Assembly (NCBI RefSeq): GCF_004010195.1
Contig: NC_057720.1
Location: 88,759,672-88,823,671 of the forward strand
Length of the DNA stretch: 64,000 bases
Direction: 5' to 3'
Source: Chiloscyllium plagiosum
Lineage: Eukaryota
Position numbers and translations under genes: made by a program. The notes beneath the pieces were generated by a model. That model was not told the DNA's origin, did no database searches, and saw only the letters and a program-made list of their open reading frames with translations. Shown piece by piece: positions 1 through 64,000 of the stretch; position 1 is the stretch's first letter; every line of letters begins with the position of its first letter.

Positions 1-365
1 GGGTTAGATGGATGAACAGGCCCTGACCTCAAGCCTGGATTCATAAATTGCAAAAGATAACCTCACAGCAAACACCATGGAGCAGAAAGTGAACATGGGA
101 GCTGAGCCATGAATGTGGACCCATTTACTAGACAATTGATAAAATTTTGCTTTAAATCCCCACCTCTTACAGGGCTAAAGCTGAAACAGGCTGATAATAA
201 TATAGCAGAGCCAGGAGATCTTTTAACTTCACCTTACACAAGGGACATCATACCTATCATTCTACAACACTGCCATTCAATCTTTGCTAATAGGTTGGAT
301 ATCATTAGAAATAAGCAGTATCCTTTGCGCCTATGTCTGTTTGGAGTACTAATCCTACAGCTGAC

Positions 366-566
366 CAAGATTGGAGTAGCGCTGGAAAAGTACAGCAGGT
401 CAGGCAGCATCCGAAGATCCGAATGAGCTCATTCCTGATGAAGGGCTTTTGCCTAATACATCGATTTTCCTGCTCCTCGGATGCTGCCTGACCTGCTGTG
501 TTTTTCCAGCACCACTCTAATCTTGACTCTAATCTCCAGCATCCGCAGTACCCACTTTCGCCTATT
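366..566 (+). mobile_element. PLE-derived fold-back insertion (family A) with degenerate hammerhead motif
   Basis: Left arm (gctggaaaagtacagcaggtcaggcagcatcc) is the reverse complement of the right arm. Central palindrome gaatgagctcattc at 421-434. CTGATGA at 435-441 followed by GGGC-TTTT-GCCT. One-sided tail ctccagcatccgcagtacccactttc. TSD gctgaccaag at 360-369 and 567-576. Confidence 0.8.
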
Positions 567-1061
567 GCTGACCAAGTGATGTATGGAACTGTGCTGCTTT
601 ACAATGTACTCTTTGAGCCCTACTGACAACTAATCCGCAAGTACAAATGAACTGCCTGGTGTAATGGAGTGGCATTTAGACTTCAGACCTGTGAAGGTTT
701 TCATTACAATGTCTTGTGCTACGATTCTTAATAACTTTATCCAAGTGATCACTTGGCAGACATTATATCTGATGAGCCAGTGGGAGTGAAATGACAAAGT
801 GGCCCAGAGTCAAAGCTATGTCCATCTGGTGAGAAGCCAACTTTCTAACGGCTTGATTACTGGACAACTTCCATTAAAGCTGGGATCTGTTTGCTTGAAA
901 AATGCATGCAGAGAGAAAGGGCGCTTTGAACGAATAAATCAAGCTTTAAAAAGCTTTCAAAGGTAGCTGAGACATATCCTGCAGGGCAGTGTAGGAGCAT
1001 GCAAAACAGGTAGCTCACGCTGAGAAGAATATCCATTTTGACTGCTAATTTTCTCCATCAG

Positions 1062-1202
1062 TGCAAATAGGAGGTCTCATCATCAATCAAAGCCAAGATT
1101 TCTTTGACAAGAAGCGAGCATTTTCCTTGTTATACATCCAGCGTGTTCGGAACATAACAATGCTGAGATATAAATGTGCCAGGAGGATTGTTGGGACAGA
1201 AG
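1062..1202 (+). CDS. candidate internal exon, product unknown (QIGGLIINQSQDFFDKKRAFSLLYIQRVRNITMLRYKCARRIVGTE)
   Basis: Acceptor ctaattttctccatcAG and donor AAG|gtaaaa. 141 nt, frame-preserving phase 1-1, only one frame open. No homologue recognised. Confidence 0.25.
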
Positions 1203-2169
1203 GTAAAAGTGCCGTAATTTGTAGCAAGTTAAGAAAAAGAAAGAAGCCTTGGATTTATCCAAAATGATAATGCCACTGAAAATTCTTTTATCAGAGGATG
1301 GCTACTTTTGCTGCAAAGCCTTTGTGCAGAAGATGGGTTTGGAAGGTTAAGATTTAAGTGCTACAGCTCCCTGCACTGTGATTGGGAAGTAAGTGGAATG
1401 TTTTGCAAATAGACCAAAAATGTACTTTACAGGCATGCAGAAAACAAGAGGTAATCATGATAATAGATGTTGAAAGACAGCAAGGTCGCGAGCAAAGCAA
1501 TCGGTCATATTGAACATTCTTGAAAAATAGCCAACATGTGAAGATGACGGCCAAGCGACTTTGTCAACTTTTCTATTTGAATTCAAGGTTATTAATCTAA
1601 GAACCCTCCAAGCTTTCAAAAAAAAAACAGAAAAAAAATGTTAATAAAAAGTGAAAGGATCTGTTTGTGTAGTAAATACAAAGCAGAAGAAAGCAAACAT
1701 TTGGGCTGTAATTCAAGGTCCGGATCACATTATGTGATAGACGTTGTTTACTTTTTACAGACTAAATTGCATGAGACAAATAACACAACTGCAAAAAATG
1801 TCACAAAAGTTTAAGGTTCCACTTCACTGGAAAAGACAAAGGATTGTATTTAACATTTGATTTGTGATGTTGCGATGAAGCAAAGCATGGTGCATTGCTG
1901 TCAGATATTTGGGAATTTTTAGTTATGGAAAAGCGATCATTGCTTTGTTTTTGGTCTTAGACCTTATGAGTGCCACACCATAATTGTGTTGCATGAAATC
2001 CTGAAGGAGCTGAGAAATGTTAAAAGTGGCATGTAACAGATTGATCGGCAAATTAAAATGCCAGATTGAATATATAGTTCATTTATCTTACTTTCAATTA
2101 TATTTCGGAAACAATCCAGCAAGGATATTATCCAACATATTGGCACTCTCTTTAAAACCAGGGATTCAG

Positions 2170-2432
2170 TCATAGAGTAAGGAGCAAGCCATTTAGGACA
2201 GAGATGAAAAGTAATTTCTTCACTCAAAGGATGGTAAATCATTGGAATTCATCACCCTAGAGTGTTGTAAATGCCTAGTCATTCAATCTGTTCATGACAG
2301 AGATTGATACATTTCTAGGTACTAAGATCTCCAAGAGATATGGGAATAGTGTGAGAAAATGGCATCAATGTGGTTAATCAGCAATAAACTAGAATGGCAA
2401 AGAGGCTTGAGGGGCTATTCCCATGTTCCTAT
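2170..2432 (+). mobile_element. old CR1-type LINE 3' fragment
   Basis: Degenerate match to the FRTEMRRNFFTQRVVNLWNSLP / EIDRFL C-terminal coding region and 3' UTR seen in younger copies in this window. Confidence 0.7.
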
Positions 2433-4239
2433 ATTAATAGATTGTGTGCAAACCACTTCCTCCCAGATGTGGGTGTAGTAGATTGGGTCATAGTTAGGTG
2501 CACTATCAGAATGAGGAAGAATGAGTAGAGGTAACACAGAGCAGGATGAGAAGAAGGAGGAGGGATAAAAAGGCCCTCAGCAGCAGGTCATATCCACCAG
2601 GGTCCGAGGGACCAACTTTCTTTCCTAGACGTTAGCAGGAAAGAGAGGGGGAGATGTTGCTATGTGAAGACAACTCCCTGATGCAATCACGCAACTGAAT
2701 GTGAATGATTTTTTTTATATATAGTCACATGTATTTTAGAGTGAGAAAAACCGTAAAATAAAGTGAAACACTTTTCCACTGTCACCATGTTTCCGGCGCT
2801 ATTTTGGATATTTTTAGGAATAAGAAATAAACAGAAAAATACAGCTTAAAGAGAATCCATCAGTCCCTGAGCCAGCTCATCATCAATGACTTCTGCACAG
2901 CCAGCCCGCCTCCACCACCTCGCCACTGGCTACACTGGATCTGATCAACATTGAAGTCGCCATTCTTCAGAGGTCCATCTTTTGCCACTGGGCCAATTCT
3001 CCTCCACCTCACCACCACCTGTAGTGGACCTGCCAACATGAGAGTCACATCTCTTGCAGCTGGGCCCACTTCGTCAAAGTCGCCATGATGGCCTTCCACC
3101 ATTGCTCCATTGGCTGCCAGTGTCAGGCACAGCCAATGAAGAAAAGGCCATCCCTCAGGTGCCATCTTTCGCTGCGGGGCCTAGCTCGCCAACATCGCCT
3201 CCGTCGGCATAGCAGCCGCTTATTCCGATGACAGGTCCTGTGCTCACCTCAGAGAAGTAAGTAGGGGCCCACTTGCCACTGCCATAAGGACTGTGCTGGG
3301 CTCACTCGAGTCCATGCTTGCATTCCTTGCCACCGCCGATGGTAGGAAAGGGAAGTTCGTAAAAAGTAAAAGAAAGAAAAAGACTGGAGAGATTTCCAGC
3401 AACCAACCACAAGGGAAATCACCTGCAAAATCCACAAGGGCAGAGGAGTCCTATTCTGGCCATGATAGGGGATTGCAACACAACCTCTCACCTCCAAAAG
3501 CAGCCACGTGAAGATGCCACCAACTCCATGCAAGTAGCCTATCTGTGGAGGACCAGGGAATCATCAGATGGAGGCTAGGAGAGGAAAGACAGCCTGAGCA
3601 GCCTTGTGATTGACTGATCTTGCCTCTTGATTTCTGAATTTTATTTTCTACTTAGCTGGATGGTATACTGCCATATTGAGACTGCCAAAATACCTCAACC
3701 GGACGGCCCTCTCTCTGTCAGGCCGCTAAAACCATCGGAACTGCTGACCCTCAGGTTGAGGTCGGACCTCTTGCCTTAATGAGGCAGTGGGCCCACTGGT
3801 CTCTTATTGAGAGGACATCCTTAGTAGAATCACTGAACCTTTACTATTGTCAGCATGCGCAGGATGCCCTTTACAGTTCAAATCAATTGGCATCCTAAAA
3901 CCCATAGAACAGGGCTGTTTGTACTGAAATCTGTCACCCACTGCTGCCACAACTGTAACCTCCAAGAAGGGGAAGGACATCATTGTTAATGGCTGTTAAA
4001 GCATCTGTGTAAATTAGAGAGTATTACCTTTGTGCGGTTTTCCCAGATGACCACTCCTAGTACTTGTAGCATTTGCCCGCCCTATCAGTATGTGGGTGAA
4101 TGTTGCTTGAGGCAGTTTGCTGATACCAATCCTCCTTTGTCTTGGGCCTGTCTTGTGATTCGTGCCAGAGGATACACCACCATAGATTATCTACAGAAGA
4201 GGCACCGGTTTTGGATCACAAGATGGTTTCCTGCGTATT

Positions 4240-4410
4240 CGCCGAGTCAAAATCCTGGAACACCCTCCCAAACAGGTGTACCTACACCTAATGAACTGCA
4301 CTGGTTCAAGAAGGCAGATCACCCCCACCTTCTCAAGGACAATTAGAGATGGGTAATAAATGCTGATCCAACCAGTGACGACCACATCCCTGAATGAATA
4401 ACAAAAAATT
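4240..4410 (+). mobile_element. CR1-type LINE 3' end (second family, same tail as 47420-47510)
   Basis: ttcaagaaggcagatcacccccaccttctcaaggacaattagagatgggtaataaatgctg...catccctgaatgaata; also shared with the SINE tail at 63600. Confidence 0.7.
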
Positions 4411-4539
4411 GCAGTAAATACAACAATATTTCATGAGGCATCATTACCAGGATGTGAGGGTGTTGCCTCGAGCACAGTGTTTTTACTGGATGCAGCAATA
4501 CCAATGTCATCCCTCGTAACATAATAACCTGAGTTGTGG

Positions 4540-5245
4540 TCATAGAGTCGCAGAGACATACAGCACGGAAACAGATGTTTTGGTCCAAACTGCCCATGTC
4601 AAATATAATCCCAAGCTAAACTAGTCCTACCTGCCTGTATACTGACCCATATTACTCCAAACTTTTCCTATTCATGTCCTTATCCAAATGTCTTTTAAGT
4701 GTTATAATTGTGCCCACATCTACCACTTCCTCAGGAAGTTAATTCCAAATGCAAACCACCCCCTGTGCAAAACATTTGCCCCTCATGTCTTGTTAAATTT
4801 CTATCCTCTCATCTTAAAGGTGTGGCCCCTAATCTAGAAATCCCTCATCCTTGGGAAAAGACATCTGCCATTACCCCTATTTATACCCCTCATGATTTTG
4901 TAAACTTCCATAAGGTCACCTCTCAACCTCCTATGCTCCAGTTTAAAAAAAGTCTATCCAGCCTTTGTTTCTAATTCAAACCTTCCATGCCCAGCAACAT
5001 CCTAGTATATCTTTTCTGAACCCTCTTTAGCTTAATAATATCTTTGCTATAACAAGATGACCAGAACTGGAATTAAATCTCCAGAAGAGACCTCACCAAT
5101 ATCTTATACAAACGCAACATTACTCCCAACTCAAAGGACTGAGCAAGAAGGCAAGCATTCTAAATACCTGTTAAACCATCCTGTCTACGTGTGAAACAAA
5201 TGTCAAAGAAGTATGTTCGTGACCCTCTAGGTCCCCCAGTTCTAT
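4540..5245 (-). mobile_element. HER1/CR1 LINE 3' fragment
   Basis: Starts with the tail catagagtcgcagagacatacagcacggaaacag; reverse complement of the 3' end of the LINE ending at 55648. Confidence 0.85.
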
Positions 5246-6599
5246 TGAAGAATTTAGCAGTCATTTATTGCAGTTAACTATTATGAACAAACATTATATT
5301 TACAAGTACCTATGGGTCTGAGGCTAACATTAAGCTATTAGGCTACAATTATTAACATGTTTCCACTCGCATGTCATACTTCAGCTGATCCAAAATAAAA
5401 TGGAGCATGAGATCTTTATATCATTTGATCATTTGTAAGGGTTTAATAACCCACTGTTACCATCATGGTGCAAGTCTGGCTTCAGGAAGGTGGCATTAAA
5501 GAATCTAACAGACAATTATAATAGATAACTATCATGTACCGACACTATATTTGCAGGTACACAATTATCTGGTTAACATATTAAGCAGCATGTTTCTAAT
5601 AATGTGTCATGCTTCAAGTAATCTGCAGTAAGATGGAGTATGGGAGCTTTTTACTCACATGGCACGCATTAGGACACAAGGATAATAAGTCATGAGCATA
5701 TCCTTTATGGTATACTAACCATGCGATGCAACACCTCAAAGAGAACTGGTACAGATATATCTGCTTCTTCTGTAAGCTAAAGTAGAATTCTTTGCCTCCA
5801 AGACTGATGGCTGCCATGTTCAACCCATGTGCATGCAGGTAGCATGCTTAAAAAGAAAAGTTATGTCACCACATGAAATGTGCATGAGCATCAATGGAAT
5901 GGAATGCCTGAACAATGTTGCAGTTGCCCATTCTGCAATAGCAGTGACCTGGAAATATCAAAGGGCTCTGCAGCATGCTGCGGGATGTGACTATTATGAG
6001 CCCTTTTCACCAGATGTAAAGAAAAGGATTAGCAGGTGGGCATGGAGGAGGGAAAGCACTGCTACTGCCATTGACTCATCCAACTGCGTAATGGTGAACA
6101 CAGCTCCAATTCCTCATTCACCAACAGTCTCTCACGTTACTGTCCTTCTCTTTCTGAACAACACTTTGGTCACAATGAAAACAAATCATATGTCACAATC
6201 CAAAGCGAGTGTTGATGAGAAGCATTTTTGGTTTGGGGATCTAAGAAAAAGTGCACCCATTCTGATGGTAGACAAGCAATTTCCTTTCATCATGGGAATC
6301 TCAAGATGGGTTGACAACGTTACCATTAAGAGAGTTCACCTTTAACAACCAATTTTGCAATGTGCATGTAATGTTGCAACTCTGCCTGGCAGTTTATCTT
6401 GTTGTGGGGTTTCAAGCTGCACACACATAAATCCATTGTTTTAAGTGTTAATGTCTGCTCCAAAACTTGCAATATGTTTTGCTGCTTTAAATAAATTAAC
6501 CATGGAGTCAATCAATCCCTAGCAAGCCATTGGTTATTAGACTCTTGTTATTAACGTAAAAGATAACATTAAACCTGAAGTAACACAACATCTGAAGCA

Positions 6600-6772
6600 A
6601 CTTGGAGACAGTGAGGACTGCAGATGCTGGAAAGTCAGAGTCGATAAAACGTGGAGCTGGGTAAACCACAGCAGATCAAGCAGCCTAATGAAGGGTCCTC
6701 CCTGAAACGTCAACTTTCCTGCTCCTCTGATGCTGTTTGACCTGCTTATCTTTTTCTAGCTCCACGCGTTAT
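6600..6772 (-). mobile_element. PLE-derived fold-back insertion with degenerate hammerhead motif
   Basis: Inverted tail gtgaggactgcagatgctgg on the left; inverted arms; ctaatgaagggtcctccctgaaacgtc near the centre. 14-bp TSD caacatctgaagca at 6586-6599 and 6773-6786. Confidence 0.8.
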
Positions 6773-7384
6773 CAACATCTGAAGCACACACAACCTCACC
6801 AAAATATCTAATGAGTGACCCACCTTCTGTCCTGTCTCTATTAAATTTTAAATGCACGAGTTTAAAGTGAGTTGGCTTCAGATTCGATATTTTTTACACC
6901 TTAACATCACACCCAATCTTTGGGTTAAGGTTAGCCCCATGGCTTCTGGGGACTTTATTCCTGTTTTTCAATGAGCACTGGTCTTTGTGTTTCAAGGAGA
7001 GGCTCTGTTTTGACTATTTAGGACACGGAAGGCAGTACAAATCTTTAGTCCTCACTGCCTGGTAATGAAAGTTGCCTTTTTTTGATCATGGCTGATTCAG
7101 AAGGTTAGACAGCATGTTAGCAGCTGCAGGAATATTAATGAGCTGCAAATGATGATCTGATATGACTCCAGCAAGAACGAATCTGGAGAGCTGTCCAGGT
7201 ATAGTCATTACAATACAAAGGCTACTGGTGATAAGTAAAGAAATTTCTCTTGGTGAGAAAAAAAATCATCAAAATGATTACAATCAAGAAACAAATCTGA
7301 TAAAAGGCAAAATATAAACCACTCAAGTGGTTATCTACACAGTATGATATCAAAAACCAATTAATTTTGTATTATTTTATGTAG

Positions 7385-7488
7385 CAAGTTCAACGAAGGT
7401 TATATTTACTCTTATTTCCAAAATAATATTGAGGTTCAGGAGCTAGAATTGGCATCTGATGGCAGCGACTCGTCCCTGCTGGAAGAAG
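7385..7488 (+). CDS. candidate coding exon, product unknown (KFNEGYIYSYFQNNIEVQELELASDGSDSSLLEE)
   Basis: T-rich acceptor ttttgtattattttatgtAG and donor AAG|gtaaat. Single open frame, protein-like composition, retained CpGs in unique sequence. No homologue recognised. Confidence 0.35.
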
Positions 7489-8173
7489 GTAAATAAAATA
7501 CAAGTTCGGTGGAGAACAGAACAGATTATGGATTCATGAATTCGGTGACCGTCCCCGAAACAATTTCACCCTCCACGTGTGAACGGGCCTGAGGTGGCCA
7601 GTCTGCGAATTGAGAAACACCAGTAGACAGAAAAGTGGAGGAGGCAGCAATGGAAAAACTTAATTGGTAAGCTCTTTGCATCAGCTATGATATCTCCCTC
7701 CTAACCATGATCTGGTTTCGAGATGTGCCTCACTTGATGCTCGTAACCTTAATGAATATTCATTCTTGCTCTGTTGCCATTCTATTACTGCGTTGTTTGC
7801 CTTTGACTTCTGGATCATGCATCATTGTGAAAGTCTGGTTTAGTTTAGGATTGTGATCTGTGTTTTATTGTCACTGTGTCACTGCTGATACTATTATCAA
7901 TGCTGTGCAACCTGGAGGCATTTTCCTAAACCTGAAATTTATCTTGTTTTATTTTCTTAAATCAATCTTTACCTTGAACATCTCCATTTTTTATAAGATC
8001 TAACATTATGCATTTCAAGGAAATTTTCGATTCTTGACAGCTCACCAGAGGAGTGAGTTTGCATCTCCAGTTTCTCACATGCTTATTTGATAGCTCATCT
8101 TCAGATTCCGAATTCATGAATTCAAAATTGACAGGGCTCTCTAACTGTCTGTTACTTCTACATATCAGTACGT

Positions 8174-8452
8174 GGGCAGCACGGTGGTTAGCACTGCTGC
8201 CTCACAGCGCCAGAGACCCGGGTTCAATTCCCACCTCAGGCGACTGACCGTGTGGAGTTTGCACATTCTCCCTGTGTCTGTGTGGGTTTGGTCTGGTTTC
8301 CTCCCACAGTCCAAAAATGTGCAGGTGAGGTGAATTGGCCATGCTAAATTGCCCATAGGTGTAGGGGAATGGGTCTGGGTCTCCCCCCACTTGAATGGCT
8401 CTCTGCGTCATGGTGCTGTGGTCTATTGGCTCATCCTCCCTGTAGTCCCTGT
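8174..8452 (+). mobile_element. HE1-type tRNA-derived SINE
   Basis: A-box region tggttagcactg, B-box ggttcaattcc (8221-8231), central tgtggagtttgcacattctccc domain. Confidence 0.9.
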
Positions 8453-8504
8453 TCTCAAACACACGAAGCAAAAGTCTTGGAACTATTGGACATGAACAGG
8501 GGAT

Positions 8505-8816
8505 AATGATGGATGCTATGAAATTGTTTCCGTTAGGCGAGGAGACGAGGACCCATGGACACAGCCTTAGAATTAGAGGGGGTAAATTCAGAACAGAAAT
8601 GCGGAGACATTTCTTCAGCCAGAGAGTGGTGGGCCTGTGGAATTCATTGCCACAGAGTGCAGTGGAGGCTGGGACGCTAAATGTCTTCAAGGCAGAAATT
8701 GATAAATTCTTGATGTCATAAGGAATTAAGGGCTACGGGGAGAATGCGGGTAAGTGGACTCGATGAGCCGAATGGCCTTACTTCCGCTCCTATGTCTTAT
8801 GGTCTTATGGTCTTAT
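8505..8816 (+). mobile_element. young CR1 LINE 3' fragment
   Basis: Encodes TRTHGHSLRIRGGKFRTEMRRHFFSQRVVGLWNSLP; ends in a (tcttatgg)n tail. Confidence 0.9.
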
Positions 8817-9339
8817 TTTGAGAAAAGGTAAGGCTGAAAGTGTACTTGACAGCAGTCTTCGAGTTTATGAACCAGCTTAATACAAAAGATTTGGGATGAC
8901 ACTTCAACTCAGAGGAAAAGCAAAACTTGGATTTATAAATATGAAATTGCTGGCAGTTAATTCAACAAAGAGTGCATATCTGAACAGTAGTGAGAATGTA
9001 GAACTGAACAAATTGAGAGAACGGCATTGATGTGTTCAGGGCAAAGTTGGGTAAGAGAAGGAGAAAGGATTAAAGGATATGTTGATGTGGTTAGTTTAAC
9101 AACCATTGTTGAAAAGGCTCATTTATGCATATTCAGCAATAAGGGCTACTTTGGCCAAATGACCTAATCCTGCGGTGTGAACTTTAATGCTTTAGAAAAC
9201 TCCAACTTTCTTGCAAGGCAAGTGATTGAATCACAATGTTTCCTGTCCAAACCTAATGAGGGGGAACACAAGTCTCATTCCTCTCACCTCTTCAAAGGCA
9301 TTGTGTAGATGTTAACTCTAAGAAACTAACTGGTGGAGC

Positions 9340-9455
9340 AGACTGGCTTTGTTCCCCATCTAGACATTTTCTAATCAACCCGTTCAGAGATGTTCTGACA
9401 CACCTCTGGAGTAGCTGATACCTGAGCCTCCTGGACCAGAGATAGGGGTACAAGA
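9340..9455 (-). mobile_element. degenerate tRNA-derived SINE fragment
   Basis: gttcagagatgttctgacacacctctggag...gcctcctggaccagagatagggg resembles the reverse complement of a tRNA-like SINE head. Confidence 0.35.
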
Positions 9456-9569
9456 ACTCCCTTCCTGTATCCTGGTGTATTATGATGTCCAAACTTTACA
9501 AAGGGTCAATTGAGCTTCCTGAACCAACTTGCTAACATTGGGTTAGCAGTGATCTGCTTTTAATTCTAA

Positions 9570-9637
9570 TTTCCTGATGAAGAGCTTATGCTCAAAATGT
9601 CGATTCTCCTGCTCCTGGGATGCTGTCTGACCGGCTG
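9570..9637 (+). mobile_element. PLE terminal-repeat fragment (family A) with hammerhead motif
   Basis: CTGATGA (9574-9580), A, GAGC-TTAT-GCTC, AAAATGTC (CpG-decayed GAAACGTC), then gattctcctgctcct. Flanked by the imperfect repeat tctgcttYtaatt. Confidence 0.75.
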
Positions 9638-11346
9638 TCTGCTTCTAATTAATGTCTGGCATACTAGTCTTTCCTATTTTACACTGTTTCAGGATTTATG
9701 AACTATTTTCGGAGTTTCCCTTACATGCTGGCATAGTTTCTGGGTTGTGCACTTCCTCTATTAAGGATCCCTGGTGGAAAAATGGATGGTGGTAGCCCTG
9801 TAGGATCCACACTGGAATATGTCCATCCATCTGTTCGAACATATGAGATGTTGTTACATGTTACCAACATTGATATGATCAATAATGGTTATGGCAGACA
9901 GTGGAGTATCATTATACCTACATCTACTACTGTCAGCGCCTGTCACAGGATTTAAAGAGAAGTCATCTTGATTTTCCAGAAATCATTCTTCCAGTCTCCA
10001 TTCATCTCCAAATAAACTTGTGCTGTGTGGCATCAAATGAGAGCAGAAAAACAAGAGTAGGCTATTGAACCAAATAATCAGACCAGCCATTTATCATCTC
10101 TGATCGCTCTCACCCCAGAGTTACAACATAATAAAGCTGACAGTGTACAGGACACAGTTCAGGAATGCGCTGGGGAAAAAATAAAGCAGAGATCATAGAC
10201 TTGGCCCCTTGTCCTTTTGTATTTAGTCCTAATCCAAAGCGCACAAACTTCTAAAGGTTTCAGATAAAGAGCAGTTGCTTGTGCGAAGTTGGTGTTGTGT
10301 TCATGACACCAGTCAGCCCCCTACAACATACTTGCTAAAGGCACTACTGGTTAATGAGCAAGGCTTCTTTCCGTTCAATGATCTGGCTGAAGCTTTATCT
10401 TATTGTTGAAATGAAAAGTGAGATAATGTTACCATTTTCACAGGTCAACAGATTTTGAGGAAAGTTTGCAGGATGAAATGGTCGCCAATGTTTTATGCAG
10501 CCTGCCCACCGTGCATCTCTCACTTTAATTGATGGTAAGGACAATTATACTTATGTTCCCCACACCAGCTCTTTAAAAATTGGCTTGAATTCCCCTGTTT
10601 GGGAAAGGATCTCAGAGAATCAAAATTATATCTTCCATATTGTATCCTAGACCCTCTAATCCTCAGGGCTATAATTGAAGTGTATAGCTTCCTTGATGGT
10701 GTCTCCAGGGATGAGAACAGGTTTGTGTCGTACATGAATGTGCAGGACAGCAGCAAATAGCTTCTTTGTAGCAACCATCCCTCAGACACCCAGACCTGGC
10801 AGGGATTTCCAAAGCGTTACAGAATCCAAGTCACAATTGAACAGATGGAACAAGGCTCCCCAAGGAAATACTCCAATTTACTTACTGACCTAGCAGCAGC
10901 TGATTTGTGACCTTCAAATAGAAACAGCTAGTCTGATTTCTAACACCCTCTCCATCTGCTGCTCACAAAATACACTCTAAAATGTTTCCTCTGTGACCTT
11001 TGGATGAAACAATTAAATTGTCCCTCCACTAGGAAGCCAAAAGGCTCAGGTAGCGAAGAGGAGCTGCAGCAGATGGGAGATTCAAGTTGCTGCCAACTAC
11101 AGGCACACATCTATTCAGCAGTCAGCATACTCTTGAAAATGCTCAGCAATTCCCCTTGATAATTCTCTGCTATGCAAAGCCAACAGAGCAGAAGAAAAAT
11201 GGCAAGTGTACATAGCGCAGCAGGCCAGTCAGCAAGTAAAGAGAGCATTAGCTTTACATGATTTGGAGATGCTGGTGTTGGACTGGGGTATATAAAGATA
11301 AAAATCACACAACACCAGGTTATAGTCCAATAGGGTTACTTGGAAG

Positions 11347-11381
11347 CACTAGCTTTCGGAGCACTGCTCCTTCATCAGGTG
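11347..11381 (-). ncRNA. minimal type I hammerhead ribozyme motif, core intact
   Basis: Minus strand reads CAC-CTGATGA-A-GGAGC-AGT-GCTCC-GAAA-GC-TA-GTG: 3-bp stem I, 5-bp stem II, palindromic AGCT in place of stem III. Confidence 0.75.
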
Positions 11382-11814
11382 GTTTGGAGTACACAATTGC
11401 AAGGCTCGGAATTTATAGCAAAAGTTTACAGTGTGATGTAACTGAAATTATACATTAATAAATACCTCGATTGTTTATTAAGTCTCTCATCTGTTCGAAT
11501 GACCATGATCGTTTCACTTCTTTCCTATGTAAATCACAAAACTTTTTTTTAAAGTTACATTCTCAGGTTAACTTTAACAATTGGTGTCAGCCCAGATAAT
11601 GTGTTGAACAGATAATATGTTCAAGTTAACCTGAGAATGTAACTTTTAAAAAAAGGTTTTGTGATTTACATATGAAAGAAGTGAAACTAACATGGTCATT
11701 CTAACATATGAGAGACTTAACAAATAATCAAGGTATTTTTAATGTATAATTTCAGTTACATTACACTGTAAACTTTTACAATAAATTCTGTCATACAATT
11801 GTGTACTCCACAAC

Positions 11815-11849
11815 CACCTGATGAAGGAGCAGTGCTCTGAAAGCTAGTG
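11815..11849 (+). ncRNA. minimal type I hammerhead ribozyme motif
   Basis: CAC-CTGATGA-A-GGAGC-AGT-GCTCT-GAAA-GC-TA-GTG; G-U pair closes stem II. Confidence 0.7.
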
Positions 11850-11979
11850 CTTCCAATTAAACCTGTTGGACTATAACCTGGTCTGTGTGATTTTTAACAT
11901 TAGGTTTACATCTCAGCTCGCCACCTTCATCAGAGTTTGCATTTCAGTGGGAGAAGTCAATAGGGGCTATATGAACACT

Positions 11980-12235
11980 TCTTATAATGTTTATAATATG
12001 TTTCAAGTCTCCTCTTACTGAGGAAAGAAGGCCTTTCCAATGTAATCTTTCCTCATAGCTGCAGCCTCCCAATTCTAATAATTTCCTTTGTTTGCAGTTT
12101 CTCCTGTTTCTCAATATCCTTTCTGTAGCGTGAAAACCAGACCTCTGCATAATTTTCTGACTATAGTCCACCCAAGGGGTCCTATATAAATTTAATATGA
12201 AGCTTGTGTATTCAATTCTTTTAGAAATGAACCCC
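11980..12235 (-). mobile_element. old CR1 LINE RT C-terminal fragment
   Basis: Minus-strand translation LELGGCSYEERLHWKGLLSSVRGDLKHIINII resembles the CR1 GLSYEERL...RLRGDLIEVYKI motif. Confidence 0.65.
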
Positions 12236-12257
12236 AGTTTTGCTACAATATAATGTA

Positions 12258-12378
12258 CGAAAAAAAGGAATTACTGGAGAAACTCGGTAAGTCTGGCAGC
12301 ATCTTTGGCGAGAGTTAATGTTTGGAATTTAAGACGACTCTTCTTCAGATTGCCAGCATCCACAGCACTTTACTTTAA
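12258..12378. mobile_element. degenerate PLE fold-back remnant (family C)
   Basis: ctggagaaactcggtaagtctggcagcatct...gactcttcttcag (inverted CTGAAGA core), followed by the tail ccagcatccacagcactttt. Confidence 0.55.
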
Positions 12379-14549
12379 ATCTAGTATTAGTTCTGCTTTC
12401 TGTATGGCCTCAGTAACGCATGGTTGACCATGAACAACACTTGTGAGGGTGGGATGCTATCAGAGGGAGAGAGCGAGTGCATGTGATTGAGAGAGAAGCC
12501 ATCCCATGGGCTCAAAGAGTAAAAAGAATAACAAATTCATTAGCTCTGCATGTAGTCATCTGCAATAATGAGGCTTATCTTCATGACTCTTTCAGCATTA
12601 ATGCCCACATGAAACAGTAATGAAAATATGCCAACAAATTATTTCTGTAATTGAATCACTTAATGATTAGATATGTGATGTTATATGGCTGTGAATGGAT
12701 GAGAATATAAGAAGCAATACCTGTGGTGCTTCACATTTCACAGCACACATTTCCTAATTACACATCACTTAGATAATACAGTTAAGGCTAAAAAATAGAT
12801 CCATCTTACTTATATAGAAGTCATGTTTAGAACCGGCAGAATTAAATCTCTTCACCATATCAACATGTCCATGCCAGCTGGTTTGACAGCTAGATAATTA
12901 GTAGATTACATCATTATCTGCCCATTAGCATTCTGAATAACTTAATCGATTGTAACTTGATTAATTGCCATGATCGGACTGAATTTGGAACAGATACTGT
13001 GTGGTAATCTGTCAGTGGTTACAAGCATTCTCTGCTGTGACCATAGTAACTGGTATTATTCATTTCTTGATTGCTCTTGCTGGCAGTCAGTATAGAAAAT
13101 CTGTTATTCTTGGGCAGTAGTTTGTACTGCCTTCGTTGGAAGCTAGCGTGGGGAGGGGAGGTGTAGGATGACAATTTCTCCTTTCAGTCAGTCCCAATCG
13201 AGTGTAAAAATGTTCTGCGGAAACTGCATCTCTAAAACGCTTGGGTAGGAATTCATTTCAAATAACAGTATAAAACAGGGTGGTGATAGATTCGGTCCAA
13301 GTTTAAATACAGGGGCTAATATTCATTTCCATTGACCACAATATTAAGCAGTGTGTGTATAAAATACACTAATATGATAGAATTGGTTTTACGTTTCTGT
13401 CCAGAGGATTTTCCAACACATTCTTTTGTATACAGTGATTTGTTCATAAGACTCATGTGCTGAATGTCTAATGACTGCACGAGTTTCTGAACACATCAAT
13501 TCAGTTGCAGTGTATCCACACTAAGCAAGAGCACGCTGTTTAAGTCACTTAGTACTGAGGTATACTGTACCATTGTAATAGACTGGACTAGGTCAATGAT
13601 CTCTTCTGACTGGGTAACTCTTTGAATGCTGTCTTTATTTACTTGTTTCATTCACACCATAAATGGTTTGGAACATTTTCTATGTACAAAGGCAAGCTGT
13701 TGTGAAGTAGAACATTTATGCATTAACCTTCTGTATTCTATCTAATACTTTACTGTAATGAGAACTGCAGTGCTCTGGCGAATTCAACGCAGTACTGGAC
13801 TATGTAGATAATAGTGTTCCACACTGCTTTGAACAGTCCAGTTGGAAGCCACTACTTGTTGTTTCAAATAGTATTGTTCTTAAATATTTTAGACTTATAT
13901 GCTCATATCTATGCTCCTCTACCCATATCCTATTATATAGGGGCCTTTATTATAGCTCCTATTCAATGCCCCTGTATCTAACCCATGGTACTTTACAGCC
14001 CCCTTACTGACTTAGTGGCTACCAATATCAACCCAAGCTCTCAACCCACCACCCCGTGGCCTTACATTAGCAGGCAATGTCATCCAGTAACCAACATGGG
14101 CAAAGCTCAGGATCCATGCTGAGATAAGATAGTGTCTACTGTAAGCTTCATTATATTGAAAAAAGATTGCTTTCATAAGAGTATTTACCATATTTGCTGT
14201 ATTTCACCAACATAAGTCATGAAACAACAAACATTTCTTTCAAGTGCACAACCCCTTGGAACAACATTGACTGGAATTTAGGATCTCACTTCAAAGAGCC
14301 TAATGGGCTGAATCTTACCAGAGACTGGCTATGTGTTATTTTTGCGAGCAACATCGAGGATTTCATGCTGTGAGGCCAAGCAAATTTTCTCAGGCTATCA
14401 TCGCTAACTAGATACTAAATACTGTGATGCCTTGATCAGCCATTCTAGCCCAACTCACCCAATTACTGCAGGTGGAAACACACACTACTGCTGGAAATTC
14501 TGGGATCCCTGCTGCCAGTGCCATCTTTGAACCCCAGCCATGCACCTAG

Positions 14550-15000
14550 TCAAGTGTTAAACAATTGCTTCTTTAACTCCTCTCACTTTCTCCAAGTCAA
14601 AGGTGTGGCCAAGGGGACCTACGTGGGTCCTAGCGATACCTGTCACATTGTGAGGTATGTGAAACTTCCCTTGTTCCAGTCCTGTTGGGGCCCACATCCA
14701 CTATCTTCATCTCTGATACTTCGATAATGCCATGACTGCTCCTTCCTACTCTAAAGCAGAGTTGGAAAATTTTATCAGTTTTGCTTCCAATTTCCATCCT
14801 TCTCTGACCTTCATCTGATCTATCTCTGATTCTCCTCCTCCCTTTCATGACTTCTCTGTTTCTCTTTCTGGGGATAGGTTGTCCACCAATATTCATTACA
14901 AACCCATTGACTCCCACAGTAATCTGGACTGCGTTTCCTCACAATTGGCTTGATGAAAGAAATTGATTCTCCCAATTCCTCTTTCTCTGTCACATTCGTA
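14550..15000 (+). pseudogene. decayed PLE reverse-transcriptase fragment
   Basis: Translation NNCFFNSSHFLQVKGVAKGTYVGPS aligns with NNFSFQSSHFLQTKGVAMGTRMGPS of the younger PLE RT at 23267-23781; frameshifts and stops downstream. Confidence 0.8.
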
Positions 15001-15042
15001 CCAATGGTACCATCCTCCAATGGGCTGATTCTGACATACTTT

Positions 15043-15275
15043 CATAGAGTCATGCAGACCTTTGGATCCAATCAGTCTATGTTCAACATAAGCCCAAACT
15101 AAACTAGTCCCACCTGCCTGTTCCTGTCCCATATCCCTCCAATTCTTTCCTATTTATGTATTCATCCAAATGTCTTTTAAATGTTGTAATTGTACCACAT
15201 CCACCACTTCCTCAGGATGTTCATTCCACACGTGAACTCACCCTCCGTATAAAACATTCGCCTTGTATGTTGTCC
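15043..15275 (-). mobile_element. HER1/CR1 LINE 3' fragment
   Basis: catagagtcat tail and aactagtcccacctgcctg...accacttcctcagg, matching the copy at 4540. Confidence 0.85.
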
Positions 15276-15601
15276 TCATATAGCTCAAATCCTCTAACAT
15301 CCTTATAAATGTTGACGGGGTCATGGGTGATGAGGGAGTCGTGGATAGCATGTTTAGTGAATTGGTCACACCACAGACTGGGATTGCTGAGGAGAAAGGA
15401 AGTGGGTGACCAAAAGGCAGAGAAAGAACAGGAAGGCAGTGCAGGTGTCCCCTGTGGTCATCTCTCTCCAAAACAGGTGTCCTGTTTTGGATACTGTTGG
15501 AGGAGATGGTTCACCAGGGGAAGGCAGCAGTAGCCAGGTTCATGGCACCCGTGGCTGGCTCTGCTATACAGAAGGGCAGGAAAAAGAATGGAAGGGCTAT
15601 A

Positions 15602-16717
15602 GTCATAGGAGATTCAATTGCAAGGGGAGTAGTAAAGCTTTTCTGTGGTTGAAAACGAGACTCCCCAATAGTATGTTGCCTCCCAGGTGCACGGGTCAGG
15701 GGTGTCTTGGATCAACTGCAGAAAATTCTCAAGTGGAGGGTGAACAGCCAGTTGTCGTGGTGCATGTAGGCACCAATGATAGAGGTAAAAAATGGGATGA
15801 GGTCCTACACGAAGAATTTAGGGAGTTAGGAAACAAAGTAAAAAATAGGACTTCAGCGGTAGTAATCTCAGAATTGCTACCAGTGCCACGTGCGAGTCAG
15901 AGTAGGAATGATAGAATATTTAGGATGAATGCGTGGCTTGAGAGATGGTGCAGGAGGGAGAGGTTCAGATTTTTGGGACATTGGGATCGGTTCTGGGGGA
16001 GGTGGTACTACTGCAGATTGGATAGTCTACACCTGGGCTCGCCTAGAACCAATGTCCTTGGGGGTGCTTTGCTAACGCTATTGGGGAGGGTTTGAACTAA
16101 TGTGGCAGGGGGATGGGAACCAAATGAGGAGGTTAGTGGACAGTAAGGAGGGAGTAACTGTCATAGGAGATTCAATTGCAAGGGGAGTAGTAAAGCTTTT
16201 CTGTGGTTGAAAATGAGACTCCCCAATAGTATGTTGCCTCCCAGGTGCACGGGTCAGGGGTGTCTTGGATCAACTGCAGAAAATTCTCAAGTGGAGGGTG
16301 AACAGCCAGTTGTCGTGGTGCATGTAGGCACCAATGATAGAGGTAAAAAATGGGATGAGGTCCTACACGAAGAATTTAGGGAGTTAGGAAACAAAGTAAA
16401 AAATAGGACTTCAGCGGTAGTAATCTCAGAGTTGCTACCAGTACCACGTGCGAGTCAGAGTAGGAATGATAGAATATTTAGGATGAATGCGTGGCTTGAG
16501 AGATGGTGCAGGAGGGAGAGGTTCAGATTTTTGGGACATTGGGATCGGTTCTGGGGGAGGTGGTACTACTGCAGATTGGATAGTCTACACCTGGGCTCAA
16601 CTAGAACCAATGTCCTTGGGGGTGCTTTGCTAATGCTATTGGGAAGGGTTTGAACTAATGTGGCAGGGGGATGGGAACCAAATGAGGAGGTTAGTGGACA
16701 GTAAGGAGGGAGTAACT
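15602..16717 (+). repeat. 558-bp tandem duplication inside LINE ORF1
   Basis: 15602-16159 is repeated at 16160-16717 with about 7 substitutions; ORFs 15406..16095 and 16207..16653 are near-identical. Confidence 0.95.
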
Positions 16718-17207
16718 AAAGCCTGTAAGAAACTAATAATGAAGTCAGCGTGACTAAGGGGAAGAGTAGGCAGGAAGCAGCAGATGAACACAAAGGGACA
16801 GGTGGCCTGAGGTGCATTTGTTTTAATGCAACAAGTATAGTAGGTAAGGCAGATGAACTTAGGGCTTGGATTAGTACCTGGGAGCATGATGTTATTGCTA
16901 TTACTGAGACAAAGTTGAGGGAAGGGCATGATTGGCAACTAAATATCCCAGGATATAAATGCTTCAGGTGTGATAGAGAGAGAGGTAAAAGGAATGGAGG
17001 AGTTGCGCTACTGGTCAGAGAGGATATCACAGCTGAAGGAGGGCACTATGGAAGACTCAAGAAGTGAGGCAATATGGGCACAGCTCAGAACTAGGAACGG
17101 TACGGTAACAATGTTGGGGCTGTGCTACAGACCTCCCAACAGAGAGCGTGAGATAGAGGTCCAAATATGTGAGCAGATTATGGAAAGATATAGGAGCAAC
17201 AGGGTTG

Positions 17208-17392
17208 TGCACCTCAGGCCACCTGTCCCTTTGTGTTCATCTGCTGCTTCCTGCCTACCCTTCCCCTTAGTCACACAGACTTCATTAATAGTTCCTTACA
17301 GGCTTTAGTTACTCCCCCCTTACTGTCCACTAACCTCCTCATTTGGTTCCCATCCCCCTGCCACATTAGTTCAAACCCTCTCCAATAGCGTT
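17208..17392 (-). repeat. 185-bp inverted copy of 16632-16816 inserted in the LINE endonuclease region
   Basis: Reverse complement aligns without gaps at roughly 95% identity; it interrupts the reading NRVV...FNFPNIDW. Confidence 0.9.
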
Positions 17393-17772
17393 TTAATTTT
17401 CCCAACATTGACTGGATTCACTAGTGTTAGAGGTCTAGATGGAGCAGGAATTGTCAGGAGCATCCAGGAGGGTTTTATAGAGCAGTATGTAAATAGTCCA
17501 ACTCATGAAGGGGCCATATTGGACCTGATGTTGGGAAATGAGCCCAGCCAGGTAGCTAAAGTTTCAGTCGGGGAATTACTTTGGGAATAGTGATCACAAT
17601 TCCATAAGTTTTAGGATACTCATGGACAAAGACGAGAGTGGTCCTAAAGAAAGAGTGCTAGACAGGGGGAAGGCCAGCTATACCAAATTTCGGCAGGAGC
17701 TGGGGAATGTAGATTGGGAGAAGCTGTTTGAAGTGAAATCCGTATCCGATATATGAGATGCTTTTAAAGAGT

Positions 17773-18000
17773 TGAAAATGTGTTGCTGGGAAAGCGCAGC
17801 AGGTCAGGCAGCATCCAAGGAGCAGGAGAATTGGCAGGAGAATTGACGTTTCAGGCATGAGCCCTTCTTCATTCCTGAAGAAGGGCTCGTGCCTGAAACG
17901 TTGATTCTCCTGCTCCTGGGATGCTGCCTGACCTGCTGTGCTTTTCCAGCAACACATTTTCAGCTCTGATCTCCAGCATCTGCAGTCCTCACTTTCTCCT
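17773..18000 (+). mobile_element. PLE-derived fold-back insertion (family A) nested in the CR1 LINE; two hammerhead motifs back to back
   Basis: Perfect 17-bp TSD agatgcttttaaagagt at 17756-17772 and 18001-18017. Inverted arms. CTGAAGA (17875-17881), A, GGGC-TCGT-GCCT, GAAACGTT. Tail on the right only. Confidence 0.9.
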
Positions 18001-19756
18001 AGATGCTTTTAAAGAGTGGTTGATTAGAGTTCAGGAGAGATATATTCTTGTGAAAATGAGGGATAGAAATATCAAGATTAGGGAAGCATGAATGACAGGT
18101 GAAAGTGTGAGACTAGCTAAGAAGAAATAGGATGCACACATAAGGTCTAGGCAACTGAAGACAGACGAAGCTTTGGAAGAATATCGGGAATGTAGGACCA
18201 ATCTGAAATCAGTTAAGAGGGCTAAAAGAGGTCATGAGATATCCTTAGCAAGCAGGGTTAAGGAAACCCCCAAATTCATATATAAGGAGTAAGAGGGTAA
18301 CATGGGAAAGGGTTGGCGACTCAAGGACAAAGGAGGAAAGATATGCATGGAGTCAGAGAAAATGGATGAGATTCGTAATGGGTTCTTTGCATTGGTGTTC
18401 ACCAAGGAGAGGAACATGACGGATGTTGAGGTTAGGGATAGATCTTTGATTACTCTAGGTCAAGTCAGCATCAGGAGGGAGGAAGTGTTGTGTACTCTAA
18501 AAGGCATTAAGGTGGACAAGTTCCCAGGACCGGATGGGATCTAGGGGAAGTAAGAGAGGAAATAGCTGGGGATTTAGCAGATAACTTTGCAGCATCCTTG
18601 AAAATGGGGGAGATCCCAGTGGACTGGAGAATTGCTAATGTTTTCCCCTTGTTTAAGAAGTGTAGCAGGGATAATCCAGGCAATTACAGACCTGTAAGCC
18701 TGATGTCAGTAGTGGGGAAACAAATGGAGAAGATACTAAGGGATAGGATATATACCCATTTGGAAGAAAATGGGCTTATCAGTGAAAGGGAGTATGGTTT
18801 TGTGCAGGGAAGGTCATGTCTGACAAACCTAATAGAATTCTTTGAAGAGGTGACAAAGTTGATTGATGAGGGAAGGGATGTAGATCTCATATACATGGAT
18901 TTTAGTAAGGCATTTGATAAGGTTGATAAAGAAGGTGAAGTTGCATGGGGTCCAGGGTGTTCTAGCTAGATGGATAGAGAACTGATTGGGTAACAGGAGA
19001 CAGAGAGTAGTAGTGGAAGGAAGCTTCTCAAAATGGAGACCTGTGAACAATGATGTCCCACAGGGATCCGTGCTGGGAATACTGTTGTTTGTGATATACA
19101 TAAATGATTTGGAGGAAGGTGTAGGTTACCTCATTAGCAAGTTTACACTGACACTAAGATTGGTGGAGTAGCACATAGTGAAGGGGACTGTCAGAGAATA
19201 CAGCAGAATATAAATAGATTGGAGAGTTGGACAGAGAAATGGCAGACGGAGTTCAATCCAGACAAATGTGAGGTGATGCAACCTGTGAGAACTTGTATCC
19301 TCTTTTTGCTTTGTGGCCTGCAGGAGCCACATTAAAAGTCACCTGTGATTATTCTGCATCACAGATGTTGAAGTTACAATAACTCAGCTGCGATTGCTTG
19401 TGACCAGCAATTGCAGCCTCTACTATTGGAAACTGCGCCCATTTCCCATGCACACTGATATGATTGCAAGTGATTTCAACCCTGTGCACTGAAAATGCAC
19501 GATGGTCCACTGAAAGGCCTCCCGTCCATCTGAAATTAAGTCCATGTGCAGGGACAAAAAAAAAACACACTGACTTTACCTACTCTGGTTGTGGTCACAG
19601 CCATTTTGCATTTGTTGTTTGCAGTTTGCTGTTGAGGGAACACAGAAGGCAATGTAGGGGTTCTCACTTGGCAAGGTGAGTCAAACTGGTTATGACCCCC
19701 AAGTCTCCCTGTTCCTATGCCCATGGCACTCCTTCGACAGAACATCACTACTGATC

Positions 19757-20050
19757 TTTTGATTTGATTTGATTGTTTTATTGTTATGTATACCGAAGTC
19801 CAGCGAAAAGCTTTGTTTACGAGCAGTGGAGGCAGATCATTGTAAGCAGGGATGTGCAAATCAAAAAGGCTTAGACAGAGACATACAGGTTACATTGCAC
19901 AGGGTGTGTGTGTTAGGCATGAGCAACATGAGCAAGATAAGTATCATTTGAGGCCAGAGCCTCCATTTGTCAGTCTAATAATGACCGGGAAGAAGCTGTT
20001 CCTGAACTTGCTGGTACATGTGTTCAGGCTTCTGCATCTTCTGCCTGATT
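19757..20050 (-). mobile_element. Rex1/Babar-like LINE 3' end
   Basis: Minus strand encodes SGRRCRSLNTCTSKFRNSFFP, a Rex1-like C-terminus, and ends in aataaa plus an (atcaa)n tail. Confidence 0.7.
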
Positions 20051-20596
20051 CTCCATGTGTTCCTCACCGCCTGGTATCAACACTGCATCTCTTATGTCCG
20101 GTCTTTACAGTTTAATCCTGCCCACCATTATGATGCACACTCCTCTCCCACACTCCCTCGTGGGCATAATCATGGTGACAGCTCCCACTGCATCGACTGC
20201 CCTCGCATTAACATCTATTCTCTTCCTAACATTGAATTTCACTCCTTCACTGTCCTTGCTCCTTTGTGTCCCTACATGCTGGCTCCAATGTCCCCAACAT
20301 TGAATTGCCCCATGTCCCTATGACACCAGTGTCTTGCAGTAACCACAACCCCACTACTACCACCACCACCTTGACTTTCAATCTGCTTCTTGCCAGCTCC
20401 CACCACTCGGAACTGGTCATCAGGTGCAACCCTTTTCCTAACTGCCCTAAACACTCGACTGACCATGCCCGCATCTCCAGACTGATCGCAGGCATTGCCC
20501 TTGACTAAACATACTGGGACTCCCCGAATGACGGCAGCACCCCACCTTGACTTGGCTGAGGACTACCCCCATTTTGAATCTGAGAATTGTCATTCT

Positions 20597-20779
20597 GAGC
20601 TGAAAAATGTGTCGCTGGAAAAGCGCAGCAGGTCAGGCAGTATCCAAGGAGCAGGAGAATGGCTTATGCCCGAAACGTCGATTCTCCTGCTCCTTGGATG
20701 CTGCCTGACCTGCTGTGCTTTTCCAGGGACACATTTTTCAGCTCTGATCTCCAGCATCTGCAGTTCTCACTTTCTCCTA
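20597..20779 (+). mobile_element. PLE-derived fold-back insertion (family A) with the hammerhead 5' half deleted
   Basis: Inverted arms; centre ggcttatgcccgaaacgtcga; right-hand tail; imperfect TSD tgtcaKtctga. Confidence 0.85.
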
Positions 20780-21180
20780 GATGTCAGTCTGATTAATGTA
20801 CACACAGAGGATTTGCCGTGCTGGCTGCTGGCACATCTTATAGGTATGGCATCGAGGTGGGATGGGACCATACCACAAAATGTCCGCCCCTTTTGATTGA
20901 TGACTGCTGACAACAGTGACAAGCTGCCTGGCTTTGCATCTGTGCTAGACAGCGAGGCAAGACAGAAGTACTGTGCTAAGCAAGGTATGGCTGAGGGTGC
21001 AAATATCTAATGACAAGGCAAGGAAGGGACGCAGTGAGTGTCCAATTGGACACAATGTAAGTGGGAGCAAGTGAGCAGCTCTGTGATGCACCCTCATCCA
21101 AACCCACATATTGCAATGAAAGGGTCCACTGCTTTCCCAGTTACAGCATTGAAATGTAGAACCATCCTGGACTGAAGATG

Positions 21181-21242
21181 TGCCATGATGGGACAGTGAG
21201 GGTGATCCATGTTGCCATGATGGGACAGTGAGGGTGATCCAT
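21181..21242. repeat. two-copy 32-bp tandem repeat
   Basis: tgccatgatgggacagtgagggtgatccat occurs twice in tandem. Confidence 0.9.
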
Positions 21243-21280
21243 ACTGAATGCCAATGTCCATGAATGTGGGGTGCATGAGG

Positions 21281-21637
21281 TCATAGAATCCTAGATTTCC
21301 TACAGTGTGGAAACAGGCCCTTGAGCCCAACAAATCCACAGCGTCTCTCCAAAGAGTCACCCACCCAGACCCATTCCTCTGCCCTATTATCTTATATTTG
21401 CCCCTGACTAATGTACCAAACCTACACATTCCTGAACACAATGGGTAATTTAGCATGGCCAATTCATCTAATCTGCACATCTTTGGATTATGGGACGAAA
21501 CTGAAACATCCGAAGGAAACCCACGCCGGTACGGGGAGAATGTGCAAACTCCATACAGACAGTTGCCTGAAGTTGGAATTGAACCTGGGTCCCTGGTACT
21601 GTGAGGCGGCAATGTTAACCATTGAGCCACCATGCCA
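21281..21637 (-). mobile_element. HE1-type SINE
   Basis: Reverse complement has a tRNA-like head, the central domain and the tail ccacactgtaggaaatcta. Confidence 0.9.
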
Positions 21638-22065
21638 TCCTAAGTCATTGCCCATGGAGTGTGCCCTGAGATGTTGGTGACTGGTGTTCAAGATGGGCAG
21701 GCATCAGCTACTTGGTCTGACTTTCATGGAGTTATTACCACTTAAATAGGAGATGTGTATTAATGAGATAAGATTAGGTATTAATGAGGGTGATAATGAG
21801 TGATAATCAATGCGAATAAACCTCAGCATCTAATCTCCCATTCGACACTGGTTTGGAAAATGGAAAGCTTTGGTCTCAACATCAGGAAGGTCCGCTATTG
21901 AAAATGCAGACAACATTTCCAAGCTACTTAAAACCTCCAAATAAAGTGAAGAATGAGGGGTCGGGCTGGAAAAGAGACAGAGATAACAGGAGGGGAAGAG
22001 AGCGAGAGAGAGAGCAAAGCTGAGCTGGAGGGAAGAGAGGGGAAAGAGGGGCGATAGAGAAAGTT

Positions 22066-22090
22066 AGAGAGAGAGAGAGAGAGAGAGAGA
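22066..22090. repeat. (AG)n microsatellite ending a purine-rich tract
   Basis: Direct observation. Confidence 0.9.
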
Positions 22091-23009
22091 AAACTCTCTT
22101 TCAAAACTAAAATGTTTCATGGTAATTCAATCACAAAAGCATTCCTATTTTGGAATAGGAGATTCCAGCATTAGCCTAGTTAATTCCATGTTGGGATAAA
22201 TGGAAAAGTATGAAAAGGCACCTGAATCTTAGGTGTCAAAAGTTGCTTTATTCTATAGTCCCACACTTTGGGTACAAAATGATCTCCCTCTGAATAGCTA
22301 ATTAACAGGACAAGCTACAATATGAGACTAAAAATGATTTCGGCTATTGGCTTTTTGTCAGGAGCAGTGTTTTGCATAGCCTTCTTTTCCTTAATCTTGA
22401 ATTTAGCATTAGGGAAGCATGATAATTTTTTTAAAAAGCAACTCAGGTGAACCCGATTTGCTACATTAATGCATCATGTAAAGCCACTTAAAAGGATTTC
22501 TAATATCCATGGAAATCACTGCCGTCAGAAAAAGAAAGGAACAACAGGAATAAATTAAAGTAAAACAGAAAATAAAAGACCAGGTTTTGGTAATTAAAGA
22601 GAAATGAGGTGCATAATGTTCTGGAGTAACTTTTGGAAGCTAAATGGAATGATCCCAGTTGGAATTAGCATTAGTACCAGAGAACTGGAGGGACAAATTG
22701 AGCTAAAGCCTTCCTTGTGAAGATGTCCATGGAAGATTGCTGAACTAGGTCAGCCATGACGGAAGAGCTGGTTTGATTTTCAAACCAGTTGGATCAGTCT
22801 GGGAACAGTTAAAGGAATCAGTTTGCAGGACAACAGTTCGAGATAGGCTGACCATAGCGACATACAGCACGGCAACAGGCCCTTCAGCCCAACTTGTCTC
22901 TGCCGACCAGGTTTCCTAACCTGAACATGTCCCATTTGCCTGCATTTCATCCACATCCATCTAAATCCCTGTTTATGTTTCTATCCAAAAGCCTTTTAAA
23001 TGCTATAAC

Positions 23010-23252
23010 TGTGAGGACTGCAGATGCTGGAGATCAGAGTCAAGATTAGAATGGTGCTGGAAAAGCACAGCAGGTCAGGCAGCATCCAAGGAGCAGGAAA
23101 ATTGATGTTTTGGACAAATACTCTTCATCAGGAAAGATGAAGCCACCTGACCTGCTGTGCTTTTCCAGCACCACTCTTCCGAAACATTGATTTTCCTGCT
23201 CCTCGGAAGCCACCTGACCTGCTGTGCTTTTCCAGCACCACTCTAATCTTGA
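23010..23252 (-). mobile_element. PLE fold-back insertion (family A variant) with a scrambled centre
   Basis: Inverted tail on the left, inverted CTGATGA core (cttcatcagg), duplicated gaagccacctgacctgctgtgcttttccagcaccactct segment. Confidence 0.8.
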
Positions 23253-23527
23253 CTGCATCTAACACTCCGCTTCTTCCTTGCCCCACCGAACTCATCTCCG
23301 CATACCTTGACACCGTCCTGTCCCCCTTAGTCCAAGAACTCCCCACCTACGTTCGGGACACCACCCATGCCCTCCACCTGCTCCAGGATTTTCGCTTCCC
23401 CGGTCCCCAATGCCTTATTTTCACCATGGACATCCAGTCCCTGTACACCTCCATCCCCCATCACGAAGGACTCAAAGCCCTCCGCTTCTTCCTTTCCCGC
23501 CGTACCGACCAGTAACCTTCCACAGAT

Positions 23528-23781
23528 ACCCTCCTTCGACTGACTGAACTGGTCCTCACCCTGAACAACTTCTCTTTCCAATCCTCCCACTTCCTCCAAA
23601 CGAAAGGAGTAGCCACGGGCACCCGCATGGGCCCCAGCTATGCCTGCCTCTTCGTAACCCTCCTTCGACTGACTGAACTGGTCCTCACCCTGAACAACTT
23701 CTCCTTCCAATCCTCCCACTTCCTCCAAACGAAAGGAGTAGCCATGGGCACCCGCATGGGCCCCAGCCATGCCTGCCTCTT
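23528..23781 (+). repeat. 129-bp in-frame tandem duplication in the PLE RT, next to the gap
   Basis: Unit starting at 23528 recurs at 23657 with few differences. Confidence 0.85.
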
Positions 23782-24244
23782 NNNNNNNNNNNNNNNNNNN
23801 NNNNNNNNNNNNNNNNNNNNNNNNNNNNNNNNNNNNNNNNNNNNNNNNNNNNNNNNNNNNNNNNNNNNNNNNNNNNNNNNNNNNNNNNNNNNNNNNNNNN
23901 NNNNNNNNNNNNNNNNNNNNNNNNNNNNNNNNNNNNNNNNNNNNNNNNNNNNNNNNNNNNNNNNNNNNNNNNNNNNNNNNNNNNNNNNNNNNNNNNNNNN
24001 NNNNNNNNNNNNNNNNNNNNNNNNNNNNNNNNNNNNNNNNNNNNNNNNNNNNNNNNNNNNNNNNNNNNNNNNNNNNNNNNNNNNNNNNNNNNNNNNNNNN
24101 NNNNNNNNNNNNNNNNNNNNNNNNNNNNNNNNNNNNNNNNNNNNNNNNNNNNNNNNNNNNNNNNNNNNNNNNNNNNNNNNNNNNNNNNNNNNNNNNNNNN
24201 NNNNNNNNNNNNNNNNNNNNNNNNNNNNNNNNNNNNNNNNNNNN
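23782..24244. other. assembly gap (463 N)
   Basis: Run of N. Confidence 1.
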
Positions 24245-24641
24245 AAGTTTGTCCAGCAGGGTAAGATAAAAGGTAGGGAGGAGGGACTTGGGGGAGGGGC
24301 GTCGGAAATGTGATCGGTGGAAAGAGGTCAAGGTGAGGGTGATAGGCCAGACTGGGGTGGGGGCAGAGAGGTGGGGAAGAAGATTGCAGGTTAGGAAGGC
24401 GGTGCTGAGTTCGATGGATTTGACTGAGACAAGGTATTTCCCCTCCCCCCACCTTGTCTCAGTCAAATCCATCGAATTCAGCACCGCCTTCCTAACCTGC
24501 AATCTTCTTCCCGACCTCTCCGCCCCCACTCCCGTCTGACCTATCACCCTCACCTTGACCTCTTTCCACCTATCACATTTCCGACGCCCCTCCCCCAAGT
24601 CCCTCCTCCCTACCTTTTATCTTAGCCTGCTGGACAAACTT
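24245..24641. repeat. long inverted repeat, 191-bp arms and 15-nt loop
   Basis: 24245-24435 is the reverse complement of 24451-24641 with few mismatches; the left arm runs into the gap. Confidence 0.95.
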
Positions 24642-25777
24642 TCCTCATTCCTGAAGAAGGGCTTATGCCCAAAACGTCAATTCTCCTGTTCCCTGGATGC
24701 TGCCTGACCTGCTGCGCTTTTCCAGCAACACATTTTCAGCTCTGCATCTAACACTTTCAAAGGCAGCTCCTTCCATATGCGCACCATCCTCTATGTGTAA
24801 AAGTTGCCCTGCACGTCCTTTTTAAATCTTTCCCCTCTCACCTTATACCTATACCCTCTTGTTTTGAACTCCCCTATCCAAGGGAAAAGACCTTAGGCAG
24901 AGTGAATCTACGAACTTTAGATTTGCCTCAAGAGGGTGAATTGTCTGAGAAAGAGCAAGCAGAAACCAAACAGAAGAAATTGTGAGGGTGGAAGAACATA
25001 CAAGAGAAATGAATGAGCCTCATGTTGAGACAGAAGCAAGTTGGGTGGGAGACATCATAATAGTTCTGAGACATGCCATATTGCTAAACAGCATCTCCCA
25101 ATATTTCTAGTATTACCCTGTGATGAACCCTGATTTATCCCATTCTACAGCTGAGAATATCAGAAGTAGATCATTCAGCCCTTCCAGCTTGTTGTGCCCT
25201 TTAAGTAGATTAAGCTTGATCTGAAATGCAAATTCATTTACCTGCCTTTGCTCCATCTCCCTTGCTAATCTTATTTTTTTTTAAAATCTCTCATTCAAAA
25301 GCTCTAATTGCTCATTGGAGAGAATTCCACACTGTTTCCCTCCTGTATACTAAAAAAGTATACTTCCTGATTTTACATCTGAAAGTCCTTGCTGTACTTT
25401 TTAAGTTTGTTACCAATCTCACTGTAAGTTACATCAGACAACAATAGTGGTTTGCTGGTAAGCCTGACTACTAATTGCATCAACAACATGAAACAATCAA
25501 GATGTTCCTCTACTATTCAAACATTCTGTATCACCTCTTTTTCTGACTCACTCCTTCCCAACATCTCAAAGTTGCATAATTCCTCACCTTATTCAACATT
25601 CACTTAATATTCAAGGTCTTAAAATGCAAATTCAGTCTCATTTTACCAGCATTTGTTAAGAAACTCATTTTCATGTTTAATCTTTTCAATCTTGCACTGT
25701 GAATCATGGCTGTAGAGGTTTGGTAACTTAAAGAGAAAAGTGATTTTAAGTGCAACCTTTTATATATACATATATAC

Positions 25778-26035
25778 GGGGCGGCACGGTGGCTCAGTGG
25801 TTAGTACTGCTGCCTCACAGCAACGGAGTCCCAAGTTCAATTCTAGCCTCGGGTGACTGTCTGTGTGGAGTTTGCACATTCTCCCCGTGTCTGCATGGGT
25901 TTCCTCTGGGCGCTCCAGTTTCCTCGTGCAGGCCAGGTGAATTGGCCATGCTAAATTGTAAATGGTGCATTGGTCAGAGGGAAATGGGACTGGTTGGGCC
26001 GAAGGGCCTGTTTCCACACTGTAGGGAATCTAATC
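25778..26035 (+). mobile_element. HE1-type SINE
   Basis: Head ggggcggcacggtggctcagtggttag; tail ccacactgtagggaatctaatc. Confidence 0.9.
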
Positions 26036-28719
26036 ATATATAACTGGAATTTATTTCAATTAGCAAAATTTTTAGATTAAAACAAATGTATTGAAATTTA
26101 TAATTCATTAAAATAACTGCTATTTTATTCACTTATTTCAACAAGGAATTAATTATTTACAGAATTGTCATTATGTATTGACTTAATCAGGTTTACAGAA
26201 TAAATTAGTTGAGGTAGTCAATTATTAATTTAATTGTTTGAGTCAGTCAGCTCATTACATGTTTGAATAAATCAAATTATCAAGTTATTCAGTGATTGCA
26301 TTACATTTTCCTTTGGGTCTGATCAGTTGCTGGGTTAGGACTGGGAATTTGGTCAATATTTATTATAAGGCTGCTTATCTCCACTAGAAAGAATGCTTGT
26401 AATACTTGACAGAGTTTGTTCTCCAAATAGGGGGATGCAAACCAGTCGGGAAGCTAGAGAAATGGAGCTAGAGATGAGATATGTTCAATCATTATTGGGA
26501 TGTACATACTGTAAATAAAAGTTAGATGAATATTTGGTTGCATGGTTATAGATATTGATTAAATCCTTCACTTAACAGATAGACTATGGAAATAATGAAA
26601 ACATAGAGATGCTAACATGCGAAATTCTCCCCATTAGAACAGTAGGTAGGTGCACCACCTGGGATTGTATTGGCGACAAGTCCCAGACGCAATGCTGAGT
26701 TGGCTAATCAAAGCAAAGGGCAAGAACAGAAACTGTAGGTTACCTCAGTATCTTGGCAACCAAGAGAGAAAACTGCCAGTCTGTGGAGTTGTAACCAATG
26801 CACACGACATTTCTGATATTCTTTTTACACTGATTACTCTGTCTTAATTTATTTAGATACATTTCTGTTTGGAAATTAATTTGAGTGGATTAGCGAAAGT
26901 CCTTACACTCCTCCTAAAATATGTGGGTACTGGCTTCATTTTGGAATGATGCTTGAAAGAATCGCATTGGGAGTAGAATTGAATCGACCCACTTTCCCAA
27001 TAACTGACCCGTAGACTTTGACAGCCTAGACAAAAATTATCCGTAAATGTTTTTCATTAAAATACAGTGCTTCCCCCTTTAAAGTGTTGATATTTGTTAA
27101 TATTTATATTGGTTTGGCTTCTCCTCATGTACAACTCAATCAGTATGTATTAAATGGAACTATTACTCCGTGGGTGTTTGTATTTGAATTTCCGTCACAC
27201 AACTGAATTCAGTTCATTGCTTGTTGGTTTAAAATTAACATTAATGAGCCAAACTCAATCTAATGACTATTTTTCAGTCTCCACATCCATGCTCCCAATT
27301 TTCAAACAAAGGCTATGCTTGTCTGATGCTAAATTGTCCACTGGCGGTTTATAGAATAGGACTGCAAACCTGAAGATAGATTGGGATAATCTCCAGGTGA
27401 CACATGACTAAAAGTCACTTCAAGGTTTAGAATGCTCAAGAACTTCGACTTGTGTGAGTCAGGCCCCAAGGATTAAAACAGCAGAAATGTAGACCTGAAG
27501 TGAATGTGAGATCTCACTTTCTCACTGCAATGAATGTATCACACACTGGGCAATGCTTGTTGAAAATTGAAATAGCAGGAAGAAAAGTGGGAGTCACTAG
27601 CCATTTTACCAAATGTTTTGTAGATTTAAGGACTGTTGCCAAAGAAGAATATTTTTAGTGAGCAGTGAAAACATTATTTCTCAGAAGAGAAAGGATTGAG
27701 AGGTATGGTCAGATTGTAACCACAGAAAATGAATACATGAAAAGGGAGTATCTTTCCTGGAAAAAATCTTCCACTGTAAAAATTAACTGGGAACTTTCTC
27801 TTATTAAGTTAATCTATTCAAACTGATGATTCTCTTATTGGAGTTCTCTCCAATAATATGAATCTTCATTAAAAGCATCTTGTCTGCTTTCCACCTAAAT
27901 TAAGAACTAGACAATTGTATTTTTACAGATATAAATTGCATACATTTGTGAATACAGTGAAGGGAACCTGTGATCAATGGATGCATTCCACAGAAAGAAA
28001 GCAGTCAGGGAGTAATGTGTGAATATTTCCACATTATGCTTTAATCATCCTTCCTTCCATACCTCCAGAGCTCCCCAACAGTGTTCTACCTGAGTATCTT
28101 TCTGGCAGGAACTAAAATCAATTTCATCCTTTCAATGAGATTTGAAAGCCAAGTCCTTGCCTTGCCTGCTGAGGTGGTTCAGGTCTTATATTAACAAAGG
28201 TGGAGTGTGCTGTTAGTTTCTGAGTGCAGGCCAGTAAGTTAGTGTACTGGAAAGTCAGCTTTCCTTTATCACTGAACTTGCAACCAACTCAAGACTTCAG
28301 GAACTTGATTGAGCTACCACAAATACTGAAACTGATCTGTACCAGTTATGTGGGTTTTAATCTTCAGCTGAGTATTTGTATCTGATGAGGCAATACTTTG
28401 TTGGCTCCTGTAGTATATGGGTAAAATAGTATAAAAAGATTCAAGAAACATTTATTACTGATTCTGGTATATTCAAATGTTACAGTCTCAGGCATTTCAG
28501 TGTCTGGGCTCATACAAAACAATTTAGTAATACAGTGGCACATTCTCATCAGAGTGGCATGCTTCAGATGGCCCCAGTAAGAATGAAGTCTGTGGCTTTT
28601 ACACTTGCATATTTTATATAGGGAGGTCAACATGCACTTATGTCTTTTCGGTTTTACCATATAACCAGCTGTGAGATATCACACAAGAGACACAAAAGCA
28701 CCCATTATTTGTGAAATGA

Positions 28720-28926
28720 TCTGCCACAGAAAGAGGCTGAGGCCAAAGTATTGAATGTTTTCAAGAAGGAGTTAGCTGTAGTCTTTAGGGCGAAAGGGAT
28801 CAAAGAGTATGGGGAGAAAGCATACACAGGGTAGTGAGTTAGATGATCAGCCATGATTATGTTAAATGGAAGAGTAGGCTTGAAGGGTTGAATGGCCTAC
28901 TACTGTTCCTATTTTCTATGTTTTAT
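28720..28926 (+). mobile_element. CR1 LINE 3' end
   Basis: ctgccacagaaagaggctgaggcc...gatcagccatgat...aatggcctactactgttcctattttctatg. Confidence 0.8.
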
Positions 28927-30809
28927 GAGACGTAATACTTGAATGGAGTGCTCCCCATTTTCCAGTAACATTTTCCCCACTATCTGTATTACCATTTAAT
29001 TTCCCATTCACCTCAAACTGATAGCAAATATAAAATGCCACATCCCATTCATTGCTGTACTCCAGTAAGTAACATAATATGGCACTTTATAAATTCAACT
29101 GAGCATGTTTCCTGCAAGAGAATCTCATATTGATATGAATACAATAATACACAAATCGAATAAAATGTCTAAATTGCCTCCTTTATGCCTTCCTCAGAAT
29201 GGCATGACACAATGATTTGTTGACAATTCATAATAATCTGAATGTCCATTCAGAACTTCTATGAACCATTATGCTTTCACAACAATCCATTTGCACACAA
29301 CACATTTTCAAACCTGACTCATTTGGTCTCTTAAAGCCATCTGAAATCAATGGGAATATGCTACAGGCAGATTTCACATTGGCCTGTCATCCTAAGTCAC
29401 AGCAAGTTCTTCATTCCACTCCTTGTCAAGGTCTTAGAACATCTTAGCGGAATAAAATTTGTACCACAGATCTTTTGTTTTGTGTTCATAGTCATTGTTC
29501 ATTGTTCATGCATTCTCTAAAAGTCTGAGCAGAAAATCATGGAGTGCAATAATGGAGATGTCATTATCAAGGTGGGAGGCACAGAAATGTCAATGGTACT
29601 TATGTGTGGACTGATGAATGGGTGGTAGACAACTCAATCATTGCCTAGCAGTGAAAGCTGTATAATTGAAGTGACATTTTACTATGCAAATGAAAGCTCA
29701 ATTAGTTCTGATTGTAATTTGTAAACAATTGAGCAAATAGGCCTTTGGACTATCTCACAACTGATCCGACATATGAACACCAATGTGCTTCTTCAAATAT
29801 GAGGTAATTCAATGGATGTTAATGGAGATGATTTAACACTAGCTCAGTGAAAATACAATACTCTCAGCACACTGTTCACTTCAACACCACAGTACATTCC
29901 AAGAAAATAAATCCAATCACAGAATTATGATGTATGCATGGAGTACACTAGGAACAGCTCAGACAATTACAGATCACTAAATCAAATCATAATAATACAT
30001 TTTGAAACAAAAATAATTTACACTATCTTTCGTTGGGAACGATTTAAATATCTAAAGTTCGAAATGCACAAAATGGGTGTTTTGTATTTGAGAACCAGGA
30101 AGACTTGTAGATCAGAGTGAGGTAATAAAGCGCAGAAAACTATCATGAACTAGCTGCATTTTCCTTAGGGAGAACTTTACCATCATCCTGGCTAATTATT
30201 GAGTTTGAGCTTTCCTAAGTTATTTGAAGATGCATTCTGTTTGCACAAACTGTCAATCTTATGTTGAGAGAAGAATGTAGGAGGCACAAACTATAAGGGA
30301 TGTATTCTTACATCTTTAAAAGGACTGTGTCTTTCACTAATGTGCAGACAATATCCACAATGTATCTTATGAAAGGAATTTTGTTGTAAGTGTAGTCTAA
30401 GGAAAATTCTTCCTGTATTCTGCACTCAGAATACAACCTGATACGTTTCATACAGTATTAACAATACATGATGAGGATAATGGAAATGCAGAACACTGTA
30501 TGTGATGCCAGAAGAGATAACCATATTGTTGTGTAAACCACATGTATCTCATGAAGAAGAGTTAAATGCAACAATGTTCTTTTTTTTCTCAGCACTGTTT
30601 AACACACTGTGTTAAGTAAATGGATAACTTACAAGTTTTTTGTACAGAATACACCTTTTCCTTAACAGTTTCAGTGAACCTTACAAAACCTCAAGCCTTG
30701 TCGAAAGATCTTCGAACAACATGAAGTAGGATCCAACACGGCACTCATTCACGTTAACCAAGTCGGAAAGGAGAAAGAGTAAGGAGATGTATGATCACTG
30801 GATCACAGA

Positions 30810-31560
30810 GTAATATAATCAGAGGAAGAGGTCGTTCAGATCATTGTGTCTGTGCTGGGTTGGTGGAGCTGCCCAAATAATCCTGCTCCTTTGCTCTTTT
30901 CTCAAAGCTCTGCAGTGCTGTTCCTTTCAAGTATTCATCAATTTCAGGTATGCATTCCGGGTCACAAAAAACTGTCTAAAAAGAAAGTGCCCTCATGTCA
31001 CCTTTGATTCCTTTGCCAATTATGCACGTGCATTTATATATTGATATAAACTGATCCTCCACTCGACCACCAACTATAACAGCTTCTATTTATTTATTCT
31101 CTCAAAATTATTCAGTACTTTGAACAAATCTCTTTTCCATCTTGTCCATTGTAAGGAGAACAGTAGCAATTTCACCAGTCTTCACACTTCTCAAGTGCCC
31201 ATCCATGATATCATACTAGCATATCTCTTCTTCCCCTTCTTCAAAACCTCTGCATCCATTCTAAAGTATAATGTTCCTAACTAAAGACATTGCTTCAATG
31301 GAAGGCTAACTGGTAGTTTTTTAAATAAAATTAACAAACCTTCCGTGTGTCTGTATGCTATTCTTCTCTTATTTTCCACCTCTATTGCTTTTATGATCTT
31401 TACTTCACTTATAAATTTTGAGGCTATGTCCTATATTCTCAAATCCACTGGTCATTAATACATGCCAAAACATCGGTGATCCTAATGCTGACCCCTGGGG
31501 TCAATATACATTCCTTCAGTCTGAAACATGATCAAAAGGGATTTCTTTTTCCTTAAGTCA
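30810..31560 (-). mobile_element. very old CR1-type LINE fragment
   Basis: Patchy similarity to minus-strand CR1 copies (ggagaacagtagcaatttcaccagtct, atgctgacccctgggg); boundaries uncertain. Confidence 0.45.
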
Positions 31561-31778
31561 TATGGTTTGAGCTATTTTGGAGATAATTAGAGGTTATGTA
31601 CTGTGCAAACATTACTTTTTTTTTCTTTTCTTGCCAAACTTATCTATCAAATTTAGATTTAGATTTAGACTTTATTGTGGATTTTAAAGTGGAACCTTTC
31701 TGCGCTGTTACCTTTAAGAGGTGCTTTTCATCCAAATGATATGGAGTGATACTGCACTGAAATATTCCTGATTTACTT

Positions 31779-32122
31779 AGACCATAAGACCAGAAGACAT
31801 AGGAGCGGAAGTAAGGCCATTCGGCCCATCGAGTCCACTCTGCCATTCAATCATGGCTGATGGGCATTTCAACTCCACTTACCCGCATTCTCCCCGTAGC
31901 CCTTAATTCCTTGTGACATCAAGAATTTATCAATCTCTGCCTTGAAGACATTTTGCGTCACAGCCTCCACTGCACTCTGCGGCAATGAATTTCTCAGGCC
32001 CACCACTCTCTGGCTGAAGAAGTGTCTCCACGTTTCTGTTCTGAATTTACCCCCTCTAATTCTAAGGCTGTGTCCACGGGTCCTAGTCTCCTCACCTAAC
32101 GGAAACAATTTCCTAGCGTCCG
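31779..32122 (-). mobile_element. young CR1 LINE 3' fragment, same subfamily as 8505-8816
   Basis: Encodes KLFPLGEETRTRGHSLRIRGGKFRTE...; (ccataaga)n tail. Confidence 0.9.
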
Positions 32123-32199
32123 ACCTTCTATGCCTTAAGTTGCACAATATCTCCCAGACTTGCGGAAATGTTCTGAAAGAAGTTAATGCTGCCTTTACC

Positions 32200-32355
32200 C
32201 TCCTGTGTCTTACGATCTTATTCTCTACAACCAACTGATGAAAGAGCAGTGCTCCAAAAGCTAGTGCTTCCAAATAAACCTGTTGGACTATAACCTGGTG
32301 TTGTGTGATTTGTAACTTCATCCATTCCAGTCCAACACGGACACCTCCAAATCAT
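32200..32355 (+). mobile_element. PLE terminal repeat with tail (family B), degenerate hammerhead
   Basis: CTGATGA (32235-32241), aagagcagtgctccaaaagctagtg, then aataaacctgttggactataacctgg and the tail ccagtccaacacggacacctccaaatcat. Confidence 0.85.
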
Positions 32356-33152
32356 TCATCCTCCTCCATTTACTATTAGCACAGACTATCTTCTCTGGTG
32401 GTTCTTGCCTCTCCTATCAAAGATTTGCTTGCCCTTCTCAATAAACAGGCATAGCACGTGCAAAAGCCTTCACTGACTTTTGCTCACTTCCATCATTTTC
32501 CTTAAAAATTAAACACTCCACAGGCACTGGGAGATAGTGACGGGTACTGATGATGAGATTGCAATTCGCTGTCATTACTCCACCTGAAACTGGCAGCAGC
32601 TTTAGGAGTTTCCACATGCACAGAAAAATACCGAAATCTCGGAGATCCTGCCTTTGATGCTATACTCAAGAGAGTGTGCTGTTTCAGCCCCCTTCAGTGT
32701 TCAGTCTGGAAGCGATCACGGTATTGATGAGCACCTCCACTTTTATGTTGTCAGTCGCACGACAATATCCTTGAAAAGGTTGCACCTCATTGACTGAGAC
32801 GACCCAGTTTTTTTTTAATGAAGTGCTAAGGTGATTGGGCCTGATTGTAATCTTGTGTTTGTAACATGTCAAAATTCTTAAATAAGATTTCTAAAAAAAA
32901 AATCACATTTTTAAATTAATGATTATTTGTAAAATGTGCTTACTTTTATTTGTGCTGACTTATATCCAAACCCAGCCATTTATTTTTTCTGCCTCTGAGA
33001 AGTTAATTCGAAGGGGAGGTGATTCTGAGCATTTCAGTCTCTGTGAGAAAGCTTGGAACTGATTGATTCTTGCCACTGCTTGTTCATATCACTGCTGCTG
33101 GTCATTAAGAGATCTCTCCTGACCTGGCTGTCGAATCAGTTTGTTGATAGTA

Positions 33153-33412
33153 AAGTGTGGAAGCAGGCCATTTGGCCCATTAAGTCCAGACCAACCCACC
33201 AATGAGCAACCCACCCCTACATCCCAGCGTTTCCCAAGGCCAACTCACCTAACCTGCACATTTTTGGACTCTGGGAGGAAACTGGAGCACCCAGACAAAA
33301 CATAGATGGGCACAGGGAGAAAGGGTAAACTCCACACAGACAGTGACCCCAGACTGGAATCGAACCCAGGTCCCTGGTGCCATGAGACAGCAATAGTAGC
33401 CATTGTGCCCCC
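33153..33412 (-). mobile_element. HE1-type SINE (diverged)
   Basis: aactccacacagacagtgacc...ggaatcgaacccaggtccctgg, the reverse complement of the head. Confidence 0.85.
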
Positions 33413-33704
33413 CAGTCATATCATGGAGGTCATTGGATCCCCTTGGGCAACTTTGAATTCAGGGACCAGCCGCATTGCTTTGCTGCTGACTGTGAACCCC
33501 AACCTGGTGCATTGTTGTTACCAGTTACACAGAGTGGTCACTTGGAGAAATATTGAATGGATGCTTTTACAGGTGCATTCTGATTGGCTGCCACTCCTTG
33601 GACTTTACTAGTAGCCCAGTCAAAGTTTAATTCAAAATGGGAAATGCAGCTCAGATTCATGATTGGAATTCCCACTTTACATAAGCTACAGACCCTCACT
33701 CAGT

Positions 33705-33780
33705 TCAGAATGTTAACCCTGATTTCTTTCTGTTGATGCTGCCAGACCTGCTGAGTTTTGCCAGCAATTTCCGTTTTTCC
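33705..33780 (+). mobile_element. PLE terminal-repeat remnant (family C)
   Basis: gatgctgccagacctgctgagttttgccagcaattt. Confidence 0.6.
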
Positions 33781-34211
33781 AAGCAATTTCCAAGGGATTG
33801 CTGATGGTAAACCGAGAGTTGAGTGATTGCTGAATTGGGTATTAGTGAGAAGTGTAAACAGTTGAAAACAGTTGATTGTGCTGGGAGCAACCCATGCACA
33901 ACAGGACCTTTGTGTGTGCGGGAAGTTAATGAACGTGTCATGGTGAGAAACGCATCAAAGTCTCCTCTCTCCCTGGTAACAAATGATATATTCCCTACAT
34001 AATTACTCAACACAGAATGAAGATAGTAGTCTAAAGCAATTATTATACACCAATTCAAGTGAGGGGATTCCTATGATATATGTATGCAAATAAATAAATA
34101 TGTATAATATATATATGTGTGTGTGTGTGCGTGTAGAGAGAGGGTGAGGATGTGGGTATCTCTTGATACATTAATCCCATCACAGGATTCTGGAAGTACA
34201 TATATAAAGAG

Positions 34212-34350
34212 CCATTCTAATGAAGAGTCACCAGGCTCAAGATTTTGGATCTACTTTCTATCCACGGGTGCAGCCAGACCTGCTGAGCTTCTCCAGCAAT
34301 GTCTGTCTTTTTGCTGAAGACCTCCAGTACCCACAGTTCTTTGTTTTATT
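34212..34350 (+). mobile_element. PLE terminal-repeat remnant (family C) with decayed hammerhead
   Basis: ctaatgaagagtcaccaggctc...gccagacctgctgagcttctccagc, then the tail ctccagtacccacagttctttg. Confidence 0.6.
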
Positions 34351-34869
34351 ACAGAAAGAGAACGCCTGTTTCTGTTCCAATACCAGTAGCTGTGGGACCT
34401 CTCCGGTGCAAAAGAAACACAATGATCTGGTGTGAAATTGCAAAAAGCAGAAGCGTTCAATTTTTTTTTGGACAAGATTTGGATGCACGAGTGTCACATG
34501 ACTTTGTACTCAAAATCCCATTTGAGTTGGGAAGAAGCACAAGTAAACATGTTATTCTGCAACTGATGGAGTGTTTGAGTGAGATTAGGTCCAATTTCAT
34601 TTTGTATATTTATTTTTCCCCATATCTACTTCCCTCTGCTTTTATTTCTATTTCAATATCAGTTTCTGTATAATTTGAGTCCTGGTGTGAAGGAACGTCC
34701 CAGACTCTCATTACAAACCTTTTTGTGAAGGCCACATTGTAGAAACACAATGCTGTGGGTCTGTTTGGGCTTATAATCCTGAACTAAAGCCCACACTTGC
34801 TCTAAAGTTGCCGTGGTCCTAATAGCATTACTCCAGTAGAATCAGCAGAGAAGCTCAGAGAACTGTTGC

Positions 34870-35002
34870 AGCTAAAGGGATCAAGAGGTATGGGGAGAGG
34901 GTGGGAATGGGATACTGAGATTGCATGATCAACCATAATCATAATGAATGGAGGTACAGGCCTGAAGGGCTAAATGGCCTACTCCTGCACCTATTTTCTC
35001 TG
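34870..35002 (+). mobile_element. CR1 LINE 3' end
   Basis: gctaaagggatcaagaggtatggggag...aatggcctactcctgcacctatttt, similar to the copy at 28790-28920. Confidence 0.8.
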
Positions 35003-37039
35003 TAGGTGAATTATCAAAAGCATTGATCTATTTAAATTTATCTTCCAACAGAAGTAACTGCTCCAGTGAAGGAACTGTTCCTGTTACAGTAGGAGTGGGC
35101 AGCTGGAGAGGTGGTGGCATTGTGGTAATGTCCAAGTACCACTCCCCATGTGTCCTCAGGTCTAAAGGTATAGTGACAGAGGGAACAGGAAGCATTGCAG
35201 GTGACCGTCCCTCACAAGGAGAAAGGTGCCTGGAGAAGAGGACCCATACGCAATCCTTTCAGAACTCCCTTCTCAGGCCACTCAGAGGTGGCTGGCTCCT
35301 CCATTTCCACATTGCCTGTTTCCCTCTGACACTTGGAAGCTTCAGGTGACAGTGATTCACTTGCCTCTGGCAAGAGGACACTCAGGACCAGGGTCACCCC
35401 ACCACAGCTCCAAGACCATCGGCCTCTTCTGTCAAGCCTACTCCATCCATCCCTGCTGTGAGATCAGAGACTGCATTGGGAGGTAGTGGGAGGGGGAGAG
35501 TTCAGTAAAAATCAATTGAGTGCATGTAGGTGCTCTGTGTGACATTTCACTGTACATGAATTCTCCCACTTATATAAATGCTGTGGTTTTGCCTTCAGTC
35601 TATTTGTTTTTTGATGTTATGTAGAGTCCTGAATGTAACCATGCCAACATGATGCCTAATTGCATGCCCACACCGGATGTATTGTGGGGCAGGTGTCTCT
35701 GTTAAGAGTCTGCTGCAGTATCTGGAAGTAACAAGGATCTGGAACAAGGCACATACAGGGCTTCAGTCCCTCAGAACAGCTTCCCTTCCCTCCAACCCAC
35801 AGCAGCAGTTTCGCCTCATTCCAGTACCTCTTGTTCCACTTTCCCCTTAGTTTCTTTGGGCTGCCCCGACAGACGGGACTAGGGTGTGCCCCCTGGAGCA
35901 GACCCAGCTGGAAAGGCTTGGATGAGGAGTGCCCCGATCTTCAGGTGGCCACGCATCTCCTCAAGTGCCTTGGCTGAAATTTCACAGACTGGTAGCTATG
36001 AAGCTACAGGACTGATGATAACCCACAACCAAGACTGAAAAGGCACAGAACCAGCATCCCACTACCCGATCAAGAACATCGTGATTGGACACCTGATCGT
36101 AGTCAATCCCCTGACTGGATTTGGAGGCTGTCATTGACTGACTGGACCGGGACCCCATGCCTGACAATGGTCTCCACAGATTTCATTGAGGATCACTCCC
36201 CTTAAGGTTTTAAGACACGGCTGCCTGCTAACTGCATGTGCTGTGTGTGTTCATCATATAAGCTGCTGGCACACAGACCAGGAATGAGACTGACAAATGG
36301 CACATTGCCCTATAGCAGGATGTGCGCCCCACTGACTGAGGACTGGCAAACTGCCTGGTTGTGAGACTGCGCTAACTGGCATGGTATGGATGTTGCAAGC
36401 ATTCAGGTAGTGCGAGTGTGAGCTAAGAGAGCAAGTGAGCAGCCCAGAGATACAGCCTGGTCCGATCTGTGAGCAGGGAGCATGAAAATTGTAATTGCAA
36501 CAGCCTTTCAATGCAGGCTGTATCCTGCAATACAGTTCCATGTTTCCCAAGTGGCCTGCAAGTGGAGCAAAGGGTGTCATGATGTGGGTTCAGCAAATGT
36601 CAGATACTGTGGAAAGTGGTGGTTGGTGCCCGTGGATGGTGCCCTGAGACTTTGTTTGGTCCTGAGCAACATGGAGTCTTTTCATAGCCAGGTACCTGCT
36701 CAAGAATTCTCAACATCTGGCTTGTTTGATTTGTTTGTTAAGATAGGAAGGTGAATATTAATGAGGCAAGTTGCGGCGTTATTAAGTGTTTAACAATTTA
36801 TAATTTCCCCTTCATTAGCAATTCACCATTGTCCAGTGAGAAACTCACTTCACTGCTCAGCAAGCACATAAAAGGTGCAGCAAGAGGCTCCTGACTTTGA
36901 GGTGAGCTTGGCTAGACCTCTCCACCAATTTTGTTGTAAAAATCTTGCTATGGACCATGTCTCTCAAAACCTAACAAGATTCCACCAGTGTTATAAAGTG
37001 AATTGGAAAAATCACCAATCAGAATGTCTTCCTCAGATT

Positions 37040-37560
37040 TAAGATCATAAGACCATAAGGCACAGGAGCAGAAATTAGGCCATTCAGCCCATCATGTCTG
37101 CTCCATCATTCAATCACGGCTGATAGGTTTCTCAACCCCATTCTCCCACTTTCTCCCCATAACTTTTGATCCCCTTTGAGACTCAAGAGCCTCTCTATTT
37201 CCGTCTTAAATATATTCAATGACCTGACCTCCACAGCCTTCTGTGGTAATGAATTCCATAGATTCACCACTCTCTGGCTGAAGAAGATTTTCCCTATCTC
37301 CATTCTAAAAGGTCTTCCCTTTTCTCTAACTGTGCCCTCAGGTCCTAGTGTCTCCTACCAATGGAAACATCTTCCCAACATCTACTCTGTCCAGACCATT
37401 CAGTATTCTGCAAGTTTCAATTAGATCCTCCCTCATCCTTCTAAACTCTACTGAGTATAGAACATAGAACATCAAACGTTTCTCACATTTAAGCTTTTCA
37501 TTCCTGGGACCATTCTCATGAGCGTCCTCTGAACACGCTCCAGGGCCAGTACATCCTTCC
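37040..37560 (-). mobile_element. CR1 LINE 3' fragment
   Basis: Encodes FFSQRVVNLWNSLPQKAVE; cataagaccataag tail. Confidence 0.9.
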
Positions 37561-37562
37561 TG

Positions 37563-37637
37563 ATGTGAATTTCACCTCCCTGGTAATTGATGTAAATTTC
37601 ACCTCCCTGGTTGTTAATGTGAATTTTACCTCCCTGT
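37563..37637. repeat. 27-bp tandem repeat, about 2.8 copies
   Basis: atgtRaatttYacctccctg occurs three times, at the 5' truncation point of the LINE. Confidence 0.9.
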
Positions 37638-38032
37638 TTAGTTTCAGCATGACAGGAGATACTTGGAAACCCCTCCAGCTACATTGTTTCTTGAACCTTG
37701 TGGGATTCATGGTGAGAAGTTGGAAATTCTTTTGAAGGTATATATAAAAGAGCTTCCAAATGCCTCCTCATATTCGCCTGTATCTCCTCCATGATCCCTC
37801 TTTTGCTTCATATCCTCCTTATCCCCATCACTCCATGTCTCTTCCATACCCCTTCCACTCTCCCTTCCAAATGACAGAACCATAGAACCCTAAAACATGT
37901 TAATTAGCAAATGTTACAAATGGTGCATCTTGTACACTGTAAACATTGCATCTCCAGGATATTAGAAGTGGAAGGAGTGTGTATTAAATTCAGGGCAAAG
38001 ATACCAACCAAGCATTCGCTCGCCAGGTTGAG

Positions 38033-38167
38033 TTCTAAAAGGTCTTCCCTTTTCTCTAACTGTGCCCTCAGGTCCTAGTGTCTCCTACCAATGGAAACAT
38101 CTTCCCAACATCTACTCTGTCCAGACCATTCAGTATTCTGCAAGTTTCAATTAGATCCTCCCTCATC
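38033..38167 (+). repeat. 135-bp exact direct copy of 37303-37437
   Basis: Base-for-base identical, offset 730 bp. Confidence 0.95.
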
Positions 38168-39211
38168 ATGCTAGAATGCTGTTGTGGCCACATCTACCTG
38201 GGTGAGTGGTGAGTTCCTCACTGTATCTCTGACCTTTAGCCCTCTGTAGTTGAAGATAGCGTATTTCAGGAAGGTAAAGCCATTCACTGTCGAGTCCTCA
38301 ACATCTGAAATTGAAACCATCTAGCCACGGTGTGGATACGGCTGGTTCAGCTACATTTTTGACTGACTGAATTCCAATGATGTTGATGATGGGAAACACA
38401 ATGATGTTGGTTCTGTTGAAGATAAGACGGAGTGTTTTGATTCTTTGGTTGTTGAGGTGTGCATTATCTACTTTGTTCCATTATAGCTATTTGCTTCCAA
38501 CCCAATCCTTAATGTATTCTCATCCCAAAGGAAGATATACATAGACTGGTTTATCATTCCTAAAGTTTATCAAATTGCCATGAGCACATAGAACTAACCT
38601 ATGATCTCATTCTTCCTAATGTGCATCTATCATTGGCACATTCACCCTAAATTATACAGTAACAAAAGCCAATGCGTCACACTTTGCTCATCAAAACATT
38701 ATATTTACGCATTGAGATGTGAGAATTATCAGTGCGTCATACCTTATCCATCAGCCTATTCTGTTTGAGTCTCCACACTGAACAATACTGGTGTGAACAT
38801 ATTCCCTTAGAGTGCCAAAGTTAACATTGTCATATCACCCAATGCACACACACACAATGATATTGGTTGCGTCACACTGCATAAACTGCCTATGGCATTT
38901 ATGCAGTGACAATGTGAGAAATGTTACTGTGTCACATCTCTCTGTTGTGGTTATGCAGTGATGATAAGAAATGTCAATGTGTTGCACAATGCCCATTCAT
39001 CTACTTTATTTATACAGTGAGTGTTAACACTACCTTATCACACTACTGCATATACACAGTGATACTGCCTATGTTATACACAGCATCCATTATATTTCAC
39101 AGTGTGAAATGACCATTAGATAAGTCTGATGAACTGCTATCCCCCAATTGCCTTGTTCTGCAACTATCTGTTCAATTTTCCATTAATGTTATTCATAGTA
39201 TATATATTCTT

Positions 39212-40680
39212 TAGTTGAATTCATTCAAGGGGAGTGAGCATTGCTGGCTACCATATTTTACTCAATCTAATTGCCTTGAGATAGTAGTGGTGAGCTGCCT
39301 TGTTGAAACAATACAATACAGTACAGCACAGGAACAGGCCCTTTGGCTCACTAAGCCTGCACCAATTCCTAATCCTTATTTAGATCCGCTGCAGTCAATG
39401 GGATGTACGGAACCAACAATGCTGTGAGGATAGGAGTTCAAGGATTTTGTCCTGGTGACAGTGAAGGAATGATGATATGGTTCCAAATCAGTATGTTGTG
39501 TACTTTGGAGAGGAACTTGCAGTTGATGGTATTCCTAGTATCTGCTACTCTTTTCCTTCTCAGTGGTGGAGATTGTTGTCAAAGGAGCCTTGGTGAGTTG
39601 TACAGCAGGATGGTACACCCTGATGCCCCTCTGCTGGTGGTGGCAGATGTGAATATTGAATATAATGGATATGGTGCCAACCACGCAGACTGCTTTGTCC
39701 TGGATGGTGTCAAGCTTTTTGAGTGCTGTTGGAGCTGCATTCATCGAGACAAGCGGAGAGTATCCCATCTCACTTCTACCTTGTGCCTTAATGTTGATGG
39801 ACAGACATTGGGGAGACAGAAGATGAGTTACTCATTGAAATATTCCAAGCCTCTGAACTTGCCTTGTAGACATACCAAGTGTATGGTTGGTCCAGCTCAG
39901 TTCTGGTCACAAGCAACCCGGAGGATATTGATAGTATGGAATTCAGTGATGCCATTGAAAGTCAAAGGGCAATAATACATCCTCTCTTGTTGGAGATGGT
40001 CATTACCTAACATTTCTGTGATGCAAACTTTACTTGCCACTTATCAGCACAAGCATGGGCATTGTCCAGGCCTTCCTGGAAATGGAAATGAACATGGAGG
40101 GCTTCAGTATCTGAGAAGTTTAAATGGTACAGAACATTTTGTAACAATTGTCAAACATCCCCGTTCCTGGCTGTATGGAAGAGGGAAAGTCAATAATAAA
40201 GCAGCTGATGATTATTGGGCAGAGGTCACTACCCTGTGGAACTCCTACAGTGATGTCCTAGAGCTCAGATGCTTGGTCTCCAACAACCACAACCAACTTC
40301 CTCTGGGCCAGGTATGGCTCCAACCAGCAGAGGCTTTTCCCCAGTTTGCATTGACTCCAGTTTTGCTAGGGTTCTCTGATGCCATATTTAGTCAAATACA
40401 GCCTTGATGTCATGATGGTCACTCTCGCCTCATGTCTGGACTTCAGCTCCGTTGTACAGGTTTGAATCACGGCTATAATGAGGCCAAGAGCTGATTTGGC
40501 TCTGACAGAAACCAAACTCTGTGTCAGTGAGCAGATCACACCTACACAAGTGCTGCTTGATGTTTTGACTATTACCTCTTCCTCTCTCAGCTGATGATTG
40601 AGAAAAAGATAAGTTGGTAATTGTCCAGTTTAGATTTGTTCTACTGTTTGTGGAGAGGATACTTCTGTGCAATTATCTGT
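39212..40680 (-). mobile_element. old CR1-type LINE (second family), RT to 3' end, with a short LINE tail inserted at about 39310-39385
   Basis: Minus ORF GYSPLVSMNAAPTALKKLDTIQDKAV; the 3' end matches the tails at 4240-4410 and 63600. Confidence 0.8.
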
Positions 40681-40999
40681 GTTTTAAAGTAGATGACATT
40701 ATTGTAACTGCACTGAAACAGCTTAGTTCGGAAGGCAATGAGTTCTGGAACGTAACACTTCAGCCTGTTGCCAGTCATATGGTTTGCACCCTCGGCACGA
40801 TGATTTGTTATATTTTGTCAGTCTTAACTCGGTGCTGGCATTTCATCTTCTAAGAATACCATGGTCCAAGCCCAACTCCTGACACCTGAACACATGACAG
40901 TAGTGGATTGCAGAAGATGGGCTGCAGAGTTGAAGGGATTGTCTTTTGGAAAGAGTTCAGACTTCCCTTACAGAAGATAAAATAACTCTGAATCATAAA

Positions 41000-41625
41000 A
41001 AAAAATTACAGAATGCACACATAGCTAGTGATTAGGAAGAGAAATGGAATGTTGTTGTTTGTCGTGAGGGAACACAAAAGTGGTGAGGTTTGACAATGGT
41101 TGTACTGAGCTTTGGCTAAACTATATCAACAGCTTGGAATACAGTTTTGGTCTCCTTATGAAAGAAAGGACATAATTCAATGTAATTAGTTTGGAGAAGG
41201 TTTATTCAAATGAATCGTTAGATGGGTCAGGGGATTAGGTGAGGATGTTTAGAGAGCTGAAGCCAGCATCCTTGATGTTTAGAATAGCGAGAGGTGAATT
41301 TATCGAAAGGTAAAAGATCCTGAAGGATGCAGAGATGGTGCTTCCCTTATGGAAGAAACCAGAACTACAGGACTAAAACGGTCTCCCCTTTAAGATGGAG
41401 ATAAAGAAGAACAGATTCCCTTAGTCTGTGAAATTCCTTTTCCAAGTGAGCAGTGGCGACTGGGTCATTGAATTTTCTTTAAGATAAATTCTTGATTGAC
41501 AAGGGAGTCAAAGGAATAGGTGGTAGGCAGGAAAGCAGGGTTGAGGCTATAATTGGATTGGCTCTGGTCTTTGAGAATGGCACAGCGAGCTCCAGTGGCT
41601 AAAAGGCCTACTCATGTTCCTAATT
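41000..41625 (+). mobile_element. old CR1 LINE 3' portion
   Basis: Degenerate acagttttggtctccttat...gaggtgaatttatcgaa...ccctttaagatggagat...ggcctactcatgttcctaattt. Confidence 0.7.
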
Positions 41626-42552
41626 TGTAACATAATTCATAGTCCTGTTGAGTGGAATGCCAAGCTATCTTGCTGGTCTTGGCCAGCATTAATGGCACAA
41701 GTTTGCATTTCAGGATCAGAAAGACCTGTTTCTGGTGGGTGGAGGTGGGAGGGGGTTGGGAGAGAGGCCAGTTTTGGGAGAGTTTGGAATGGTATGTGAG
41801 TAAGGATAGCAAGATACCAGGGGGATGAGAGGTCAGCATGGCATGTGAGTAAGCATGAGTGTGGGGTACGGTGCCAATTAAGTGAGAGGTTAGGAGTGTA
41901 GGTTGGCAGGCTGGTTGAGAGTAGTAGAATACCAGATGGTTGAGTGCCTCATTGCCAGTTGGGTGAATGGTACAGGTGCCCAGTTGTAGAAGGATAGGAT
42001 GTCAGGCAAGTGGATAAGTGTTAAGGAACTGCATCCATGAAGGAGCTGTTAGGTTGGGTGGGGAGAGACAGTATCATGTCAGGATTGGTGGGTGAGTGAG
42101 TGGTGGGGAGGTGGGGGTGTGGAATGGCGGGATTAGTAGGAGGTCATTGGGCGTGGAGGGTATGAGGTTGGTGAGTGAGTGGTTTTGGGTTAGAGAGAGT
42201 GCTGTTGATGGGGAGTGGGACGGGGGTGCATGAGGATTGAATTGATTTTTAAAGCAGGTTTTAGTCCTCCAACATATCCCGGGCACCAATCTTTAGTCAT
42301 TGAGAACCCTCCAAAATGTCTGACGCTAACTCAGAATAAGAGGCATGTTTGGGAGGATTACAAATATTCAATTTCCGGCGCAATTCCTGATGGATCAATT
42401 GCATCAGATATTCCGCAGGGTCCAGACACCTAACTCGAGTTTACCATGCTGAAACAACTACCTCTCTGGGCCATTCATTCAAAGAACATCACAGATTTTC
42501 TGGTTGGTCAATCCTTTGTTGGTTATTGGATCTTGCCATACCTACATGATCA

Positions 42553-42628
42553 ATGGCTTATGCCCAAAGTGTCGATTCTCCTGCTCCTCGGATGTTGCCT
42601 GATCTGCAGTGCTTTTCCAGTGCCACAT
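42553..42628 (+). mobile_element. PLE terminal-repeat fragment (family A) inside a decayed Deu-domain-like SINE (about 42440-42725)
   Basis: ggcttatgcccaaagtgtcgattctcctgctcctcggatgttgcctga. Flanks aacatcacagattttctgg and gactacatttcaaaagtgctt resemble the Deu-SINE domain; that part is weak. Confidence 0.65.
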
Positions 42629-43649
42629 GCTGACTAGGTAATCGACGTTGCAATGATGACTACATTTCAAAAGTGCTTGCAAACTATTTTAGGAAGTCCC
42701 GAAATACTGATGGGCATTGAAATGCTTCAATGTGTGACAGAATTTGCTTGAATTCGAATGGGATCCATCAGCTCTATGTTGAGTGCCATGGAATGTCCCT
42801 CAGTTAAAGTCGTGACATGGGGACAGCACAACCATTGATAAAGACAAATACAGACCACTTGGAAAGAACAACCAATTGCCTCTTCAAATTTTTTGATACG
42901 GTTCCACGAATCGGTCAAATTACGGCTGGATACAGCGCAAATGATGGCAACAATTACTGGCTTTGCATCAGCTGGGACTCAGCAGCAACGTAACACCCAT
43001 GTTACTAATCTGCATTGGGCAGCTAAATGCCTGCTCTGTGTCTATATACTGCCAGCTGGCAAGGGCCCACCTCACTGATGGCTGCGATTTCTGCTGTCAT
43101 TTTGGCTTTGATACCTGTGAATGGTAACAAAAACAAACAAGTGCCCCATGAGGTAGTCCCTGTCAGCACTGGAGGCAGCAGTTGCAAACAGAAAGGTCAG
43201 CTCACTGGGCAGACACTAGTCAGGTATAGTTGCAACAGGTTATGCTGAAAGGATCAGTGCAGACCACAAATGTCCAGGTCTTCCCTATCACTGCAATGGA
43301 TTGGTAAAGAGAGGAACAAGGGTAACTTGGATAGAGATTCTGCAGTTACCATTTGGCTGTCCTTGAGATTCAGGACTTGCTTTCCACTAGTAACTAATAT
43401 ACTCTACACCATGATCCCAGCTGAAGATAATACTAGACAAATCAGATCCCAGAATGAGCCATAGCTTGCTAGATCATGAGTTTAGTTTTTGCATTTAGTT
43501 ACAGTTATGTTAGTCACTGGATATACAAGTGTGCCAAAGTTCTCTAACACAAGCACACAAGTTTATGACACAAAAAATGCAAAATAAAAACTCCGCTCAC
43601 ACCATTCCCATTATCTTTTGACACCGTTAACCACATGGGATTAGTTTGC

Positions 43650-43757
43650 AATTATCTCTCCACCTATAAATTCTGAGCCTGTGCGCTTCCTTACCTGACA
43701 AAGGAGCAGTGCTCCGAAAGCTTGCGATTTTAAATAAACCCATTGGACTATAACCTG
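43650..43757 (+). mobile_element. PLE terminal-repeat fragment (family B-related) with hammerhead motif
   Basis: ctgacaa-a-ggagc-agt-gctcc-gaaa-gc-tt, then aataaacccattggactataacctg. Confidence 0.75.
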
Positions 43758-43945
43758 AGGATAGGATAGGGGGATGTGACTGGGTGGGTCACTCTTCGCC
43801 GGGGGGGGTCAGTGTGGACTCAATGGGCCGAATGGCCTGCTTCCACACTGTAGGGATTCTATCAGATCAGCCATGACCTTATTGAATGTCAGAGCAGACC
43901 TGATGGGCTGAATGGCGTACTTCTGCTTCTACACATCCTATAGTT
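43758..43945 (+). mobile_element. HE1 SINE 3' part fused to a CR1 3' tail
   Basis: gggccgaatggcctgcttccacactgtagggattctat (to 43862), then cagatcagccatgaccttattgaatg...cctatag. Confidence 0.75.
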
Positions 43946-44204
43946 TTACAGTCTAAAGCAACAACACAGAACCCAACTTTTCCCAAAAAATAACTTTTTT
44001 CATATTCTAATCCCCCAGAAATATCAAAGCTGTCTAAATCATTACATTGCTTCCTTAACTGAATCCTTTCAGTTTTACTTCTTAGAATGCTGAAGCTATT
44101 TTAAGACTATACACCTCACCCATGGCTGTAAGTGATCCAAATATCGCTGCTAGGAATGCCGCAATTTCCTCGCTAAATTCCAACAGTGTCCTGGGATACA
44201 CTTA

Positions 44205-45492
44205 GAGTCATAGTCATAGAGTCATAGAGACGTACAGCATGGAAACAGACCTTTCGGTTCAACCTGCCCAAGCCGACTAGATATCCCAACCCAATCTCGT
44301 CCCACCTGCCAGAACCTGGCTCGTATCACTCCAAACCCTTCCTATTCATATACCCATCTAAAAGCCTCTTAAATGTTGAAATTGTACCAGCCTCCACCAC
44401 TTCCTCTGGCAGCTCAGTCCATACATGTACCACCCTCTGTGTGAAAAAGTTGCCCCTTTTAGGTCTCTTTTATGTCTTTCCCTCTCACCCTAAACCTATG
44501 TCTTCTAGTTCTGGACTCCCCCAACCCAGGGAAAAGACTGTCTACTTATCCTATCCATGCCCCTCATAATTTTGTAAACCTCTACAAGGTCACCCCTTAG
44601 CTCCAGGGAAAATAGCCTTAGCCTATTTAACTCTCCCAATAGCTCAACTCCTCCAACCCTAGCAACATTCTTGTAAATCTTTGTAAATCCCATTGTAATC
44701 TGAGGTAACCTACTTCGTTGACCACTACACCTCCAATATTGGTGTCATCTGCAAACTTACTAACTGTACCTCTTATGCTCGCATCCAAATTATTTATATA
44801 AATGATGAAAAGTAGTGGACCTAGCACCGATCCTTGTGGCACTCCATTGGTCACAGGCCTCCAGTCTGAAAAACAACCCTCCACCACCACCCTCTGTCTT
44901 CTACCTCCTAGTTAGTTCCGTATCCATATGGCTAGTTCTCCCTGTATTCCATGAGATCTGATCTTGCTAACCAGTCTCCCATGGGGAACCTTACTGAAGT
45001 CCATATAGATCACATCTACTGCTCTGCCCTCATCAATCCTCTTTGTTACTTCTTCAAAAAACTCAATCAAGTTTGTGAGATATTATTTCCCATGCACAAA
45101 GCAATGTTGGCTATCCCTAATCAGTCCTTGCCTTTCGAAATACACGTACATCCTGTCTCTCAAGATTCCTTCCAACAACTTGCCCACCACCGATGTCAGG
45201 CTCACCGGTCTATAGTTCTCTGGCTTGTCCTTACCACCCTTCTTAAACAGTGGCACCACGTTAGCCAACCTCCAGCTTTCTGGCACCTAACCTGTGATTA
45301 TCGATGATACAAATATCTCATTAAGAGGCCCAGCAATCACTTCCCTAGCTTCCCATAGAGTTCTCAGGTACACCTGATCAGGTCCTGGGGAGTTTTCCAC
45401 TTTTATGTGTTTCAAAACATCCAGCACGTCCTCCTCTGTAATATGGACATTTTTCAAGATGTCACCATTTCCCTCCATTCTATATCTTCCAT
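44205..45492 (-). mobile_element. HER1/CR1 LINE RT fragment with 3' tail and internal deletions
   Basis: Minus ORFs ENYRPVSLTSVVGKLLE, GVPQGSVLGPLLF, SKFADDT; (gtcataga)n tail. Confidence 0.95.
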
Positions 45493-45714
45493 GTATCTTT
45501 TCATAGATTTTGCTGGAGACCAGCAGAAGACAGTAAAAGGTTCTTTTACACCTTAACTATGTGAATGTCAACAATCAGGTCAAATATGGGCCCCTGACTA
45601 ACATCTATTCCCCTCAATTCCCTCTACCCTCAGCTGATGAATCAGTCCTGTTCCCTGTTGAATGCCACTTAAGCGTAGTACTGAGGGTGGCAATGACACA
45701 GATTGGGTTCTGGA

Positions 45715-47510
45715 AAGGGGCTTCAGTATCCACCACCAAATGTGGCCTGAAAGTGCCACCACCGACCAATCTCTGAAAGACAAACTGCACAAAAAGGTCT
45801 GCAGCAGGTGATTTGGAAACCAACAAGTGGGAAAGACTCACTTGACCTTATCCTCACCAAATATCTGTTACAGATGCACATTTGTCCTTGACAAAATTGA
45901 ACTGCACAGTCTTTGTGAAAATGCTGCCCCATGGTCAAACTGAATACTCTGCCTATCGTGTCATGTGGCATGAACTCTGCATTAAATGAGTTAGTTTCAT
46001 AAAGATTTAGCACCTCAAAACTCGCCATCCATTTGATATTGTGGGACGTGAGTCATAGCAGATTTGTATTCAAACACAATCTATACCTCCATTGGCCTGA
46101 TATATCCCTTACTCAACCATCATTATTAAAAGAAGGGACCAATCTTGGTTGGATGAATAGTGCAAGGAGACATGCATGCGAAAATGAGATCTTGACTCAA
46201 GGGTGATAAAACACGGGGTTACTCGCTTTGTAAACAGCAAATGCAGGATGTAATAGACAGAGCAAAGAGATCCCAAAACCACAAGATCAAATCAAAGCCT
46301 TGCAGCCCTTTCATATTCTGTCATGAATGGTGGTGGATAAATAAATAACTCACTAGAGGAGGTGGCTCCACAAATACCTCTAATCTCAATGTTGGGGGGA
46401 GCCCAGCACATCAGTGAAAAGGGCTGGACTGAAGGATTTACTACTATCTCTCACCAGAAGTGCCAAGTGGATGATCCATCTTGGCCACATCTTCAGATCC
46501 CCAGCATCAGAGATACCAATCTTCCTCCAATTTCATTAATATACATGATATCAAGAAGCAGTTTAAGACACTGAATGCTTCGAAGATTAAGTGCCCTGAT
46601 GACATTTCTGGCAATATTACTCATGATTCATGCTCCAGAACTAGCCCTGTACTTGAACTGAACTGTTCTGGTACAACTATGGCACTGGCAAATACCCAAC
46701 TATGTGCAAAATTGCTCAGTTCTGTACACAGAATGCAAAATAAATCCAGGTTGGGCACATACCACAATATCAGTTTGCTCTTAATGATCAGTTAAATGAT
46801 GAATGTGTCACCAACAGTGCTTTTAAACTACATATCTGTCATAAAAGCTGTCAGCCAAGCTGAGTTTGGGTTGCATTATGGCCACTCATTTCTTGACTTT
46901 ATTAGACCCTTAGTCCAAACATGAACAAAAGAAATGAACGCCAGAGGGAAGTGAGGGTAACTGCACTTGTCTTCGAGGTATGTGAGGACAAATGTGGCTT
47001 CAAAGAATCCTGGTAAACATGAAGACAAGGGAAAACTCCCTGCTGGTTGGATTCATACCTGACACAAAGGAAGATAGTTGTGGCTGTTGGAGATCAATCA
47101 TGTCAGCCCCTGGACCAGCATACTGGAGTTTCTCAGGGTAGTAACCTAGACTGAACTATCTTCAGGCTACTTCATCAATTACCTTCCCGCCATCACAAGG
47201 TTAGATGTGGGACGGTTGATGATAAATGTACAATGTTCAGCACTATTTGTAGTTTCTGCATTGCAGTCTGTGGAAACACCATCTCCTGCAGGTTTCCCTC
47301 CAAGCCACCCACCATTCTAACTTGGAGCTATATCACTGTTCTTCCACTGCCACTTGTCCAAGGTCTTGGCACTCCCTTTCTAATGAGACTAGAGATTACA
47401 TTTGAGTTGCAATACCACAGTTCACCCTACCCCTCCTCAAGGGCAATTAGGGATGGCTAATAAGTGCTTGTGTATCCAGTGATACCCACATCCTACAAAA
47501 GAATGCAAAT
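45715..47510 (+). mobile_element. old CR1-type LINE (second family), endonuclease to 3' end
   Basis: Degenerate LDLILT endonuclease motif (cttgaccttatcctcacc), YHNISLL RT motif, 3' tail caagggcaattagggatggctaataagtgc. Confidence 0.75.
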
Positions 47511-48813
47511 ATTAAAATAATTTCTATTATTGATATGTCAGGAGTTTGCGAAACTACAAGGACTCATGTCAAAGGTCAGTCCCACTTGCTATAAACAGCC
47601 ATTATCCAAATGACCTAGGATTGTATCTCAGCATTATTGAGGAGTCCCAACGATCTATTCAGCTCTTCATTGCAAGACATTGGAGTTCAATTTTGCTCCT
47701 GCTCAACATTCATGCAATTAAACTGTCCAATAGATGTCAAAATCAGACAACAACATGTTGGATATACAATTAAAATATCAGCTTCAGGAAGGCTGAAGAC
47801 AAACTGTAACAGCCTCCTCATACCCTATTTCACTAAGATCAGTTCAGCAAGACAAGAATCTGGAACCTTGTATGCCTGTGTGGCTGCAATCCATGACAGC
47901 TGGTATATTGACGCAAATTCTTGTTGCATATTTGTTCGTCATTGCTTTTCAGTGTTGACAGAAGCGCCATTTGATCCTCATTTGATCATCTGTGCTGTTC
48001 TGCTCTTGAACTGTTATTTCCATTCTTTAAACACCAATTACTTTTGAAGCAAGTCTTGAAATTAACAACATCCTCTAGCGAGTGACACTTGGCTGGATGT
48101 CTTGCACTGAGGGTGTTGAATAATTTAGCTGTAAGTCATTTCCGATAAGTGCGACAGGACACAGAGCTGCACAGTTCACGAGGTGAAATTGAATTCTATT
48201 TTGTTCATGTTATTGAGGTGACCTTTTAGGTGTAATTTTTCAGTGGTGTTAAATCTTAAAAACCTAAACATCTCTCATGGCCCTTTGGAGAGACAAAACG
48301 ACAATCTATGAGGAAAGAGTCTAAAACCTTCTTTTACACAGTCTCTTTTCCCAGCCTCCTTTCCAAACAAATTGTATAGTGTTATCTCAGACTAAATGAC
48401 CGATCTTGATGGGTAAAGTTAGGCAATGAGGAAAAGCAGATTTGTTGGGTGATAAGGATCTTTGAAGCTCGGCTGATCCTGTCTGACCTAGTGTCTGTGG
48501 AATCAAAGTGTGTAGCGGGAGTGACTGAATAGTGAACAGGATCCCAAATTAAATCTGCATTTTCCTTATCTACTTGGAGTGACATTCTACCCTGTCCAGC
48601 TGCTAATGTTGTTCAGGCGAGACCATATAACTCACCATAGAATTCCTGCTCTGAATGCCGCAATATTTGTCTGTGTTACTCGCCCTTAAGGCATCATATT
48701 GGAATGAAGTGTTCAAGAAATATATAATAGCTGCCATTGCTAAGTAAATTTGATCAAGTGCTGCAAAAACATGCTTCAGTCACAGCATTATAGATTTTCA
48801 TGAAGGTGTATGA

Positions 48814-49147
48814 TCATAGAAGCCCTACAGTGTGGAACCAGGCCATTCAGTCCATCAAGTCCACACTGACCCTCTGAAGAGCATCCCAACCCTGTCCCCT
48901 ACCCTTTCCCTACATTTCTTATGGCTAATCCACCAAGCCTGCACAACCCTGGACACAATGGGTGAGTTAATATAGTGAAGCCACCTAACCCGCACATCTG
49001 GATTGTGGGAGTAAACCAGAGCACCCAGAGGGAATTCACACAGTCACGGGGAGAATATGCAAACTCCACACGGGCCAGTAACCCAAGGGTAGAATCAAAC
49101 CTGGGTGTCTGGCACTGTGAGGCAGCAGTGCTAACCACAGAGCCAAC
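48814..49147 (-). mobile_element. HE1-type SINE
   Basis: ccctacagtgtggaa tail through gtgaggcagcagtgctaaccac head. Confidence 0.9.
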
Positions 49148-49762
49148 CTTGTATCAGGTATGACTATCATTAAGGAATTTAGATTTTTAAAGTAGAGGCT
49201 TTTGGGTTTTGGCTTAAGTTCTGTGAAGGTATTTTTTTTTCACTTGAGTTCAAGATGTCATTCAGAAAACTGCCATAAAAGCATCATCCCCAAGAAAGCA
49301 TGTGACTTATTAATTGTGCAGCCAGATATCTGTGGGGTTCAATGATGGAGTGTTTGCACTGCAGAGTTTCTGGCGTGCAGAGAAACAAATGATCAGAGGC
49401 CACTAGTGGTTTAGTCAGAGTTCAGTGTAGAAGAATGAGGTTTCAGTTTTCACCCTAACAGGAGGATGAGGTCTGCAGGGCAGGAGAACAGCTTCACCCT
49501 CGCAGAAAGGCAGTTTCATTTGTGAAATGTCCAAGTTGTGCAGATCTGTATGGAGGTTTTCAAGCTGTCAGTCAGAGCTGAAAAGAACTTTAGGTTGTTG
49601 GAATTGGAAAGTAGTCAGGGAGTCATAGAGTCAGAGTCATACAGCACAGAAGCAGACCCTTCAGTCCAACTTGCCCATGCCGACAAGTTTCCCAAACTAA
49701 ACTAGCCCCACTTGTTTGCTTTTGGCCATATCGTTTTAAACCTTTCCTGTTTATGTACCTGT

Positions 49763-49902
49763 TGAAACTTTATTGCTGGAACAGCACAGCAGGTCAGGCA
49801 GCATCCAGGGAACAGGAGATTCGACGTTTCGGGCACAGGCCCTTCTTCAGCAATAAAGTTTCAACTTTGATCTCCAGCATCTGCAGACCTCACTTTCTCC
49901 TA
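49763..49902 (+). mobile_element. PLE fold-back insertion (family A); hammerhead core intact on the minus strand at 49819-49850
   Basis: TSD tttatgtacctgt at 49750-49762 and 49903-49915. Minus strand reads CTGAAGA-A-GGGC-CTGT-GCCC-GAAA-CG-TC-GAAT. Confidence 0.9.
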
Positions 49903-50639
49903 TTTATGTACCTGTCCAACTGTCTTTTAAATGTTGTAACTGTACCTGCACCTACCACGTCCTCTGGCATCTCATTCCACACACGAATCATTCTCTGTGT
50001 GAAAAAGTTGCCCTTCAGGTCCCTTCTAAATCATTCTCCTTTCACCTTAAAAATATGCCCCCAGTTTTGATCTCCCCCACCCTAGGGAAAAGACCTTTGC
50101 TGTTCAGTTTAGCCATGCCCCTCATGATTTTATACACCTCCACATGGTCACCCCTCAACCTTCTGCACTCAAGTGAAAGAAGTCCCAGACTGCCCTTCAG
50201 TCCTGTCAAATCCTGGTAAATCTTTTCTGAATCCATCCAATTTAATAATATCCTTCCAATAACAGGGCCACATGAACTGCACACAGTACACTAAGAGTGG
50301 CCTCACCAACATTCTGCACAACTATAATATGACATCCCAACTCCAATTCTGAGCAACAAAGGGAAGTGTGCTAAATGCATTCTTCATCTCCCTGTTTACC
50401 TGTGCAGCAACTTTAAAAGAACAATGCACCTGCTCCTCCAGGACTCTCTGTTTAACAATTCAACCCAGGGCCCTACCATTAACTGCATTAGTCCTACCCT
50501 TGTTTGTCTTACCAAAATGCAAAATCTCACATTTATCCAAATTAAACTCTTTCTGCCACTCTTCATCAGCCCCATTGAACAAGATCCCTTCGAAATCTTA
50601 GGTAATCTTCTTCACTGTCAACTATACCATCAATTTTAA

Positions 50640-50955
50640 GGGTGGCACAGTGGTTCAGTGGTTAGCACTGCTGCCTCATGGTGCCAAGGACCCGGGTTCA
50701 ATTCCAGCTTTGGGCAACTGTCTGTGTGGGGTTTGCATGTTCTCCCTGTCCCTGTATGGGTTTCCTCTGGTGCTCCGGTTTCCTCCTGCAATCCAAAGAT
50801 GTGCAGGTCAGGTGAATTGGCCATGTAAAATTGCCTAAAGTATTCAGGGATGTGTAGGTTAGGTGCATTAGTCAGGGGTAATGTAAAGTAATAGCGCAAG
50901 AGAATAGTTCTGGGTGGGTTACTCTTCAGAGGGTTGGTGTGGACATGTTGGTCCT
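50640..50955 (+). mobile_element. HE1-type SINE
   Basis: Head gggtggcacagtggttcagtggttagc; B-box gggttcaattcc. Confidence 0.9.
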
Positions 50956-51473
50956 GCACTGACCTCACCATGTGCTTCCTTTGTCTGTTCTTCTCCCTTT
51001 TAAAAGTGCTGTTGTTTTAACTTTCTTTTTCTCCAAAGTTCCAAAACAATGCAACAGCATATAAAACAGTAATTGCTGCTCCTGGAATTTGAGGAAATGC
51101 TTGATCAAGTCCCAGAGATATATCCACTTTCATGATTTTTAAGACGTCCAGCACTTCCTCTTCTGTAATATGGACTTTTTTTAAGGCACCATTATTTCTT
51201 CACTGGCCTCCATTTTTTTCTCCACAGTAAAACCTAGCACAAAATATTCATTTAGTATCTCTCCCATCTCCTGTGGATGCACACATAGACGGCCTTGCTG
51301 AACCTTAAGAGGCCCTATTATTCCTTAGTTGCTCTGAATGTACTTGGAGAATCTCTTCGGCTTATCCTTATTCTTATCTGCCAAGGCTATCTCCTTTTTG
51401 CCCTCCTGATTTCGAGAGAGAGAGATAGAAAGAAACCCACACTGCTAACTGAGAGAGTTAAGAGTTACTGCCT

Positions 51474-51642
51474 TTAGATTAGATTACTTACAGTGTGGAA
51501 ACAGACCCATTCGGCCCAACAAGTCCACACCGACCCACCAAAGTGCACCCATCCAGACCCATTCCCCTACGTTTACCCCTGCACCTAACACTGCGGGCAA
51601 TTTAGTATGGCCAATTCACCTAACCTGCACATTTTTGGACTG
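51474..51642 (-). mobile_element. HE1-type SINE 3' half
   Basis: (agatt)n tail and body matching the copy at 57607; truncated where the LINE begins. Confidence 0.9.
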
Positions 51643-54600
51643 TTGAATTCATTTATCGCTGGACATTGGCGTGCATCCAGAAAAATTAACAAACAGTGAA
51701 ATTCACAACTAATCTTGGAGGAACCGGTTTGGGAGAGGTCACAGCACCGAAACAGATAAATGGATTTGTGTGTGGTCTTAAAATAAGTCTGCAGTACTGA
51801 GTACAGTGGGTTCTTTATTGATTATATGTTTTATTGAGCTATGTCTCTTGATTAAACTTAAAATATAAGGCATAAATATTAATTTAACTGGGAGCAGGGT
51901 TTTGTCAAGGAATGACACAGTGCTATTTTCTGGGTCTTTAGATTGAGAGAAGCAAAAATGGCCCTGAGTAGAGTGATATGCTCTTCTTGCCAGATGTGGG
52001 AGTTTAGGGAGTGATTACAGGTTACTGAGAATTATATCTGCAATAAATGCCATTGGTTGCAATTCGTATCAGATCGAATGGATCAGTTGGAGAGGCAGTT
52101 AGAGGTAATGAGGAATTTACAAGAGCAAGGGGATGTGATGGATGGCAGTTATAGGAAGGGGAGGATGTCTCAGATACAGTCACATAGATGGGTTAACTCC
52201 AGGAAAGGTAAGAGAGGTAGGCAGGTAGTGCAGGAGTCATCTGTGGCCATCCCCATTTCAAACAAGTATGCTGTTTTGGAAAATGTAGGAGGTGATGGAT
52301 TCTCAGGGGAATGTAGCACGAACAGTCAAGTTTCTGGTATTGAGATTGGCTCGAATGTAATGAGAGGTATGCATGAGGGTTCCAAGCAATCAATTGTGTT
52401 AGGGGACTCTCTAGTCCAAGGTATAGACAGACATTTCTGTGACCAGCAGGGAAAAATCAGAATGGTGTGTTGCTTCCCCGGTGCCAGGATCAAGGAAGTC
52501 TCAGAAAGGGTGCAGAATGTTCTCAAGGGAGAGCGGAGTCAGCAAGAGGTCATTGTACACATTGGAACCAATGATATAGGAAGGGAAAAGGTTAAGATTC
52601 TGATGGGAGATTTTAGAGAGTTAGGCAGGAATTTGAAAAGGAGGTCCTCGAGAGCAGTAATATCTGGATTACTCCCAGTGCTACAAGCTAGTGAGGGCAG
52701 GGAAAGGAGGATAGAGCAGATGAATGCATGGCTGAGGATGTGGTGTATGGGAGAAGGATTCATATTTTTGGATCATTGGAAGCTGTTTTGGGGTAAAAGC
52801 GACCTGTACAAGAAGGAAGGATTGCACTTAAATTGGGAGGGGACTAATGAACTGGCAGGGAGATTTGCGAGAGCTGCTCGGGAGGATTTAAACTAGTGAG
52901 ATGGGGGTGTGGGACCCAGGAAGATAGTGAGGAAAGATTTCAACCTGAGACCGGTACAGTTGAGAACAAAGGCGAGTTAAACAGGGCAGGCAGGGACAAA
53001 GCAGGGAACAAGGTATGACTGAAATTAAACTGCATTTATTTCAATGCAAGAGGCCTAACAGGGAAGACAGATTAACTCAGGGCATGGAATGGGATATCAT
53101 AGCAATTACAGAAACATGGCTCAGGGATGGACAGGACTGGCAGTTTAATGTTCCAGGATATAAATGCTACAGGAAGGATAAAAAGGGAGACAAAAGAGGA
53201 GGGGGATGGCGTTTTTGATAAGGGATAGCAGTAAAGCTGGGCTGAGGGAGGATATTCTCAGAAATACATCCAAGAAAGTTATTTGGATTGAACTGAGAAA
53301 TAAGAAAAGGATGATCACTTTATAGGGATTGTATTATAGACCCCCTAATAGTCAAAAGGAAAATGAGAAACAAATTTGTAAGGAGATCTCAGCTATCTGT
53401 AAGAATAATAGGGTGGTTATGGTAAGGGATTTTGACTTTCTAAACATAGACTGGGACTGGCATAGTGTGAACAGTTTATATGGAGAGGAATTTGTTAAGT
53501 GTGTACAAGACAATTTTCTGATTCAGTATGTGAATGTACCTACAAGAGAAGGTGCAAACCTTGACCTACTCTTAGGAAATAAGGCAGGGCAGGTGACTGG
53601 GGGGTCAGTGGGGGAGCAACTTTGGGGCCAGCGACCATAATTCTATTAGATTTAAAATAGTGATGGAAAAGGAAAGGTCAGATCTAAAAGTTGAAGTTCT
53701 AACTTGGAGGAAGGCCAGTTTTAACGGCATTAAGCATGAACTTTTAAAACCTGATTGGGGGCAGATGTTCACAGGTAAAGGGACGGCTGGAAAATGGGAA
53801 ACCTTCAGAATTGAGATAACATGAGATAGCTTTGGCAAATAGAGTTAAGGAGAATCCAAAGGGTTTTTACAAATACACTAAGGACAAAAGGGTAACTAGG
53901 GAGAAAATAGGGCCCCTCAAAGATCTGGAAGGCGGCCTATGTGTGGAGCTGCAGGAGATGGGGAGATACTAAATGAGTATTTTGCATCAGTATATAGCAT
54001 TGGAAGCTATAGAATGTAGGGAAATAGGTGGTGGTATCTTGAAAAATGTCTATAGTACAGAGGAGGAAGTGCTGGATATCTTGAAATACATAAAAGTGGA
54101 TAAATCCCCAGGACCTGATCAGGTGTACCCTAGAACTCTGTGGGAAGCTAGGGAAATGATTGCTGGGCTTCTTACAGAGATATTTGTATCATTGATAATC
54201 ACAAGTGAGCTGCCGGAAGACTGGGGGTTGATTAACATGATGCCACTCTTTAAGAAGGGTAGTAAGGACAAGCCAGGGAACTGTAGACCAGTGAGCCTGA
54301 TGTCGGTGGTGGGCAAGTTGTTGGAGGGAATCCTGAGAGACTGGATGTACATGTATTTGGAAAGGCAAGGACTGATTCGGGGTAATCAGCATGGCTTTGT
54401 ACGTGGGAAATCATGTTGCACAAACTTGATTGAGGTTTTTGAAGAAGTAACAAAGAGGATTGATAGGGCAGAACGGTAGATGTGATCTATATGGACGTCA
54501 GTAAGATATTCGACAAAGTTTCTCATTGGTGACTGGTTAGCAAGGTTAGATCTCATGGAATACAGGGAGAACTAGCCATTTGGCTACAGAAGACAGAGGG

Positions 54601-55648
54601 TGGTGGTGGAGGGTTGTTTTTCAGACTGGAGGCCTGTGACCAGTGGAGTACCACAAGGATCGGTGCTGGGTCCACTATTTTTCATCATTTATATAAATGA
54701 TTTGGATGTGAGCATAAGAGGTACAGTTAGTAAGTTTGCAGATGACACCAAAATTGGAGGTGTAGTGGACGGCAAAGAAGGTTACCTCAGATTACAACGG
54801 GATCTTGGTCAGATGGGCCAATGGGCTGAGAAGTGGCAAATGGAGTTTAACTCAGATACATGCAAGGTGCTGCATTTTGGGAAAGCAAATCTTAGCAGGA
54901 TTTATACACTTAATAGTAAGGTCCTCAGGAGTGTTGCTGAACAAAGAGACCTTGGAGTGCAGGTTCATAGCTCTTTGAAAGTGGAGTCGCAGATAGATAG
55001 GAAACTGAAGAAGCATTTGTTATGCTTTTCTTTATTGGTCAGAGTATTGAGTACAGGAGATGGGAGGTCATGTTGCGGCCACTGTTAGGTTAGGCCACTG
55101 TTGGAATATTGCGTGAAATTCTTGTCTCCTTTCTATCGGAAAGATGTTGTGAAACTTGAAAGGGTTCAGAAAAGATTTACAAGGATATTGCCAGGGTTGG
55201 AGGATTTGAACTATAGGGGAGGTTGAATAGACTGGGGCTGTTTTCCCTGGAGTGGCGGATGCTGAAGGGTGACCTTGTAGAGATTTATAAAATCATGAGG
55301 GGCATGGATAGGCCAAATAGGCAAAGTCTTTTCCCTGGAGTCGGGGAGTCCAGAAGTAGAGGTCATAGGTTTAGGACGAGAGGGGAAAGATATAAAAGAG
55401 ACCTAAGGGGCAACTTTTTCACACAGAGGGTGGTGTGTGTATGGAATGAGCTGCCAGAGGAAGTAGTGGAGGCTGGTACAACTACAACATTTAAAAGGCA
55501 TCTGGATGGGTATATGAATAGGAAGGGTTTGGAGGGATATGAGCCGGGTGCTGGCAGGTGGGGCTAGATTGGTTTGGGTTATCTGGTTGGCATGGACAAT
55601 TTGGACCAAAGGGTCTGTTTCCGTGCTGTACATCTCCATGACTCTATA
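51643..55648 (+). mobile_element. near-full-length inactive HER1/CR1 LINE
   Basis: 5' UTR, ORF1, ORF2 endonuclease and RT in fragments (IIAITETW, YYRPP, GVPQGSVLGP, SKFADDTK, NFFTQRVV), deletion near 53820, 3' tail catgactctat. The 5' boundary is approximate. Confidence 0.95.
51958..52896 (+). pseudogene. LINE ORF1: CxxC...CxxC zinc finger, coiled coil, SGNH esterase; one early stop
   Basis: MALSRVICSSCQMWEFRE*LQVTENYICNKC, then LGDSLVQG, HIGTND, EGLHLN. Confidence 0.9.
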
Positions 55649-57020
55649 TGAGGGCATGAGAGATGTGGAAGTTTACAATCCCTGAAAGTAATTGATTTAA
55701 TTGTAATTGCAATTTGAATGCTGATGAATTACTCTGTGGAAGAGGGCCAAGATGGTAAGATGACAATCAACGTTACTCTCACTCATGAAGCAAGTCTATC
55801 CAGTGAGTGGCATGAGCCACAGATTCAAGGAAATTCCCATCATTAACAGGATCTATGGTTGAAGAGGGTGACCTGGAATCCGGTTCTCAAACTGATTGGC
55901 AAGAATGCAAACATTGAGCATTTCTCAATCACTAAGACCATTTATTTTTATAAAACCAACTGGTTCTCAGATCCTTGGAAGAGAGGGGAGGGTGCTGATG
56001 GGGTGGGAGACAATGAAAGAAGAACAAGAGTTGTTTATAATCTGACGTGAACTATGCCAAAAGGTAAAGGAAGGAGGCTGGCTCAGTCAAATTTCTCCAC
56101 AGACACAGAGGGAGAAAAAATGAGGTAACCATTATGAATGGATTCCTGTTCCACTTGTTCAAGACAGACTCAATAGAAGAAATACAGCAGTCTGTTTTCT
56201 GCAGGCCAGAGAGAGCCATGAATCCATTGCTTAAGCTGAGGTGGCCATGAATCAGAGATGGTCAAATAGTAGCCGAGTAGAACAACAAAAAGTTCTGTAA
56301 CTGTTCAAGAAATTACATCGGGGTCGATCAGCCCATAATGCTCCAATAATGTTCAAATCTGAAAATCCATTGTGTTTTTAGCTTCCAATTGTGGGTACTT
56401 CTATTAACCCGACAATCTTCACTTACTAAACCAATGAGTATAAATTTCATTTTTCACTGGGGAATAGTTATGGGTGCATCTGTCAACTGAGTAAGTGCCT
56501 GTAATGGATGAGGGTGGCAGTTCATAACAGTAAGTGCAAGCTTCCAAGAGGCAGTGTCAATGTAGCTATAATGTCTGAGACTCACATAATTAACCTGTCA
56601 GTTGACTGCTTTGATCACCATTAATCTGTTAGTCATACCCCACGTTATGAATCATGGTGTGTTCTGTTAATTTACTTCCTTCAGTTGTTGATCGAGCCAA
56701 AGCAACTATCATTAGTTTACTTTTACGAGGCTGGTTCTGTTTCCCATAAAATCTGAGGTGCAGGACCCATGAAGGGTGCAGGTCAAGATAATTTACAGCA
56801 ATATCTGTCAAATTTTGAATCTGATATTTGTTATTGTCATTGACAGTCAGTAGTTTAAACAAAGTGTCAGTTTATTACAAGAAAGTCATCTTTTTGCACT
56901 GACATTGACGAAAACAGTATAGACTAAACAAATCAGATGAAAAAGAAAACTCTCAATGGAATTTTCTGTAGCTGCCTGACAATGATGTGAAAGTCTATTT
57001 TCTTTTTCGAGATCTGAGCA

Positions 57021-57324
57021 GTTTGGCTCAGTGGTGAGCACTGCTGCCTCACAGCGCCAGGGACCTGGATTAGATTCCAACCTCGGGCGACTGAATGTAT
57101 GAAGTTTGCACATTTTTCTCGTGTCTGTGTGGACTTCCCCCAGGTGCTCCAATTTCGTCCCACAGTCCAGAGACATACGGGTTAGGTGGATTAGCCATGG
57201 TAAATGTGAGGTGAAGGGGGATAGGGTAGGGGACTAGGTGTGGGTGGGATGCTCTTCAGAGGGTCGATGTCAACTGGATTGGCCAAATGGTTTCTTTCCC
57301 CATTATAGAGATTCTGTGATTCTA
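57021..57324 (+). mobile_element. HE1-type SINE (diverged)
   Basis: Head tggctcagtggtgagcactgctgcctcacagcgccagggacc; (gattct)-type tail. Confidence 0.9.
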
Positions 57325-57606
57325 TGAATTTGCATCACTGGAGAATTTCCAGGTATTGAAAGAATAAGAAGGGAATGCGATTGGTGAGCAACTTAATTTT
57401 TTAGAAACTATTTGGAAATTTCCCTGTTGTGCTTTTACCTGTTTGCTTGATGGACAACGAAACCACTCGTGAGTTATTTGTCGTGTCCAACTACTTCTAC
57501 CCACTTTGAAAGTTGTTTAAAATTAATTTCAATGCCTGTGGTGGACATCTATTGGTTAAAAAGTAATAACCAACGGGAAGTAAACAAAGCCCAGACAGTT
57601 CACAGT

Positions 57607-57908
57607 GATTAGATTAGATTACAGTGTGGAAACAGGTCCTTCAGCCCAACAAGTCCACACCGACCCGCCGAAGCGAAACCCACCCATACCCCTACATTTA
57701 CCCCTTACCTAACACTACGGGCAATTTAGCATGGCCAATTCACCTAACCTGCACATCTTTGGACTGTGGGAGGAAACCGGAGCACCCGGAGGAAACCCAC
57801 GCAGACACGGGGAGAACGTGCAAACTCCACACAGTCAGTCGCCTGAGGCAGGAATTGAACCCGGGTCTCTGGCGCTGTGAGGCAGTAGTGCTAACTACTG
57901 TGCCACCG
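57607..57908 (-). mobile_element. young HE1-type SINE
   Basis: CpG-rich; nearly identical to 62841-63157. Confidence 0.95.
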
Positions 57909-58199
57909 TTGATATTAAACAACGTTATGGAAATGTGAGTTGTGAGTATCATAGGTTGCAAACCCAAGAGTAGATACGGTCAGTAAATTTCACTTAAACG
58001 TACAAATTTTAGTTTCCAATCCTTCTTGGCCTGGCATGGACTTCAAGTCTCGATGCGATTCCTTGAAGTGTGGTCCCACTGTGGCTGAGCGCTTAAGAAA
58101 GACGGTAATGTTTGAACTTTCAGCTTTATTTCTTTATTTTCCACTTAAAACTAAGAAGGCTGAAATGTGCAAATTTTAACCTTATTTTGTATATTTTAC

Positions 58200-58382
58200 A
58201 TTATACTTTTATTACTGCAATGTTTAACTTTTAACTTTGTTCTTTCTTTCCAACTTGTTAAGATTCTGCACCGAGGTACTTTGTATCTAAGATGGTGTCT
58301 TGTATGGTGACATGATACACTTTTCACTGTAAACTCCTGTACTTTTGCACCTGAGTACCTTTGACAATAGAAATCAAATCCA
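58200..58382 (+). mobile_element. probable LINE 3' UTR remnant
   Basis: acacttttcactgt...tgagtacctttgacaatagaaatcaaatc ends like the Rex1-type tail; family uncertain. Confidence 0.4.
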
Positions 58383-59517
58383 GTACAAAAGATTTTTTTC
58401 CTAATGACTGCAATGTGCATTGTTTTCTTTTTCCAGTGAAAATTAACCATTTTGGTAAGATTAATACAGTTGAGTTATTACTGCTCTTAATGCCTAGTAT
58501 GGTTGAATGATGTTCCTGTTAGCAATTTTGGTGGAGGGCAATTCCTCACTCTTATCAAAAAGATTAATCGCCTTGTTAAAAAACAGTCACAGCAAAATCT
58601 TGTCTGCCAACAGTAATTTCTAGCTTTGTGTCAGAAGAAGTTGGAAATGTACAGTACATGGATCAGCATCAAAAAGTAAAAGACAGAGTATTGTTTAGGC
58701 ATGATTCTTCACCCGAACTCAGTTCTACAGGTTTATTAATACCTATTCCCTTTTATTCTTTAAGAAGTTAGTTTAAAAACAACTATATAAAATAGAGAAA
58801 TTGGATTGATTGCTGTCAGGTGTTGCAAAAGCTTCTAATGAACAAATAAATCTGATAAATTAGTGAACACTGTAACTTGCAGTGAAGTTTGTACGACTGT
58901 AACAGTTTTCTTATTGCAAGTATCTGCAACCCTCTTCTAGAATAGATTAACCATGACTGGAAGACGAGAATTACAATCAATTCCAAAAAAAAAATCAGAA
59001 AATATAGCACATTATAATCGAAAATCCAAAGGCTGCTGAGGATGTCCCTAGGGCTCTAACTCGTGACCTCAGCACTCAATCGCTGTAATAAAAGAGGTAA
59101 AATATTAGAATATCTGCAGATTGAGTTACAAAAAGTTCTGTCCCACTGCACATGCAGACCAACTCCTCACTTTCATCTGTCATATGGCTTATGTAAAGCA
59201 GGTTTATTCTGTCACATTTATTGGGGCAGTTATGTCTTTACAGGTTAGCATGTATGCAGCAAGTATAGTCCAGACTAGACCAATGTACAAAAACAAACCA
59301 TTTGCCCTGTGTACATTGAGAGTGCACATTCTCAAATAACAAATATTGCAAATACATGAAATATTAAAGAAAAACGGAAAGCGCAGCAAATATTCAGCTG
59401 CTGAGAAAATTTTATGCATAGCTTTTTGTCTGTTGAAGGATGGCACCTGATATATTAAGCTGAAAATTCTTCCTACTGATGGGGGAAGTAAAGGCTACAG
59501 CAAGAAATTTGGTTAGA

Positions 59518-59690
59518 GACAAAAAAACACTGCCAATGCTGGAATCCAAAGTAGATAGGTAGGAGGCTAGAAGAACACAGCAAGCCAGGCAGCATCAGGA
59601 GGTGCAGAAGGGTTACACCCGAAACATTGACTTCTCCATCTCCTGATGCTGCCTGGCTTGCTGTGTTCTTCCTGTCTTCTGCCTGTCTCT
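59518..59690 (-). mobile_element. PLE-derived fold-back insertion (family D) with partial hammerhead
   Basis: Arms gaagaacacagcaagccaggcagcatcaggag and ctcctgatgctgcctggcttgctgtgttcttc; centre cagaaGGGTtacACCCgaaac; left tail actgccaatgctggaatc. Confidence 0.8.
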
Positions 59691-60457
59691 AGTAACAAAC
59701 TAGCAGGACTGATACCTGAGCTTCGAGTGAACGCGTTGAGAGTAAAAAGTTGATCTGTACCAAATCCATTCCATATCTTGAGTGAGAGTGTTTCATGGAG
59801 CACTGTAGAATAAACTCTATTCTGCATTGAACAGAGGAGACTATGCATCATATTTTATCAGAGCGAGGGATGGGCTTGAACAGTTGGTGACTGTAAAAGT
59901 GCAGGTGATTGTTGTACTTAACCTTACAAAGAACTATGCTCAAAATGTGGGAACATCATGACATGAGATACAATCATACAAATACCATTTGCTTCAATCG
60001 CATACTGCATGCTGCATTTAAGATTAATAACTACATTTTTTATATTAATAGATGAAAACATAGCAAAGATGCAGAAAGCAGATTACCATGAACATGTTAT
60101 TCTGTTTTCAAAAGGATGATATATCGTTATACATTCTTCATCACTAGGGTTAAGTCTAATCACTTAGAATTGAATGGAATTTTCAGCACAGAAGTAGGTT
60201 ATGAAGCACAACTATTTCATATGAACCTCTTCCGTCCACTTTTCAACTCACCCTGAGTATAAACCTTCTATCCTTCTAATCCTTCTGTAGCGCTACTTCT
60301 TGACAGCGCTGTGGGTGTACCCACACTACGCAGACTGCAACCTTTCAAGAAGGTGTTTCACAGATACCTTCTGCAGCACAGTTAGGGCAAGGTAATTAGA
60401 GCGAGCCTAGCCACCAAAGTAAATGGTTCTTCCTCCTGTCCTTGTCTAACATCCATG

Positions 60458-60663
60458 GAGTTTGTTAGCTTGGATGGTTGGGTTGCAACGTAGAATGTTA
60501 CCAACATCATGGGTTTAATTCCCACACCAGCTGTTGTTACTATGAAGGATTCTCCTTCTTAAACTTTCCCCTTACCTGAGGGGGTGTTGTGTCTCTCAAG
60601 TTATTTCTCTGTAATGAGAGAGCAGCCCAATGACCTGGTAGGACTATGGTGATTTTACCTTTG
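60458..60663 (+). mobile_element. tRNA-derived SINE of a different family
   Basis: B-box-like gggtttaattccc; 3' end ggactatggtgattttaccttt. Confidence 0.55.
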
Positions 60664-60908
60664 TCTAAGTTGTCTTTAAATGCAGCTACGCTGTTCACCT
60701 GAGCTATTTCATGCAGTCATCATTTCCACATTCCCATCATTCTCTGGAATTTTTTCGCCTGCATTCCTTCCTTATTAGAGTTATTTGCAACTGTTCATGA
60801 TCGATAAATGTCAGTGAAAACATTTTCTCTGTGTCGACCGCATTAAACCCTTGCATCATCTTAAACAACCTCCATCAGATAACTGATCAACCTACTCTTT
60901 TTTTCAGA

Positions 60909-61223
60909 GGTCGCAGGGTGTCTCAGTGGTTAGCACTGTTGCCTCACAGCGCCAGGGACCTGGGTTCGGTTCCATGCTTGGGCGACTGTCTATGTGGAGT
61001 ATGCACATTCTCCCCATGTCTTCAGTTTCCTCCCACAATCCAAAGATGGTGCAGGTTAGGTAAATTGGCCATGCTAAATTGCGCATTGTGTTCAGGGATG
61101 TGTAAGTTAGGTGCATTAGTCAAGGGTAAAACGTGGACTAGTAGGGTAGTGGAATGGGCCTGGATGAGTTACTGTTCGGACTTGTTGTGCCAAAAGCCCT
61201 GTTTCCACACTATAGGGATTCTA
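60909..61223 (+). mobile_element. HE1-type SINE
   Basis: Head ctcagtggttagcactgttgcctcacagcgccagggacc; tail ccacactatagggattcta. Confidence 0.9.
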
Positions 61224-62349
61224 CTGCCATTGTTGAAGCATCATTAGTACAAGGATTATAAGGAATAAGGAGAAGGCCCACTACAATGTCCAATAAGTAC
61301 GGTCTTGGCAGCATCACTCCCACTCAAAGAACAAATCTAAAAGAAATTAGTTGATGAGAAAATCTAACAGATATGTCTCCTTTGCCTATCAGCACCAATA
61401 CAGTAGATTGCCTGATTAATCTGACACTCATTCCATTATGCAAGCAGTTGAAATAGTAATAATTGAACACTTTATATGTTCTTTGAGATTAAAGAAAATA
61501 TCCAAGATGGATCTGAAGTGAATGCTTATGGAAGTAGAAGGATATCATTGATGCCTGCCTGTCAGCTCAATAGCATAGCATTGACAGAAAAGTGTTATTA
61601 AAAAGTATACTCCTACTGTTGTCATTGTCAGGCAGATTAGCCAGAGAAGAAAAGAAATGAAGTATTAATAGAGACAGTGCATCAAGAATCAAATCATGTC
61701 CCCAAGGTCTTTCTGAATGAGACATCAACTGTGTACTTCAGCTGGAGCCTGAGAACCAGAAAGTCAGCAATTTAACCTCTACCCAGCTCAGACTGACTCA
61801 TGCTGCAAACCTCTCTGGATGTTGCTTGAGGCAACCCCAGCCACAGGCACTTGATGTCTGCCTTCTTGCAAACACCATCCTCACTTAAGCCATCAATATC
61901 TCAACGTACTTCGATTCTGAAACAGAAAGAAGAAGCTTTTACAAATACACAGTGGTTCAGTTGAGGGAAAGTAATATTTTCAGTAAGAACCTATTGCCAC
62001 ATTCTCTACAAATACTGATAGAGCTATGTCCATTTTCAGCAGTAAGCCAAAGATGTTTTCAGTGTGTCTGGGACTGGATAGCTCAGATATAGTTGAACTT
62101 GCAACCAAAATGTGAACCTGTCCACGATACATTATAAAGGCTAATAGCTTTAATTTCTGGTTGTATAATGGCAAAGAACAGTAGGGGAGCCCTTCAGTTT
62201 CTCATGAGGCCAGATCATCTGGACTTGCACAGGCCATAGGCTGTCACATGCTGAAGCCTTGGGTTAAGTTTGTACATTTTTGTTAATGAAGACAGAGTAC
62301 TAACTAAACAGGAAAGGGTATACAAAATGGAGCGATGTTTCCAATCGCA

Positions 62350-62560
62350 GAAGAAATTCAAACAAAGGCCCATAAGTACAATACCATCATGAATAAATCC
62401 CGTAAGGAACTCAAGAGAAACCTCTTTCCCCCAGAAAGTGGTGAGAATGTGAAATTTGCCATCACGAGTTAATGTGTGTAGCGCAGAATGCATATCAGAG
62501 AGTAGATAATTCCATGAGGAATCAATAATGTCAGACAAATAGGGATGAAGGAAGCTCATC
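62350..62560 (+). mobile_element. old CR1 3' fragment
   Basis: gaactcaagagaaacctctttccccagaaagtggtgagaatgtgaaatttgcc. Confidence 0.6.
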
Positions 62561-62840
62561 TGGAACAGAAACACTGGAATTGAACCAATTCAGTGAACTT
62601 CTTTATTCATTTACCTCCTTGGTTTGTTAGACCAAAATTAATTTATAAAGGATCCCTTTCCTTATTGTATACTTTTCTCCCAGACCCAAATAAAGTTACG
62701 TTTTAACAGGAGCCAATTTAATCAAGTTTTCTTGAAATAATGGAAAGTGTGAGCTTCTGAATTAAATGTGAGAAGAAATGGCTAATTCCTAATTTAAAAG
62801 ACTCAATCAACTGTGTCAAGTGCAGATCAGAGTTCAACAC

Positions 62841-63157
62841 TTTAGATTAGATTACATTACAGTGTGGAAACAGGCCCTTCAGCCCAACAAGTCCACACCG
62901 ACCCGCCGAAGCGAAACCCACCCATACCCCTACATTTACCCCTTACCTAACACTACGGGCAATTTAGTATAGCCAATTCACCTGGCCCTGCACATCTTTG
63001 TGACTGTGGGAGGAAACCGGAGCACCCGGAGGAAACCCACGCAGACATGGGGAGAACGTGCAAACTCCACACAGTCAGTCGCCTGAGGCAGGAATTGAAC
63101 CTGGGTCTCTGGCGCTGTGAGGCAGCAGTGCTAACCACTGTGCCACTGTGCCGCCCA
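62841..63157 (-). mobile_element. young full-length HE1-type SINE
   Basis: Complete head gggcggcacagtggcacagtggttagc through to the (tctaa)n tail. Confidence 0.95.
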
Positions 63158-63597
63158 CTTCTTTCTAATTTCATTCTTGAAAGGTCTGGTTCTAATTTTT
63201 AAACTTTGTTCTAAACACTCCAACTAATGGAATTAGTTTCTCTCAACCTATCCTATTCTTTACACCTAATGCCTGGAAAACATCAAGAAGATCAGCCGTG
63301 AACGAGCGAAATTTTACAGAATACAACCTTCATTAGTTTTATCTTTCCTCTCAATTGAATCCTTAGAATCAAAGTAACATTCTAGTTAAGTAATCGATAC
63401 AATGAGAAATCAGCGAAGAATCACAGCACTGACACCTACCAGTTTGAGTGAGTTGTTTCTACAATCCTTGGGAAACTGCAGTTGATCTGAGTACCTTTGC
63501 ATTGCTCGGGAGGGAGTGACAGAATGTGTACAATCAGACCCCTGACAAAGTTCCTCAAACCATTACAGTTCCAGATGGGATAAGCAAAACTCTTGTT

Positions 63598-63925
63598 CTT
63601 TATTCATTCACGGGATGAGTGCCAGCATTTATTGCCCATCCCTAATCGCCCAGAGGGCAGTTAAGAGTCAACTACATTGCTGTGGGTCTGGAGTCACATG
63701 TAAGCCAGACTCAGTAAGGATTATAGTTTCTGTCCTTAAAGAACATTAGTGAGCCAGATGGTGTTTTTCCCAACAATAGCTTCATGGTCTTAATTGCAGA
63801 TTTTAAAAAAATATTAAATTCAAATTCCACCATCTGCTGTGAGGGGATTTGTACCTGAGTCCCCAGAACATTAGCTGGGTCCCTGGATTAACAGCCCAGC
63901 TATAATACCCCTAGGCCATTGCCAT
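63598..63925 (-). mobile_element. tRNA-derived SINE sharing its 3' tail with the second CR1-type LINE family
   Basis: Minus strand has A-box tggcctaggggta, B-box-like ggtacaaatcc and tail gggcgattagggatgggcaataaatgctgg...atcccgtgaatgaataa. Confidence 0.8.
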
Positions 63926-64000
63926 CACCACCTCCTATAAAGTAGTGCAAACTTTTTTATTCACCTATTCCATCAGTTTCTTAAACAAAAATAAATTTTA

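Follow-up and report, generated by a model that had tools for sequence, protein, structure and literature searches.

Hammerhead-bearing stubs of Penelope-like elements in Chiloscyllium plagiosum as probable copies of an mRNA leader

Introduction

A 64-kb stretch of the Chiloscyllium plagiosum genome, called the window below, is scattered with short copies of Penelope-like elements (PLEs) that carry hammerhead ribozymes, and it raises the question of which RNA, cleaved or uncleaved, such copies were made from. The role of the hammerhead in PLEs is unsettled, as it barely cuts in vitro and is dispensable for insertion in vitro. The link between ribozyme and element was published in 2014, in a study that places minimal hammerheads (min-HHRs) in fish Xena, Poseidon and Neptune elements (PMC4209133). 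The preliminary description of the window had taken the copies for non-autonomous PLE derivatives, very numerous in this genome, of which intact intronic ones could cleave host pre-mRNA.

Ribozyme-bearing insertions in the window

The window contains 25 pseudo-LTR (pLTR) arms at a threshold of E≤1e-4, belonging to three families (A 18, B 4, C 3). About 15 dispersed copies from at least four families had been proposed; the copies are dispersed and more numerous than that, but the GGGC, GAGC and GGGT types share one common tail and are all subfamilies of family A. A recognisable minimal core is found in 13 of the 25 arms, with every core base kept in 4 of these 13. The motif at the cited places is CTGANGA-A-stem II-GAAA-(CG or GC)-T-H, with ACGT or AGCT at positions 15.1-16.1, and the stem II variants GGGC/GCCC, GAGC/GCTC, GGAGC/GCTCC and GGGT/ACCC are all verified. 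The statement that the topology is kept in all surviving cores is not borne out, four of the seven cited examples being broken: only 49850, 11378 and 11818 (the last with G-U at 10.1-11.1) keep all bases, whereas 24651 and 9574 have AAAA instead of GAAA (G12A), 43695 is damaged by G8A and 59602 (GTGCAGA) has lost C3 and A6.

Family A accounts for most insertions. A stub at 381-549 (+), with a short inverted arm (381-417, -), has a core at 435 broken by a GAAA to AATA change, a head-to-head pair at 6603-6746 (+) has a core at 6685 broken by G5A, and the stub at 9571-9637 (+) is of the GAGC/GCTC subfamily and carries core 9574. The palindromic insertion at 17768-18000 is centred on the 5' edge of the core, with a complete core at 17875 (+) and one lacking C3 at 17872 (-); in the predicted fold of 17765-18005 core 17875 lies locked inside a fold-back hairpin of -178.5 kcal/mol. 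A second palindromic insertion (20594-20778) has its junction within the core, and 23016-23242 is made up of an A1 inverted arm and two direct tail pieces, with a G12A core at 23131 (-). The remaining copies are a decayed stub at 42547-42626 (+), a young A3 stub at 49760-49901 (-), which runs from -4 to +90 relative to the core, is 99% identical to L047, holds core 49850 and has a short inverted tail arm at 49839-49901, and an old A-like palindromic insertion at 59536-59672 with core 59602.

Family B is represented by a single head-to-head insertion with upstream 3'UTR at 11258-11901, whose arms are 87% alike over 619 nt and carry cores 11378 (-) and 11818 (+), with a TATAAA about 37 nt upstream of the core in the minus-strand arm, and by stubs at 32227-32355 (+; -8 to +122, G12A) and 43693-43757 (+; core 43695). 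The family C pieces are all old: a tail fragment at 12260-12308 (-), a fragment at 33709-33778 (+) and a stub at 34214-34317 (+) that starts at -3. One copy had been linked to PLE reverse transcriptase (RT; 23267-24741), which is borne out by 95% identity (74/78 aa) to an RT+GIY-YIG ORF. This 5'-truncated and rearranged PLE (23267-24749, +) comprises an RT fragment (23270-23779), an N gap (23782-24244), a 3'UTR with a 191-nt inverted repeat and a pLTR with core 24651, and the repeat CTGCATCTAACACT stands on both sides of it.

An Rfam scan, proposed earlier as a check, gave no hammerhead family match in the window at E≤10. Rfam miRNA matches at 24346, 59564 and 17837 were dismissed as fold-back hairpins of the element. 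None of 66 candidate exons in the window, and none of 16 frames compared with Pfam, was convincing as host sequence.

Abundance and covariation of the ribozyme

The window is unremarkable for this genome, with a typical 393 arms/Mb: the 200 kb flanking it hold 296 arms/Mb and 80 sampled 10-kb stretches about 320 arms/Mb. The main search pattern finds 142,864 exact cores genome-wide against 15 in a reversed control, in agreement with the claim of very many minimal type I hammerheads. A first generic pattern, with a longer gap that missed the main families, yielded families C-F and an additional 1,964 exact cores (control 32). Genome-wide this comes to some 145,000 exact cores, with the number of arms estimated at around one million.

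Helices I and II covary over six families, as had been suggested for testing, with Watson-Crick pairs in 43 of 48 cells, a result reached in 1 of 720 permutations, family E being drawn from 3 copies and family F from 1. Pairs were counted by script because the MAFFT alignment put family B out of register. In place of helix III there is a palindromic 15.2-16.2, CG in families A, C, D and F and GC in B and E, and the extra base after A9 and the G10.1-C11.1 pair that a PLE min-HHR requires are present. The extra A had been likened to that of a viroid hammerhead; it is present, but the comparison is unneeded because both this base and the palindrome are described as typical of PLE min-HHRs in general (PMC4209133). 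The motifs are minimal type I hammerheads of PLEs, very numerous and covarying between families, and these families may already be catalogued in Dfam or Repbase.

The parent element

The long family A copy L046 has an 893-aa frame with RVT_1 and GIY-YIG domains and a CxxxxCxxC linker, the core lying about 160 nt downstream. Its RVT_1 profile score is above the cutoff, that of GIY-YIG is 21.2 bits against a cutoff of 22.6, and DKG and CCHH-like motifs are visible in the ORF. A core is found at a like position behind the GIY-YIG ORF of other long family A copies, and that of family B lies behind a GIY-YIG-like linker-endonuclease (EN) frame related to that of family A (E 5e-7); the location of the pLTR behind the ORF was traced for these two families. 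The linker motif reads PCNRRRCNTC in L046 and PCQSNLCKMC in L049. An ORF-like frame has its ATG 136 nt past the cut site, and in L372 the tail leads into an ATG (MPALKK...). Judged by the CX2-5CxxC linker, a motif that Nematis also has, the parent elements appear Neptune-like. The short copies are 5'-bounded pLTR pieces, with variable ends, of autonomous RT+EN elements rather than separate non-autonomous families that propagate on their own.

Where the copies begin and end

The modal family A unit is about 130 nt long (-4 to +126). Its 5' ends fall at -5 to -2, that is 2-5 nt ahead of the core, in 77 of 251 copies, and in unselected DNA 53 of 141 5' ends lie at -6 to 0. A peak at the cut site (+28 to +30) was ruled out, with 7/251 and 5/141 ends there. 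The 5' peak is broad (-12 to +11), and its sequence, TCATTC or TCAGTT, resembles an initiator. In family B 14 of 84 5' ends are found at -9 to -6, behind a TATAAA at -37. The 3' ends of family A cluster at +125 to +127 (102/251) and again at +88 to +95. Apart from one direct tandem pair (L085), the copies stand alone or are paired head-to-head; in 127 of the 251 family A copies an inverted arm adjoins the upstream end.

The stubs could be ordinary 5'-truncated PLE copies whose ends arise from RT stalling or template switching at the hammerhead, or from AT microhomology, and this is the most serious alternative, though an unlikely one. The 5' strand of family A stem I does end at -4, at the peak, but family B stem I has only 3 bp (-3 to -1) and its peak nevertheless lies at -9 to -6, at a distance in keeping with the TATA sequence. 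High 5' truncation is described as a general PLE trait (PMC8557442) and the anole EN is reported to prefer ATT (PMC11167929), yet 5'-end counts drop steeply upstream of -5 and only slowly downstream.

An extra G is a mark of capped full-length L1 copies (PMC11702581). The base before ATTCC in subfamily A2 is genome-wide G in 3,444, A in 1,634 and T in 646 cases, and this 5:1 excess of G over T at -4 also speaks against truncation, since it has no counterpart at the -3 junction (G 13, T 33, C 54 among the first 100 matches listed). At 30 G loci, however, an inverted arm explains 8 and a target-site duplication (TSD) 7, leaving 15 unexplained; at 6 of the 7 TSD-explained loci, target and element start have an additional A or AT in common, as microhomology would have it. 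Unselected non-inverted -4 junctions read G4, A4, T3 and C2, with only 13 TSDs in the set. The cap-G signal is confounded, a preference for certain target sites being another possible source of the G excess.

A single-cell polyA RNA run, of which about 2% was read, gave 88 reads that break off at -4. It gave no site where many molecules start or stop, the library being hardly suited to this. Element sequence occurs in the polyA reads on both strands, and 93% of such reads continue into other sequence.

U6 fusions at the scissile bond

A small set of copies is joined to U6 snRNA, and all seven matches, at six loci, are joined at the exact scissile bond. The search pattern admitted junctions from +15 to +45, being blind upstream of +15, and within this range only 3 of 34 ordinary junctions fall at +28. 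Each U6 junction joins five T to +28 with no microhomology, and the six loci differ in flanks and tails. The Rfam score for U6 is reached at 3 of the 6 loci, the others being the 3' piece only. An identical junction is found in both arms of L374 and of L377/L378, which fits a ligated template but fits fold-back copying as well. It is likely that the U6 fusions are a record of cleavage in vivo. RNAfold does not return the hammerhead fold as the minimum free energy structure for monomers or dimers. Dimer cleavage was reportedly described by Lunse and colleagues in 2016.

Proposed origin of the stubs

The favoured reading, to which a probability of roughly 0.6 is given, is that the stubs are mostly cDNAs of the uncleaved, probably capped leader of the element mRNA, a minority of the RNAs having probably been cleaved in vivo. 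It is the ends at -5 to -2, the initiator-like site and the TATA sequence of family B that make most stubs likely to be uncleaved-leader cDNAs. The element mRNA, probably capped, would begin about 4 nt ahead of the core, the 5' peak marking transcription start at the initiator-like site and the family B start being shifted behind TATAAA. Reverse transcription would start at internal sites (about +90 and +126) and run to the mRNA 5' end, and head-to-head pairs may arise when both strands are nicked and each nick primes synthesis. Cleavage would probably take place in a dimer or with the help of an element protein; the capped leader, 32 nt long, would be lost, and RtcB could ligate the resulting 5'-OH end to U6. 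Once inserted, the stubs appear to decay neutrally.

Another alternative, in which the stubs form non-autonomous families that spread by an RNA of their own in the manner of retrozymes or SINEs, is improbable. The great number of copies and the modal unit length of about 130 nt would suit such families, and animal retrozymes are described as derived from pLTRs (bioRxiv 10.64898/2026.07.22.740005), but for every stub subfamily there is a long copy with an ORF whose pLTR matches it, both ends vary, no fixed internal deletion is seen, modal stubs have no upstream element at the TATA position, and copies are solo or head-to-head save for L085. Cleavage of host pre-mRNA by intact intronic copies, although in sampled DNA H17 and all 11 core bases are intact in 70 of the 105 family A copies that span the core, and element sequence in polyA reads runs on both strands into other sequence, is the least credible reading, given a window with no identified exon, core bases that change about as often as comparable bases of the tail (G12, a CpG, in 13/73), the inverted arms in half of family A and the report that solo min-HHRs show no cleavage in vitro (PMC4209133). 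Mismatches in inserted copies are fewer in the non-CpG core (23/730) than in the tail (185/2460), but the gap largely vanishes by A/T and G/C class, and the counts are not taken as a sign of purifying selection or of purging.

Should the stubs be copies of the uncleaved leader, a hammerhead at the 5' end of a capped mRNA could act as a self-decapping switch, a proposal that is tentative and falls somewhat short of even odds. The uncleaved RNA would give the roughly million stubs, akin to strong-stop products, as well as new insertions, whilst the cleaved 5'-OH RNA would be an RtcB substrate, yielding U6 fusions and possibly circles.

Relation to known systems and significance

The ribozymes share with published PLE min-HHRs the absence of helix III, the extra base between 9 and 10.1, G10.1-C11.1, the palindromic 15.2-16.2, a short helix I, many covarying families and mostly solo copies (PMC4209133). 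They differ in scale, with about 145,000 exact cores against about 4,000 in coelacanth and 9,000 in Xenopus, counted with a different descriptor, and in that copy ends are mapped here, whereas the sections of that study examined hold no end mapping; shark terms are absent from its searched supplements. The parent resembles the EN+ PLEs Neptune and Nematis (PMC8557442) in its RT, CX2-5CxxC linker, C-terminal GIY-YIG and pLTR, and in inverted 5'-truncated copies with an optional 30-40-bp tail. The Anolis Poseidon element PAc (PMC11167929) likewise has a hammerhead in the pLTR and two internal RT starts that define the tail, and is described with both DNA strands nicked and extended and uncleaved RNA as main template. 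PAc belongs to the Poseidon clade, with an ATG within its hammerhead, whereas here there is a Zn-finger linker and a long frame 136 nt past the cut; its RNA-seq is reported to hold no reads ending at the cut site, whereas in the present genome the cut bond is marked by the U6 fusions.

Chimeras of U6 and LINE-1 that arise through RtcB ligation also join the U6 T run to the 5' end of a retroelement RNA that is then retrotransposed (PMC6789731), but their junctions vary and need an undefined nuclease, whereas 6/6 loci here are joined at the ribozyme's own bond. A Pol II promoter and start within the pLTR are described for Drosophila virilis Penelope (PMC2377424) and, as TATA/Inr, for Adineta (PMC3846280), in passages that draw no connection between these starts and a hammerhead or the ends of copies. 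Animal non-LTR retrozymes, one from a cartilaginous fish, are likewise pLTR-derived with a type I hammerhead (bioRxiv 10.64898/2026.07.22.740005), but form direct tandem repeats of fixed units, whereas the window and sampled copies stand singly or head-to-head and their ends vary; one direct pair, L085, was seen. A literature search returned no relevant paper on Penelope hammerhead ribozymes in shark, no relevant report of U6 snRNA-Penelope chimeras and no strong-stop reading of Penelope-like hammerhead elements.

Some 145,000 cores and about a million arms offer statistical power: the copy ends predict a transcription start with a precision of a few bases, and cleavage at a single bond is predicted from the U6 fusions. 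About half of the family A copies are hairpins and could supply much double-stranded RNA. If the self-decapping reading is true, the genome would preserve a record of where transcription starts and of ribozyme activity in vivo, for a class of ribozyme whose role is debated.

Hammerhead cores in the window and the genome

Each arm (or stub) is a short copy of the pseudo-LTR (pLTR) of a Penelope-like element (PLE), and is numbered from the core base C3 as position 0, with the predicted scissile bond of family A lying between +27 (C17) and +28. A strict pattern scan finds four complete cores in the window, at 11378 (minus strand), 11818 (plus), 17875 (plus) and 49850 (minus), and a fuzzy scan with inspection raises the recognisable cores to 13. 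The preliminary description had counted about 15 dispersed copies; their presence holds but the number was too low, as a blastn catalogue based on nine reference copies contains 25 arms in the window (18 of family A, four of B and three of C). Three of its seven core examples are complete, whereas the other four are broken, through G12A at 24651 and 9574, G8A at 43695 and the loss of C3 and A6 at 59602, and the copies with GGGC, GAGC and GGGT stem II that it took for separate families have one tail in common. No matching hammerhead was returned by an Rfam scan of the window at E<=10. RNAfold minima of monomers and dimers lack the hammerhead fold, which is expected because the motif has no helix III.

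Across the genome, a single 31-mer pattern has 45,146 matches against 0 for its control, the core pattern CTGANGAAG-N7..11-CGAAASSTH has 142,864 against 15 and a longer-stem version has 1,964 against 32; the core patterns do not require helix pairing, and each head-to-head insertion can score two matches. Eighty 10-kb stretches spaced evenly over the 3.56 Gb genome (770,874 non-N bases in all) contain 247 arms, or 320 per Mb, covering 2.9% of the sequence; scaled to the whole genome this comes to about 1.1 million arms. The window, at 393 per Mb, is typical of the genome in arm density, and the hammerhead copies are not chance matches. The number of exact cores is far larger than the figures that Cervera and de la Pena give for coelacanth (~4,000 motifs) and Xenopus (~9,000), but the descriptors differ (PMC4209133).

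Strict cores number 366 across all fetched loci, with 354 placed in nine groups, and the helices were compared between six distinct families, E being drawn from three copies and F from one. Stem II reads GGGC/GCCC, GGAGC/GCTCC, GGGTC/GACCC or GAGTC/GACTC, stem I reads ATTC/GAAT, CAC/GTG, AGTT/AACT, AGCT/AGCT or GCA/TGC, and 15.2-16.2 is CG or GC. The proposed covariation is borne out, with 43 of 48 helix cells Watson-Crick paired; when the 3' strands are exchanged between families the mean is 19 cells, and only the true pairing among 720 permutations reaches 43. Such covariation shows selection on the master elements. In inserted copies the core decays: of 105 family A copies that span it, 70 have it complete, G12 (a CpG) is altered in 13 of 73, and core A/T and G/C positions mutate at about the same rate as like tail positions. 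The family A1 core (CTG ATG AAG) also starts a short frame of ~17 codons whose stop lies in the tail sequence GCCTGA; this may be an upstream ORF, and the CTGAAGA subfamilies lack it.

Parent elements and neighbouring repeats

The RT piece of the window gave 138,550 first-look genome candidates, of which 150 were scored. One locus, L046, has an open frame of 893 aa with RVT_1 (E 6e-8), GIY-YIG (E 3.5e-4, just below cutoff), a DKG motif and the linker PCNRRRCNTC; the window RT fragment is 95% identical to it. The linker matches the type given for Neptune and Nematis elements by Craig et al. (PMC8557442). In family B the core follows a decayed linker-EN frame that matches L046 at E 5e-7. The family A core sits behind the ORF end in long copies, and at the locus L372 the tail runs on into a frame whose ATG is 136 nt past +28, so that the element runs core, leader, ATG, ORF, 3'UTR, core. 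The stubs are pieces of the pLTR of these PLEs with RT and GIY-YIG domains.

A 191-nt inverted repeat (96%) at 24245-24641 lies within the PLE 3'UTR; plant miRNA models of Rfam match it, but it is an inversion inside the PLE insertion and not a miRNA gene. The window also holds LINE fragments, which we take to be CR1/L2-like, at 15391-16653, 52015-52896, 18511-18969 and 53973-55088, comprising GDSL-esterase ORF1 pieces (Lipase_GDSL_2) and RVT_1 pieces, with 15602-15901 repeated at 16160-16459 (99%). About 10 copies of an abundant SINE family, presumably akin to elasmobranch SINEs, occur at 21301-21641, 25779-26032, 33151-33416, 48826-49151, 50636-50881, 57024-57911 and 62858-63156, and a 141-nt direct repeat (99%) at 37303-37443 and 38033-38173, 730 nt apart. 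By its SINE content the genome is presumably that of a shark.

Copy ends and the probable start of the element mRNA

End mapping used copies selected through a motif in the tail, downstream of the core, which kept the core from influencing the selection. Among 251 copies from all loci, with pattern-selected centres, copies below 88% identity and copies near N removed, the 5' end falls at -5..-2 in 77 (26 at -4) and at +28..30 in 7, and 50 copies reach past -12. The 3' end lies at +125..127 in 102, with a second cluster at +88..95, and 127 copies have an inverted arm just upstream. Unselected DNA (window, flanks and the 80 samples) has the 5' end at -6..0 in 53 of 141 copies and at +28..30 in 5. 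For an anole element, RT has been shown to start at two internal sites and both DNA strands to be extended (PMC11167929); the two starts account for the two 3' ends, and both-strand extension would account for the head-to-head pairs.

In long copies the sequence at the 5' peak is TCATTC, TTATTC, TCAGTT or TCAGCT, which we take from the general consensus to be initiator-like. In family B a TATAAA lies at -37 and the 5' peak at -9..-6 (14/84), yet stem I of this family ends at -3. Promoters of Penelope elements within the pLTR are already published (PMC2377424, PMC3846280). The 5' peak is probably the element mRNA's transcription start site, at roughly 65%. Where family B has TATAAA, the long family A copies L008, L012, L047 and L060 share TTATCT (about -36..-29), a possible TATA substitute by position and presumably also GATA-site-like.

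In subfamily A2, ATTCC is preceded by G in 3,444 cases, by A in 1,634 and by T in 646 (templated C left out). Hand counts of the first 100 listed matches gave C 54, T 33, G 13 at the -3 junction (of 6,146) and about C 51, G 29, A 20 at the A1 junction (of 2,736). Capped full-length L1 copies bear an extra G (PMC11702581). Against a similar origin here, an inverted arm accounts for 8 of 30 G loci and the target-site duplication for 7, and the 13 junctions at -4 that are not inverted have G4 A4 T3 C2; the chances that the excess G is a trace of the mRNA cap are evenly balanced.

Possible cleavage in vivo

The suggestion that intronic copies cleave host pre-mRNA finds no support. No host exon was identified within the window, and the palindrome at 17765-18005 is predicted to form a -178.5 kcal/mol hairpin covering its own core. 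In one single-cell polyA run, of which about 2% was read, an A3 copy has 996 reads on both strands; 93% continue into other sequence and 88 break off at -4, with no position where many molecules start or stop. All that the reads show is that the stubs are carried along in host transcripts.

A fixed-junction pattern found one U6 fusion at the cut site, its U6 identity confirmed by Rfam, and leaving the junction free over +15..+45 gave seven matches at six loci (control 0), all with five T joined to +28. The junction has no microhomology, as the element base before +28 is C, and the six loci differ in flanks and tail subfamilies; Rfam confirmed U6 at three of the six scanned, the remainder being 3' pieces. 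In ordinary copies 3 of 34 junctions within +15..+45 fall at +28, so that six of six by chance has a probability of ~0.09^6. Hammerhead cleavage leaves a 5'-OH end, the kind that RtcB joins. RtcB ligates the U6 cyclic phosphate to 5'-OH ends (PMC6789731). Template switching at the cleaved 5' end, as an alternative route, would equally need the cut. The U6 fusions are indirect evidence of hammerhead cleavage in vivo, for family A only.

At L372 (G000:C1:38726739-38729782, minus strand) a U6 3' piece at +28 is followed by the tail, ~430 nt of element 5' region and a second pLTR piece again starting near +28, an arrangement that a cleaved template, circular or re-primed, might have produced. At L085/L086 (G000:C1:27372538-27372689) two family C cores form a direct tandem pair at a distance of 122 nt and are separated by an A3-type tail piece.

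Known and new features

The motif, extra A, palindrome, pLTR location and spread as solo copies have all been published (PMC4209133). A search of open-access papers returned no report of these motifs in sharks, of U6 fusions with Penelope elements or of strong-stop-like PLE copies. The arms are real and of a known kind of element, present on an unusual scale and offering two testable mechanistic clues.
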